From contig CM075993.1 in assembly GCA_038087875.1 (NCBI GenBank), forward strand, positions 7,380,001 to 7,444,000: 64,000 nucleotides of DNA. The letters are read 5' to 3'. The position numbers were made by a program, and so were the translations under genes. Below are positions 1 through 64,000 of the stretch, one piece after another; within the stretch, counting starts at the first letter, position 1, and every line of letters begins with the position of its first letter. The DNA comes from Malacoraja senta. Lineage: Eukaryota. The notes beneath the pieces were generated by a model. The model was not told the origin of the DNA and did no database searches. It saw only the letters and a program-made list of their open reading frames with translations.

Positions 1-47
1 TGAGAATGCAAGGAATTCCACTTTTGAACTACATGCAAGATTTTGTG

Positions 48-230
48 GATAGCCACAAAAAGCTGGAGTAACTCAGCGGGACAGGCAGCATCTATGGAGA
101 GAAGGAATGAGTGACGTTTCGGGTCGAGACTCTTCTTCAGACTAATTAGGGAAAAGGGAAATGAGAGATATAGACGATGATGTAGAGAGATAAAGAACAA
201 TGAATAAAGGATATGCAAAGATTTTGGGGA
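48..230 (-). mobile_element. Penelope-like element terminal repeat / 3' UTR fragment
   Basis: Terminal repeat (caaaaagctggagtaactcagcgggacaggcagc...gacgtttcgggtcgagac) followed by a purine-rich UTR also seen at about 45200-45410. Confidence 0.7.
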
Positions 231-816
231 TTTGGGGAAGGGCCGACCTCCTTTGTCTGGATCGGTCCTTGATTTTGTGGATTTGTCTTTAGATCCAAGA
301 GAGCAAGGCAGAAACGGTCTCCAGAGATTTGGGTCAGCCCTGTCTTAGTTGAGAAGATTGTGGATTCAGCTCCCACTCTAAAGAGGATAATGTTCCATTG
401 CATTGCTCAGGGATGGCTGGAATATGAAGTCCCATCTTCCACACAGCACTTTAAATCACGGTGACCATTGAAGGTGCCATCTACCCAGTATTCTAACCAA
501 CATTTCCATTTACCAGGACCAGTAAAATAAGCTATCTGGTCACAGGCTGTTTCTGGGAATTACTTGTTCAATGCAGGCCATCCGAATTACAGAAGTAACC
601 ACACTGTGAAGAGAGCTTCCTCTCTGTGATTATGTCTTGGAAGTTCCTTCTTTGCTCATTGATCAACCAAGACTTAAAGTCCAGTGAAACAAATTGGTTC
701 AAGTATGAAAAGTTAAGACGGCCAGTTGCAAAGACAGGAGGCTCCATCAGCATGGTCTGCTTCAAAACAGTCTCCCACTCATCCAAACGCTACTGGACCA
801 GCTACATAAATATTGT

Positions 817-942
817 ATGAAGTAGGGTCTCGAGCCGAAAGGTCACCCATTCCTTCTCTCCAGAGATGCTGCCTGTCCCGCTGAGTTACTCCAGCTTTTT
901 GTGTCTATCTTCGGTTTAAACCAGTATTTGCAGTTCCGTCCT
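817..942 (+). mobile_element. Solo PLE terminal repeat with TSD
   Basis: Flanked by tacataaata(t/c)tgt on both sides. Confidence 0.65.
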
Positions 943-1680
943 ATACATAAATACTGTGGCCACAGGAGCAGGAAGGGGTGGTGAGAGACGGAACACTTGA
1001 CATCCCAAGCCTTCGGAGTAGACAGATGGGCCGAATGGCCTAATTCTGTTCCTAGGACTTATGAACTCCACCATTTCCAAGGCACACATCAGGATCATGT
1101 GTGAATCAACCACCTTACCTGAATCAACCACCTTAAATATTTATTCCATCCACCCTCCGCAAGGAAGGGCTGCAGTTTTATCTCCCACACCCATCTCTTC
1201 CAACATAAAGGAAGAAAAGGGTTACAGTTGTGTAGAAAGACTATCACTGATAGATTCCTTCACCGTCAACAATTATAAATCCCAGAACTCCCTTTCCAAC
1301 AGCACGAGGGGGTATTTTACCACGAAGGCTGCAGTCCTAGAAGGTCCCAAGATCTTCCCCACCACAAATTTAGATGGAAATCACCAAGCAAAGGAAAAAC
1401 CACTTCAGTATTTACAACCATACTTCATAGGGTCCCTCAGCCTCAGAGGGCGATAGAGGCCGGTTCTCTGGATACTTTCAAGAGAGAGCTAGATTGGGCT
1501 CTTAAAGATAGCGGAGTCAGGGGATATGGGGAGAAGGCAGGAACGGGGTACTGATTGGGGATGATCAGCCATGATCACATTGAATGGTTAAGAAGGGCCG
1601 AATGGCCTACTCCTGCACCTATTGTCTATTGACCCGAAACGTCAGATATCCACGCTCTCCAGAATTGCTGCCTTTCTCCA

Positions 1681-2364
1681 GAAAGTAAGCATGCAGGTAC
1701 AGCAGGCAGTGAAGAAAGCAAATGGCATGTTGGCCTTCATAGCAAGAGGATTTGAGTATAGGAGCAAGGAGGTCCTACTGCAGTTGTACAGGGCCCAGGT
1801 GAGACCGCACCTAGAGTATTGTATGCAGCTTTGGTCTCCTAGTTTGAGGAAGGACATTGTTGCCAATGAGGGAGTGCAGCGTAAGTTCACGAGGTTAATT
1901 CCTGGGATGGCGAGACTGACATATGATGAAAGAATGGATCAACTGGGCTTTTATTCACTAGAATTTAGAAGGATGAAAGGGAATCTGATAGAAACATATT
2001 AAATTCTTAAGGGATTGGACAGGCTAGATGCAGGAAAAATGTTCCCGATGTTGGGGGAGTCCAGAACCAGGGGTCATAGTTTAAGAATAAGGGGTAGGCC
2101 ATTTTGGACTGAGATGAGGAAAAACTTTTTCACCCAGAGAGTTGTGAATCTGTGGAATTCTCTGCCCCAGAAGGCAATGGAGGCCAATTCCATGCATATA
2201 TTCAAGAGAGAGTTGGATATAGCTCTTAGGGCTAACAGAATCAAGGGATAAGGGGAGAAAGCAGGAATGGGGTACTGATTCTGGATGATCAGCCATGATC
2301 ATATTGAATGGCGGTGCTGGTTCGAAGGGCTGAATGGCCTACTCCTACTGTACCTATTTTCTAT
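1681..2364 (+). mobile_element. CR1-clade (HER1-like) LINE, 5'-truncated 3' end
   Basis: LYRAQVRPHLEYC...WSP and FFTQRVVNLWNSLP peptides (ORFs 1622..2002, 2015..2251) with an in-frame stop, plus the conserved 3' tail. A second short tail lies at about 1438-1630. Confidence 0.9.
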
Positions 2365-2564
2365 GACACACTGAGTTACTCCAGCACTTAGTCTCCTTTT
2401 GTGTATTAACCAGCATCGGCAGTTATTTGATAGAACGAAGGGTCCCAACCCAAAACGTCACCTATCCACATTCTCCAGAGATGCTGACTGACACGCTGAG
2501 TTACTCCAGCATTTTGTGTCCTTTTTTGTAAACCAGCATCTGCAGTTCCTTGTTAGTACATGAA

Positions 2565-3765
2565 AGATGTGGTTGTTGGCGTTCAATCAGCCCAAGCCCC
2601 AGGACATCACTGCAGGACCTCCTCAGGGCAAGGTCCTCCCACCCAACATCTTCAGCAACTTCATCAATGCCATGCCTTCCGTTATAAGATTGAATGTGGG
2701 GATTTTCACTAATGTTCAATTCCATTAGCAATTCAGCAAAGGAAGCAGCCCATGCCTGCATGCAGCAAAACCAAGATAAGGCTGGCGGGGGCTGATTAAC
2801 GGCAAGCAACATAAATGGCATTCAAATGCCAGGCAACAACCATCACCTGATCAACCACTCTTGATGGTCAATGCCATGACCCCCAATATCGTGGGAGTCA
2901 GCATGAACTTCAAACTCAAGTGGAGCACTCACAGTTTGACTTCTAGAGCAAGTCAGAAGTTGGGCATCTGGTGGAGACTCGGTGGGCCGAAGGGCCTGTT
3001 TCCGCTCTGTATCTCTAATGTCTAAAGACTCACCTCTCGACAGTCCGAGGTATTTCCATCATGATAAAGCTAAGTCAGGAGCATGATGGAATATCCTCTT
3101 TCTTCACCAGAACAAGTGCAGCTCCAACTACTAGCAAGATGTTCAGTGCTCTCCTGGATAAAGCAGCTCACTTGAGATGCACACTAACACCGTAAACATT
3201 AATTCTCCCTGCTATGGATGGTGCAGCTGCTTTACAGTGCTTACAGGAGCCGGGTTCGATCCTGGCTACGGGTGCTTGTCTGTACAGAGTTTGTATGTTC
3301 AACTCGCAATCACGTGAGTTTACTCCAAGATCTTGGGTTACCTCCCACACTCCTAAGGCATATAGGTTAGTAGCTTAATTCGCCTGTAAATTGTCCCTAG
3401 TATGTGCGGGCTTGTGTTAATGTGTGGGGATCGCTGGTCGGTGCGGACTCGGTGGGCCGAAGGACCTGCAGTGGGTACCATCTCCGAAATGTACTTCAGT
3501 CACTTTGCAGGGCTACTCCAACAGTAGCTTCCAAGCACTCAGCCTCATCTCCCAAGGGCAAAGGCAGCTGGCACTCAAGAATGCCAGGACCCTCCACGTC
3601 ACACACCATCCTGCATTGGAAGTGCATCACTGGGTCTAAATCCTGGAAGTAGCTACACAACAACACCATGGGAGCATCTTGACCAGAAAGACTGCAGCAC
3701 TTCAAGCTGGCATCTTATCATCACCCTCACCAAGGTCAACGCTGGACGTGCAATAAATGCTGAAA
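2565..3765 (+). mobile_element. Old, degraded CR1-group LINE fragment, interrupted by SINE pieces
   Basis: Degenerate RT QG-x-VL-x-P-x-IF-x-x-FIN region near 2615-2680 and tail ending gcaataaatgctg. SINE at about 3215-3467. Confidence 0.5.
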
Positions 3766-4247
3766 TGGAAACAAAGTGCTGGAAATACACATTTAATTTT
3801 TCTCATTTATTAACTTTTGGAATCTGGAAACTTTAGGAAACTTTGTCAGCGTCTGTCCAAAGAGGGACAGGGTTAACTAAAGGTCAGATTGAAAACCTCC
3901 GACCTGAACGCTAACACTATTTTTCTTTACACAAACGCTGTTCCGTACTTTCAGCATTTTCTGTTCTTGTTTTGGGTAGCCAGCATGTACAGTCTTCGAT
4001 TATCCTTCGAGGCAATAGTTGCTAACATTGTCAGCGATGCCCAGATTCCAAATGTTAATAAATGGGGAAAATTAAATCAAGGTAAATCATTCCATGAAGC
4101 AAAGTTTCATCAACTAGAATCAATGCAAGGGAAATAGCAATTACACTGGAGTGGTTACTCCAGTCAAAACAGCATGTTGCTGAGGCACTCCACAGCATTA
4201 GTTTTTACACCAATTCTGGGATTATCTTGCTTATAGTCTGATCATAT

Positions 4248-4545
4248 TTAGTTTATTTAGTTAAGAGATACAGCGCGGAAACAGGCCCCTCGGCCCATCG
4301 AGTCCGTGCCGACCAGTAATCCCCGCATATTCACACTATCCTACACACACTAGGAACAATTTACACTTATACCAAGCCAATTAACCTACAAACCTGCATG
4401 TCATTGAAGTGTGGGAGGTAACCGAAGATCTCAGAGAAAATCCACACAGGTCACGGGGAGAACGTACAAACTCCGTACAGACAGCACCCTTGGTCGGGAT
4501 CGAACCCGGGTCCCTGGCGCTGTGAGGCAGCAACTCTACCGTGCT
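4248..4545 (-). mobile_element. HE1-like tRNA-derived V-SINE
   Basis: Reverse complement of the 17321 copy: B box, central domain and CR1-type tail. Confidence 0.85.
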
Positions 4546-4784
4546 GAGACCTGGAATGTTTGTTGAACTTCCGTCAGTTGGGGCAGCCAGGAGCGATGCC
4601 AATCTGAATTGCAAACACTCAAACAGAGGCCACGAGGTGAACATTTTACACCATCCAAGATGTTGAAATGAGAAGCGAGCCTACAGTAATGGGGCACCCC
4701 TTCTATCGGCTAAATTACAGAGCCTGCAGTAACTAGCGCTGTTGAAAAGGATCTATCGTAATAAATTAGCACAGCTCTGTATAG

Positions 4785-5258
4785 AAACATAGAAAGTAGG
4801 TGCAGGAGTAGGCCATTTGGCCCTTCGAGCCAGCACAGCCATTCAATATGATCATGGCTGATCATCTAGAATCAGTGCCCTGTTCCTGCTTTTTCCCCAT
4901 ATCCCTTGATTCCATTAGCCCTCAGAGCTATATCTAACTCTCTCTTGAAAACATGGCAGAGAATACGTGGCAGAGAATTCCACAGATTCACAACTCTCTG
5001 GGTGAATAAGTTTTTCCTCATCTCAGTCCTTTTTTTTTTTTTTAATTATTTTTATTAGAAGTACGGTAAATTACAGTAATACAGTCCTGAATGGCCTACC
5101 CCTTGTTCTTAAACTGTGACCCCTGGTTCTGTACTCCCCCAACATGGGGAACATTTTTCCTGCATTTAGTCTGTCCAATCCCTTAAGAATGTTATACATC
5201 GCTACAAGATCCCCTCTCATCCTAAATTCATGTGAATAGAATCCCAGTTGATCCATTT
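4785..5258 (-). mobile_element. CR1-clade LINE 3' fragment
   Basis: ORF 5071..5256 (RGDL...GLDRL...RTRGHSL) plus tail. Confidence 0.85.
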
Positions 5259-5446
5259 ACACATTAATTAAAAAGCAGAGGTAGGCCAGAGGAAATGGTA
5301 GACGTTTAAACTGCAGGGAGCACGAACTCCAAGAGCCATTGGCCTCGTGAACACTGAACCCTGACAGGTCCACTCAAAGTTTGACAAAACAACACTCCCG
5401 CCGAGGAAAACAAGGACGGTACAAAACCTACAAGCTAGATTTGACC

Positions 5447-5872
5447 AATAAACAATAGGTGCAGGAGTAGGCCATTCGGCCCTTCGAGCCAGCACCGCCA
5501 TTCAATGTGATCATGGCTGATCATCCCCAATCAGTACCCCGTTCCTGCCTTCTCCCCAGATCCCCTGACTCCGATATATTTTTAAGAGCCCTATCTAGCT
5601 CTCTCTTGAAAGCATCCAGAGAACCTGCCTCCTGAGGCAGAGAATTCCACAGATTCACCACTCTCTGTGAGAAAAAGTGTTTCGTCGTCTCCGTTCTAAA
5701 TAGCTTATTCCTTATTCTTAAACTGTGGCCCCTGGTTCTGGACTCCTCCAACATCGGGAACTTGTTTCCTGCCTCTAGCGTGTCCAAACCCTTAACAATC
5801 TTATATGTTTCAATGAGATCCCCTCTCCTCCTGCTAAACTCCAGAGTGTACAAGCCCAGCTGCTCCATTCTC
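5447..5872 (-). mobile_element. CR1-clade LINE 3' fragment
   Basis: ORF 5521..5868 (RGDLIETYKI, FFSQRVVNLWNSLP) plus tail. Confidence 0.9.
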
Positions 5873-6351
5873 TCCAGAATTCTGACCAGAATCAGGAACG
5901 ATGAATAAAGGAGTTTCTGTCTGCTTGGGAAAGTAAAATTGTTTTACCTAAAAGACAAAATGGTGGATTAACTCTGTGGATCAGGCAGCATCTCTGGAGG
6001 ACATGGATAAGCAACATTTCAGTCAGTATCCTTGTTCAGACTCAGAGAAGTGTCTGTTTTCAATTAATTTTGGGGAGGGTAATGAAAGAAATTATCGTGT
6101 ACCAAGACACCTTTGATCATTTGGATCAACCATTTCCAGCACCACATCTACATCTGTCTCTGCTACTGTTCACCAGAAACAAGGACGACAGGAAACAAAC
6201 ACTAGTGGCAAATAATTTAAAGTAATTGCATTCAATAGGCCATAACAAGGGTCACTTGCAGAAAATCTGGATCGGTCCGTTTTGTATTTTGCAATAAACA
6301 TGTTCAAAACTCAGCACTAGAATTTACATGGATGGAATCTCCCAAAGATTT

Positions 6352-6645
6352 TGTTTCGTTTAGTTCGAGATACAGCGCGGAATCAGGACTTTCGGCCCAC
6401 CGGGACTATACCAACCAGCGATCCCCACACACTTACACTATCCTACACACACTAGGGACAATTTACAATCATACCAAGCCAATTAACCTGTACGTCTTTG
6501 GAGTGTGTCAAGGAACCGGAGATCCCGAAGAAAACCCACGCAGGTCACGGGGAGAACGTACAAACTCCATACCGTCAGTCAGGATCGAACCCGGGTCTCT
6601 GGTGCTGTAAGGCAGCAACTCTACCGCTGCAACACCGTGCCACCC
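6352..6645 (-). mobile_element. HE1-like V-SINE, near full length
   Basis: Matches the SINE body shared with 4248 and 17321. Confidence 0.85.
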
Positions 6646-6934
6646 CTTGGTTTCTTGTTTTGTTCCAATTATTCATTACAAAATACTCAAACATTCCAAT
6701 TTCAATTAAAATGGGTTAGATTAGATCAGCACTCTTTGTCGTTAATTAAATCGCTACATCAATTATTTAACCTTTAAAGATCACATTTTAGTTTCATATC
6801 CCATCTATTTTTTTCTTTGATTTACTCCACATCCAGTGAAGTGTTTAATATATCAAGTGATTAAGACAATACTCCACAGTCCAAACATCAGAAGAACCAT
6901 CCAAACTAAACTCAGATAAGGCTACGTAACAAAC

Positions 6935-7169
6935 CTTTTCCCAGATGTGTGTTGATGGACATATATCTTGCTGTTCCAGTTAAGCTCTTGTGTTCCCTGT
7001 AAGGGATGTGCTTTTTGGTATCAGAATCAATATACTCCTTGGCTAAACCAAAGTCTATTATATGGATTATGTGATCCTTTTTATTGCCTTGCCTTCCAAT
7101 TAGAAAGTTTTCTGGCTTGACGTCTCTGTAGATTAAGCTCTTTGAGTGCACAAACTCCATTCGGTTCAG
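6935..7169 (-). CDS. CSNK1G1: Casein kinase 1 gamma internal exon (235 nt), catalytic loop to SIN motif
   Basis: Overlaps ORF 6912..7208: [36 protein letters not shown]. Acceptor ctacag, donor gtttgt. [11 protein letters not shown] resembles gamma-1 (GRQGNKKEHVI) more than gamma-2 or gamma-3, from recalled human sequences. Confidence 0.96.
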
Positions 7170-7287
7170 CTGTAGAGAGAAATCAGACATGTTAATGACA
7201 AGGAACAATCATCCATCTCTTTTTTTTTTGCCCGTTCCAGCTCTCCTTTAGCCTCAACAGGAAGTTAGACACAAAATGCTGGAGTAA

Positions 7288-7841
7288 AGGGCCTGTCCCA
7301 CTTACGTGTCCTTGGCACGTGGCTTCGAAATTTTTGTAGCGAACGAAATCTTCGCGCGCCAACGGCCTGTCGCGGAACTGACGGCCAACAGGCCCAAGAC
7401 CCTGGCGCGACGCAACGTCTCACCTACAACAGCAGCAGAAGCAGGCAAACGATCGCCGAGTTCAGCCTGGGGCTCACGGCCGTTGTGGTCCGGATCCGTC
7501 CCCACTTCTACTCCCAGAGTGGGGCCAAGAAAATTGAAGATGGACACAAAATGCTGGAGTAACTCAGCGGGACCGGCAGCATCTCTGGAGAGAAGCAATG
7601 GGTGACGTTTCGGGTCAAGACCCTTCTTTCAGTCTCGACACGAAACGTCACCCATTCCTTCTCTCCAGAGATGCTGCTGGTCTCGCTGAGTTACTCCAGC
7701 ATTTTGTGTCCATCTTCAAATGACGTCACGCGCTTCAAACGGCTGTGCGGACGCATGATGACGTGCGTGACCTTCGCGCCTCAACGCGACCATGAGGTCG
7801 CGTAATTAGCGTGCCAAGGACACGTAAATGGGACAGGGGCT
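7288..7841. mobile_element. PIF/Harbinger-type MITE with TAA TSD, containing a nested PLE fold-back
   Basis: About 32-bp TIR AGGGCCTGTCCCACTTACGTGTCCTTGGCACG; TAA at 7285-7287 and 7842-7844. Removing it restores the host repeat gctggagTAActcagcggg. Confidence 0.88.
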
Positions 7842-8299
7842 TAACTCAGCGGGTCAGGCAGCATCACTGGAGAAAAGGAATAGGTGACATTTCAGGTCGA
7901 GACCCTTCTTCAGACTAAGATTCAGGGGCGAGGGAAACTAAAGGCATGAAAAGGTACAGAATAAGTCACCGATGACACCGATGAGTCAAGAAAGATAGAG
8001 CCCACAGTGGTCCATTGTTGGCTGTAGAAGAGGTGATAATGAGAGGATACACCCGACTCTGTCTGAAGAAGGGTCTCGACCCAAAACGTCAACTATTACT
8101 TTTCTCCAGAGCTGCTGCCTGATCCACTGAGTTACTCCAGCTTTTTGTGACTACCTTCGGTTTAAACCAGCATTTACGGTTCCTTCTTACACACGTCATC
8201 TCTCAGCCTCCAATGTTCCAGAGAAAACAATCTAAGTTTGTCCGAATCTGTTTTACTCGACAACACCCTCTAATCCAGGCAGCATTTCTGCATCCTTTA

Positions 8300-8925
8300 T
8301 AAACAATAGACAATAAGTGCAGGAGTAGGCCATTTGGCCCTTTCAGCCAGCACCGCCATTCAATGTGATCATGGCTGATCATCCACAATCAGTACACCGT
8401 TCCTGCCTTCTCCCCATATCCCTTGACTCCGCTATCTTTCAGAGCTCCATCTAACTCTCTCTGGAAAGCATCCAGAAAACCGGCTTCCACCGCCCTCTGA
8501 GGCAGAGAATTCCACAGACTCACAACTCTCTGTGTGAAAAAGTATTTCCTCATCACCGTTCTAAATGGCTTATCCCTAAATGACTTAAACTGTGGCCCCT
8601 GGTTCTGGAATCCCCCAACATCGGGAACATGTTTCCTGCCTCTAGCGCGTCTAAACCCTTAATAATCTTATACGTTTCAATAAGATCCCCTCTCATCCTT
8701 CTAAATTCCAGAGTGTACAAGCCCAGCCGCTCCATTCTATCAACATATGATACTCCCGCCATCCCGGGAATTAACTGTGTGAACCTACGCTGCACTCCCT
8801 CAATAGCAAGAATGTCCTTCCTCAAATTTGGAGACCAAAACTGCACTCCAGGTGTGGTCTCTCCAGGTGTGGTCTCCAGGTGTGGTCTCTCCAGGTGTGG
8901 AGTAACCAGAACTGCACACTATACT
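8300..8925 (-). mobile_element. CR1-clade LINE 3' fragment
   Basis: ORF 8553..8846 (QFWSPNLRKDI...VQRRFT...RGDLIETYKI) plus tail. Confidence 0.9.
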
Positions 8926-9011
8926 CCACAAGAGGCGTAGGGGACTTCTCCATGAGTTTAGTTTGAGTTTAGATTATTGTTGCGTATATAGAGGTACAGT
9001 GAAGAGCTTTT

Positions 9012-9233
9012 TGTTTAAGAAGGAACTGCAGATGCTGGAAAACCGAAGATACACAAAAATGCTGGAGAAACTCAGCGGGTGCAGCAGCATCTATGGAGCG
9101 AAGGAAATAGGCAACGTTTCAGGCCGAAACCCCTCTTCAGACTGGAGAAGGGTTTCGGCCCGAAACGTTGCCTATCTCCTTCGCTCCATAGATGCTGCTG
9201 CACCCGCTGAGTTTCTCCAGCATTTTTGTGTAC
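9012..9233. mobile_element. PLE fold-back mini-element, subfamily B
   Basis: Inverted arms meeting near 9141; degenerate direct repeat cagtgaa(g)agcttt on both flanks. Confidence 0.8.
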
Positions 9234-9540
9234 CAGTGAAGGCTTTGTTGTGTGCTAACCTTGGTATCCTGGCAACATTTATCCCATAACCAATACAACA
9301 AAGATGGGAGCGGAAATTTTAAAAAGCTATTTGACAGCTAAATGTTGGAGGCCACAGCACAGAAATCACACTCTCTAGCTTAGTAACATTCCCAGAACAA
9401 GGCAGCCGTCACCAGGGAACACACAATCTCAAAGTAGATGATTGAAAACCTGAAGAAATCTCGAAGTTGGATACAAGGAACTGCAGATGCTGGTTTACAA
9501 ATAAAGAGACACAAAGTACTGGAGTAACTCAGCAGGTTTA

Positions 9541-10202
9541 AGGGGCTGTCCCATTGCAGCGACCTAATCGACCTTAGAAGTTTGCCCTCGACTCAAACTC
9601 GCAGCATAGTCGACACGTGGTCCCAGGAGGCCCTATGAGGTCACTGGAACTCTCCTTCATGCCCGGGGGAAGTTCCCGCAAACTCGCGGCCTCAGTTTGG
9701 TCGAGGAAAACTTTTCAGCATGTTGAAAACTTTTCCGCGAGTAAAAATTGGTCGGCATGGTTCTTTTGAACTCGTAGTGCAGTGGAGTGGGGTCGCTATG
9801 TAGTTACAGGCAGTCGAGGGCAGCCAAAGGCAATCTCCTTCGCTGACCGGGCATTTTAATTGGCTCATTGGAGTTTTCAGGACCAAGGAAAACTGACCGG
9901 TAGGTAAAATGCCCGCTAAACATTATTAAACGATGTCCGACTTCTTAAAAGTGTCTCCACTTCTTCTTTCGCGGGTGTGAATTTCAGACAGCGATCCCCC
10001 GCTTTCCCTAGCCCCTGCCTTTGCGATGTGTTTGTTTGTGTGTGTGTGTCTGTGTGTGTGTGCGCGCGGTGCGCGCGGTCGTTCGATCCAGCTCGCGGTT
10101 TCATCGCTGACGGTCAAGCCAGCTCGAGGTTTTTCAGGTGAGTCCCCTCGAGCTTGAAGGTCGAGGCAGTCGCTGAAAGGTGGCGTCAGTGGGACAGGCC
10201 CT
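9541..10202. mobile_element. PIF/Harbinger-type MITE with TTA TSD
   Basis: Ends AGGGGCTGTCCCA ... GTGGGACAGGCCCT; TTA at 9538-9540 and 10203-10205. Confidence 0.85.
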
Positions 10203-10624
10203 TTACCTGAAGTTAATTGTGAAGTTAGTTAGGACTATTGATCTGCAAGAGAAGCATCAGCTACCGGATCATTTACGGAGGTCAGTCCCACATTCTCTTG
10301 ATGAAATGCAATATGAAGATATCATGGGTGTTAATCTTGGCTCAACAGTAATGACTCTTGGCCAAGTTAATTGATAGTGAATTCAAGCCACACTGCAGAG
10401 ATTTGATTACATACTGCGGACTTGCACTTATGTCAACACTGAAGGAGCATCTTGACAGTTTGTACCTTGGACATGAGACCTTTCCATCAACTGCTTAACC
10501 AAGGACCTGTCTTGTCTTTCAGGTTTCCCACAACATTGTTTGAAGAAAGGGAGAGTTCTTCCTGATATTGTGAGCAACATTTATGCTTTGGCCAATACAT
10601 CTAACACCAATACACCTGCTACCA

Positions 10625-11105
10625 GAGGTGCCGCGAGCGGCAGAAGCCTTCTGGAGGTGCCGTGGCTTCCGCTGAGAAGCTGAGGCCAGAGCCACGCGGG
10701 CCGGAGGTGGAACATCGCAGGCCGGAGCTTCTCGGGCCGGAACCTCGCGAGTCGCAGCCCGCGCCTCGCCGGCCGCCGGTGATGGACCTCGTGGGTTAGA
10801 ACCTCGCGGGTCGACGGAGCCCGCGGCTGGGGCCTGGGTCAGCACCATGGAAGAGTCCGAGCAGGACCCGGCAGCGTTAGTGGAGAGGTCGGTACGGTAC
10901 CGACTGACGGACGAGGACGGACCACGTGGAAGTGAGGACGCCGCTGCCGAGAGAAGGAACAAAGGAGGACCTGGCGTGGAGGGACTGCCATGGGGGGGGG
11001 GAGAACAAAGGGAGAACTGGCTCGGGGGGAGCACCTTTTTGGGCGACTGTTTCTACACCGTGGTAAGGTATGCAAACAAAGAATTTCACTGTGACTTGTC
11101 ACATG
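10625..11105 (+). repeat. GC/CpG-rich interspersed repeat with LINE-like 3' tail
   Basis: Very GC-rich body ending aagaatttcactgtgacttgtcacatg, a tail motif resembling the Rex1-type 3' ends in this window. Confidence 0.45.
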
Positions 11106-11132
11106 GAGATCAGGTAGTTCTTAACCTACCTG

Positions 11133-11368
11133 AAACACCTCCGCTCAGTCCGTCTTAACCTACCTGAACTCCCGGTGGCTCAGCACTTCAACTCCCCCTC
11201 CCATTCCCAATCTGCCCTTTCTGTCCTGGGCCTCCTCCATTGTCAGAGTGAGGCCCAGCGCAAATTGGAGGAACAGCAAGTCGACCCGAGACATCGCCTA
11301 TCTATTTCCTTCGCTCCATAGATGCTGCCTCACCCGCGGGAGTTTCTCCAGCATTTTTGTCTACCTTT
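11133..11368 (+). mobile_element. PLE GIY-YIG C-terminal fragment joined to terminal repeat
   Basis: Encodes EHLRSVR...PVAQHFNSPSHS...LGLLHCQSEAQRKLEEQ; homologous to 54620-55132 and 60880-61060. Confidence 0.8.
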
Positions 11369-13264
11369 CATTGTTAGAAATGGTAGCTATCTCTACCTAT
11401 TGTCCAGGAGAAGAATATCACACTAGCTAACTCGATTGTGCCCAAATAGGTCACTTATCACTTGAGGGAGAAGATTCAAATGGAAGATTGTGATCCAAGT
11501 TCGGCAACTGGCGCACGATCCACGGTCACTACAGCGTCCGAAAGACGGTGTCAAGACTTTGACGCATTCTGATGATAGGTCAACAACCTGAGACATTAAT
11601 CCTCTTCCCAAGGATGGTGCGGAGATTTAGAGCAAGCAGGATTTTCAGTCTTTGTTTCAGGTTTAAAACTTCAACAGTATTTTGCTCCAGTATTTCTGAA
11701 GGTAATGGCCAGGTTTCAAACTGAACCACATTAAAACTAATTTCACTTGTGTACCCGACACTGAAATTAAAAGCACATGCCTCCATTCATCTCGACTTGA
11801 AAAGGATGCTAAGGAAGGATTTGCGCAAATACTTAATTGAATGAATAAGAACTGGAACAACTAATCATTGTGCTGTCAAGGACATCATCACAGATTATCC
11901 CACGGTGTTTCAATTTGTCAAATTCTCATTACCATCTAAATGAGAAGAAATTCATCTCCTGCTTGCTATAGAGATTATTGCTTGCAATAAATTCAGAAAC
12001 CAGGTTCAAACAGAAGCTGTGAAGAAAGGAAAACATCAGAGCTAACAGATCAATATTCAAAGGCAGCAGGATGCAAGATAATAAGAATCATAATTGAATT
12101 GTATATCGAGAATCTTAACTGCGCGTTCCAATTTGGCATTTTATACAATAAAAGTCTGCAGGTTCCTATAATATATATAATCTTGCCCATGTTGACAAAC
12201 AACAAACACTCTCCCGGGTACTTAACACTGAAGTCCGCAGGAGAAGTCAGATGGTATCAACACACCAGGGAATTTTTATCTTGATATTGGTCCCAACTAA
12301 TTTACGCATTTTCCTGCAAACCCCATTGATAGGTTGTAAATCTGTGACCAGAGCCTACCTTGCTCTGGGATCTTAATACTACCACTTAAGTTTTCTTCCT
12401 CAAGCAATAAAATTAGTTCAACAAGGTCAGTTCTAGGCTTGACGGGAGGAAGTTCTTCACCCAGAGAATAAATCAAATGGGTTATTGAATCACGTATTGA
12501 ATGTTGGCCAGTTGAGCAGTGGGCCTTTTTCTGGATGTATTAAGAGATCACTTAAGGCAGCAAAGTTTTGATCACCTAACATGGTTTGAAAAAGATTGCC
12601 TCCATTTTTTATTTTCATTTTGAGATCAAAGTGATGAGGCTTTGACTAGAAGGGCTTCGGTGAAGAGGCTGAGCTGCAAAGATGGTAGGGCAAGGCAAGA
12701 TCTTTTCTGGGAGCGTAAGTTCACAGTTCACAGTAAATAGCTAAGTTAGTGAAGAAGGCATTTTGGCACGCTTGCCTTCAGAGCCTAGGCATTGAGTGTA
12801 AGAGTCGGGATATCATGTTGCAGATGTACAAATCAATGGTTAGGCCGCATCTGAAGTATAGTAATAATTCTGATCACTGCATACTGTAGGAAATGTTTGG
12901 CAGCATTAGAAAGAGCACAGTAGAGATTCACCTGGATGATGTCTGGAATGGAGGTCTTTATTTTCAAAGGTGGATTGGATAAGCTGGGTTTGTTCCCACT
13001 GGAACACAGGAGGGTGAATGAGTTAGGCCAAAGGGCCTGTTTCTTTCCTGTACAACTCTAGGTGGCAGTTGCACAGAACAAGCAGCCAGAGGTGGTGGTA
13101 TGGGCAGATATAATTACAACCTTCAAAAGGCATTTTGACAGATACTTGATTGGGAAAGGAAGAAATGGAAATGGGACAAATGTAGGGAAACGGGATTACC
13201 ATAGATAGTGGACAAGTTGGGCCAAAAGGGCCATTCTGCGTTGTTCAGTTCTATAACCCCAATA

Positions 13265-13655
13265 GGGAAAACCCACGCAGGTCACGGGGAGAACGTACAA
13301 ACTCCGTACACACAGCGCTCGTAGACAGGATCGAACCTGGGTCTCATCGCTGACGGTCGATCCAGCTCGAGGTTTTTCAGGCGAGTGCCCTCGAGCTTGA
13401 AGGTCGAGACAGTCGCTGAAAGGTGGCATCAGTGGGACAGGCCCTTTACCTGAAGTTAATTGGGAAGTTAATTAGGACTATTGATCTGCAAGAGAAGCAT
13501 CAGCTACCGGAGGTCAGTCCCGCAATCTCTTGATGAAATGCAATATGAAGATATCATGGGTGTTAATCTTGGCTCAACAGTAATGACTCTTGGCCAAGTT
13601 AATTGATAGTGAATTCAAGCTGTACGGCAGCAACTCTACCATTGTGCCAGTGTGC
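13265..13655 (-). mobile_element. HE1-like SINE 5' part split by a 277-bp templated insert
   Basis: SINE sequence stops at ggatcgaacctgggtc and resumes at gctgtacggcagcaactctacc after 13620. Confidence 0.85.
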
Positions 13656-15341
13656 TGTAGGAATAGTCCAAATGTGTCCACTACATGAAACAGTCATTTA
13701 CAGTTCCATGCAGTTATAGAAAAAGGAATAAAACCTGAGCCGATTGTTATGCCCTTAGTTCAAGCAGTCGACATGGAAAACTATTATCATAAGAATGTGG
13801 TAAAAATTGTTTAATATACTTCCTCGTAGATACTCCAAATTTTGTATATCCAATCAAATACTTTCTTACAAACAGTTCAGTAGAGTATTGCCATATCACC
13901 GATCCTTGATTAGCAAGTGAACAGAATTAGTTATTGAGCCCGCATGCAAGAGGCGCCATATTTTGGCGTCATTTTCAACGTGCACGCTCCAGTTGTTACG
14001 AGAGGTGCCTGTTCCAGGCCAGTACCCGTTTGTTGTGGGCCCACAGCCATCTTCTTGCTTGGACGCTGGGTCTCTCACCTTACCCGTCCACCTTTGCCTC
14101 CCGGGGTACCTCCCACACCCTAAACGAGGGCGCGATAGCCCAAACCCCGGTACCCTCTCCACTCCTACCAAGCTGCCACTCTGTAAATGAGTCAATTGAA
14201 TCTTGCTTATGAGGAAACCAAGATTATTGGAAATTATCATGGTGTTTACTTGTGCAAATTTTCACATGTATTATGTGGACATCTGTCTGAAGAGAGTTTC
14301 CGACCCAAAACATCGTCTATGTTCTCCAGAGATGCTGCCTGATTCACTGAGTTACTCCAGAACTTTGTGTTTTTCCCATGTATTATCTTTAACCACATTG
14401 TTATTCTCAAAATAATATATTTATAGAAAAACATCTACAATACACTGTTAGTAATATTAAGAGCTAGATTTAAAATAAGATGTCCAGAGTGTTCCATGAC
14501 TAACAAATGTATCTTCCCATGTAGCAATCTGGAATGTCAAAGTTGATCTAAGTGCTAATATAGATTGTCCCAAAAGAACACCATTGTAACTATCAATGTG
14601 GTGGTGACCGTCAGTAACCGCAGAGCAATGAAAACAATTATTTCACATTTACAATACAGGCTGCTCTAAAAGCAAGTCCTGCACTCCAAGAACATACTCA
14701 ATTCCTCACCCAAAAGTGATGATTATAGAAACACTTGGCTCAGTGTTGTCACAGATGTTCCCAAGTTCAAATTTCACAGACTTAAATAAAGCAATGGCAG
14801 CTATTTATGCACTCTACTGTCTAAGCTTTAAATTATGTTCTCAGTAAATAGGGATGGTAATCTTGTATAAGAATTAACCACTGCTTAACTCTCATTGATT
14901 TTCACTTTTATCACAATGCAAATCTTCACCCTTTTGGGGCTTTTGACTTTTTGGCATAACTGTTATTGACTATAAACAATCCTTAATTAGGTTAATTAAA
15001 CCTCATCTACATGTCTAGTTGCAAAGGAACCCACTTCTTATCTTTCAACTGCAGATATATATATTTCCTCTTTGTAGTTAATAATGCGATTGCTTGGATG
15101 CAAGATATCAGAGACCACATCTGTAACTTGCTTCCTTTTCCCAGTGGATTTGTACTACACAGCAATAAGATAGTTGGGGACAGAAAGCCAGAAATGTCTT
15201 GTTCGATGGTGAGAGGCACAGATGGCACTTCCCTTGTGATCTTCTGTTTAAAATTTCTGAAAGTCAAACTCCTTCATCTCAATAATGTCCACATGCATTG
15301 TCATATAACCATATAACCATATAAGCAGACTTTGTTTTTTT

Positions 15342-15815
15342 TGGCCTCTCTCCACTGGCTCCCTGTGCTGTGCCTGGTCTCTCTCCACTGGCTCCCTGTG
15401 CGGTTCCGTATACATTTCAAGATCCTCCTCTATGTCTACAAAGCCCTCAATGGGCTTGCCCTCACCTACATTAAAAGTCTTCTCACCCACCACTCCACCT
15501 CCAGGTCCCTCAGATCGGCCGACTTGGGGTTGCTGAATATCCCGTGGTCTAGGCATAAGCTCAGGGGCGACCGCGCCTTTGCGGTTGCAGCTCCTAGACT
15601 TTGGAACAGCATCCCCCTTCCCATCAGAACCGCCCCCTCCATCGACTCTTTTAAGTCATGACAAAAAACGTATCTATACTCCCAAGCCTTTCTTGACATC
15701 CTCTGAGCGAGGGCTATCTGTATATATGTATGTAGTTTGTTTGTTTATACTATTCTTATAACAAATGTAAATCACTTTGGCCAACGAGAGTTATTTTTTA
15801 AATGTGCTATATAAA
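15342..15815 (+). mobile_element. L2-clade LINE 3' end
   Basis: ORF 15332..15661 (LHWLPVRFRIHFKILL...RSLRS...GDRAFAVAAPRLWNSIP); tail gtaaatcactttgg...tgctatataaat. Confidence 0.9.
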
Positions 15816-17320
15816 TGTGATTTGTTTCAATAAGTCTGAAGAAGGGTCCCAACCTGAAATGTCGCCTATCCATGTCCTGGCTGACCCGCTGAATTACTCC
15901 AGCACTTTGTATCCCTTTGTTTGAATAATAAGGTAACTCACCCAATGGTGGAAAATAGAACAGAGAAAAATAAAGTAGACCCAAAAAGCTGGGGCAGGCA
16001 GCATCTCTGGACAGAAGGAATGGGTGACGTCTCAGATCGAGACCCTTCTTCAATACAGCACAGGAACGGGCCCTTGTCATGCAGAACATGATGCCAAGTT
16101 AAACTATTCTTATCTGCCTGCACGAGACCGATATCACTGCATGTCCATGTATTACATAAGAACATTGTTAATCTCAAAATAATGCAGAATTACAGAAAAA
16201 TAGCCAAAAATACACCGCTAGTAATATTAAAAGCTAAATTTAAAATAGGATGTCCAGAGAGTTCCAGGCCTAACACATTTATCTTCCTATGTAGCAAGCT
16301 GAAATGTCAAAGTTGATCTATGTAGCAATATAGATTGCCCCCAAAAAACACCACCCTATTTAAAAGCCTCTACAACACCTGTATCCGTGTTTGCCTCCAT
16401 CTCCACCCCCTGGCAACGCATCCTAGGCACCCACTACCCTCTACGTTAAAAAAATGACTTGTTCCTCTTACCTTAAAGCTATGCCCTCTTGTCTTTGATA
16501 TTTCCACCCTGAGAAAAATGTACTGACCACTTACCCTAATTATGCCTCATAGTTTTATATACTTCTATCAGGTCTCTCCTCAACCTCTGGCGTTGCCGAA
16601 AATAAATTAATCCAAGTTTGTCCAAGCTTTCCTTGTAGCTAATACCCCCCTAATTCAGGCAGCATTCTGGTAAAGCTCTTCTGCGACCTGTCCACATCCT
16701 TCCTGTAATGGGGTGACCAGAGTCACAAATGTACGGACTACTAGTGTGTGCAGTAACTTATCTGCCGCACTCTCAATACACTAATATTTCCCCACTCACC
16801 CACAGCCTAAACCCACGTTTAGTTTGTCAGGTAACAAGCAGCCTGCAGTCACTCCACCATCACTTGCCCTCCTCCCGGGCCAATTTAAATGTCACTGTTT
16901 TCTGCTCCCCACCCTCTGTGTCAATCTTACGAGCCCCCCAGAATGAGTCTCAGGAACTGCGCTCACCCCAGTGCTATGCGTCAGGGACGCGACTTAAATG
17001 AGATCCCAGCATTCACAGCCTCAATGGAAATAAACCCATGATCTACCTCATTATCTACCTCATATCACAAACTATCTACCTCATTGGAAATCCTTGGACT
17101 ATCTTTGATTGGACTTGACTGGACTTTATTTTGCACTGAATGTTATTCACGTATTCTCTTCATCACTTATTTGTACACTGTGGTTGGCTCAATTGTAATG
17201 ATATATTGTCTTTCCGCTGACTGGTTAGTGCACAACAAAAGCTTTTCACTGTACCTAAACAGTAAACTGAACTGAACAAAACATTACCACAGATGAAATC
17301 TTATATTTAAATCACATTTT

Positions 17321-17630
17321 GGGCGCACGGTGGCGCAGCGGTAGAATTGCTGCCTTACAGCACCAGAGACCCGGGTTCGATCCGGTCTACGGGTGCTGTC
17401 TGTACAGAGTTTGTACGTTCTCCCCGACACCTCGTGGGTTTCCTCCGAGATCTTCGGTTTCCTCCCACACTCCAAAGACGAACAGGTTTGTAGGTTAATT
17501 GGCTTGGTATAAATGTAAATCGTCCCGAGACTGTAGGATAGTGTTAATGTGCGGGGATCGCTGGTCGGCGCGGACTCGCTGGGCCGAAGGGCCTGTTTCC
17601 GCGCTGTATCTCTAAACTAAACTGAACTAA
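17321..17630 (+). mobile_element. Full-length HE1-like V-SINE with Pol III A and B boxes
   Basis: A box TGGCGCAGCGG at 17331, B box GGTTCGATCC at 17374, central domain, tail tgggccgaagggcctgtttcc...(ctaaa)n shared with CR1 3' ends. Confidence 0.92.
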
Positions 17631-17709
17631 ATCTAAAATTGAAAGTGGTCAATTCTTGTGTAGCCTGGGAGCAAGAGACTCCGTAAGGAAAAACTTGAAT
17701 CACACTCAC

Positions 17710-17861
17710 CAGCTGAATGGCGATCATTAACACAGTCTTCAGTGTGAAAGCTCGGTCACATACATCAAAGAGGTCCTCCAGACTTGGTCCGAGCAGCTCC
17801 AGTACCATGGCGTTATATTTACTACATGGTCCAAAGTAATAAACCTGAGGCATTCCTTCAG
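17710..17861 (-). CDS. CSNK1G1: Casein kinase 1 gamma internal exon (152 nt), (A)[50 protein letters not shown]
   Basis: Overlaps ORF 17617..17853. CK1 [10 protein letters not shown] motif; acceptor tttcag, donor gtgagt. Confidence 0.96.
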
Positions 17862-19718
17862 CTGAAAGAAAAAGAGACTGCTTACAAAAAACCCAATGGA
17901 CTTCTGTAGGAATCTTACTTCCAAGTGCTCTAAATAACGTTACTTTAAAGAAGTTGCAGGAGGGAAATTTATCTCATCGTATAACCGGCTTAAAAAAAAT
18001 CAGATCTTAACAAACATATTGTCAGCAATGTTTTTATACAAACCTAATCAATAATTTTGAGTTTTTTATGTCGATAGTCCAAGTTTGAAATGTTCCTACT
18101 AAATAAATGGGGAGGGCCATCTTGCAATGAACTTAGTTTGAATCAATTAAACTAACAGCAAACATGGAACAAGCAGGATCATATGTGCAAGAAAAAACAG
18201 TGGAAGATTGAGATAGTCAGAGTCGTACAGCATGGATATGGGCCCTTCGACCCAACCCAACCATGCTGGCCAAGATTCTCCATGTAAACTAGTCCCATTT
18301 GCCAGGCTTTGGCTCATATTCCTCTAAACCTTTCCTATCCATGCACCTATCCAAGTATCTTTAGATGTTATAGCACCTGCCTCAACTACTTTCATAGACA
18401 GTTTATTCCATGTACTAATCATCCTCTGTGAAAATGTTGCCCCTCGGGTTCCTTCAATGGTGAGGTGGTCAGAGCCGGTGATGGACTGGGCAGTGTTCAC
18501 AACTTTTTGCAGTATTCTTCGCTCCTGGGCATTAGCATCCAGGGCTCGAGGGCCTTTAGTGGAGGGTGGAGTTCAACACAACATGGAGGTCATTCAATGC
18601 AGATGCCACTGGTTGAAGCATTGGACACCAACAGAGACAGAATGAGTCAAACAGCTTCCTGTGTTGTAAATCCTCAATGATTCAATGTTGCTGGAATCAA
18701 ATGGTGGATCCAGCTTGCCTTCAAAGAAATGCTCTCTAGTTATTTTACCATTCAACTATTTAGTACTTCAGGAAGATTTTAATTCTATCCAATTTATCCA
18801 TTTTGAGAAGCTCAGTGTTTGTGAGACACACGTTGGTTCATGCGGAATTTGCTAAAATTTGAATACCGTTGGGGGGGGGGAAACGTATCCTATTCACCCT
18901 GTTTGTCTCTCTAAGTGTGCCTTAAATTCTTGAGACAGCAATGGCGGGTGAGGCCCAGCTAAAGCATGTCGGGGATGACGCTGGGTTTGGCAGTAACATC
19001 CACACTTGTGGTGGGGTGAACTTGCGTGATATATTTTATTTACAATGGTAATAAAGTCCAGAACTGCATGAGGTGCTGTTCCCCATGGTCAGGGAATGCG
19101 TGCGATCTTGGGCTTTCCCCGGCAGCTCAGTCCTGGTCTTCGAAGGAGGCGGTGTAGTGATCTCAGGCTTCTCCCTGCAGTTCACCCTTGCCTCTAAACT
19201 TGGCGTTGGTGACCTCAGGTTAATCCTGACAGCTCAGCTTTGGGCTTGAAGAGGCGGCGCTTGGCGGCCTCATGTTTATCCTCAGTCTTTTTGTGTGTGC
19301 GTGCGGTCCCTCGTTGACCGTGAGCAGGAAGAGCCATTGGCATCTCAGGCTTGCTCCGGCCACTCAGTCCGGCACCGCATGGGGGGGCTGTCCCTCACCG
19401 TCAGGGCGTGTGTGCGGTGGGGCTGGCCATCTGGGGCTTGTCCCAACTGATACCAAAGATGCTGGGGATTGGCCTCTCCTGGCCAGTCAGCCAGTGACAG
19501 GGATCATAGTGGCATCCAAGGGAGGGGGCGCTATCACAAGCTTCCAACATCAGTTTGACCAAAGGTGCCTGCACAGCTCTGCCTGTCCTCCCCAAATAGC
19601 CATGAACAGTTTTACAGCAGAGGTCCCCAAATGACCATGGCCCCTGCACCTTTTACCCAGTAAGCGAACCCAGACTGTGATATTCTTTAAAGTAGAACAA
19701 GGTGATTATTGATCCCAT

Positions 19719-19862
19719 GTAAGAAGGAACTGCAGATGCTGGTTTAAACCGAAGATAGACACTAAATCTGAAGAAGGGTCTCGACCCGAAACGTCACCCA
19801 TTTCTTCTCTCCAGTGATGCTGCCTGTCCCGCAGAGTTACTCCATCATTTTGCGTCCATCTT
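19719..19862. mobile_element. PLE fold-back mini-element with perfect 16-bp TSD and intact hammerhead-like core
   Basis: TSD tgattattgatcccat at 19703-19718 and 19863-19878. Core CTGAAGA-AGGGTCTCGACCC-GAAAC-GTC at 19768-19795. Confidence 0.85.
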
Positions 19863-19944
19863 TGATTATTGATCCCATTAGCCACATTTGTACAACAATG
19901 TATATTAAACAGTTCCAGTGTATCTTGAAAGCTCACAAATGTTC

Positions 19945-20302
19945 TGGATGTTGGGGGAGTACGGAACCAGGGGTCACAGTTTAAGAATAAGGGGTAATAA
20001 TAATAATACATTTTATTTATATAGCGCTTTTCAGGACTCAAAGTCGCTTAGGCCATTTAGATGAGGAAAAAAAAAATCCCCCAGATAGTTGTGAATCTGT
20101 GGAATTCTCTACCACAGAAGGTAGTGGATGCCAATTCACTGGATGTTTTCCAGAGAGAGTTAGATATAGCTCTTAGGACTAACAGAATCAAGGGATACGG
20201 GAGAATGAGGTACTGATTTTGGATGATCAGCCATGATCATATGAGCTGACTCGAAGGGCCAAATGGACTACTCCTGCACTTATTTTCTGTGTTTTTATGT
20301 TT
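19945..20302 (+). mobile_element. CR1-clade LINE 3' fragment
   Basis: accaggggtcacagtttaagaataagggg...gtgaatctgtggaattctct...tail; interrupted by a short reverse L2-like tail. Confidence 0.8.
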
Positions 20303-20576
20303 CTAAGCAATCTGATCATCAATTGGTTCCAGAAGCACCATGTCCTCCTGCAGTTTGCAATTAGAGCAATTAGAATCAGCACTGCCTTTATTCACCAGTG
20401 AATAGCTGCCATCAGTCATGGCTGAATTTGCAAGGTACACAAGATCAGTCTGGTTTCCGTGGCTGGCAGGAAAACAAAATGACGAATAAGGCAAAGACCT
20501 CATTTACCCCCAATAGGATGTAAATCCCATTCATCCAGTGCTGGCCTTAAGAGGAAGTGGAAGGGGAAACATTTAC

Positions 20577-20749
20577 TGTGTAGGAAGGAACTGCAGATGC
20601 TGGTTCAAACTGAAGATAGACACAAAAAGCTGGAGTAACTCAGCAGGACAGGCAGCATCTCTGGACGGAAGGAATGGGGGTGACTTTTTGGGTTGAGACC
20701 CTTCCTCAGAGATGCTGCTGAGTTACTCCAGCTTTTTGTGTCTATCTTT
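20577..20749. mobile_element. PLE fold-back mini-element with 13-bp TSD
   Basis: TSD gggaaacatttac at 20564-20576 and 20750-20762. Confidence 0.85.
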
Positions 20750-21269
20750 GGGAAACATTTACCGATGCACCTAAAGCATGAGAGCAATAGCCAGACTTAG
20801 GAACTGGCAATCAAGCAGAATGATAAATGCAATCGCAAACATTCCTGCATCATTCATTATCGGGTGACTGGGGTCGAACAACACTAAGTGTCTACCCGGC
20901 TGCCAGGTAAATTGCTTTGAAAATTGAAGCCTTGCTGGAGTGATTAATTCCAAGTGAGGCATCATTTTAAATGAGGCTCTGGTGAAGCGCTGAAGTGCAC
21001 ACGATCGTGGTGACACTACTGCTGACTGTGTACACAGGCTGGGACATGTCAGCACTCTCTCAGCATCCCTGTGCATTCGGGAGTGGTGAAAGCTGACTAT
21101 TGTACCAGCTGCTGGTGGGTAGCAGCATTTGTGGCTGATGCCTCCGCTGGCAAACAGCCGTGCTTTTGTTGCACATTAAAACCTGCACAGTGTGTAAAGG
21201 GCCACCACGTCCCGCCCACCGATCTGGCACTTGCCGCCTTTCTGGGTTGGAGGGCAGCAGGCGGAGTTA

Positions 21270-21755
21270 ATAGACAATAGACAATAGGTGCAGGAGTAGG
21301 CCATTTGGCCCTTCGAGCCAGCACCGCCATTCAATGTGATCATGGCTGATCATCCCCAATCAGTACCCCGTTCCTGCCTTCTCCCCATATCCCCTGACTG
21401 CTATTTTTAAGAGCCCTATCTAGCTCTCTCTTGAAAGCACCTGCCTCCACTGCCCTCAGAGAATTCCACAGACTCACCACTCTCTGAGAAAAAGTGTTTC
21501 ATCGTCTCCGTTCTAAATGGCTTACTCCTTATTCTTAAACTGTGGCCCCTGGTTCTGGACTGCCCCAACATCGGGAACATGTTTCCTGCCTCTAGCGTGT
21601 CCAAGCCCTCAACAATCTTATATGTTTCAATGAGATGCCCTCTCATCCTTCTAAACTCCGGAGTGTAGAAGCCCAGCTGCTCCATTCTCTCAGCATATGA
21701 CAGTCTCGCCATCCCGGGAATTAACCTTGTAAACCTACGCTGCACTCCCTCAATA
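21270..21755 (-). mobile_element. CR1-clade LINE 3' fragment
   Basis: ORF 21416..21790 plus (tattgtc)n tail. Confidence 0.9.
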
Positions 21756-21988
21756 GAGTTGCTCTCTGACTCAGAGGTGTCCACCCTCAAAGAGCTGCTG
21801 CCAGTTTATCGCTGGGAGTGGTGGGTCGCACCAGCCTCTGCTGGCCGCAGCCCAGCTTCTGTGGGCCAGGACCACTCGTCGACAGGCAGCCATCTGACTG
21901 AACCAAACCCAGGGATGGAGCAGTGTCTTCAGTTCAGCCCGGGATTCTGCGGTGGGTGCGGGAGCGACAGCAAGATGGCGAAACAATA

Positions 21989-22267
21989 TGAAGATAGACA
22001 CAAAATGCTGGAGTAACTCAGTGGGACAGGCAGCATCTCTGGAGAGAAGGAATGGGTGACGTTTCGGGTCGAGATCTTTCTTAAGACTCCAGTAAAGATG
22101 AGGTAGTGGGAGCCTGGAAAACAGTTAGTAAAGATGAGTCTGAAGAAGGGTTTCGATCCAAAAAGTCACCCATTCCTTCTCTCCAGAGATGCTGCCTGTC
22201 CCGCTGAGTTACTCCAACATTGTGTCTATCTTCAATTTAAACCAGCATCTGCAGTTCCATTCTACAC
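21989..22267. mobile_element. PLE fold-back mini-element with 14-bp TSD
   Basis: Inverted arms around a spacer of about 50 bp; flanked by atgg(c/t)gaaacaata. Confidence 0.82.
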
Positions 22268-22686
22268 ATGGTGAAACAATACTAATGATTTGTTATTATG
22301 TCACATCTTGAAACCTTATGAAACCTTTGTTTGATTCGTATGGGTGTCAGGGTTTATGGGGAGAAGGCAGGAGAATGGGGTTCGGAGGGAGAGATGGATC
22401 AGCCATGATTCATTGGCGGAGTAAACTTGATGGGCCGAATGGCCTGATTCTGCCCCTGTCACATGAACATGAACCTTATTTCCACAAGATAATGCAAACT
22501 GGCCAATCCACTATTAACTAAATTTAAGATAGACACAAAATCTTCTATCTTCGGTCTATTTTCAGTTTAAACCACCATCAGCAGTTCCATCCTACACATT
22601 AACTAGATTTAGTTCAGTTTGGTTTAGAGATATGGTTTGGTTTGGTTGGAAACAGGGCCTTCGGCCTACCGAGTCCATGTCTACCA

Positions 22687-22812
22687 TTGTTGAAGAAGGA
22701 ACTGCAGATGCTGGAAAATCGAAGGGAGAAGTCTGAAGAACCCGAACGTTGCCTATTTCCTTGCTCCATAGATGCTGCCTCACCCGCTGAGTTTCTCCAG
22801 CATTTTTGTCTA
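22687..22812. mobile_element. PLE fold-back mini-element (subfamily B) inserted in a SINE tail
   Basis: TSD ccatgtctacca at 22675-22686 and 22813-22824. Confidence 0.82.
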
Positions 22813-23292
22813 CCATGTCTACCACTGATCACCTGTTCACACTTCTATGGTATATACGTTAACATCGTTTTATGTTATCCCACTTTCTCTTCCACTCACT
22901 GCACACGATGGGCAATTTTAGAGAAGCCAAATAACCTACAAACCTGGACGGCTTTGGGATGTGGGAGGAAAATTACGCAGTCACAGGGAGAACATGCATG
23001 CACACTCCACACAGGTAACAGGAATCATGGGATACGGGGAGAAAGCAGGAACGAAGTACTGATTTTGGATGATCAGCCATGCTCATAAAGCTGGAAGGGC
23101 TGAATAGCCTACTCCTGCACCTATTTTCTATGTTTCTATGGAACACCTGAGGTCAGGATCGAACCAGAGTCTCTGGTGCTGTGAGGCAGCAAGTCTACCA
23201 GCTGCACCACTATGCCTCCTTTAAACGCATAATAAAGTACTGCATAAATGTGTGGGATAACAACATAAGAGCTGGAATAGGTTATTCCCTTT

Positions 23293-23920
23293 GATGGCAT
23301 GTTGGCCATAACAAGAGGAGTTGAGTATAGGAGCCAAGAGGTCCTTCTGCAGTTGTACAGGGCCCTAGTGAGACCACACCTGGAGGATTGTGTGCAGTTT
23401 TGGTCTCCCAATTTGAGGAAGGACATTCTTGCTATTGTGGGAGTGCAGCGTAGGTTCACCAGGTTAATTCCCGGGATGGCGGGACTGTCACATGTTGATA
23501 GAATGGAGCGACTGGGCTTGAATTTAGAAGGATGAGAGGGCGTCTTATTGAAACATATAAGATTATTAAAGATTTGGACACGCTAGAGGCAGGAAACATG
23601 TTCCCGATGTTGGGGGAGTCCAGAACCAGGTGCACAGTTTAAGAATAAGGGGTAAGTCATTTAGAACGGAGATGAGGAAAAACTTTTTCACCCAGAGAGT
23701 TGTGAGTCTGTGGAATTCTCTGCCTCAGAGGGTGGTGGAGGCCGGCTCTCTAGATGCTTTCAAGAGAGAGCTGGACAGAGCTCTTAAAGATAGCGGAGTC
23801 AGGGGATATGGGGAGAAGGCAGGAACGGGGTGCTGATTGTGGATGATAAGCCATGATCACATTGAATGGCGGTGGTGGCACGAAGGGCCGAATGGCCTAC
23901 TCCTGCACCTATTGTCCATT
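23293..23920 (+). mobile_element. CR1-clade LINE 3' fragment
   Basis: ORFs 23299..23535 and 23630..23836 plus tail. Confidence 0.9.
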
Positions 23921-24724
23921 GATTGCTCCACTATTCAATTACATCCTGCATGATTTTTTCCTTAAATTCAGCACTGCACCAATTCCATAATCCCCTGATT
24001 CCTTTAACACGTCAAAATGCATGTACTTTTCCTCCACACACAACTGTAAAGATTCATCACCCTCTGAGTGAAGAAAATTGTCCTAGATGCTGACCCCTTA
24101 TTACGAGACTGCGATACTGGGATTTAGTACATTAAACCCAACCAAGATAAACATTAAACCTGCCATTTAATTTGTCAAGTCCTGTTCAAAATGTTAAAAG
24201 GTTGTATTATAATCTTAAATATGATTTATGTATTAATCAATATAACATAAAACAAAGTCAAAAATTTATGAGCTGCAAGATTTATTTTCATTTTTTGCTT
24301 TATTGCTTATAATTAGGCGAAATGTTCTGACAAGGTACTTCAAGAGGAATGCTTGTATCTAGGGATTTCTTGTCTTATTTACCTCTGGTGGGAAATATTT
24401 ACAAGTTGGCAAGTGTATGATCCATTGGTAGAATATAACACTCAAGTCAGGTTATTATGTTCTCACACAGAACAGCAAACAAAGTGGGAGAAGTGGGTGT
24501 GCATTTGGGTGAGGCATGGGGAAGGAGGTGTGAGGGGAGCAGGCGAGATTTGGGGGGGGGGGGGGAGATGGAGGGGAAGGAGGCGAGATTTGGGGGGGGA
24601 GAAAAAAGAGGGCTGTTCGGGTGGCCGCCTAAAACAGGAGGATTCATTGTTCATACCACTGCGTTGTAAGCTACCCAAGTGAGGGGGGGGAGGGGAAGGG
24701 GGGGAAGGGGGGAAGGGGGAAACT

Positions 24725-25407
24725 ATTTTCTAGGGTCCCTACCTGGTCGGAGAGGCAGCTTTACTCCGGGCTGCACTTTCGACCAGTTCTCGCGGCTTAC
24801 CAGCGGGCCTGGAGCGGCCTTTCCTGAGGGGACCGACCAGGACCTCGGCTTCGGCGGCGGCACAGTGCTGGAGCGCTATGCGGAGCGGAGCGGGCGATGC
24901 CGTGCCCGGGTCGCCGCGCTGGAACTCCGGTGAGCTGGGACCGCCGGTGAACATCGCGGAGCTGCGGGTCTGTGAAGCGGCCAGCGGCGCTGAACTTTAC
25001 ATCGGGAGCCTGGGATCTCTCGCCGAGATCGCCAGTGGTGGAGCTCCATCCAGCGCGGCCTGTTGGCTTCGGAAGCCGTGGACTCCGGTAAGGAGGCGGC
25101 CGTTCCAGGTGTCCCAAGCCGCTGAGAGGGTTCTCCCGACGTCGGAGCACCATCACCCGGCGAAGAAGGGCCTGAAACATCGGCCCCCGTAGCGGCGACT
25201 GCGGAGGCCTCAATAGGCCCGACTATGGGTGGACATGGGGATAGGGACTGGACTTTGTGCCTTCCCTCACAGTGGGAACCATTGTGGGGGGATGTATTTA
25301 TGTTTTATGTTAAATTTCTTTAATGTTCTGTCTATTTGTGCTGCATGGCAAGACAAATTTCACTGCACCATTTGGTGTATGTGACAATAAATGTCCTTTG
25401 TCCTTTG
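24725..25407 (+). repeat. GC/CpG-rich interspersed element with gtgacaataaa + (ccttt)n-type tail
   Basis: Its 3' part (25194-25407) is homologous to 57792-58016. Confidence 0.6.
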
Positions 25408-25512
25408 TAATCCCTTTCCAAACGGATAGCCAGACAACTTAGTAAACTGAAATAGAATTAGGTGCAAGGAGTAACAGAAACTGCCTAAAAATAAGCAACG
25501 ATATGATTCCCC

Positions 25513-25739
25513 GTGTTTAAGAAGGAACTGCAGATGCTGGAAAATCTAAGGTAGACAAAAAGTGCTGGAGAAACTCAGCGGGTGCAGCAGCATCTATGGA
25601 GCGAAGGAAATAGGAAATAGGAAATAGGCAACGTTTCGAGCCGAAACCCTTGGGTTTCGGCCCGAAACGTTGCCTGTTTCCTTCGCTCCATAGATGCTGC
25701 TGCACCCGCTGAGTTTCTCCAGCACTTTTGTCTACCTTT
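25513..25739. mobile_element. PLE fold-back mini-element (subfamily B) with 13-bp TSD
   Basis: gatatgattcccc at 25500-25512 and 25740-25752; near-perfect inverted arms. Confidence 0.87.
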
Positions 25740-26974
25740 GATATGATTCCCCTCTCCCTCACCAACAGGATTTTATTTTTGTTTATTAATACATGTGTTG
25801 TTTTGTCAGCAGCTCTAACTTGATTCAAGTTGTTTGTATCTTCCGTTCCCGGCTTCTCATCAAATAAAATAGACCGCTAACACATGATATTCAGCCGGGT
25901 GTACGTTCTATTCTTGAATTTATGACGTAGGCCCTGCCTATCCGTAGGATACCGATGCCCGACTTGTGGACACACCGCTCATAGTTTGTGGGCATTTGGG
26001 AGACCTTGTCGGCATCTTCTCCTGGATGGAAACGGGGCATTTCCGAGAGCCTTCTCGTCCCACCACCTTCAATCCGCAACGGTGGGGGTCTGGGTGGGGG
26101 GGGCCAAGCAGCAGACTTTCAATGATTAGATTAGATTAGATTTTATTTGTTGTCATTTGAACCCAGAGGTTCAAACGCAATTTGGTTTCTGCAGTCATAC
26201 AAACAAGAAGAAGAACCAAGACACAACACAATTTACACAAACATCCATCACAGCGAATCTCCTCCTCACTGTGATGGAAGGCAAAGTCTTATCTCTCCGT
26301 TCTGTGTAGGAAGGAACTGCAGATGCTGGTTTGAACCGACGATAAGACACAAAAAGCTGCAGTAACTCAGCGGGACAGGCAGCACCTCTGGAGAGAAGGA
26401 ACGGGTGACGTTTCGGGTCGAGACCCTTCTTCAGACGTCAAAATTATGTTCTTACTTTTACCAGTTTTGACAAAATGATATTCCCGCCCTACACTCTGCA
26501 GTATTCCCTTTCCAATTGGATCGCCAGGTAACTTAGTAAAATGAAAAATAATTCGGTGCGAGGTGTGACAGAAACTGCCACTAACTCGCACGCAGACTCA
26601 CTTGGCCACTCACTGAGTCAGAGAGGCGGGCTGGCAGCTGCTCTTCCCACGCCCGCTCCCTCTCCCATCACCACCACCTCTGTGACCATCTCCCACACAC
26701 ACTTTTTAATTAATTTCCGACTTACGAACAGTTCTCAGGAATGGTGGGGCTACATGCTGCCACCATGGCGGAGTTGCTGCTTACAGTGCCAGAGACCCTG
26801 GTTCGATCCTGACTACGGGATGCTGGTTTAAACTGAAGATCGGCAGAAAAAGATGGAGTAACTCTGCGTGACAGGCAGCATCTCCGGAGAGAAGGAATGG
26901 GTGACGTTTCACCTTCACTTCCTCTCACCTCATCTACTGCATCTGGTGTTCCCGATGTGGCCTCCTGTACATCA

Positions 26975-27152
26975 GATGGAGCAACTCAGCAGGACAGGCA
27001 GCATCTCCGGAGAGAAGGAATGGGTGACGTTTCGGGTCGAGACCCTTCTTCAGACTGAAGAAGGGTCTCGACCCGAAACGTCACCCATTCCTTCTCTCCA
27101 GAGATGCTGCCTGTCCCGCTGAGTTACTCCAACTTTTTGTGTCTATCTTCGG
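26975..27152. mobile_element. PLE fold-back with back-to-back hammerhead-like cores
   Basis: Palindrome centre cttcag-a-ctgaag at 27054; CTGAAGA..GAAAC-GTC is readable on both strands. Confidence 0.85.
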
Positions 27153-27204
27153 AGACACTGGAGAACAGGTTAAGAACAGAGTTCAGTAACTAAATAGGAA
27201 TGGT

Positions 27205-27497
27205 GGCGGCATGGTGACGCTGCAGTACAGTTGCTGCCTTACAGCAGCAGAGACCCGGGTTCCATCCTGGCGCTGTCTGTACGGAGTTTGTACACTTCCC
27301 CTGTTACCACGGCGTTTTCCCCGGGTTTCCTCCCACATTCTAAAGATGTACAGGTTTGTAAGTTCAATGGCTTTTGGTAAAGATTGTAAATTGTCCCTAG
27401 TGTGTAGGGTGGTGCTAGTGCACGGGGATGGCTGGTCGGCGCGGACTTGGTGGGCCGAAGGGCCTGTTTCCACGCTGCATCTCTAAACTAAACTAAA
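27205..27497 (+). mobile_element. HE1-like V-SINE
   Basis: Degenerate A and B boxes, central domain, (ctaaa)n tail. Confidence 0.85.
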
Positions 27498-27660
27498 GGG
27501 CTTTTGAAATTGAATTCTGTCCTTGATTTGTGTATTGTGGTGTTTTTATATTTAATTTATTTCGATTATGTGTTTTGTATTTATGTGATTCTATGCCTTG
27601 TAAGGTGTCCTTGGGTTTTAGAAAGGCGCCAGTAAATAAAATGAATTATTATTATTATTA

Positions 27661-27852
27661 TTTCACGACCTCTGCCGAGTTTGCCCTTGACTCATACTCG
27701 CAGCATGGTCGTCACGAGGTTGTAGCAGGTCGTGATGCTAGTCGTAGGTACTCGTGGCATCAAGTAGGTCGGGGCGTTTTTTCTAGCCTGATGAAAAATG
27801 TCCTTGAGTAAAAATGGTCGTGAATTAGGTCGTGAAAGTGGGACAGATCCCT
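27661..27852. mobile_element. Truncated Harbinger-type MITE, same family as 40542-40755
   Basis: Interior closely matches the 40542 copy; only the right TIR is retained. Confidence 0.8.
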
Positions 27853-28849
27853 TAAGTCTCCTGAGGGTATAGGATCCTCCAAGTAGAACGTGTGGTAAAA
27901 AGGTAATTTAGTTTTAGGTTAATCACAAGGTCTTACTGATTGAATGCTGGAGCAAAGCTGTAGCTGCAGGCTCCCCTCCTGACGTAGAAATGAGAAATGA
28001 TTAATGTCTTGTGCTCCTGGGCTGCACACTTACTTACTACACACAGGTTAAGTACAGCTGTACTCAGTGTCTGTAATCTGTACTCCTGTCTAACAGTTAC
28101 ACAAACATTGCCCAGCTAAACCCCAAGGCCATAGGATAAAGCAATTACTTTTTTTTCTCCAAAAAATGTGTAATTAAGCAAAGACATCAATCATTTGTAA
28201 TTTTATCTACAAACCGCTGAAGTGACCTCGTTATCGTAAGGACTACAGCAGATTTACATGAATAGTTTTTGAGGATGAATGGAAAAAAATGAGAACGTGA
28301 TCCTGAAATTTAACAGACACGTCAAACGTCTTGCAATATTATCCAATTCTCAAAAGTCACTGTTGCAATGAACTCGTAGAGACAGAGTCTAAGAGCAGGC
28401 ACAGAAACAGGCCCCTCAGCCCAACTTGTCCAAGCTGATCAAGGTGCCCCATCTAAACTAGCCCCATTTGCCAGTTTGGCCCACAGCCCTCGAATCCTTT
28501 TCTATCCAAATACCTTTAGACTAAAGTTGCTGAGATACAGCGCGGAAACAGGCCCTTTGGCCCACCGAGACCGCACCGACCAATGATCACCTTGTACACT
28601 AGCACTATCCTACACACAAGGAGCAATTTACAATTTTACCGAAGCCAATTAACCTGCACGTCTTTGGACTGTGGGAGGAAACCGGAGCACCCGGAGAAAA
28701 CCCACGCGGTCCACAGGGAGAACGTACAAACTCCATACAGGCAGCACCCATAGTCAGCAACTATACCGCTATGCCTGTCCAAATATCTTTTACATGTTGT
28801 TATCAAACAATAATAATTGTCATCAATAACTGTAGAGGCCTTAAACATT

Positions 28850-29060
28850 GTGTTTAAGAAAGAACAACAGATGCTGGAAAAATCGAAGGGAGACAAAAAT
28901 GCTGGAGAAACTCAGCGTGTGAGGCAGCATCTATGGAGCGAAGGAATAGGTGACGTTTCGGTCGAGACCCTAAGCGTATCGACCCAAAACGTCACCCTAT
29001 TCCTTCTCTCCATAGATGCTGCCTCACCCGCTGAGTTTCTCCAGCATTTTTGTCTACCTT
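28850..29060. mobile_element. PLE fold-back mini-element with 14-bp TSD
   Basis: aggc(c/t)ttaaacatt at 28836-28849 and 29061-29074. Confidence 0.85.
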
Positions 29061-29477
29061 AGGCTTTAAACATTTATTGGATAAGACAAAAACAAGGAGT
29101 ACTGTATTAAAGTATTGAAAGACGCTGCCTCACCCGCTGAGTTTCTCCAGCATTTCTTTTGTCTACTTTCGATCCTAGCCCTTCCCATTGCCAGTGTGAG
29201 GCGAGTCGCAAACTGGAGCAACAGCATTTCATAATCCACTTGGGTAACTTATAACCCAACGGTATGAATGTTGAATTCCCCAAATTTAGGTAATCTCTAA
29301 CTCAGTCTCAAAGGGTCCCTACCCGAAACGTCCGAGAAAGGAATGGATAGGCAACGTTGAGTCAGCACTTTTCAATCCGCCTCTCCCCCAGTCCGAGGAA
29401 GGACCCCAACCCATAAAATGGTCAATTCCCTCCACAGATGCTGCCTAATCTGTTGAGGTACTCCTGCGCTTACAACA

Positions 29478-30248
29478 TGATACGATAGAACTTTATTTAT
29501 CCCAGGAGGGAAATTGGTCAGCCAACAGTCGTAAAACACAAGATACGTGAAACATGAAATTAAAATGACGAGCGGAAAGGATTGAGGACGTGCAAAGAGG
29601 GGGTGGGGGGGGGGGGGGGGTAGTCAGTCAGTCTACCCCATGACAGAAGGGGGAGGAGTTGTACAGTTCGATAGCCACAGGAAAAAAGGATTTCCGGTGG
29701 AGTTCTGTACTGCATCTTTTTTCCCTGTAACAGGCTGAAAGAGCGGGGCCTCCTCAAAATGTACAGCCGGCTCTGTCCCTTCTTCTACAGTGCCTTAGCG
29801 TTCCTGAACCAGTCCTGTTTACTGGTAGACAAAGGTGCTGGAGAAACTCAGCGGGTGCAGCAGCATCTAAGGAGCGAAGGAAATAGGCAACGTTTCGGCC
29901 CGAAACGTTGCCTATTTCCTTCGCTCCTTAGATGCTGCTGCACCCGCTGAGTTTCTCCAGCACCTTTGTCTACCTTCGATTTTCCAACATCTGCAGTTCC
30001 TTCTTAAACAACAGTCCTGTTTACTGTCCAGGTACACTCCAAGGTACTTGCGCTCCTGGGTAAACTGCACATCCACACCATTGATGGAGAAAGGGGACAG
30101 GGGTATTCCTCTCCTCCTTCTAACTCCTTAATCGTGTTGGAGTTGAGCTGCAGGTGAGTCGGCCCACACCACTCAACAAAGTCGTTGACTACACCTCTGT
30201 ATTCAGCTTCCCTTCCCTCACTGATGCAGCCCACAATTGCAGTCATCC
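29478..30248 (-). mobile_element. Rex1/Babar-clade LINE fragment, internally deleted and interrupted
   Basis: DDT-like AIVGCI-EGREAEYRGVVNDFVEWC-LQLN segment (ORF 30004..30303), a KYLG region and an RLY-LRR region. Confidence 0.75.
29825..30011. mobile_element. PLE fold-back mini-element inserted in the Rex1 fragment, perfect 15-bp TSD
   Basis: cagtcctgtttactg at 29810-29824 and 30012-30026. Confidence 0.9.
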
Positions 30249-30779
30249 AAAATCTTGGTGTTTTGCTCAAGATTCCAGCATCTGCAGTTTGTTGTGTCCC
30301 CATATCTAATGCTTTCCTGGCCTGACTCTCATCCTTTCTCCACTATAGATCACCTCATTCAATCTGGTCTACCCTGTCATATGCAAGCAGGCAGTCACTC
30401 ATTACTCCTTGGCTCCTTCTATTAACTGAGGAGTTGACAGACGGCTGTAGAGGGCAAGTAAGGGTATTCTTAAAGCAGAGATTGATAGGATTTTGATTAG
30501 TAAGAGCGTCAAAGGTTACGGGGAGACGGCAGGAAAATGGACAAATTGCTGGAGTAACTCCAGGGGGACAGATAGCATCTCTGGATAGAAGGAATGCGTG
30601 ACGTTTTGGTTCGAGACCCTTCTTCAGACTGTCTGGAGAGAAGGAATGGATGACACTTTGGGTTGAGACCCTTCTTCAGACTAGGACAGGAGAATGACAT
30701 AGGACAGTCTGAAGAAGGGTCTCGACCCGGCCCGTCGCCCATTCCTTCTCTCCAGAGATGCTGCCTCACCCGCTGATTT

Positions 30780-30985
30780 AGTCAAGTCAAGTCACAATTA
30801 TTTCTATAGCACATTTAAAAAAACAACTCTCGTTGGCCAAAGTGCTTTACATTGGTGGAGGTACTAACGTTATACAACAGTGGTTCATAGATTAAGTACA
30901 TACATAAATACATACATATAGCCCTCGCTCAGAGGATGTCAAGAAAAGCTTGAGAGTAAAGATGAGTTTTAAGTCTCGACTTAAG
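30780..30985 (-). mobile_element. L2 3' tail inserted in a PLE repeat
   Basis: Reverse complement of the L2 tail with (ttgac)n end. Same family at about 32843-33084, 48716-48887 and 62753-63016. Confidence 0.8.
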
Positions 30986-32254
30986 TTACTCCAGCATTTT
31001 GTGTCTACCTTCTTCAGACTTAGGCAAGAGAATGAGGCTGAGAAGGAAACTATGGATCAGCCATGATTGAATGGCGGAGCAGACCTGATGGGTCGAATGG
31101 CCTAATCCTATATTTTACGAACTTATGATTCAAGTTTAAGAACCCCTCCCAAAAACTCCTCTGCTTTCCACATGCTGCAATGCTTTAAAAAAATCCTCCC
31201 TGACCAAGGCCTTTCAATAACGCGTTCGTCAGTGTGGAATCTTAGGACACCGGGATATTTAGAAACGTAGAAAGCACCAGTGAGATAACACAAAGCGACT
31301 ATTCTGTGGAATCAGGGCACGGCATCATACCTCGGAACCATCGGTGGCAGGAGATAAGCCTTGATTTGAGAGGAAGTACAGAAAAATCTACCAGACAACT
31401 TCCATAAAGCTGGATTAGCAGGAGTAATGTCCTGCAGCAAAGGCTGGGAGATTATTTAACATATAGCAGTTGATAACAAAATGCCATTTGCGAGTTCAGA
31501 AGCTGCACTTCATACAGTACTCCCTTTATTGGTCAAATATTAAAGTATTCCGAGTCCCTTCTATTTTAATGTGCCATTTGTAATAACCAGCAATCCATCC
31601 AATTCCGGGATCACTTACAAATTCTATTTACATCTTCTCATGCAATTCATGTGCTTCAAGAATACATGTTGAATTCATACTGAATTCAAGGAGTCCTTAC
31701 ATGTCGTTGTCACTGAGAAGACCTTTCAGAATGGACAGACATGGGGCATAGATCAGTGTACAGATTATATTTCCAGAAGGAAAACAAAGAGTACTGTTCA
31801 GTTTGGAAAGGTCAGCATAGAAATGATTAACACTGTGTATTTGACTTTTTTTTGCTCCTGACTTCATGGAGAAGTTCATTTATTCACCATTACTCAGTGG
31901 AAAATGTGGAGCTCTTAATGACCCCCATTGGCCAATTAAGTTGCACAGACAGGCACAAAGTGCTGGAGTAACTCGGCGGGTCAGGCAACATCTCTGGAGG
32001 AAAAGGAATAGGTGACGTTTCGGGTCGGGACGCTTCTTCAGACTTTTAAGTTGCACAGATGCATCGTTCCATTCCAGGAATATTATGACCAGATTTCCAA
32101 CTGGACACAAATTTAGCAGCAAGACAACTTTTTACTCTGCATTTTTAGGCAGCAGCATAGGATACTGAGCAATTTAAACTGCCAAACTTAATTGTGTAAG
32201 CACGATTAATTTGATTATAGGGATGCACAAGTATAACACAATTTGTTATTATTT

Positions 32255-33164
32255 CCACCATCAATGGTGGAAAGGGTCAAGAACTTCAAATTCCCGTGCA
32301 TATTTCCGAAGATCTCTCCTGGTCCCAGAACACTGATGCAATCATAAAGAAAGCATATCAGCGCCTCTACTTCCTGAGAAGATTACAGAGAGTCGGTTTG
32401 TCAAACTTCTACAGGTGCACAGTAGAGAGCATGTTGACCGGTTGCATCGTGGCTTGGTTCGGCAACCTGAGCGTCCAGGAGCAGAAAAGGCTGCAAAAAG
32501 TTGTGACCACTGCCCAGTCCATCATCGGCTCTGACCTCCCTACCATCAAGGAGATCTATCGCAGTCGCTGCCTCAAAAAGGCTGGCAGCATCATCAAGGA
32601 CCCACACCATCCTGGCCACACACTCATCTCCCCGCTGCCTTCAGGTAGAAGGTACAGGAGCCTGAAATCTGCAACATCCAAGTTCAGGAATAGCTACTTC
32701 CCCACAGCCATCAGGCTATTAAACACAACTTCAAACAAACTCTGAACTATAACAGCCTATTGCACTTTATCTGTTTATTTATGTGTGTATATATATATAT
32801 TCTATGGTATATGGACACACTGATCTAATCTGTATTTATGACATCCCTCTTCCCATCAGAACTGCCCCCCTCCAGCAACTCTTTTAAGTCTAGACTTAAA
32901 ACTTATTTCTACTCTCAAGCCTTTCTTGAGGTCCTCTGAGGGAACGCTGTATGTATTTATGTTTGTATTGTTGATCTATGTACCACTGTTTGTAGCAAGT
33001 TAGTACCTGCACTATTGTAAAGCACTTTGGACAACGAGAGTTGTTTTTAAATGTGCTATAGAAATAAAATTGACTTGACTTGACAATATTCTGTTGTGCT
33101 GCAGCAAAGCAAGAATTTCATTGTTCTATCTGGGACACATGACAATAAACTCTCTTGACTTGAC
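32255..33164 (+). mobile_element. Rex1/Babar-clade LINE 3' end with nested L2 tail
   Basis: ORF 32296..32745 (LSW...KKAYQRLYFLRRL...FYRCTVES...DPHHPGH...LPSGRRYRS...SYFPTAIRLLN); tail gacaataaactctcttgacttgac. Confidence 0.9.
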
Positions 33165-33457
33165 GACTATTTGGTTGCTTTGCAGGAGGATATTGCAGCT
33201 AATCAGAGAAATAGAGCTTTTAATTTAGTTACTTCAGATGTGATAACATGAACATGTGGTTTTTACAAGCTGCATCCATTGTGAACTTTAAAAGCTGGTC
33301 CATACCTTTCACCCATTTACATGTCATGATGGTGAATGAAAAAACAAACATGTACAGAGACCCGACCTTGCTCTCTCACACTGTCACAGTTTCACATCTT
33401 TGTGACAAAAACAAGCAGAGAGTGCAGGGAAGATTTACCATGATCTTGTGCGTGTCA

Positions 33458-34131
33458 GCATGCAGGTACAGCAGGCAGTGAAGAAAGCTAATGGCATGTT
33501 GGACTTCATTGTGAGAGGATGAGCGTTTAGGAACAAGGAGGCCGGCCCTACTGCAGTAGTACAGGGCCCTGGTGAGACCGCACCTGGAGTATTGTGTGCA
33601 ATTTTGGTCTGCTAATTTGAGGAAGGACATTATCGCTATTGGGGGAGTGCAGCGTAGGTTCACCGGGTTAATTCCCGGGATGGCGGGACTGTCGTATGAT
33701 GAAAGAATGGGTCGATTGGCCTTGTATTCGCTGGAATTTAGAAGGATGAGAGGGATTCTTATAGAAACATATAAAATTCTTCAAGCATTGGACAGGTTCA
33801 ATGCAGGAAAAATGTTCCCGATGTTGCAGGATCCCAGAGTTACTCCAGCATTTTGTGTCGACCGTCACAGTTTAAGAATAAGGGGTAGGACAGTTAGGAC
33901 TGAGATGAGGAGACATTTTTTCACCCAGAGAGTTGCGAATCTATGGAATTCTCTGCCACAGAAGGCAGTGGAGGCCAATTCACTGGAGGTTTTAAAGTTA
34001 TATTTAGCTCTTAGGGTTAACGGAATCAAGGGATATGGGGGAAAAAGCAGGAACGGGGTATTGATTTTAGATGATCAGCCATGGCTCGAAGGGCCAAATG
34101 GCCTACGCCTGCACCTATTTTTCTATGTTTC
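33458..34131 (+). mobile_element. CR1-clade LINE 3' fragment
   Basis: ORF 33572..34159. Confidence 0.9.
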
Positions 34132-34319
34132 AATGATGTTGCCAGATTTTAAGTTATGAGGAGTGACTGCTAAGGCAGGTTCCGTTTTCCCTGGAGTGGA
34201 TGAAGTTAAAAAGGAACGTTATTGAGGCATATAAGGTTGAGGGGTATAGATAGGATAGGATAGGATAGACTGCAGGCATGTCTTCCACTTCTCAGAGGCG
34301 CATAACATTAGAGGACATT

Positions 34320-34595
34320 TGTTTTAGTTTAGTTTAGAGATACAGCGTGCAAACAGGCCCTTCGGCCCACCACATCCACGCCGACCAACGATCACCTGTA
34401 TACTAGTTCTATCGCACCATCCAAGGGGCAATGTGCAGAAGCCAATAAACCTGCACATCTTTGGAATGTGGGAGGAAACCGGAGCACCCGGAGAAAACGT
34501 GCAAACTCCGTACAGACAGTAGCCGTAGTCAGGATCGAACGAACCCAGGTCTCTGGGCGTTGTAAGGCAGCAACTCTACCGCTGCGCCACTCTGT
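34320..34595 (-). mobile_element. HE1-like V-SINE
   Basis: SINE tail, body and head in reverse orientation. Confidence 0.8.
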
Positions 34596-35427
34596 CGCCC
34601 CCATAGATTTAGAATGAGGGGCAAGAGATGTACAGGGATTTTTTAGGAGGACCTTTTTCACCCAGAGAGAGGTGGTACCTACGATGCACTGCCAGAGAGA
34701 GATGACAACAGCATTTGCGAGGTGTCTGGATAAGCATCTCAATCGCCTCGGCATCTTCCAGAATCACATGGTGCTGGAAGATGCGATTAATATGGATCAA
34801 TATGGAAGGATGTCCACACATTGGCGTAGACAAGTAGACCGACTGTCCTGTATCCTAGTCTGAAAAAAAATCCCGGCCCAAATCGTCATCTGTCCAATCC
34901 ATCTGCAGATGCTACCTATCCCCGCTGAGTTTCTCCAGTGTGGTATTTTGCTCTACATTCAGGCATCTGCAATTTCTTGTGGCTCCGTGGCCTGTTTTGT
35001 GAGTCTATGAATGACTCCATGAAATAAAATCCGAGATGAGAGGGAGACATTTACATTGTAAAGTCAGGAAAGCGAATGTGATCGCCAGAAAGAGACTGTC
35101 TGTTAAAATGGTTACATCTTACCATCACGTACAACAATGATCGTCTCTGAGAGGTGACGCGATAATGCATGCTTATTCGCGGAGAGCCAGGGAGACTAAT
35201 GTAAAAACATTTGCCACTGAGACTTATTCAAAGGAAAGCAGACTGCACCGATAACAGGTGCCTATCACTTCAGTCTGAGGTACTTCCTGTGGTTTCCCCT
35301 GATGGCTTTTTGAATAGAAGCATCTGTTGATATCCAGAGCCCAAATTTCAAACCCTCAGGCACGCAGCTTGAAAGATGCTAAACTGAACGACCTTTGGAA
35401 ATATTGCTGCAAGTAACTTCCGTCAAA

Positions 35428-36090
35428 GAGGCTTTTGGCACGTTGGCCTTCATCAGTCAGAGCATTGAGTATAGAAGTTGACAGGTCATCTTGCAGTTAT
35501 ACAAGACGTTGGTGAGGCCGCATTTAGTACAATGTGTTCAGTTCTGGGCACCATGTAATCGGAAAGATGTTGTCAAGCTGTAAAGGGTACAGAGAAGATT
35601 TACGAGGATGTTGCCAGGACTCAAGGGGCTGAGCTATAGGGAGAGGTTGAGCAGGCTAGGACTCTTTTCTTTGGAGCGCAGGAGGATGAAGGGTGATCTT
35701 ACAGAGGTGTACAAATTCATGAAAGGAATAGATCGGGTAGACACACAGAGTCTCTTGACCAGAGTTGGGGAATCGAGAACCAGAGGACATGGGATTAAGG
35801 TGAGGGGAGGGGGGAGGGTGGAGATTTAATAGGAACCTGAGGGGTAACTGCTTACATACAAAGGGTGGTGGGTGTATGGAACAAGCTGACGGAGGAGGTA
35901 TTTGAGGCAGGTACTTTCTACAGGCAATGTCTAAGAGACATTTAGTCAGGTACGTGGATAGGATAGGTCTAGAGGAATATGGGCCAAACGCTGGCAGGTG
36001 GGATTAGTGTAGATGGGATATGTTGGTCGTTGTGGGCAAGTTGGGCCGAAGGGCCTATTTCCACACTCTATGAATCTACTCTATGACTCA
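35428..36090 (+). mobile_element. CR1-clade LINE 3' fragment, second subfamily carrying the SINE-type tail
   Basis: ORF 35608..35829 (LSYRERLSRLGLFSLERRR); tail tgggccgaagggccta..tctatgactc. Confidence 0.88.
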
Positions 36091-37219
36091 CTATTGTTTA
36101 GGCATGAGACCAACATTTGTAAGTCCATCTTGGGAATGATTCCCCTAAATTCTAATACTCCACCACTGTAGTCTTGCCTATAATTCTGGTCTCCTGCACA
36201 TCCCAAATTTTGATAAGCAAATGAATGACTGCCAAAATTAGACAGGACAAAAATGCAAAGACAAATTGCAGATTCATGAGTTCATAAGTGATAGGAGCAG
36301 AATTAGGCCATTTGGCCCATCAAGGCTACTCCGTCATTCAATCATGGCTGATCAATCTCTCCCTCTTAACTCCATTCTCCTGCCTTCTCCCCATAACCCT
36401 TGACACCTGTACTAATCAAGAATCTATCTATCTCTGCCTTAAAATTATCCATTGACTTGGGGGGGCTGAGGGTGCGGGTGAAGGTGGGGGTGGGGGGTGG
36501 GCTGAGACGGTGCGGGTGAAGGTGGGGGGGTTGAGAGTGCAAAAGATGCATCTGTGATAGGGTGCAGGACAAGAGAGAGAGAGAATGACATAGGTGTATG
36601 TGGTTGTGCTTGCTGAGGGAGGGTGGTTTAGTCATCACAGTTGGTGAGGCTGGAGGTGACATGGACAGACAATACGGAACCAAGAGGAGAAAAACGTTGC
36701 AAGAACTGTGAGATACAAAAATGTTGCAGTTGCTTAAAATTTGAAATAAAAGAGAACAGTGTAAATATTCAGCAGGGTCATGCAGCAATTGTAAAGAGTG
36801 AAACCGTTTATGTTACAGCCAGTTAATCTTGTTTCTGAACTGGCTGGAAAGGTATAAACTGGAAAGGCTGGATATTTGAAATTGTTCCATTTAATGTTGA
36901 GTCATGAGAGCTTAATGTGCCTCATTGAAAGACGAGGTCACAAGAGACCGCAGAGGCTGGTGGGTGTCTGGAACAAGCTGCCAGAGGATGTAGTTGAGGC
37001 TGGGATGATACCATCGTTTAAGAAACAGTTGGACAGGTACATGGATAGGACAGGTTTGGAGGGTTATGGACCAAGCGCATACAAGTGGGACTAGGGTAGC
37101 TGGGACATTGTTGGCCGGTGTGGGCAAGTTGGGCCGAAGGGCCTGTTTCCACACTGTATTGCTCGATGACTTTATGCTGGAATCTTGAGCAAAAAACAAA
37201 GTGCTGGAGGTATGCTGCT

Positions 37220-37437
37220 CCTGTCCCACTTAGGAAACCTGAACGGAAACCTCTGGAGACTTTGCGCCCCACCCAAGGTTTCCGTGCGGTTCCCGGAGGT
37301 TTTTGTCAGTCTCTCTACCTGCTTCCACTACCTGCAACCTCCGGCAACCACCAGCAACCTCCGGGAACCGCACGGAAACCTTGGGTGGGGCGCAAAGTCT
37401 CCAGAGGTTTCCGTTCAGGTTTCCTAAGTGGGACAGG
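37220..37437. mobile_element. Harbinger-type MITE with perfect 82-bp inverted arms
   Basis: 37220-37301 is the exact reverse complement of 37356-37437; terminus CCTGTCCCAC. No clean TSD. Confidence 0.85.
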
Positions 37438-37817
37438 GGCGGGCGGGTCAGGTAGCATCTGTGGAGGGAATAGACAGACATTGATTTAGACAGCAGTAGG
37501 ACCCAAACCTGAAACATTCCCTCACACAGATGCTGCCTGACCTGCTGAGTGCCTTGTTTGTTGCAAGGTGAAGTACTGTTCCTCAAGCTCTCATTGCTCT
37601 CTTTTGGAACAACTAGAAATGTCAGGAAATACGTAGCATTAAGGCCACATCTGTGGCAAGAGAATCAGAGCTAATGTTTCAGGTCAAAGACCCTTCGACG
37701 GAACCGGGAAGGAGACAAAAGAAGCTTGTTAAAAACTGCAGGGCGGGAGGATTGGACAAATCCTGGATGAACATGGGGATAAGTTATAATAACAATGAGT
37801 GAATGGAAGTACGTTTA

Positions 37818-38112
37818 TACTTTAGAGATACTGTGTGGAAACAGGCCCTTCTACCCACAGAGTCTGTGCCCACCCAGCGATCACCATGTACACCAGCACT
37901 GTTCAACACACTGGGGACAACTTTACCATTTTTACCGAAGCCAATTAACCGACAAACCTGTACGTCTTTGGAGTGTGGGAGGAAACCGGAGCACCTGGGG
38001 AAAGCTCACGTGGTCACAGGGAGAACGTACAGAGAGCACCCGTGATCAGGATTGAACCTGGGACTCCGGCGCTGTGAGGCAGCAACTCTACCGCTGTGCC
38101 ACCGTGCCGCCC
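37818..38112 (-). mobile_element. HE1-like V-SINE, full length
   Basis: Head gggcggcacggtggcacagcgg on the reverse strand. Confidence 0.88.
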
Positions 38113-38371
38113 GTAATTAGAGAGTGAGAACATAACAGAAGGAACAAGGAACTGCAGATGCTGGAAATTTGAGCAAAATACAAAGTGCTGGAGGATCTCA
38201 GTAGGCCAGGCAGCATCTGTGGAGGGAATTGATAAGCAAAGTTTCAGGTCGGGACCCTTCTTCAGACAGATGATTGCCACAGTTGCAAAATGCAGATATT
38301 GCTTCAGTACAAGTTCTTGTTCAGTTGCCTACTGCTTTAATTCCCCATCCTACTTGCACTTTGCAGACTAA

Positions 38372-38660
38372 AGGGGCTGTCCCACTGCGGCAACCTAATT
38401 GGCGAGTTTAAAAGTGTTTGTCCTCGACTCATACTCGCGGCATGGTGGAAATGAGGCCCTAGGAGGTCTTTGTAACTCTCCTTCATGCTCGAGAGTAGTC
38501 CCCGCGTACTCGAAGCCTCAACTAGGTCGCGGCGTCTTTTTCAACATGCTGAAAAATGCCAGCGAGTAAAAAAGGGTCGCCATGGGAAAAAAAATCAACA
38601 TTTTTTTACTCGTAGGTTTAGTCGAAGTAGGTCGTAGTAGGTCGGCATGTTAGTCGTAGG
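38372..38660. mobile_element. Harbinger-type MITE left part, truncated
   Basis: TAA + AGGGGCTGTCCCAC; interior related to the 9541 copy. Confidence 0.7.
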
Positions 38661-38698
38661 AGGCGGGTTCTCAGGATGCTTTCAAGAGAGCTAGATAG

Positions 38699-39079
38699 CA
38701 AAGATCCTATAGATAGACCAATCCTGCTAAATGCAATGGGCTGACGTGTAGTACGCAACGGAGCGGAACGTGGGCCTTTTTTTCATCCATTTCCGTAACC
38801 GGACCCGACTCGCAGTGTAATCAACGTTGCGGGGGAACAGTTTGTGCTAATAAATTCAAATTCTGAAAATGAGGAGAAGATATTTACCAAATAACTTTTA
38901 TTTTTACGAGGATGTTTCCGTAACCGGCTTCCGTCTCCGCACTAGTATCCTATGGGATCTTTGGTGCGGAGATGGAAACCGGTTATGGAAATGGGGCCTT
39001 AAATTACCCATGAATCTGCCCATGACCGTACTACGTCTTTTTCGTCGAGTGGACTATCTTGCTCGCTATAGGATCTTTG
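38699..39079. mobile_element. MITE with 14-bp TIR CAAAGATCCTATAG and 8-bp TSD (P-like or hAT)
   Basis: TSD ctagatag at 38691-38698 and 39080-39087. Excision restores the CR1 tail agagagctagatagggctctt. Confidence 0.88.
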
Positions 39080-39409
39080 CTAGATAGGGCTCTTAAAAAT
39101 AGCGGAGTCAGGGGATATGGGGAGAAGGCAGGAACAGGGTACTGATTGGGGATGATCAGCCATGATCACATTGAATGGCGGTGCTGGCTCGAAGGGCCGA
39201 ATGGCCTACTCCTGCACCTATTTTGTTCTTTTTTCTTAATAGCTTGATAGCTTAATAGTTTTATTTGAATTGTCTGTTTATGTTATTGAATTTTGCATTT
39301 GTTAATGGTGAAGAATGGGGGTAGGACTTGACAAGCATAGGCTTCTTCCTATCCCTTTTCGAACGAGTCTAATGTGCATTATGTTGAAATTGGCTTTTGA
39401 TTTTTTAAT

Positions 39410-39537
39410 TTATGTATGTACATATATGTTATGTATATGTGTATGTGTGTATATGTGTATATGTATGTATGTATATATGTACATGTATATGTATGTATGT
39501 GTGTATGTATTTATGTATATATATATGTATATATATA
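39410..39537. repeat. (TA/TG/TATG)n microsatellite inside a probable LINE 3' UTR (about 39223-39630)
   Basis: Simple repeat; the host segment ends aataaaa...(catt)n and splits a CR1 tail. Confidence 0.8.
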
Positions 39538-39974
39538 ATTTTCCTTTATTTATTATTCATTTTCATCTTTTCTTTTCTTCTTTTTTTTAATCGTTCGAAA
39601 TAAAAAGATATCATTCATTCATTCATTCATTGTCTATTGTCTATAACACAGAACTAGTGCAAATCGGTGATCGATGGTCTACGTGGACTTGGTGGGATCG
39701 AAGGGCCTATTCCATGCTGTATCTCTAAAACTAAAAGGTAGCAGGATTGAGCCACTGTTAGCTTTGAAAACCAGCATGATCACTTTAAAAGCAAAAGTTG
39801 CCAAATGGAATTCCACTTGGGTAAATAAATATTGGTAATGTCAATAGTAGGAAAGACTACAATAAAGGATGTAATAGCAGAACATGAAAGACATAAGAGG
39901 ACTAACACGCTATAAAAGTTTTTTAACTGTATCTCGGTACATGTGACAATAAACTAACTAGACTAATGTATACG

Positions 39975-40123
39975 TTTAAGAAGGAACTGCAGATGCTGAA
40001 AAAATCGAAGGTAGATAAAAATGCTGGAGAAACTCAGCAGGTCGAGACCCGAAACGTCACCTATTCCTTCGCTCCATAGATGCTGCCTCACCCGCTGAGT
40101 TTCTCCAGCATTTTTATCTACCT
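39975..40123. mobile_element. PLE fold-back mini-element with 16-bp TSD
   Basis: tagactaa(t/c)gtatacg at 39959-39974 and 40124-40139. Confidence 0.85.
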
Positions 40124-40541
40124 TAGACTAACGTATACGGGATGTTTTGGTCAGCGTGGACAAGTTGGGCCGAAGGGCCTGCGTCCATGTTGTATGACTC
40201 TATGACTCAGCTTTGCAGCCTCCTTATCGTCTGCACAACCTGCTTTCCCACCTCTCATTATGTGATCGATCACCAGTCTGCTGTTCCAAGCCCCCAGCAC
40301 CAATCCATATGCCCCACTGTCCGTTACAACTTGCCAAACGAAGAATGAACCATTTGTGCCTATTCTGTTTCCTGTTAGCCAGCCAATCTTCTGTGCAGAC
40401 AAAAATGTTACCACCTATACCACAAGCCTTTATTTTCTACAATGTTGATACCGTACCTCACCTTCTGGATATCCAAGTACAGTGTCTTCACAGGTTCCCT
40501 TAAAACCTAGAGCACATTACGTCTTTATACAGCCAGTCTAA

Positions 40542-40755
40542 AGGGCCTGTCCCACTTTCACGACCCAATTCACGACGTCTGCCGAGTTTGCCCTTGACTC
40601 ATACTCGCAGCATGGTCGTCACGAGGTCGTAGGAGGTCGTAGCAGGCCGTGATGCTAGTCGTAGGTACTCGTGGCATCAAGTAGGTTGGTGCGTTTTTCT
40701 AGCCTGATGAAAAATGTCCACGAGTAAAAAAGGTCGTGAAAATGGGACAGGCCCT
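40542..40755. mobile_element. Harbinger-type MITE with TAA TSD
   Basis: TAA-AGGGCCTGTCCCACTTTCACGACC ... GGTCGTGAAAATGGGACAGGCCCT-TAA. Confidence 0.88.
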
Positions 40756-40835
40756 TAAATTGGTCATATATGATTTTCCTTTTGCAAACCACACTGACTT
40801 TGGACAATTATTACGAGCCTTTGTGGCCAAGCTAA

Positions 40836-41369
40836 AGGGCCTGTCCCACGAGCATTCGACTGCATGCAGCTAGCGCGACCTAACGTGGTCGCGCTAGCCG
40901 TGCGGCCTCGCGGGGCCAGTCCCACTTCGATCCCCGGAGCCGCATGGAGTTGTGTGGAGCTGGTCCCGACATCGCGCGAGGCTCCAAAAAACTGAGTGTT
41001 AAAAAATTCCGCGCGGCAACGGCCTGCCGGCCCGCTGCCGCATGGAGGCCGCACGCACCGCCTCGACACCGTACGTAGCATCTTGACGCCGAACGCAGTG
41101 TCTTGACGCCGTACGCAGCCTCTTGACGGCGTACGCCTAGCACGTGGCGTTGCACGGTGACGTAATCGCCCGACGCCGTGCGACGTCCAAATTCAGTCGG
41201 CCCGCCTCCTGCCCAGCTGATTGGTGAGTATGATGTCGGGACCAGCCCCGCACAACTCCAGACGGCTCCGCGGTTGGAAGTGGGACCGGCTCCGCGAGGC
41301 CGTATGCCTCAAGCCACCACGTTTGGTCGCGCTAGACGCATGCAGTCGCATGCTGGTGGGACAGGCCCT
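40836..41369. mobile_element. Harbinger-type MITE with TAA TSD, CpG-rich, long imperfect inverted arms
   Basis: TAA-AGGGCCTGTCCCAC ... GTGGGACAGGCCCT-TAA; arms extend over roughly 130 bp. Confidence 0.88.
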
Positions 41370-41758
41370 TAAGACTCTAATATTTAAAAGACAGATTGGA
41401 CTTCAAGGGTACAGGGTAGTGACTAAAACAGGACAACTCTTGTGTACAGACTCAGTAGGGTCTACTGTCTTACACTCATTAGCATGATGGTGCCAAATGT
41501 ATATAGTAGGGTTGTCACTGAACTGAATGCGACAAAAGAGAATTTGAGTTTAGTTTATTGTCACGTGTACCAAGGTACAGGGAAAAGTTTTTGTTGTATG
41601 CCAACTGGTCAGCGGAAAGACAATACATTATTACAATCGAGCCATCCAGTGTAATTTCACTGTAGACACAAAATGCTGCAGTACCTCAAAATGCCTTGCT
41701 GGAGCATCTTTAATAATAGCTTTCAACATTTTCCTGTGACAGATGTTAAACTAATTGC

Positions 41759-41966
41759 TGGTAGACACAAAATGCTGGAGTAACTCAGCGGGACAGGCAG
41801 CATCTCTGTTGAGAAGGAATAGGTGACGTTTCAGGCCGAGACCCTTCTTCAGACTGAAGAAACGTCACCCATTCCTTCTCTCCAGAGATGCTGCCTATCC
41901 CGCTGAGTTACTCCAGCATTTTGTGTCTACTTTCGATTTAAACCAGCATCTGCAGTTCTTTCCTAC
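41759..41966. mobile_element. PLE fold-back mini-element with 13-bp TSD
   Basis: ttaaactaattgc at 41746-41758 and 41967-41979. Confidence 0.85.
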
Positions 41967-43911
41967 TTAAACTAATTGCCTTCTAGTTTCCTGCTTTCGG
42001 TCTCCCTCAGTTTTTTTTAAAAAGGAGTTACATTTGCTATTTTCTGGATCACTCTGAATCTAGAAAAATTTGGACAATTAATACCGGTACAACTATCTCA
42101 GCAACCGCTACTTTTAAGACTCGGTGATGAAATCCACCATGACCCAGTGATTGTCAGCTTGCAGCTCCAAATGACAAGAAACGACACAGCTGGAAGCAGC
42201 AAGGCAACTTCACTTCATTATTCCGATATTTCCAAATGTCAAATATATTCAGAACTGATCAATCTCAAAAGCTTTTTTACAGCATGGCAAAGATAGAGAC
42301 AGGGCTTTGCCATCTCTCACCTGTTTGCAAAATTGCATAGACAGGAGCTGTACTGGTTCACCTATTACATCGACCCAAGCCCCATCTCCCCACCAGGCTC
42401 TACAGTAACACCTCCACCAGCGAACCTGGCCTTCCAGATCTGGTGATGGTAAGTGTTGACGTAAGCAGCACATTCCATGTGAGAAAACTCCGGACAACAG
42501 ACTACACAATCCCCTGAAGCCTCCAGGAGAATTGGGTAGAAAGGTTTGAGGGGGAGTGAGTGGCAGGAAAAATGGTTGCAACTTCCTCTCTCTATCCATC
42601 AGTCCTGCAAATCACTGTGTTCTCAATAATGCCATGAAGTTCCAATCATGTAGTCATGAGCTGCATTGAAGCAGCTCCCTCAGCCCATCTTGTCCACGCT
42701 GACCAAGTTGGCATTCTGGGCTTGTTCCATTTGCCAACATTTGGCCCATTTCCCTTTAAACTCTTCCTGTTTGTGCAAATGTTTGATGTACCAAAATGCT
42801 ACACCTCACACTTGTCAAAGTTAAATTCCATTTGCCATTCCTTTGCCCGCCTTCTCAACTGATCTAGATCGGGCTGTATAAGTAGATGTCATTTGCAAAT
42901 TGACTATCAATGTTAACTGTGTTGTCACCCAAATCGTTAATGTAGATAATAAACAACAGTGGCTACAGCATCAACCTCTGTAGCACACCAGGCTTCCAAT
43001 CACATAAACAATCCTCCACAACTACCCATTAACTCCTTCCTCCAAGCCAATTCTGAATCCAATTGGCTGGATCACCTTAGGTTCCATGTGATCGAATCTT
43101 CCAGACCAGCCTACCTTGTCAGAGACTATTTTCTTGAGTGGGGGGACCTCATTGAAACTTACCGAATAGCAAAAGGCCTCGATAGAATGAAAGTGGAGAG
43201 GATGTTTCCACTAGTGGGAGTCAAGGACCAGAGGCCACAGCATCAAAATAAAAGGACGTACCTTTAGAAAGGGAGAAGGCAGGAGAATGGGGATAATCGA
43301 ATGTCGGAGCAGACTCGATGTAAGAGCACCCGGAGGAAACAGGGAGAATGTGCAGATTCTACATAGACAGCACCCGGGATCAGGGTCCAACCCTGTCTCT
43401 GATGTTGTGAAGCAGTAGCTCCAGCAGCTGCGCCGCTGTGCAGCACTTATTTAAGGTCAAGTGTTACCTAACATGGGAAATACTGCTCCCCACCATTTCA
43501 GCTTCAAAAGTGTGGGCAGTGACATAACTCCTCGCAAACAGCGGATTTCAACAACACGCATGCAATGGAGACATTCAGAGGGTCAGCAGGTCCAACTAAT
43601 GATAGACCTGGAGGGTATGAGTAATGCAACAACAGTCCCTCTATGCATCCCTTTCACAGAAAGCCCCGCGATGCATGGGTTTTCAAACAGGTAATCACCC
43701 AAAGGCACAATACAGAGGGATGGTACACATTTAGAACAGCTACATTTGGATGAGAATGATGAGGGTTTATTCTGACAGGAACTCTTCATCTTTCACTAAA
43801 AGGAAAGTTCAACAGTAAGTATTAGATTGCCAACTCAGCTGATTAATCTGCTGACTCCTTCCAAACAACTTTGTAAGTTCTTAGTACCATCATTATATTC
43901 TTTAAACTCAA

Positions 43912-44122
43912 TGTTTAAGAAAGAACTGGAGATGCTGAAAAAAAATAGAAGGTAGACAAAAATGCTGGAGAAAGTCAGCGGGTGAGGCAGCATCTATGGA
44001 GTGAAGGAATAGGTGACGTTTCGGGTCGAGACACTTAGGGTCTCGACCCGAAACGTCACCTATTCCTTCGCTCCATAGATGCTGCCTCACCCGCTGAGTT
44101 TCTCCAACATTTTTGTCTACCT
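43912..44122. mobile_element. PLE fold-back mini-element
   Basis: Inverted arms; degenerate TSD ttcttta(a/t)actc(a/g)a. Confidence 0.8.
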
Positions 44123-44149
44123 TCTTTATACTCGAGATGGGTTGACATC

Positions 44150-44242
44150 CATATACACACACACATATACACATACACACACACACACACATATATATAT
44201 ATACATATACACACATATACATATATACACACACACACACAC

Positions 44243-44289
<47 letters not shown>

Positions 44290-44305
44290 CACACACACAC
44301 ATATG

Positions 44306-44353
<48 letters not shown>

Positions 44354-44358
44354 AATAT

Positions 44359-44405
<47 letters not shown>

Positions 44406-44412
44406 TATATGT
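44150..44412. repeat. Compound (CA)n(TA)n microsatellite
   Basis: Directly visible; source of several spurious ORFs. Confidence 0.97.
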
Positions 44413-45556
44413 GTGTTTATGCATAATAACATACAGGAGATGGAACAAATAAAAACATCTACTAAAATTGGTTCAGCAGTGTCACAATCTATTTGTTGGA
44501 TGTGTTTACCTAAACTAATAGCAGCACATCATATGCAGGCAGTATTTAGTGCTACTAAATAAAGACCTACACGATAGGGCTATTTCTGCAGCACGTAAGT
44601 GGGATTTCCAGTCGTTGATTGTATGGGATCTGAGGCTCACATCTATAGTTACAGAAGAATTTGAAAGATACTGATGCAGTAAAACCACTGGGGCTTGATG
44701 ACACAGTAGGTGATGCTCATGCACATTTTGTACAAGATTTTCCAGATCCAAACTTAGCTCAAAGAAACCCACACTCATTAAAGAGAGAGAAGTCACTTGA
44801 GCAATAAGCCCAAGGTTAAGAGCCAGAGGGAGATGAATCAATGGTTCTCTATTGTCACGTATGCATCCTGGATGCGCTGGAGCGCCCCCGATCCAGGTAA
44901 ACCCAGGAAAGCCCCAGGCTGCTGCAGGGCCTCCTCCATTGCCCTAGACCGTCCTGCCAACCGATGTCCCTCTCCTGGCCCAACTGCCTCCGTGCCCACG
45001 GGGCGCCTATTGAACTCTTTGGAATGTGTAAGGAAACCAGAACAACCAGAGGAAACCCACGCAGTCACAGGGAGAACGAGCAAATTCCACACAGACAGCA
45101 CCCGAGGTTGGATCAAATCCAGATCCTTGGTGCTGCGAGACAGCAGCTCTACCGCTGCGCCACCGTGCTGTTGTTTGTGGGAAGCCTGCACATTCTTCCT
45201 GGAGACACAAAATGCTGGAGTAACTCAGCGGGGCACTCAGCATCTCTGGAGAGACGGAATGGGTGACGTTTCAGGTCGAAACCCTTCTTCAGACTTGTTA
45301 GGGAAAAGGGAGACGAGAGAAATAGACGATGATGTAGAGATAAAGAACAATGAATGAAAGATATGCAAAAAAGTAACGATGATAAAGGAAACAGGCCATT
45401 GTTAGCTATTGAATTCAGGTACTCTGGTTTTCTTCCACATTCCAAAGACATTCAAGTTACCAGCTTAATTTGCCATCATAGATTGTACCTAGCGTGTGAA
45501 TGAGTGTAGATTCTCAGTGGAATTGATGGGATTGTGTGGTGAACAAATGGTTAGAT

Positions 45557-46034
45557 CAATGGTTCTTAACCTGGGGGTCGGGTCCCCTATGGGGGGGTCG
45601 TTTGGGGCTTTACCGGGGGGACATGAAGGGCTCATAAATAACATATCCATTTGTTGAACCCAATTTTAGGAACCTAAAGGGCCTGTCCCACTGCACGAGG
45701 TAATTCAAGAGTTCTCCCGAGTTTCCCCTGATTCGAAATCGGAGAATTACGGTAATAGCCGCTCGTAGGTACTCGGGGCTCTCGTGGACATTTTTCCAAC
45801 ATGTTGAAAAAACTTTCCCGAGTACCGGCTGCTAGCATTACGAGCCACTAAGAGACGTCCTGAGCTCCGACGTACCCGCTACGTATTTACCACGAGTTTA
45901 ATTTTTTTTAATAACTCGGGAGAGCTCTTGGGTAAACTCGTATAGTGGGACAGGCCCTCAACAAAGGTACATACCACATACAGTATTTTGTTCGCAAATG
46001 CGTGTACGTATGCCAAAAAGGTTAAGAACCACTG
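45557..46034. mobile_element. hAT (Charlie-like) MITE with 8-bp TSD, hosting a Harbinger-type MITE
   Basis: TIR CA(A/G)TGGTTCTTAACC; TSD ggttagat at 45549-45556 and 46035-46042. Confidence 0.88.
45678..45958. mobile_element. Harbinger-type MITE nested in the hAT MITE
   Basis: TAA-AGGGCCTGTCCCACT ... AGTGGGACAGGCCCT-CAA (one TSD mismatch). Confidence 0.85.
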
Positions 46035-46527
46035 GGTTAGATTAATATAAAAATGGGTCAGCATGAACCCAGTGAGCCTGTTTCCATGCTGCATATCACT
46101 ATGTCTCAATGAGGAGCAACCTCTAAAATTCAGGCATAAATGCTAATAGCGTACATTACATCCTTGTACTGAAGACTTGCAGTTGCGACCTTGGCATTTA
46201 ATAGCATGTGCATAAATACATAAAGTAAATATAATCATGCCCAGCGGTCTTATAATTTTGATGCACGGTTATATTTCCCCTTATTCAAGCTTACCTATTT
46301 AGCGCTGATGGTTTCAGGTGATATATGAGTTTGTTCGCAAAATGGTGTGACTTGTTTACACGTACTCAGATAACTGCTAAATTATCCTTGTGGACCTTGC
46401 ACCCTGAAAATGTTGTCGTATTTTCAGCAACTTTTTTTTTCACATTGTGATGCAAATAATATTTGTGGGAACATTTCCTGTGTGAACTCATTTCTGGGAT
46501 GCAGGAATCACTAACAAGTCAGCATTT

Positions 46528-46917
46528 AACTATGAGGAGCGTTTGACAACACTGGGCATATACTTGCAGGAGTTTAGAAGAATAAGGGGGGGGACCTCAT
46601 TGAAATGCAGAATAGTGAAAGGCTTGGATAGAGTGGATGTGGAGAGGATGTTTCTACCAGTGGGAAGGAATTTCCTTAGTCATAGGATGGTGAATCTGTG
46701 GAATTCTTTGCCACAGAAGGCTGTGGAGACCAAGTCAGTGGATATATTTAAGGCAGAGATAGATGCTTGATTAGTACAGGTATCAAAGGTTATGGGGAGA
46801 AGGCAGGAGAATGGGGTTAGGAGGGAGAGATAGATCAGCCATGATTGAATGGCGGAGAATACTTTGGTGAATATGCCGAATGGCTTAATTCTGCTCCAAC
46901 CACGTGATCTTATGAAC
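46528..46917 (+). mobile_element. CR1-clade LINE 3' fragment
   Basis: ORF 46543..46770 and tail. Confidence 0.8.
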
Positions 46918-47699
46918 TAATCCCGATTATCTTTCAGAAGGTGGCAAAGAGCCACTTTCTTGAACGATTGCAACCCTCCTGGTAATGACGAAGGTTGTAC
47001 CACAAGCTTTTGGGTCGGGAGTTAGAGGAATTAGAGCTAGCGGCAATCAACAGTGGCACATGTTCACTCAGAGGGTGGAGCGCAAATGGAACGAGGTGCC
47101 AGAGGATGTAGTTAAGGTAAGCATTTAAAAGATACTTGGGCAGTTACATGGATAGGAAAGGTTTAGAGGGATATGGGCCAAACGCAGACAAATGGGATTA
47201 GCTTAGATGGGGAATCTTATTTGGCATGGACAAGTTGGGCTGAAGGGCCCGTTCCCGTGCTGTATGACTCTAATTCCTAGTTGGTACGACACGTCATTGG
47301 ATGAGATACTGCAGGTGGTGCTGTCCCAAATGTATGCTGCCCGTGTCACTTTTTGTGATCCAGGTTATAGAAATTGAATAATAATAATACAAGAGGGTAG
47401 ATGAGATGACAGCAACTATAGAGGGGTTAAGGAAAGAGCATTCACGTCGCGGCCCTGTTTCCACCAATCTTTCCACCACCACGCACAAGACAGACACCAT
47501 TGTATGCGGATGCCGAGAAGAGTGTTCAGCTCTGGCTGAACAACTTCTGATCTTGTGTATGGACTCGATAAGAAGAAGTAACTGCAGCCAAAGTAGCCGG
47601 TGATGGAAGGAATTAATGTTTAAGGTGGTGGACAGTGGGTCAGTTTCTTTGTCCTGGATGGGGTCCAGCGTTCCAAATGTTGTCATAAGTTGACGATTT

Positions 47700-47970
47700 A
47701 AGTTTAGGAGTAAGGAGGTCCTATTGCAGTTGTACAGGGCCCAGGTGAGACCGCACCTGGAGTATTGTGTGCAGTTTTGGTCTCCTAATTTGAGGAAGGC
47801 CATTCTTACTAGTGAGAGAGTGCAGCGTAGGTTCACCAGATTAATCCCCGGGGCGGCGGGACTGACATATGAGGAAAGAATGGGTCGACTGAGCTTATTG
47901 AGTGATCATATTGAATGGCGGTGCTGGCTCGAAGGGCCAATAGGCCTACTCCTGCACCTATTTTCTATGT
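47700..47970 (+). mobile_element. CR1-clade LINE fragment with internal deletion
   Basis: QLYRAQVRPHLEYCVQFWSP... joined directly to the 3' tail. Confidence 0.85.
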
Positions 47971-48288
47971 GTCTACTCATCCAGAGAAGTAGAAAAGTAT
48001 TCCCTCACATTCCCCACGTACCTTGTGGAAAGGTTTTGGAGCATCGACTATTGAGCCACACCGCAGAATATCCAGTCTCTGACCTTATCTTGTCGATACA
48101 GTATTTTGGCCGGAACAGGTTCATTTCCAGTCAAAGGTGACCAGGCTGCGTCAGAGACTATGAGGTAATGCTATTGATAGGTAGTTCGGCATGTTCGCAG
48201 CACATTTCACTCAGTGGGTTGTGGGTATATGGAATAAGTTGTCAGAGGAGGTAGTTAAGGCAGGTACACTAACAAGATTTAAAAGCTA

Positions 48289-48432
48289 CTAGACCAAGTG
48301 CACACCCGCTGGGTCTGTTCCCCCAACGTGCGGTTACACGCACACTAACCACACCCCACACACACGGGGGGGAGGGGTGAGAGGGGGGGTAGGGGGAGAC
48401 GGGATGGGGAGAGGGGAGGGGGAGAGAGAGAG
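48289..48432 (-). mobile_element. Possible Helitron 3' terminus fragment
   Basis: Minus strand: imperfect hairpin cagaccc-agc-gggtgtg, 8 nt, then CTAG followed by T. It interrupts a CR1 fragment. Confidence 0.4.
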
Positions 48433-49071
48433 ACAGGTACATGGATAGGAAAGGTTTGATTTCAAGCGCTGCTGTTTTTCCCCGTGGTTACACTTTTTAC
48501 CTTTAATTTTACCAGCGCTCCTCGTCGCTAAACTCACTCAAATAATCTTCTGATGTCGAAGGTTTGTCAGTTACTTTCACCACGTCTTTAGATTTCACAT
48601 TTCTGCGCTGCTTTTGGACAAGACGGTGATGATGTTTGAGGTGAGAAAGTCTTGGCGAAACCCAATTCAAGCAACAACGAGTACATTTTTTTGGCACAGT
48701 CATTTCTTGATCGTTGCTTCTTGAGGTCCTCTGAGGGAGCGCTGTATGTATGTATTTATGTATGTATTGTTAGATCTATGTACCATTGTATGCAGCACGT
48801 TAGTACCTGCACTGATGTAAAGCACTTTGGTCAACGAGAGTTGTTTTTAAATATGCTATAGAAATAAAATTGACTTGACTTGACTTGTTGATCGAATGTA
48901 AAGTTAGTTCACTGCTCCACACTTTTGGTTGAACAAGTTTGCTGACCTGTTAACCTTGTGTTTAACAATCTTATTGCCGAGTCCGGCTGTCATTCAGCAT
49001 TGTTCCGAGTTGCTCTGAGAGTCTCGGCCATCTGTTGTCGAATTGTCCAACACCATTTGCGAGTAGGAAGG

Positions 49072-49286
49072 AACTGCAGATGCTGGTTTAAACCGAAGAT
49101 AGACACAAAATGCTGGAGTAACTCAGCGGGACAGGCAGCGTCTCTGGAGAGGAGGAATAGGTGACGTTTTGGGTCTCAACCCTTCTTCAGACGGAAGAAG
49201 GGTCTCAACCCGAAATGTCACCCATTCCTTCTCTCCAGAGATGCTGTCTGCCCCGCTGAGTTACTCCAGCATTTTGTGTCTATCTG
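49072..49286. mobile_element. PLE fold-back mini-element
   Basis: Inverted arms centred near 49191. Another complete copy lies at about 50898-51165 and one at about 52214-52417. Confidence 0.82.
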
Positions 49287-50011
49287 CCATTGATGAGTAG
49301 ATGTAATAGGACTGCAGAGCTTTGACTTGAGCTGTGGCATGATCATTTGACTCCAACGCTTACATGAAGAAAGGTCCCGATCCAAAACGTCACCTATCCA
49401 TGTTCTCCAGAGATGCTGCCTGACCCGCTGAGATACTCGAGCTCCAATGTTGGTGTTTAGCGTACATCACCCCATTTGCAGCTTTCCCAGATTGAACACC
49501 ATTTAGGTATGTCAGGTATATTTACTCGACTCTTCTTCTCTTGAACCAGAATTGGTCCATTTGCTTGATTGTAATGGTAGAGTATTTCCACGTTGGTACA
49601 TAGTCCAGACTGGTTAAGATGCATCCTGATTTAATTTTATGTCAATCTTGTCCTTGCAAAGTCATTGTTAGTCAAATTTATTTTAACTTAATTTTCTTTA
49701 ACATATGTTAATTTCATAGTTTCCATGATGAGATCTGAACTCCAAACACTGATTTGTTAGACTAGGCTTCTCGGTTACTGATGATGACTATTGTGTGTTC
49801 TTTATACCCCAGTAGTTCAAAGTAGTAAAATCTTAATATTTAAAGATTAGGATTTTTTTTAATGCATTTTGTAAAATCATTCACAAAGCGTTGTTGTTAT
49901 TGTTCATTTAATCACCTGCACCATTTAATCATTTGCACCTTTGCTAACACATTTAATGAATGCACCAATATTTCCCTCCAACTGCAAGCTGCAGATGCAA
50001 TCTCACGTTAC

Positions 50012-50081
50012 CTGTACTCCCGAGTTGCTTGTAAAACCTGTATTCTAGATGAAGCTGTGGCGCGCGTGACTTGATCGGTTC
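50012..50081 (-). CDS. CSNK1G1: Casein kinase 1 gamma internal exon (70 nt), [23 protein letters not shown](A)
   Basis: Reverse strand reads ttttag|GAA CCG ATC AAG TCA CGC GCG CCA CAG CTT CAT CTA GAA TAC AGG TTT TAC AAG CAA CTC GGG AGT ACA G|gtaacg. Phase matches both flanking exons. Confidence 0.95.
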
Positions 50082-51167
50082 CTAAAACAAAAACAAATGA
50101 AGCAGACATGATTGCGGGTCACCATAGGTTCTCCCTGTACACTGACCACTTGGTGCAGTGCTGCCTACACAACAGAATCACATGGCCTCAATTTGTAACG
50201 ATACACATGAAATGGAATTAGGGTTTGATTTAAAAAAAAACAATTTTTTACCCACAGTGAAAAAATCTGAAAGGATCGTTGGGGAAAAGCATCTACTTAA
50301 TTTAATAAAACTGTTGACCCACTTCTCGGCATCCACATACAATGGTGTCTGTCTTGTGCCTGGTGGTGGAAAGATTGGTGGAAACAGGGCCGCGACGTGA
50401 ACGCTCTTTCCTTGACCCCTCTGCAGTTGCTGACATCTCATCTACCCACTTGGTCACAGGGAGAATGAGCAAGCCCCACACAGACATCGCCCCAGGTCGG
50501 GAGTGAATGCATGTCTCTGGCGCCGTGATGCAGCAGGTGGAGCAGCTGCGCCACCGTGCCACTATCTTGTTCTTCCAATTTGTGTTTGGCCTCTCTGTAG
50601 CAATGGAGGGGGCCGAGGGGAGGCGGGTCAGTGTGGGAGTAGGATGGAGACGTGTGATAACATTCAACAGCAAGTACCAATGGTCGTTGTGGACAAAACA
50701 TAGATGTTCGGCAAAAATCCTGTCTACGCTCGGTTTTATCACTGCAGGAGAGTCGTGTATGCAGCAGACCAGATCGGAGGAGGTGCAGGTGAACTGTCTA
50801 ATCTGGAAGGATCATTTATGTCCCTCTGTGATAGATACGGAGGTAAGAAAGGGGTTTGGCATGCTTGCCTTCATCAGTCAGGATACGGAGTATAAAATGT
50901 ATAGGACAGAACTGCAGATGCTGGTTTAAATCGAAGGTGGACATAAAATGCTGGAGTAACTCAGCAGGACAGGCAGCATCTCTGGAGAGAAGGAATGGGT
51001 GACGTTTCAGATCGAGACCCTTTCTGTCTTCGGTCTGAAGAAGGGTCTCGACCCGAAACGTCACCCATTCCTTCTCCCCAGAGATGCTGCCTGCCCCGCT
51101 GAGTTACTCCAACATTTTGTGTCTATCTACGGTTTAAACCAGCATCTGCAGTTCCTTCCTACACACC

Positions 51168-51470
51168 CTTTCAGGAGGCAGGGTGGGAGAGACAGAGGCG
51201 AGGCAGCTCTGGGTTTGTGAAAGAGATGTCTGCTTCCTGGGATGAAGGCAGAGATCCAGAAATGGAAGAGAAATGTCTTGAGATAGACCAGGTGAATTTG
51301 AGGACAGTTGGTGTGGAGAAGGTGACACAATTGATGAGTTCTGCACACGGGCATGATGCAGTCACCGTTGTACTAGAGAAGGAGTAAGGAGGGAGTGTCA
51401 GCACTCGCCTCGTGGACAACTGAGAGACATAGCTAGAGCCATGTGAGTGCTTGTGGTCTGACTCCTTTGA
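51168..51470 (-). pseudogene. Degraded PLE reverse transcriptase fragment
   Basis: Frameshifted peptides AELINC..LKFTWSIS and DISLPFLDL, resembling the PLE RT segment after the YxDD motif. Confidence 0.6.
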
Positions 51471-52507
51471 TCTGCAGCAAACAGGTGGAATTGAAAGGTT
51501 GCTGAGGGTTAGCATTATATACATTTTAAATCAACCTTGGACTTTGCTTTAACATTCAGTTCCAGGGCACAATCTGATTCAATATCAACGATTTTATTGT
51601 GCCAACGGTAAAATAAATCAAATATGTATCTCCTTTAATTTTTAATGTATAATATCTACAACCATGAACATTACCTTTTTTTTTTTTTTTTTTTGCATTT
51701 TCAAAAAGATACCCCTCTTGTTATTTTTCCGTCAACATGCTGCATGCAGTCCCACTCAACACACTTAGTATTTAGGTTCTTTATCCTGCAATCTATTTCA
51801 CTTTTGAATACATTGCACTGCCCTGCAGTTATTTCATTTAAATTCATGTTGCACTCGTCCTCGATATTTGCCTTTAATTTTTCTGGCGGCAATTGAATAA
51901 TTGCTTTTAAAGCTGGTCAAGTAATCCTTAAAGTACAGGATCTTCTTGGGTTACAAACATTTTATAGAACGCAAATTCTCAAGTGCATTTTTAAGCATCA
52001 TTCCAGCTTGTAATAATATGGTTTCATGATGTTTATTAATGACTGAATTTAGTATATTTGCCATTGATTAATTATTGCGAGTGCAAGGGTGATTATTCAA
52101 TCAAATTTTAAAATTATAACTTGTACAGCGATACGAAAGAAAATGAATGTTTCTGACGTACGGAGGAATCAGCTTTCAGACAGTTCTCGGTAAGGGAACC
52201 CTTAAGTAACCCGGGTAGACACAAAATGCTGGAGTAACTCAGTGGGTGAGGCAGCATCTCTCGAGAAAAGGAATGGGCGACGTTTCGGGTCGAGACCCTT
52301 CTTCAGAAACGTCCCCCATTCCTTTTCTCCAGAGATGCTGCCTCACCCACTGAGTTACTCCAGCATTTTGTGTCTACCTGCGATTGAAACCAGCATCTGC
52401 AGTTCTTTCTTGCACACTTAGGTAGCCCAGGGTGAGCCTGAAGTCACATTGTAAGCCAGCACCACGTATATCTGACCCAACCAGGGCTAACTCCTCTCAC
52501 ACTGAGC

Positions 52508-52865
52508 AGGGCGGCATGGTGGCGCAGCTCGTAGCACCTCTGCCTCATGGCTACAGTGACCCAGCCCAGGTTCAATCCTGACCTCGGGTATTATCCGTGT
52601 GGAGTTTGCATGTTCTCCTTGCAACCGTGTGGGTTTCCTCCAGATCCTCTGGTTCCCTCCCTCAACCCAAATACATAGTCAGGTTGGTGGGTCGATGGGT
52701 CAATGTAAATTGTCCCCAGTGTAAATGTGAGCAGGAAAATCTAGATGGAGTTGATGAGGATAAGGAGAGAGAGAAAAAAATGTGATTAGTGTAGGATTAG
52801 TGAAAAGGGGAAGCTTGATGCCGGCACAGAATTGGTGGGCCGAGCGGCCTGTTTCTATGCTGTAA
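52508..52865 (+). mobile_element. Older V-SINE copy
   Basis: gggcggcatggtggcgcagc head, ggttcaatcc B box, CR1-type tail. Confidence 0.8.
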
Positions 52866-53557
52866 CGCTCCACGACTATAGTGAAGTGCTGATATTCTGT
52901 GCAAGAATGGCAGTCACATTCAGTACTTGGTCATGTCTTTGGGCTGACTGCAAGGACTGTGTAAGAAAGAGCAGCAACGGTCAGGGTGCTAGGTGGGGAC
53001 TGTAAACATATTATTTAATTGTGGGCCCACAGTACTCCTGAGCAGCCCAAAATTGCACACAAGCAGGGGAAAAGAGACCACTGCTAGCAGGTTATTATCT
53101 TCACAAATCAAGACAAAATTGTGTGGATTACCAAATATAAGGACAAACACACACGAGATATTTGAATTCTTGATTAGTACAGGTGTCAGAGGTTATGGGG
53201 AGAAGGCAGGAGAATGGGGTTAGGAGGGAGAGATAGTTCAGCCATGATTGAATGGCGGAGTAGACTTGATGGGCCGAATGGCCTAATTCTACTCCTTTTC
53301 CTTATGACCTTATGAATACCTATTTTAACTTCTGAGTAATCCTGGCAAATATCTTTAAGGTATTTCACTGCAGAGAGCACTTGAAAATGCAAAACACTAC
53401 ATTTTGACAAAATGTATTAATGAGATCACTAAACAAAAACCTTAACCTGCTAACCTTAACAGCAACATATGAATTAATTTAAATTCCCCAACTACCAATG
53501 TCAGCTTTACACTGCGAAATGCATCCCAAAATGTTCATTAGAGAAAAGTGTACTTAC

Positions 53558-53598
53558 CAGTTTGATTGCTACATACTCATTCGTGTAGAGATTTTTGC
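53558..53598 (-). CDS. CSNK1G1: Casein kinase 1 gamma internal exon (41 nt), (G)KNLYTNEYVAIKL
   Basis: Reverse strand reads tttcag|GC AAA AAT CTC TAC ACG AAT GAG TAT GTA GCA ATC AAA CTG|gtaagt. Contains the VAIK lysine motif of CK1-gamma with canonical splice sites. Too short for the ORF track. Confidence 0.95.
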
Positions 53599-53984
53599 CT
53601 GAAAGGGAAAAAAAGGCATAATTTTTCAGAAGATGATCTTCAGATACAGCACGTCACACACTTTTCTGCATTCAATTGAACCACATAAAAGATATAATAC
53701 ATTAAAAACAATGCAACTGAAAATCACCCAAACCAGTGATGATCAAGACCAAGAGGGACTACATGGAATTTACTCATTTATCCCACCTAAGTGACAATTT
53801 GACTCAATTTGCAGCCTAAAATTAAAAGCGGTTGGTTCGAGCCCGAATCATGAATAGATCACGGATCCTACAATCCAATACAGTACGTAATGCTTCTTTA
53901 GCACACCCTTTTCTTGGGTCTGGTAGTTTGCTTTAGGTACAACCTACAACCTCCAAATAAGCTCTGAACTACATAGACATTAAC

Positions 53985-54394
53985 ATAAAAACATAGAAAA
54001 TAGGTTCAGGAGTAGGCCATTCGGCCCTTCGAGCCTGCACCGCCATTCAATATGATCATGGCTGATCATCCAACTCAGTATCCTGTACCTGCCTTCTCTC
54101 CATACCCCCTGATCCCTTTAGCCACAAGGGCCACATCTAACTCCCTCTTAAATATAGCCAATGAACTGGCCTCAACTACTTTCTGTGGCAGAGAATTCCA
54201 CAGATTCACCACTCTCTGTGTGAAAAATGTTTTTCTCATCTCGGTCCTAAAAGACTTCCCCCTTATCCTTAAACTGTGTCCCCTTGTCCTGGACTTCCCC
54301 AACATCGGGAACAATCTTCTTGCATCTAGCCTGTCCAACCCCTTAAGAATTTTGTAAGTTTCTTTTAGATCCCCCCTCAATCTTCTAAATTCTA
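53985..54394 (-). mobile_element. CR1-clade LINE 3' fragment, young
   Basis: Uninterrupted ORF 54075..54455 C-terminus plus intact tail. Confidence 0.92.
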
Positions 54395-54616
54395 GGCATT
54401 GGTTTTGTCTTCTTGCACTATTAGGGTGTATGTGTGCGCGTGCGCGTGTATACATTTACAGACTACTATGCTTACATATTTTGTTGTGCTACTGCAAGTA
54501 AGAATTTCATTGTTCAATTTGGGACATATGACAATAAAACACTTAATATCCCTTATCTTTTGTAAAAACTAAATAAAATTGTTGTATCCTCAGTCAACAG
54601 GTAAATCCTTCGCACA

Positions 54617-55132
54617 GAAGATAGACACAAAAAGCTGGAGTAACTCAGCGGAACAGGCAGCATCTCTGGATAGAAGGAATGGGTGACGTTTCAGGTCAAG
54701 ACCCTTCTTCAGACTGAGTCAGGGGAGAGCGAGACACAGATAAGGAGGGGTAAGGTGTGAAAACAAGGTTAAAAAAAGATGAAAATCAAGGAAAATATAG
54801 AATAGATCATCGTTAGCTGGGAGAAAGTACCAACGAAGCAAACTGGGATAAAATGCAATCGGGGATAGTCAGACTGGTCGGAGAACTGGGATGGGGGAGG
54901 GGTGGAAAGCAAGGGTTAATTGAAGTTAGAGAAGTCAATGTTCATACCGCTGGGGTGTAAGCTGCCCAAGCAAAATATGAGGTGCTGTTCCTCCAATTTG
55001 CGCTGGGCCTCACTCTGACAATGGAGGAGGCCCAGGACAGAAAGGTCAGTGTGGGAATAGGAGGGGGAGTTGAAGTGTTTAGCAACCGGGAGATCAGGTA
55101 GGTTTAGGCGGACAGAGCGGAGGTGTTCAGCG
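54617..55132 (-). mobile_element. PLE 3' end: GIY-YIG C-terminus, UTR and terminal repeat
   Basis: Reverse strand encodes AEHLRSVRLNLPDLPVAKHFNS...RKLEEQHLIF.LGSLHPSGMNIDFSNF, then a pyrimidine-rich UTR, then the repeat that forms the fold-back arms. Confidence 0.87.
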
Positions 55133-56527
55133 AGGTATTCGCCCTTCGACCAACCTGTTACTACAGTCGGGGCATCTCTTTACACTTCCATGGAATACTA
55201 GGTTTTCATGCTGTGATACGTGTGGACTTGAATCAATAATGACGACTACTTTAACATGTAGTTAAAGTACTTTAAGGGGCATATTACCACATGACTGGAT
55301 GCCGTGCAAGCTGCCCGTGTACTGTGGAATCGTTAAGGAATCTAGCCAGAACAACCTTTTTTATCGTGATAAAATTGGACAATCCACGAGAGGCATTAAC
55401 TGGGCTTTGCAGTCATATCGGTTTTCCCGCAGATTTAGAGGTCAATGTAGGAGAGGGAAACATCACACCACTGGCATTTCAGGACCTCTGTCATCTTGAG
55501 AGATGCCAGAGGCGATGCAGAAGAAACTTTAATCTGCGCCTATCTTGCAAGTGTTTGGATAGGCAAGATGAATCTTTAGATAGGCACAAAATGCTGGAGT
55601 AACTCAGCGGGGCAGGCAGCATCTCTGGCGAGAAGGAATCGGTGACGCTTGCCTTTCTTCAGACGAGGCCCGTTGAATTACTCCAGCATTTTGTGTCTAC
55701 CTTCAGTGTAAACCAGCATCTGCACTGCCCTTCTACACGATATGAAACTTTATCCCACATGATACCTCAAGCAGTTTATCACCGTATGGTGGAAAAAAGA
55801 ACAGGAGCCTTCAAAATGATCCCTCAAAATAACATAGAAAGCTGTGCTTCTGAACCTACTCAAATGTCTTTCCTTCGTCATAAAAGGCAGGGAAGGATTA
55901 TGTGGTCCAAAGATGCAGTGCCCTACATCAACTGGAAATTAGTTCTCTTCATTCCTCTGGAAACTTCAATCTAATCTCAGCATTCTTCATATAGGATCCT
56001 TTATCAGAGGGTGGAGAATCTGTGGGATCCACTGCCACTGATGGCTGTGGAGGCGATCAATGAATATTATTAAGGCAGAGAGTGACAGTTTCTTGATTGG
56101 TACGGTGTCAGGGGTTATGGGGAGAAGGCAGGAGAATGTGGTTGAGAGGGAAAGATAGATGACCCATGATTGAATGTCGGAGTTGACTTGATGGGCCGAA
56201 CGACCCAATTCTGCTCCTATAATTATGGACATGCTGCCTGACCTGTTGAGTTACTCCAGCACTTTGTGTCTTTCCTTGATAAACCATCATCGACATTGTC
56301 TTGTTTCTACATCTTTATGAACTCACCAGCTTATGTTATGAAATGGAATATCATCTTGCAAACATATAGCACCCAATACAAGTGTTTCTCATTTTAGTAC
56401 GTACAACTTTCTGAAGTTGGCTGTAAGTAATGTGCCTTGCAGCATGGCGTGCTTGATATGAAGTACGCTCCTGAAATACCCATGGGATTTTCACCGAGTC
56501 AGCAATAAGGAAGGTAAGTGGGATTAG

Positions 56528-56790
56528 AAACATAGAAACGTAGAAAACAGGTGCAGGAGGAGGCCATTTGGCCCTTCGAGCCAGCTCCGCCATTCATTGT
56601 GATCATGGCTGATCATCCCCAATCAATAACCCGTGCCTGCCTTCTCCCCATATCCCTTGATTCCACTAGCCCCTAGAGCTCTGTCTAACTCTCTCTTAAA
56701 TCCATCTAGTGATTTGGCCTCCACTGCCCTCTGTGGCAGGGAATTCCACAAATGAATCCACAAATTCATTCCACAAAAATTCCACAAATT
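56528..56790 (-). mobile_element. CR1-clade LINE 3' fragment
   Basis: LWNSLPQRAVEAKSLDGFKRELD (ORF 56623..56814) plus tail. Confidence 0.88.
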
Positions 56791-56936
56791 GGTCTTGTGG
56801 ACTGAAGGCAACATGGCACTAACTGACTACTGAACACCTGCCGGTGCTTTGGTCCTTGGCCACTCAATCCAATGACACGATTCAACAACACATTTAATCA
56901 TCTACTGTATGGCAATTGTTACACCTCGTTGAGAGG

Positions 56937-57072
56937 TCCTCCGCTTCTTTCTGGAACAAAGATCAAGCCATCCAACCTCCATCAACATGCTCACCCATCT
57001 GGCAGAACTTGTTCTTACCCTGGACAATTTCACAGTTGATTCTTTCCACTTTCTATTAATAAAAGGTGAGGC
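56937..57072 (+). pseudogene. PLE reverse transcriptase fragment
   Basis: Translates LRFFLEQR...LAELVLTLDNFTVDSFHFLLIKG, resembling the PLE RT region before the G-x-AMG motif. Confidence 0.6.
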
Positions 57073-58103
57073 GACTGATTCACCACCCTCTGACTAAAGC
57101 ATAGAGCATCCCTGGAGAACCAAGATCGGGGACGTTTCGCGTCTGGACCCTTCGTCAGATTAATTGCAGGGGTTCGGGGGGGAGGAAAGAAAGCTAGAAG
57201 AGTGCAAATTCATAAAGAGATTGCCTCCAAATTCATAAAGATATTGCCTCCTAGATTTATCCCTGAATGTATTAAGGTGGGAATCACACACATTAAGGAG
57301 AAGATTAATGATAGCGATTGGAACATTTCACGATGCATAAGTATTTAATAATTTGGACATTATTTCTTTGGACAAAGAGTACTGGGAGATTTTAACTGAG
57401 ATGCATAAAATTGTGAGGGGCTTTGGTAGTAAATAAGAAGGATGGATCTTCATAGCAAAATGGGTCAAAAATGATAAATCAGATTCATAGTGAATAACCG
57501 AAGGATTGGAGCAGAGACAACTATTGGTCAGTAGTTGCTTGGAACTTAGTTTGACGAGGCGGTAAAAGATGAAACATATACCACCTTTAAAAGGCACTTG
57601 GATATGTACTTGGACAACTGAATCCTGCAGGGTTATGGGCCAAATGGCAGATCAGGGAATTTTGCAGTGTGGATCTTTCTTGACCACAGTGGCCATAATA
57701 GGCCCAAATGCACCACAGAATTAATAGAGACCAGATATTCCGTCTAAATGGTCTATGCTGCATTAGAAACAGCCTCTTCTCATTCTGTAAAGGCGACTGC
57801 GGAGGCCTCAATTGGCCCGACTATGGATGGACATGGGGATGGGGACTGGACTTTGTGCCTTCCCTCATAATGGGAACCATTGTGGGGGGATGTTTTCTTA
57901 TGTTTAAATTTCTTTATTATTGTTATGTTGTATTCTTTTTTATGTGCTGCAATGGCAAACCGCATTTCACTTCACCAATTGGTGTATGTGACTAATAAAG
58001 AACCTTTGAACCTTTGCAAGATTTATCTCATTCTGCAATAATTATAAGTAGCTGAGACTCAAAATCTATGTACTGCTCCTACACTACAATCAATTATATC
58101 AGT

Positions 58104-58685
58104 CAGGAATCAGTCAGGAATCCTGGCGACTGCGTAGGACTGGCAGCTTTCTACAGACCTGGTGAAACAGCTGAAGTTCCCACAGCACATTGCCACAACC
58201 ACCCTGAGGCCAGATATCCTCCTGGTCTCAGAGGCGACCAGCAACATTGTCTTGTTGGAACTGACAGTGCCGTGGGAGGACCGTCTGGAGGAGGCCCACG
58301 AGAGGAAGATGACCAAGTATGAAGAGCTGGTCATAGACTGCCGTAAGCAGGGCTGGAAGGCAAGGTGTATGCCCATCGAGGTTGGCTGCAGAGGTTTTGC
58401 AGGGCAATTGCTCTACAAAGCCTTGAGTGCACTGGGTATCAACGGAGTGGCGAGGAGAAGAGCCATCAAGAACAACACAGAGGCAGCGGAGAGGGCCTCG
58501 AGATGGGTCTGGATCAGGAGAGAAGGTCCATGGGGAGGAGCAAATGCCACCTGAACACAAGTCGTGGTCTGATCAACCACGGCTGGGTCTCCTGGGCGAG
58601 GGTGTCTGATGTTGAAAGACCCAAAACACGTAATGACCCCCAGGTTACATCACTGATGATGTGTTCAGGAGCATCACGAGATCAA
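58104..58685 (+). mobile_element. RLE-type (R2-group, HERO-like) non-LTR retrotransposon 3' end
   Basis: ORF 58162..58554: RPDI...ELTVPWE...AHERK..KY..L...GW...IEVGCRGF, a PD-(D/E)xK restriction-like endonuclease. Followed by a stop codon and 3' UTR; candidate TSD atatcagt. Confidence 0.82.
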
Positions 58686-58689
58686 ATAT

Positions 58690-58980
58690 CAGTTTAGTTT
58701 GGAGATACAGCATGGAAACAGGCCCTTTGGTCCACCAAGTCCACCGATCACACTAGTGCTAAGTTATCGCACGTTCTAGTTCCACTTGGTGCACACTAGG
58801 GGCAACGTTACAGAGGCCAATTAGCCGATGAACCCGCACATCTTTGGGATGTGGGAGGAAATTGGAGCATGCGGGGAAAAACCCGCGCGGTCACAGGGAG
58901 AACGTGCTAAGCACACAACACCGAGGTGAGGATCGTACCGGGTTCTCTGACGCAGAGAGGCAGCTGCGCCACCGTGCCGT
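58690..58980 (-). mobile_element. V-SINE copy
   Basis: SINE tail, body and head in reverse orientation. Confidence 0.75.
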
Positions 58981-59568
58981 CCTCATTGAATCTCTGTAGC
59001 TGCTGGATTATACTAAAGGAACACATCATGGCAAGTTTCTCCAGATGATATGACATGACCATCAATAATGACTGCACACTGTGTAGTCAATCACCAATAC
59101 CCAGCAGAACATACACTGCGAACAATATAACGTGCACCTTGAAAACAATGCAAGTGAAAATCATTTAAATAAAATTGTAGTTCAGATGGAAATTTTACAC
59201 TACCACCATCCTTAGGGTCTCATTACTTCACAGACGTCAAGAGGATGATTGCAACTTAAAACCTTTTGTACCAAAATACTGCAACTAGAAGCAATTAAGT
59301 CACACCTGGCAGCATTTCATCGACATTTAGCCACATCTGGGGAGGTTGTTACCAGGTCTGGAGGGTTTGAGTTACAAGGAAAAGGTGAATAAACTGGGTC
59401 TTTTGAGGAGTGACCTTGAAGAGGTATAGAAAATCCTGAGGGACAGAGATAAGGGCAGTACTCACAGTCTTTTCCCCATGGTTGCGAGTCCAAAACCAGC
59501 AGGCATGGGTTTAAGGTGAGAGGGGAAAGATCTTAAAGGTACGTGGGGCAACTTTTTCCAAAGAGGGT

Positions 59569-59642
<74 letters not shown>
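59569..59642. repeat. (TG)n microsatellite within an old CR1 fragment (about 59340-59832)
   Basis: Pure dinucleotide run. Confidence 0.97.
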
Positions 59643-59643
<1 letters not shown>

Positions 59644-59832
59644 ATGGAATGCGCTGCCAGTGGAGGCAATAGGGGCGGATATAATTACAACATTTAAAGG
59701 ACACTCAGACAGTGACACGGATAGGAAATGTTTGATGGGATTGAGGCGGAGTGCAGGCACGTGGGACTAGCTCAGTTAGGCAACTTGGTCGGCATAGATG
59801 AGATTGGCCAAACGGCTTGTTTCCGTGCTGTA

Positions 59833-60032
59833 CGGCTGCTCCTCGACCTACGATGGGGTTACGTTCCGATAAACCCATCGTAAATCGAAAATATCGTAAG
59901 TCGAAAACACATTTAATACAAATTGATCGCGTGACCGGGAGTGCGGTGCGGCTCGCTGCCGCTGCCCAGCGTTTGCTCCATCGTAAAGTCGGTATATCGT
60001 AAGTCGAAGCATTGTAAATCGGGGAGCCTCGG
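59833..60032. mobile_element. Tc1/mariner-pogo (Tigger/MER47-like) MITE with TA TSD
   Basis: TA at 59831-59832 and 60033-60034. Left end ..gctcctcgacctacgatggggttacgttccgataaacccatcgtaa; imperfect TIR at the right end. Confidence 0.75.
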
Positions 60033-60634
60033 TATAGCTCAATTATTCTATGACTCTAATCATAAGTTCATAAGGTTCATTTATTGTCACATTCACCAAT
60101 TGGTGAAGTGAAATTCACTGGCAAGGTCAGTCATACAATTTAAAAGAGCAACAGACTCAGAAAACACATTTTAACATAAACATCCATCACAGTGACTCCT
60201 ACACATTCCTCACTGTGATGGAAGGCGAAAATAAAGTTCCAAGTCCTTCCCTTGTTGTTCTTCCTTGGTCGGGGGCCTCGGGCCCCCCGTTGACGGGACG
60301 GGACAGTGATACACTGTCAGTGATCCAGTCCCGACCCGAAACATCACCCATTCTTTTTCTCCACAGGTGCTGCCTGACCTGCTGAGTTACTCCAGCACTT
60401 TGTGTCTATCTTTGAACCAAGGGTTGATTGGCCTACTGTGATGAATGCTCAGCATCCATTCAAGGCTTTGTGGTTGTTAAAAAACACATGCCCTCGGCTG
60501 CCCTGGCTACAAGCCTCAACAACCCAGCCGCAAACAGAAACACTGGTCATTGTTCACAGTTTGTTAATTCTTGCTCTGGTTTCTTTGTCAACATCAACAG
60601 CAATTAAATTAAATCGTTGGCTATAAAAGTTACA

Positions 60635-61265
60635 TGATAGACACAAAATGCTGGAGTAACTCAGCTGGACAGGCAGCATCTCTGGAGAGAAGGAATGGGT
60701 GACGTTTCGGGTCGAGACCCTTCTTCAGACTGATGTCAGGGGAGTGGGCGGGACAGAGATAGAACATAGTCGGAGACAGTAAGACTAGTGGGAGAACTGG
60801 GAAGGGGGAGGGGATGGAGAGAGAGGGAAAGCAAGGACTATTTGATGTTAGAGAAGTCAATGTTCATACCGCTGGGGTGTAAGCTACTCAAGCAAAATAT
60901 GAGGTGCTGTTCCTCCAATTTGCACTGGGCCTAACTCTGACAATGGAGGAGGCCCAGGGCAGAAAGGTTAGATTGGGAATGGGAGGGGGAGTTAAAGTCC
61001 TGAGCAACCGGGAGATCAGGTAGGTTAAGGCGGACTGAGCGGAGGTGTTCAGCAAAACGATCGTCTCGCCCATGTACAGGAGTTTGCGCCTGGAACAGCA
61101 GATACAGTAGATGAGGTTGGAGGAGGTACAAGTGAACCTCTGCCTCACAGAACAGACTGTCGGGGTCCTTGGATGGAGTCGAGGGGGGAGGTAAAGGGAC
61201 AGTTGTTGCATCCCCTGCAGTTGCAGGGGAAAGTACCTGGGGAGGGGGTGGTTTGGGTGGGAAGG
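60635..61265 (-). mobile_element. Penelope-like (Neptune-type) 3' end: Cys-rich linker, GIY-YIG endonuclease, UTR and terminal repeat
   Basis: Frameshifted GTFPCNCRGCNNCPF...RQRFTCTSSNLIYCICCSR..LLYMGET...RFAEHLRSVR. Further PLE debris continues to about 62745. Confidence 0.87.
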
Positions 61266-62449
61266 GACGAGTTGAGATGGAATTGTTCCTTTCTGTGAGC
61301 TACCCATGCGGAATATCAGGTCCTGTTCTTGCAGTTTGCACGTGGCCTCACTCTGCCCATGGAGGAGTCCGAGGTCGGACAGGTCGGTATGGGAGTGGGA
61401 AGGGAAATTCAAGTGGCCGGCAACTGAGAACTCGAGCTGGCAATCTGGCCTGAAGAAATCTTTAGTCTGAAGATGGGTCCTAACCGTAAAAGTCACGCAT
61501 CCTTTTTCACCAGAGATGATGCCCGATCCACTGAGTTACTCCAGCATGTTGTGTCTATCTCCAGATGGCGACGGTTTGGCGAAGCAGCCACCTAATCCAT
61601 GCTTGGTGTCACCAACATGAAGGAGGTCACATTGAGAGACTGAATGTAATAGACATTGGAGGAGTGAGGTGTAAATCTCTTTTCTCGAAAGAAGAGCTGT
61701 TTAGGTCCCTGAATGGAGGCGAGGGAGATGTATGGACTGGTGTTGTTGGGGAAAGTGCCCGGGGAGGGGGGAAGTGGGAGAGGAAATAAGGGAGAAGAAC
61801 GATCCAGGGAGTCCTGGAGAGAGTAGTTGCTGCGGAAAGCAGAAGTGACAGAGAGGGGAAAGTGCGAGGCTGCGGTATAGTATGGACACTGATAGAAATG
61901 GGGGGGGGGGGGGGGGGGAGAGAGGTGTGTTGGTTGTTGAAGCTATGTGAAAGATAAGGTCCAGGGGTTGCATACCCTGTTCTGGCAGGGTAGATGGGAG
62001 AGATTGAGAGCAGAACTGCGAGGAGTGGAGGAGACGTGGGTCAGGGCTCCGCTCCCAACTGCTGTAGGGGGGGGGGGGGGGGGGGGCGGTGCATCACGTT
62101 TCCAGAATCAGCAACATCTCGGGCGTCTCGGAGTGGAAAGCCTCATGGAAGATGCAGCGGATACAGAGAAACTGCGAGCGAGGGTTGGCGTCCTTGCAAG
62201 AGGATACCAGAGCACCGAGAGGATAGGGCAAGTTTGGAGGAATGCGGGCCACATCCAGGCAGGTAGGACGAGTGTAGATGGGGCATGTTGGTCGGCGTGG
62301 GCAGGTTTTGCTGATGATAGACACAAAGTGCTGGAGTAACTCAGCGGGTCCGGCAGCATCTCTGGAGAAAAAGGGTGCGTGATGTTTCGGATCGGCCCCC
62401 TCTTCGGACGGAAGGGGCCCGTTTCCATGCTGTATGACTCGATGACTAA

Positions 62450-62640
62450 AGGGTCTGTCCCGCTTGGCCGTCATTTACGCGTCACGCAGATGGCGCGCGA
62501 AGATTTTGTACATCACTGCCTATGTCATCAGGCACCGTGTGTGTATCACGTGCGTGTCACGATGTGCGCGTCATGCATCGTGACGTGTAAATGATGTTGT
62601 GTGAATTACGTGCAAATGACGGCCAAGTGGGACAGGCCCT
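62450..62640. mobile_element. Harbinger-type MITE with TAA TSD
   Basis: TAA-AGGGTCTGTCCCGCTTGGCCGTCATTT ... AAATGACGGCCAAGTGGGACAGGCCCT-TAA. Confidence 0.87.
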
Positions 62641-64000
62641 TAAGAAGCCGGGTGGGAGGAGGTGTGGTCGATGCTAGCTGTGGGAGTCGTGGGTAAATGT
62701 CTGTGGATAGTCTGCCTTCTTTTATATCTGATTTCACCACAGTCCAATGTACCAAGTCAAGTCAAGGCACTTTTATTTCTATAGCACATTTAAAAAACAA
62801 CTTTCGTTGGCCAAAGTGCTTTACATTGGTGGAGGTACTAACGTTATACAACAGTGGTTCATAGATTTTAAAAACCATCACTACACGCATATAGCCCTCG
62901 CTCAGAGGACGTCAACAAAGGCTTGGGAGAAGAGATGAGTTTTACGTCTCGACTTAAAGGAGTCGATGGAGGGGGCGGTTCTGATGGGAAGAGGGATGCT
63001 GTTCCACAGTCTAGGTCAACCACACTTAAAAGCTTGTGTCTCCAGGCTGGAAATGCATTTCGTTTTTAAAATATAGACATTTTTTTAAGATGGTGCAAGC
63101 GATCACATCATCATCATCATCATCAACACAGCAGGAGGGACCTGTGCACATAACGCAAACTCCCTGTGGATCAGCTCGTTGCACCACACAGGCGGCCGAG
63201 TGTGTCAGCCTCACGGTCTGTGACAAGGACGAAGCTCGCATTGCCTGCGTCTTGCCAGGGATTTTGTTGCATTCAGGACATGACACCATTGTGCTCTCGC
63301 TACTCTGGCATTCTCAACGTGTCCCGCTTCCTGACCCGCAGACAGAGAGGAAAAGTGAGGGGGGAAACGAGACGTGCAAAAACAAGTCTGTGTATGCAGC
63401 ATTCAAAATGGAGAAAACAGGCTACTCCACTGTAAAAGCCTCATCATTTTACAGCCTCTACTGTCTGTGATTCATAAATGTGCCAGAAAGATCTAAGCAC
63501 CAATAATCTGTTAAACACACATTTTAACTGGTTTCAAACATTTAAGTACCAGATCATTTCCTCGAAGACAAAAGCACCGTTATCTCGGCTAACATTCTGA
63601 ACCAGTGTCACCTGCAATTTAATAAAAGAAACTCCTGCTTTAACGCCAGCTATTTATGCTGCATAAACCCAAACACAATTAATTTTGCTGTCAGTGTCTT
63701 TTGCACGGATTTGATTGCTTCACAGATAGCTGCTTTGCAAACTTAGAAACAAATGCATCTAAATTTCAGATTGTTTAGATAGATACAGCATGGAAACCGA
63801 GCCCTTGCCGACCATCGATCACCCACTCACACAAGTTCCATGTTATCAGAGGCACTGTTTACCGTACCTTTTCTTCAGAATAATGAATGAAGCCAACATT
63901 CTGCAGTACCTTAATTCAAACAAACTATTCTGAAGCCTTGACATATCAAACTGAGATCTGACAGCACTTGGTTGCATAGAGTGGTTGTGGAGAGGATGTT

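Follow-up and report, generated by a model that had tools for sequence, protein, structure and literature searches.

The short fold-back inserts of a 64-kb stretch of Malacoraja senta DNA (the window, the single stretch that makes up our data) are real and mostly known in kind: they are, with very little room for doubt, insertion products of a Penelope-like element, and we mildly favour the reading that each is an extremely 5'-truncated insertion newly made at integration by a two-primer mechanism. The repeat from which they are built is the terminal repeat (pLTR) of that element, since it follows GIY-YIG remnants and opens with a minimal hammerhead-like motif; it has subfamilies B and C with diagnostic sites and, older relatives counted in, takes up about 10% of the window (6446 of 64000 bp). 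Fold-backs lie here at a density of about one per 4-5 kb, most copies being two pLTR arms only, 126-279 bp long, and across the whole 64 kb neighbouring arms are paired head to head 19 times as against 3 times tail to tail. The description of such an insert as two inverted copies of one repeat, given in a first-pass annotation of this DNA, holds inside every one of the eight direct repeats that it cited. The inserts are intronic, lying within a casein kinase I gamma-like gene, where the repeat places long double-stranded stems, and there is a risk that such inserts are mislabelled as MITEs or hairpin RNA genes.

Identity of the source element

Copies with GIY-YIG coding sequence are listed here; the short-site end is described below.

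54617..55143, minus strand: Penelope-like remnant lacking its 5' part; the C-terminal part of GIY-YIG and a stop, followed by 3' untranslated region and a pLTR with short-site end
60636..61276, minus strand: Penelope-like remnant, frameshifted and lacking its 5' part; CX4CxxC linker and GIY-YIG domain, followed by 3' untranslated region and a pLTR with short-site end
11124..11367, plus strand: GIY-YIG fragment fused directly to a subfamily B arm with short-site end

That the repeat lies downstream of GIY-YIG remnants had been noticed from the letters alone, and tblastn supports it for both minus-strand remnants: the shark RT+GIY-YIG protein P0017 (Pfam GIY-YIG 23.2 bits, cutoff 22.6, plus a partial RVT_1) matches 61276-60841 (E 4e-33) and 55143-54871 (E 1e-24), each directly upstream of the repeat. 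Direct Pfam scans of five window fragments gave no match; the reverse transcriptase has left a 47-codon RT-region fragment at 56933-57073 plus decayed pieces, and the 64-kb window holds no intact element. The linker of the 60636-61276 remnant, CX4CxxC, falls within the CX2-5CxxC criterion of PMC8557442, and by this motif the source element, which bore an endonuclease, was probably of Neptune type.

Target duplications

The fold-backs flanked by duplications are given below without strand; arm coordinates are numbered from the C of CTGAAGA.

8997..9247: subfamily B; duplication degenerate, about 14 bp with one indel, judged by eye
19703..19878: subfamily C; 16-bp duplication; tail arm +130..+81 only, short-end arm 0..+95
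20564..20762: subfamily C; 13-bp duplication; full tail arm, short-end arm trimmed at its inner end
21975..22281: subfamily C, absent from the first-pass list; 14-bp duplication (1 mismatch); pyrimidine-rich spacer of about 46 nt, short-end arm
22675..22824: subfamily B; 12-bp duplication; within a SINE, the 12-mer being single in other SINE copies
25500..25752: subfamily B; arms meet at the base of hammerhead stem II; 13-bp duplication
28836..29074: subfamily B; nearly a twin of 43898; 14-bp duplication with 1 mismatch
29810..30026: subfamily B; 15-bp duplication; perfect 75-bp stem; 2 arm-private alleles; native-palindrome centre
39959..40139: subfamily B; tail arm halts at +61; 16-bp duplication with 1 mismatch
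41746..41979: subfamily C; 13-bp duplication; centre is the TCAG-N-CTGA palindrome; tail arm without stem II
43898..44133: subfamily B, beyond the range first cited; 12-bp duplication (1 mismatch)
49053..49300: subfamily C; degenerate 14-bp duplication, 3 mismatches
52198..52428: subfamily C; degenerate 15-bp duplication, 3 mismatches; 3 rare alleles common to both arms
55568..55752: subfamily C; degenerate 11-bp duplication, 1 mismatch

All eight direct repeats of the first-pass list are present at its positions and lengths, six of them perfect and two (28836/29061 and 39959/40124) with one mismatch. Clear target duplications of 12-16 bp flank 10 of the 19 head-to-head pairs and degenerate ones flank 4 more, so that duplication length across the 14 inserts varies from 11 to 16 bp. 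The direct repeats are not due to chance, as a strict flank search scored at least 12 in 9 of the 19 pairs and in none of 342 permuted flank pairs; the top permuted score, 10, equals that of the tenth element, 43898, and the four degenerate duplications score 5-8, which is within the permuted tail (53 of 992 permuted pairs reach 5). An automatic flank BLAST for paralogous empty sites returned 0 of 16, after which alignment recovered one, for the 22675 insert: its duplicated 12-mer is present a single time in all 5 uninterrupted paralogous SINE copies that were aligned and is therefore a true duplication. Parts of 20400-30300 also occur in 24 runs from 8 organisms, 23 of them at a share of 0.34 or less, which carry no weight as evidence for empty sites.

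Outer ends and arm anatomy

Single arms, symmetric pairs and complex inserts complete the set.

803..957, plus strand: single arm with tail; begins at hammerhead edge; 14-bp duplication (1 mismatch)
31936..32059, minus strand: single arm without tail; begins at hammerhead edge; perfect 14-bp direct repeat
7263..8194, minus strand: canonical layout of inverted tail arm, 3' untranslated region of about 145 nt and short-end arm, the last interrupted by an inverted-repeat element of 554 bp; no clear duplication
7529..7719, no strand: symmetric pair of two short-ended arms nested in an inverted-repeat element; no duplication
50897..51166, no strand: symmetric pair of two tailed arms that disagree at subfamily-diagnostic sites; no duplication
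26819..27152, no strand: complex insert in which GIY-YIG coding sequence of about 66 nt separates an inverted arm from a fold-back; no duplication found

Both outer ends of the fold-backs are fixed, and variation is confined to the centre. In each of the 14 duplication-flanked inserts one arm ends at +91..+97 and its partner at +122..+131, and 49 of the 61 arms longer than 40 bp in the window end at +85..+99 or +120..+132. The second arm had been described as variably truncated, which does not hold for its outer end, constant to within 7 nt in 14 of 14; what varies is the inner junction. The 30-40 bp offset between the two ends is the published Penelope "tail", and the tail is never present in the short-end arm. 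Two ORF-linked copies stop at the short site, without the fixed-end motif quoted at first pass, and a single-arm insert shares this site with the ORF-linked copies although no fold-back is present.

These ends bear directly on whether the inserts are DNA MITEs moved by a transposase. Small size, lack of ORFs, long inverted arms and target duplications all fit a MITE, but the same sequence is also seen as duplication-flanked single arms and at the 3' end of GIY-YIG remnants, the duplications have no fixed length, and the termini are unequal in 14 of 14, one end being about 35 nt longer; variable duplication length and unequal termini refute a MITE here, and we give it next to no probability. 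The first-pass reading of Penelope-like retrotransposition products thus stands, on the 11-16 bp duplications, the unequal termini and the GIY-YIG link.

The two arms also differ in what they contain. Six of the 14 inserts have a tail arm shorter than would be needed to template its partner, and in these neither arm contains the other. Among the tail arms, 10 extend to the hammerhead edge and none of these continues into 3' untranslated sequence; 6 of 19 short-end arms do so, the untranslated region being called by pyrimidine content and linked to an ORF for only 2 of those 6; the asymmetry tests are weak (6 vs 1, p 0.125; 0/10 vs 6/19, p 0.057).

Centres and kinship of sister arms

The inner junctions lie at or close to the hammerhead-like motif, of which the window has 17 intact cores, with 4 pairs in stem II in 14 and 2 contiguous pairs in stem I in 11. 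The TCAG-N-CTGA palindrome (-4..+4) forms the centre at 9141, 27055, 41855 and 49193, and the stem II palindrome that at 29899. Rfam gave no match at gathering score over the window and no hammerhead, its one weak match (60600-60900) being irrelevant, and single arms fold no better than shuffles. Ribozyme cleavage is rejected as the origin of the centres, because arms retain the core and none begins at the predicted cut site (+29).

Of 16 sister pairs, 7 have rare alleles common to their two arms, 12 in all, while 554 cross pairs average 0.18 each, which indicates a single source for each hairpin. On the other side, sister arms are each other's nearest neighbours in just 6 of the 16 pairs, and in 2 of the 16 they lie no nearer to each other than the subfamily median. 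Where both can be compared (10 inserts), arms differ at 39 of 706 positions and duplication pairs at 10 of 139 (p 0.43), so later homogenisation is unnecessary. We consider it very improbable that the pairs arose as two separate insertions, or by recombination, and were later made alike by gene conversion: that account suits 50897-51166, but both arms lie inside one duplication in 14 of 19 pairs, and arm-arm divergence is not significantly below that of the duplications.

That hairpins are created at insertion, as first suggested, appears right for most of them: centres differ, one centre occurs in subfamilies B and C, and rare alleles are shared between sisters. It is improbable that some hairpins are non-autonomous masters copied whole by the Penelope machinery. 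The inserts at 28836 and 43898 would fit, being alike in subfamily, length (211 and 212 bp) and tail variant, with centres one base apart; however, the remaining centres differ, the centre found in both subfamilies takes its middle base from either arm, insert-private alleles are present in both arms of that insert, and a hairpin RNA copied from one end would leave the far end unfixed.

A proposed two-primer route to fold-backs

In the two-primer mechanism the element's protein would nick both target strands; of the free 3' ends, one would prime reverse transcription at about +130, the tail site, and its counterpart at about +94, the short site, and both cDNAs would extend to the pLTR template's 5' edge, at about -4 to -1, or halt sooner. 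The two short cDNAs would be joined via short palindromes or microhomologies near the ribozyme, and repair would fill in the duplication. The tail site would occur solely in the 5' pLTR of the transcript, which would keep tail arms short, while priming at the short site of the 3' pLTR could reach the ORF. In vitro, an Anolis element cleaves and extends both strands, and two internal starts bound the tail; the strands showed no difference in start site (PMC11167929), so strict one-of-each pairing is not predicted. A later deletion in a long palindrome could also shorten one arm.

A single-primer snap-back, in which one cDNA folds at a native palindrome and copies itself, endonuclease resolution supplies the second outer end, and later deletions within the palindrome make the inner ends unequal, is distinctly less probable. 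Centres do fall on palindromes native to a single arm, sister arms share rare alleles, and both self-priming at palindromic junctions (PMC3846280) and a tail made by endonuclease resolution (PMC8557442) have been proposed. Yet six tail arms are too short to serve as template and short-end arms are always tail-free, which is why we prefer two primers; moreover, the short site also ends ORF-linked copies and a single-arm insert without a fold-back, as fits a priming site, and the starts mapped in vitro bound the tail (PMC11167929).

A stricter form of the two-primer mechanism strikes us as plausible, if a little short of probable: the fold-backs may document, in vivo, double priming that is both coupled and asymmetric, with the two target ends always using different start sites and short run-off cDNAs joined at the ribozyme edge. 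Were it true, inverted pLTR, tail and target duplication would be explained in one step, and elasmobranchs would hold a very large MITE-like hairpin class, a few members of which may be copied as units. A genome with many tiny duplication-bounded copies makes it cheap to ask, by statistics, whether Penelope-like elements form inverted terminal repeats and tails by twin priming or by snap-back, and the regular ends of such copies hint at how a Penelope enzyme begins copying.

Comparison with known systems

The novelty implied at first pass is not sustained, as inverted pLTR, 30-40 bp tail, target duplication and palindromic junction are a described Penelope signature, and inverted pLTRs accompanied by target duplications and palindromic junctions have been published already (PMC3846280, PMC8557442 and PMC11167929). 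EN+ Penelope-like elements (PMC3846280; PMC8557442) share with these inserts 5' truncation, head-to-head pLTRs, the 30-40 bp tail, short duplications, palindromes at the inverted junction, a C-terminal GIY-YIG and a hammerhead-like pLTR motif; the inserts here differ in being mostly bare two-arm copies and in duplications of 11-16 bp rather than the 8-10 bp described in those papers for rotifers. Anolis Poseidon PAc (PMC11167929) likewise has two internal RT starts that bound the tail, some 110-120 nt beyond the point where hammerhead stem II begins, and its insertion does not require ribozyme cleavage, in keeping with the absence here of arms that start at the predicted cut; PAc is of the Poseidon clade, whereas the CX4CxxC linker here is of Neptune/Nematis type, and the available portion of that paper does not treat inverted arms or target duplications for PAc. 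The portions available of PMC5753468, PMC7599744 and PMC12910113 hold nothing further on these inserts.

Minimal hammerheads of Penelope pLTRs include, in Schistosoma, opposite-strand pairs 100-700 bp apart (PMC4209133); the core, the extra base ahead of stem II, the palindromic minimal helix III and the opposite-strand pairing recur here, but stem I is about 2 bp and the two motifs meet or overlap at the fold-back centre. Non-LTR retrozymes (10.64898/2026.07.22.740005) are also non-coding Penelope pLTR derivatives, with type I hammerheads where we find a hammerhead-like motif; they form head-to-tail tandem arrays, whereas here head-to-head pairs carry target duplications. We reject a retrozyme: the pairs are inverted, and the tandem-unit check of the window met head-to-tail units only in one short piece, at 30541-30681. 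A metagenome pattern scan gave 26 loci, none matching beyond about 26 bp, and was taken as chance. A literature search of openly available articles found no report of ORF-less Penelope fold-backs in skates or of twin priming applied to pLTRs.

In L1 twin priming both target 3' ends prime on the element RNA, leaving an inverted piece within one duplication; the two cDNAs copy different stretches of the RNA, and the second site varies. The fold-backs differ in that both cDNAs would span the same pLTR and both start sites would be fixed.

Target duplications and genomic setting

Searching with two native single arms gave 73 arm matches in the window; among neighbours no more than 200 bp apart, 19 pairs lie head-to-head and 3 tail-to-tail. 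The repeat from which these fold-backs are built, the terminal repeat (pLTR) of a Penelope-like element, occupies 53 merged loci and 6446 of 64,000 bp, a BLAST figure from five window-derived queries that counts in older, diverged relatives. The first-pass annotation listed locus-specific direct repeats at eight inserts (19703, 20564, 22675, 25500, 28836, 29810, 39959 and 41746, named by start coordinate), and all eight were found with the coordinates and lengths reported, six perfect and two with one mismatch. A strict flank search of the 19 head-to-head pairs gave scores of at least 12 in nine and of 10 in a tenth; among 342 permuted flank pairs none exceeded 10 and one reached it. A tolerant search added four degenerate duplications (8997, 49053, 52198 and 55568; scores 5-8), which fall within the permuted tail (of 992 pairs, 53 scored 5 or more and 7 reached 8) and were accepted solely because both insert ends abut them. 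Neither search found a duplication at five of the 19 pairs. The 22675 insert sits within a SINE, and its duplicated 12-mer is single in all five aligned uninterrupted SINE copies.

All eight cited inserts lie in one 32 kb intron, between two minus-strand exons (50081-50010 and about 17868-17695) of a casein kinase I gamma-like gene. A skate protein matches three of the gene's exons at 96-100% identity, including 98% over 52 residues for the third exon.

Coding exons and GC-rich elements in the window
53599-53558, minus strand, casein kinase I gamma-like coding exon
50081-50010, minus strand, casein kinase I gamma-like coding exon
17868-17695, minus strand, casein kinase I gamma-like coding exon
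7169-6936, minus strand, casein kinase I gamma-like coding exon
7288-7841, GC-rich element, terminal inverted repeats starting AGGGCCTGTCCCAC or similar
37217-37440, GC-rich element, same type of termini
40832-41373, GC-rich element, same type of termini
45678-45958, GC-rich element, same type of termini

The GC-rich elements look like true DNA MITEs and may be Harbinger-like; the one at 7288-7841 splits a Penelope arm and contains a symmetric Penelope hairpin. A frame of 138 codons at 58138-58554 (+) may correspond to the end of a non-LTR retrotransposon that carries the restriction-like endonuclease.

Arm ends and the hammerhead-like motif

Numbered on the ORF strand, starting at the C of CTGAAGA, the 3' ends of arms longer than 40 bp are bimodal, at +85 to +99 in 27 of 61 and at +120 to +132 in 22 of 61. 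In all 14 duplication-flanked inserts one arm ends at +91 to +97 (the short site) and the other at +122 to +131 (the tail site), so the variable truncation earlier ascribed to the second arm's outer end is not borne out; insert length (126 to 279 bp) varies because the inner junction does. Two symmetric pairs, 7529 (short/short) and 50897 (tail/tail), both lack a duplication. Isolated arm pieces of 23-29 bp ending at the short site occur at 33835-33862 and 30984-31012, one of them within a CR1-like repeat; a duplication is not evident.

At its start the repeat has CTGA-N-GA followed by a single extra base; then come a 4-bp stem closed by a 4-nt loop, GAAA and a minimal helix III that is palindromic. 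Among 17 intact hammerhead-like cores, stem II pairs 4/4 in 14 and stem I is about 2 bp. This motif agrees with the minimal hammerheads known from Penelope pLTRs, for which the available text gives an extra base before stem II as typical and a 2-bp helix I as known (PMC4209133). The ribozyme is only putative, since Rfam did not match the motif and shuffled sequences fold as well as single arms do. In ORF-linked copies the sequence TCAGTC (-4 to +1) directly precedes the core; it lies where arms most commonly end on their inner side and resembles an initiator element. Single arms of both types, beginning at the ribozyme edge, also carry their own duplication (803-957, 31936-32059).

Link to Penelope-like elements

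The minus-strand stretches 54617-55143 and 60636-61276 share one order: ORF end, stop, pyrimidine-rich spacer, then the repeat. The closest protein relatives of both remnants are skate gene models. A relative from the whale shark, in which Pfam finds GIY-YIG above cutoff together with a partial RT domain, aligns to the two remnants (E = 4e-33 and 1e-24) as well as to five more window fragments. The proposed tie of the repeat to a Penelope-like element is supported by its position 3' of these remnants; Pfam matched none of five window fragments by themselves. A CX4CxxC linker stands ahead of the GIY-YIG motif in the 60636-61276 remnant, a type that, in the available text, characterises the Neptune and Nematis clades (PMC8557442). 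Both ORF-linked repeat copies stop at the short site, without the tail. An older Penelope-like body at 61285-62201 (-) has two interruptions: the younger 60636-61276 copy on its 3' side and a single arm of opposite strand at 61461-61563. A GIY-YIG coding fragment caught between pLTR arms at 26908-26973 suggests template jumps within the element RNA.

Probable formation at insertion

The idea that sister arms are mutually closest holds in part: in 14 of 16 pairs with enough overlap they are closer than the subfamily median, but the sister is nearest for both arms in only 6 of 16. Sister arms have 12 rare alleles in common, in 7 of the 16 pairs (0.18 per pair among 554 cross pairs), and the B or C subfamily is concordant in 19/19 pairs. 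Arm-arm divergence (39/706) is similar to that of the duplication pairs (10/139; 10 inserts allowing both, p = 0.43). Centres cluster at the ribozyme, at the native TCAG-N-CTGA palindrome (-4 to +4), at the base of stem II or within it, with frequent small microhomology deletions, and at least one arm extends to +23 or less in all 14 duplication-flanked inserts. The TCAG-N-CTGA centre is present in both subfamilies and therefore arose more than once. Inserts 28836 and 43898 are nearly identical in length, centre and tail variant, as a whole hairpin copied from a non-autonomous master by Penelope machinery would be, an origin that we consider improbable.

Mechanism and comparison with known systems

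We lean modestly towards double priming, with one target end per internal start site, as the simplest reading, because of the arm geometry here and the two-strand extension and two start sites of an Anolis element in vitro. L1 twin priming offers the comparison. Each target end would prime at a different site, one at the tail site and the other at the short site, and the two resulting short cDNAs would then be joined at palindromes. The available account of the Anolis element describes nicking and extension of both strands, with reverse transcription beginning at two internal sites that flank the tail and no difference in start site between strands (PMC11167929), so it does not predict the strict one-short, one-tail pairing.

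A credible though rather unlikely rival is that one cDNA snaps back and an endonuclease resolves it; a snap-back needs the sequence of one arm to lie wholly within that of the other. The tail is never present in the short-end arm, and in 6 of 14 inserts (19703, 22675, 39959, 41746, 52198 and 55568) the tail arm breaks off before covering all that its sister holds and so could not have templated it, leaving neither arm contained in the other, but later deletion inside the palindrome could mimic such arms. The reverse case, a short-end arm stopping early, occurs in 1 of 14 (6 vs 1, p = 0.125). Run-on into 3' untranslated sequence (at least 70% pyrimidines in 50 nt) is seen in none of 10 tail arms reaching the ribozyme edge vs 6 of 19 short-end arms (p = 0.057).

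The fold-backs are a real feature and the shortest form of the published Penelope insertion signature. Novelty of the layout does not stand: the available text on rotifer Penelope elements already describes inverted pLTRs, a 31-bp tail, 8-10 bp duplications and palindromic head-to-head junctions (PMC3846280), and inverted pLTRs and the like are given as general Penelope features (PMC8557442; PMC8969392). A literature search, with Dfam and Repbase outside it, found nothing about skate fold-backs that lack ORFs or about pLTR twin priming. What this window adds is a strict rule of one short and one tail end per duplication-flanked insert, together with the arm geometry; on a skate genome these would allow twin priming to be tested against snap-back. 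In Schistosoma, hammerhead pairs lie on opposite strands 100-700 bp apart (PMC4209133, available text), and non-LTR retrozymes, in the accessible part of their description (10.64898/2026.07.22.740005), consist of tandem units, whereas the fold-backs here are inverted.

Follow-up and report, generated by a model that had tools for sequence, protein, structure and literature searches.

A head-to-head pair of minimal hammerhead motifs in a skate casein kinase I gamma intron, most likely an inverted insertion of Penelope-like element termini

The window, i.e. the whole 64,000-nucleotide stretch of DNA that was analysed, has its best protein matches among skates and carries exons of a Casein kinase I gamma (CK1-gamma) gene on its minus strand. 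Two of these exons flank a fold-back centred on base 27054, which thus lies inside a CK1-gamma intron of ~32 kb, where the first-pass annotation had placed it. The same annotation had recognized hammerhead cores back to back on both strands at this point, and these were confirmed from the sequence: CUGAAGA-A-GGGU-CUCG-ACCC-GAAA-CG-UC is readable from 27055 on the plus strand and from 27053 on the minus strand, with base 27054 as the mirror point. The arms of the fold-back (26975-27152) are 95% complementary across 80 nt. The features of the locus and the host exons are as follows:

26820..26910, minus strand: third pseudo-LTR (pLTR) copy, beginning at the GAAA box and including part of the tail
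26905..26973, plus strand: fragment of a GIY-YIG endonuclease core (FTxTSSxLIYCIxCxxCxLLYI), found by tblastn with skate proteins
26975..27055, minus strand: left arm, pLTR unit positions 1-81, 3′ end cut short
27024..27055, minus strand: host-sense copy of the minimal type I hammerhead; helix I formed by 27055-27054 with 27025-27024, CUGAAGA from 27053, all elements intact
After C at 27026, minus strand: cleavage site of the minus core as predicted from the motif
27053..27084, plus strand: mirror-image minimal hammerhead; CUGAAGA from 27055, stem II 27063-27074, GAAA 27075-27078, GUC 27080-27082
27054..27152, plus strand: right arm, spanning pLTR unit positions 2-100 and reaching just a few bases into the tail
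~17856-17710 (ends approximate), minus strand: CK1-gamma exon, downstream border of the intron
50081-50010, minus strand: CK1-gamma exon, upstream border of the intron
53599-53558, minus strand: further CK1-gamma exon
7169-6936, minus strand: further CK1-gamma exon

Both cores contain the CUGANGA and GAAA boxes, an extra base between positions 9 and 10.1 together with a G10.1-C11.1 pair, and A-C-G-U followed by C, which provides a palindromic 15.2-16.2 without a real helix III as well as a UH cleavage triplet. Helix I is as short as had been suspected (2 bp), and under the strict descriptor both of its pairs are present in the minus core only, as in the plus core the centre base creates an A-A mismatch at the closing position. 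Stem II is likewise pairable, but not in the form first described, with 5 bp and a 2-nt loop; on steric grounds it is better read as 4 bp closed by a tetraloop (CUCG, or UUCG in subfamily B).

The locus extends beyond the two arms. The endonuclease piece (23 codons) sits between the third pLTR copy and the left arm, and shares ~69% identity over 22-23 amino acids with the skate proteins P0002 and P0003 (tblastn; e-values: 2e-4 and 3e-5). The third copy and the left arm have two private variants in common which are absent from the plus arm, so that the locus is composite. A search of its surroundings revealed no target duplication. SINE-like repeats, which we take to resemble the elasmobranch HE1 V-SINE, flank the locus at 26745-26820 and 27200-27495.

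An iterated profile recovered 70 copies of the ~95-nt pLTR unit in the window (36 on the plus and 34 on the minus strand), covering 8.5% of its length, with 54 scoring above 40 bits. The 3′ ends of these 54 strong copies fall at unit positions 88-101 (20/54), 123-138 (21/54) or elsewhere (13/54), with modes at ~95-96 and ~133-134, and the 38-nt stretch between the two ends is an optional tail of a Penelope-like element (PLE). Target duplications scoring at least 8 were identified for 7/18 head-to-head pairs and 4/24 solo copies. A head-to-tail tandem with an added inverted arm, in which all three GAAA boxes are mutated, is present at 30541-30786, and tandem-like joints of the unit are also seen in other public runs. 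The family is also abundant in the runs of related organisms, where 342,120 contigs of one run were aligned to an 841-nt stretch, and thus offers the products of PLE integration in very large natural numbers.

A relaxed motif pattern has 21 matches in the window and none in 100 shuffles, while the strict descriptor identifies 17 cores with both boxes and the UH site, compared to 0.07 on average across 100 random sequences. As the copies are paralogs, both counts show a single repeat family rather than independent origins. Ten of the 17 two-box cores are fully intact, in that stem II also keeps its four pairs and helix I its two, with the palindromic pair preserved; the minus core at 27053 is one of them and the plus core at 27055 is not. 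The claim that dozens of cores lie in the CK1-gamma introns therefore holds for the repeat copies, of which there are 70, but not for the cores themselves. Similarly, the motif had been listed as recurring at 8063, 19768, 30708, 51035 and 60700: the cores at 51035 and 60728 are intact and that at 19768 retains both boxes with a single helix I pair, but the GAAA box is broken at 8063 (GAAA to AAAA) and 30709 (GAAA to GGCC). The previously proposed subfamily B does exist, but its sole intact copy is that at 9140, its fold-backs at 25550/25652 and 29824/29885 begin past the CUGA box, and its G-U changes do not constitute evidence of covariation.

The source of the unit can be traced through two copies that are still linked to coding sequence:

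61290→60636, minus strand: 3′ end of a 5′-truncated parent PLE, comprising a CX4CXXC linker, an endonuclease of GIY-YIG type with a frameshift and one stop, the 3′ UTR, the intact hammerhead at 60728 and a unit ending at position 95
55134→54620, minus strand: second body-linked copy, with endonuclease C-terminus, UTR and intact hammerhead at 54712

At both loci the ~95-nt unit has the orientation of the endonuclease ORF, which it follows after a pyrimidine-rich UTR, and at a third locus (11134-11283) the endonuclease abuts the unit. A longer helix I was sought in the body-linked copies and was not found. The parent ORF contains, in order, C-X4-C-XX-C (near 61230), IYCIxCxxxxLLYxGET and two His residues. 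A Pfam comparison of 12 ORF pieces from the window gave no PLE match, nor did the 71-amino acid endonuclease piece of the window match any Pfam family, and the link to PLEs was therefore made through homologs. Among the close homologs, P0003 scores above the Pfam GIY-YIG cut-off and three score below it. The full-length homologs combine DKG, a reverse transcriptase (RT), a CX2-5CXXC linker and, at the C-terminus, a GIY-YIG domain, with the RT in the same ORF as the endonuclease, whereas the window holds weak unlinked RT scraps only; the 64 kb yielded neither a full-length element nor a unit-linked RT ORF. A C-terminal GIY-YIG domain with this linker marks Neptune or Nematis PLEs in the descriptions given by Craig et al. 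(2021, PMC8557442), and Neptune has been reported in vertebrates according to a preprint (bioRxiv 10.64898/2026.07.22.740005). The parent is thus, as judged by its motifs and by this reported distribution, a probable Neptune-type endonuclease-positive PLE.

Further PLE remnants can be observed in the window. Weak RT fragments occur at 56891-57082 (plus strand) and 51359-51236 (minus strand), the former adjoining a divergent hammerhead copy at 57158 with CUGACGA. An older endonuclease remnant at 61293-61900 (minus strand) is interrupted by a pLTR copy (61465-61559, plus strand) and abutted by the younger element, an arrangement of nested PLE insertions. The skate gene models P0001-P0004 all end in this PLE endonuclease, including one named neuromedin-U receptor 1 and one named receptor-transporting protein 3-like, and these ends are likely annotation artefacts or cases of exonisation.

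The endonuclease also allowed the motif to be compared with distant PLEs. Sixteen metagenome loci, which look invertebrate-derived, encode the same endonuclease, and in seven of these a two-box motif lies ~115-215 nt beyond the match, on the endonuclease strand. In two more, the motif is on the opposite strand, upstream of the endonuclease (L005:633 and L012:1181, both minus strand); in L012, 9 nt separate it from the match, which recalls the skate layout. The exact motif pattern had no matches in the metagenome contigs, and the endonuclease alignment search gave no confirmed locus in the genome contig and viral contig collections. When nine window copies, chosen to span the subfamilies, were aligned with eight invertebrate copies, 4/8 pairs were changed on both sides, in helix I and helix II, with 91.9% of the cells paired, compared to 17-47% in slid controls, and 0/500 shuffles reaching the score; this signal is essentially one contrast between two lineages, in which related rows are counted many times. 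Covariation, proposed earlier as a check across the subfamilies, is seen only against distant PLE families: among 32 window copies 0/8 pairs were changed on both sides and the score fell below the shuffled mean, while within the invertebrate set alone 1/9 pairs changed and the score was not above shuffles. A covariance model built from the eight invertebrate copies only nevertheless includes both skate cores among its 20 hits (minus core: e-value 1.3e-4 over the whole model; plus core: e-value 1.7e-3 over model positions 7-34 only; both e-values being rough). The earlier reading had also been made to depend on a conservation of the core in excess of the flanking repeat. At non-CpG positions, 15/413 differences were counted in the core and 335/3191 in the rest of the unit (per-column p 0.025, a modest value), such that the core does exceed the remainder of the unit, although its level of conservation is equalled by three blocks further downstream (3.8-5.9%).

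The motif furthermore fits the consensus published for the minimal hammerheads of PLEs, namely CUGANGAH, a G...C stem II, GAAA, a palindromic N-N, UH and a short helix I (Cervera and De la Pena 2014, PMC4209133, Fig. S3). As in the window, the published motifs have an additional base separating 9 and 10.1 and occur both as widespread solos and in dual form on opposite strands, and a 2-bp helix I is also found in the motifs of Drosophila virilis, Culex and Oikopleura. No cartilaginous fish is among the 56 motifs consulted in the same figure, and its teleost motifs have a stem II of 7 bp, compared to 4 bp in the skate window. The density of ten intact cores in 64 kb, if typical, which is an extrapolation, would be far above the 4,000-9,000 per genome that the article gives for coelacanth and Xenopus. 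The link to the endonuclease, the fit to this consensus and the distant covariation together uphold the original identification, and on its sequence the motif at 27054 can be considered a real minimal PLE hammerhead of a known class.

Its surroundings also have counterparts in known elements. The Neptune PLEs, in the portions of PMC8557442 that describe their structure, share with the skate PLE the C-terminal GIY-YIG domain with CCHH, the CX2-5CXXC linker, a pLTR with a hammerhead, an adjacent inverted 5′-truncated copy and a one-sided tail of 30-40 bp; Nematis PLEs have a linker zinc finger as well, and the clade assignment of the skate element rests on motifs. In the Penelope elements of Adineta vaga, as presented by Arkhipova et al. 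(2013, PMC3846280), head-to-head pLTRs overlap in a palindrome, with an optional one-sided tail, 8-10 bp target duplications and solo pLTRs, but the inverted pLTRs are low-copy, whereas in the skate window the body between the arms is usually absent. PAc, a Poseidon element of Anolis carolinensis (Frangieh et al. 2024, PMC11167929), resembles the skate unit in having two RT start sites that bound the tail and a hammerhead near the 5′ part of the pLTR. It belongs, however, to a different clade, without the linker zinc finger, and its activity has been measured. The non-LTR retrozymes of animals also derive type I hammerheads from PLE pLTRs, with one chondrichthyan genome included and a mean consensus of 363 bp in the preprint (bioRxiv 10.64898/2026.07.22.740005). 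These are head-to-tail tandems with two complete hammerheads, whereas the locus at 27054 is head-to-head with ~95 nt per arm, and the tandem at 30541-30681 has both GAAA boxes broken. The literature covered, in which subscription journals are thinly represented, contained no description of the skate family, and the supplements of the preprint, which sampled one chondrichthyan, may bear on it. The two-strand layout to which the first-pass annotation drew attention is thus real, but as a by-product of insertion it is already in print in the relevant sections of PMC4209133, PMC8557442 and PMC3846280. The locus at 27054 most likely represents a known hammerhead class in a known inverted-insertion layout, and is most likely silent there. 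It carries little weight itself, as an ordinary dead-end insertion, and the interest lies in the density of the family and in its sharp 5′ boundary.

Folding predictions are consistent with a silent locus. The fold-back is predicted to form a hairpin of −162.9 kcal/mol (z −26.6), from which freeing a core and forming stem II would cost ~50 kcal/mol on either strand. As the arms are joined head to head, the antisense arm would be made first in read-through RNA from either side, which, from this geometry, would leave the core no kinetic window. The suggestion that the antisense arm sequesters the core in fold-backs is therefore borne out at the level of prediction. The accompanying suggestion that solo sense copies might cleave fared less well. 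Solo arms have an alternative fold, in which the core pairs with a downstream pyrimidine run, predicted to be 4–9 kcal/mol lower, and a dimer partner would be needed; the double-hammerhead fold is predicted at −6.1 kcal/mol, compared to −16.6 or −36.4 kcal/mol for two monomers, in energy models that omit Mg, tertiary contacts and protein. In the experiments reported in PMC4209133, monomers of minimal hammerheads were inactive and dimers cleaved weakly, dimer cleavage being further discussed in the relevant part of a review (PMC6765202) that cites Lünse et al. on PLE hammerhead dimers. One of nine Xenopus dimers cleaved according to the preprint text (bioRxiv 10.64898/2026.07.22.740005), and the ribozyme of the anole element is stated to need its protein (PMC11167929).

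Two readings of the cores themselves must be weighed against this evidence. The motif may be no ribozyme remnant at all, but conserved repeat sequence that fits the boxes by chance: a search of the whole 64-kb window against Rfam returned no family at gathering level and no hammerhead family was matched at E <= 10 within 26400–27700, the 32 window copies lack double-sided changes, and CpG decay would be expected to produce C-to-U and G-to-A changes. The only matches below threshold in that interval were microRNA-like hairpin models, which reflect the palindrome. A chance fit is nevertheless extremely improbable, given the same position of the motif behind the endonuclease and the compensatory changes in distant families, the exact fit to the published consensus, and a position 17 that is not G in 53/54 copies. 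Alternatively, the intronic cores, be it that at 27054 or solos such as 26434, could cut the CK1-gamma pre-mRNA and alter its expression. All ten intact cores are located in introns, eight of them on the host-sense strand, and the host-sense cores 27053 and 26434 are separated by 620 nt. However, intact solo cores are not depleted from the host-sense strand (4/5; p 0.375, with small n), the strands of the copies are even overall, and both the lower alternative fold with the pyrimidine run and the inactive monomers and weak dimers of the published work argue against it. We consider such an effect on the host gene very improbable, and cleavage of the pre-mRNA at 27054 in particular is unlikely on the predicted energies.

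The 5′ end of the unit is sharply defined. Among the 54 strong copies, 36 reach unit positions 1-5, a count that is bounded by the reference and includes approximately six copies continuing into the UTR, and 15 start at positions 6-16. Cleavage-defined 5′ ends were considered and rejected, since 0/70 copies start at positions 30-33, the cleavage site; PAc, similarly, inserts from uncleaved RNA in the account of PMC11167929. When four runs, each consisting of contigs, were aligned to 60480-61320 with an 85% cut-off, the summed contig depth dropped 50- to 160-fold just upstream of the hammerhead, part of which may reflect UTR divergence at this cut-off, and in run X1 the peak depth over the endonuclease was ~8-fold lower. 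In each of the two largest runs, more than 1,000 contigs diverge from the reference at 60730, and as many at 60731, and continue into sequence unrelated to it (agreement 0.31, among the 24 rows listed of ~3,000). In one contig, 42 nt are skipped from a point adjoining the cleavage site, which was read as a deletion variant. Host-exon transduction was rejected as the cause of the edge at the solo copies 15834 and 31948, where the start of the unit and the target duplications are separated by 0-2 nt. The edge matches the initiator consensus YYANWYY, on both strands at the centre, and is also splice-acceptor-like, with YAG behind a pyrimidine tract. The pile-up of 5′ ends could thus be due either to a transcription start or to a splice acceptor; the intron of D. 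virilis Penelope ends at the position of the hammerhead 5′ edge according to PMC4209133, and its promoter and intron are treated in PMC2377424. Most simply, the edge may mark the start of the template RNA, with priming from the tail producing a short run-off cDNA that is either integrated by itself or linked to another cDNA at TCAG-N-CTGA. In four subfamilies (~51068-51090 and 2458-2480 on the plus strand; 9090-9108 and 38215-38235 on the minus strand), a pyrimidine tract and YAG, again resembling a splice acceptor, also occur right before an ATG, ~20 nt downstream of the cleavage site, and the frame that follows stops after 16-17 codons in two and is open through the tail in two.

For the origin of the inverted arrangement, two further explanations can be compared with joining during insertion. 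The palindrome could be a self-propagating non-autonomous element, MITE- or SINE-like, that is copied whole, in keeping with the presence of 18 head-to-head pairs in 64 kb, several of which have target duplications (8-16 bp), and with at least three pairs that share an identical centre (9141, 27054 and 49191). Among the 18 pairs, however, the centres vary widely, with arm starts from position 1 to 63 and several subfamilies represented; the arms of a pair share an identity of 0.80-1.00, mostly no higher than that to other copies; and some solo copies are flanked by target duplications of their own. A hairpin RNA would, moreover, be a poor template for a one-sided tail, and the tail is clearly confined to one arm in 10/18 pairs. 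Copying of the palindrome as a whole is thus very improbable. The centre could otherwise serve as a bidirectional start site, producing two short RNAs with 5′ hammerheads that dimerise in trans and cleave, as might be expected from the initiator-like match on both strands and from the pile-up of copy 5′ ends at the centre. The mismatch at the closing pair of helix I in the plus core, the unfavorable predicted energy of the double hammerhead relative to the monomers, and the absence of the initiator-like word from the invertebrate copies make this reading very improbable, although for the PLEs of rotifers a pLTR promoter acting in both directions has been raised in PMC3846280.

Based on the sequence and on the folding models, it is instead very probable that both motifs are hammerhead-bearing pLTR ends of a Neptune-type PLE, likely joined head to head during insertion, and that at 27054 they are, as predicted, locked in one long hairpin and likely never cleave. 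In such a scheme, the PLE protein would nick the target and reverse-transcribe from the tail sites towards the 5′ end of the RNA. Two cDNAs, or a single cDNA folding back, would be joined via the short TCAG-N-CTGA palindrome at the hammerhead 5′ edge, and at the locus of 27054 further template switches or later rearrangement would have brought in the endonuclease scrap and the third copy. In an intact element the activity of the ribozyme would depend on dimer formation via ACGU, which is self-complementary, and probably on help from the protein, while in the fold-back the read-through RNA of either strand would have the antisense arm before the core.

The 5′ boundary, the two 3′ ends and the lack of starts at the cleavage site bear on the role of the PLE hammerhead and on the origin of inverted ends. 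As a tentative and rather doubtful extension, the RNA of skate and ray PLEs may begin at the hammerhead 5′ edge, such that priming from the tail would yield a strong-stop cDNA of 95-135 nt which integrates alone or as a fold-back, seeding their genomes with ~10^5 intact minimal hammerheads, well above the published counts for coelacanth and Xenopus, and the 30 nt before the cleavage site would provide a terminal redundancy for retrovirus-like strand transfer. If true, this would give the PLE ribozyme a concrete job.

Inverted SINEs in mammals form double-stranded RNA, and the dense intronic inverted repeats observed here would be expected to do the same. Additional repeats in the window include ORF pieces resembling LINE 3′ ends (1592-2002, 5521-5943, 8553-8918, 33560-34159, 54075-54455, 32221-32745 and 58138-58554). 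Long inverted repeats unrelated to the hammerhead unit are furthermore located at 37217-37440 and 40832-41373 (85 nt at 99% and 142 nt at 85%), and possibly represent MITEs.
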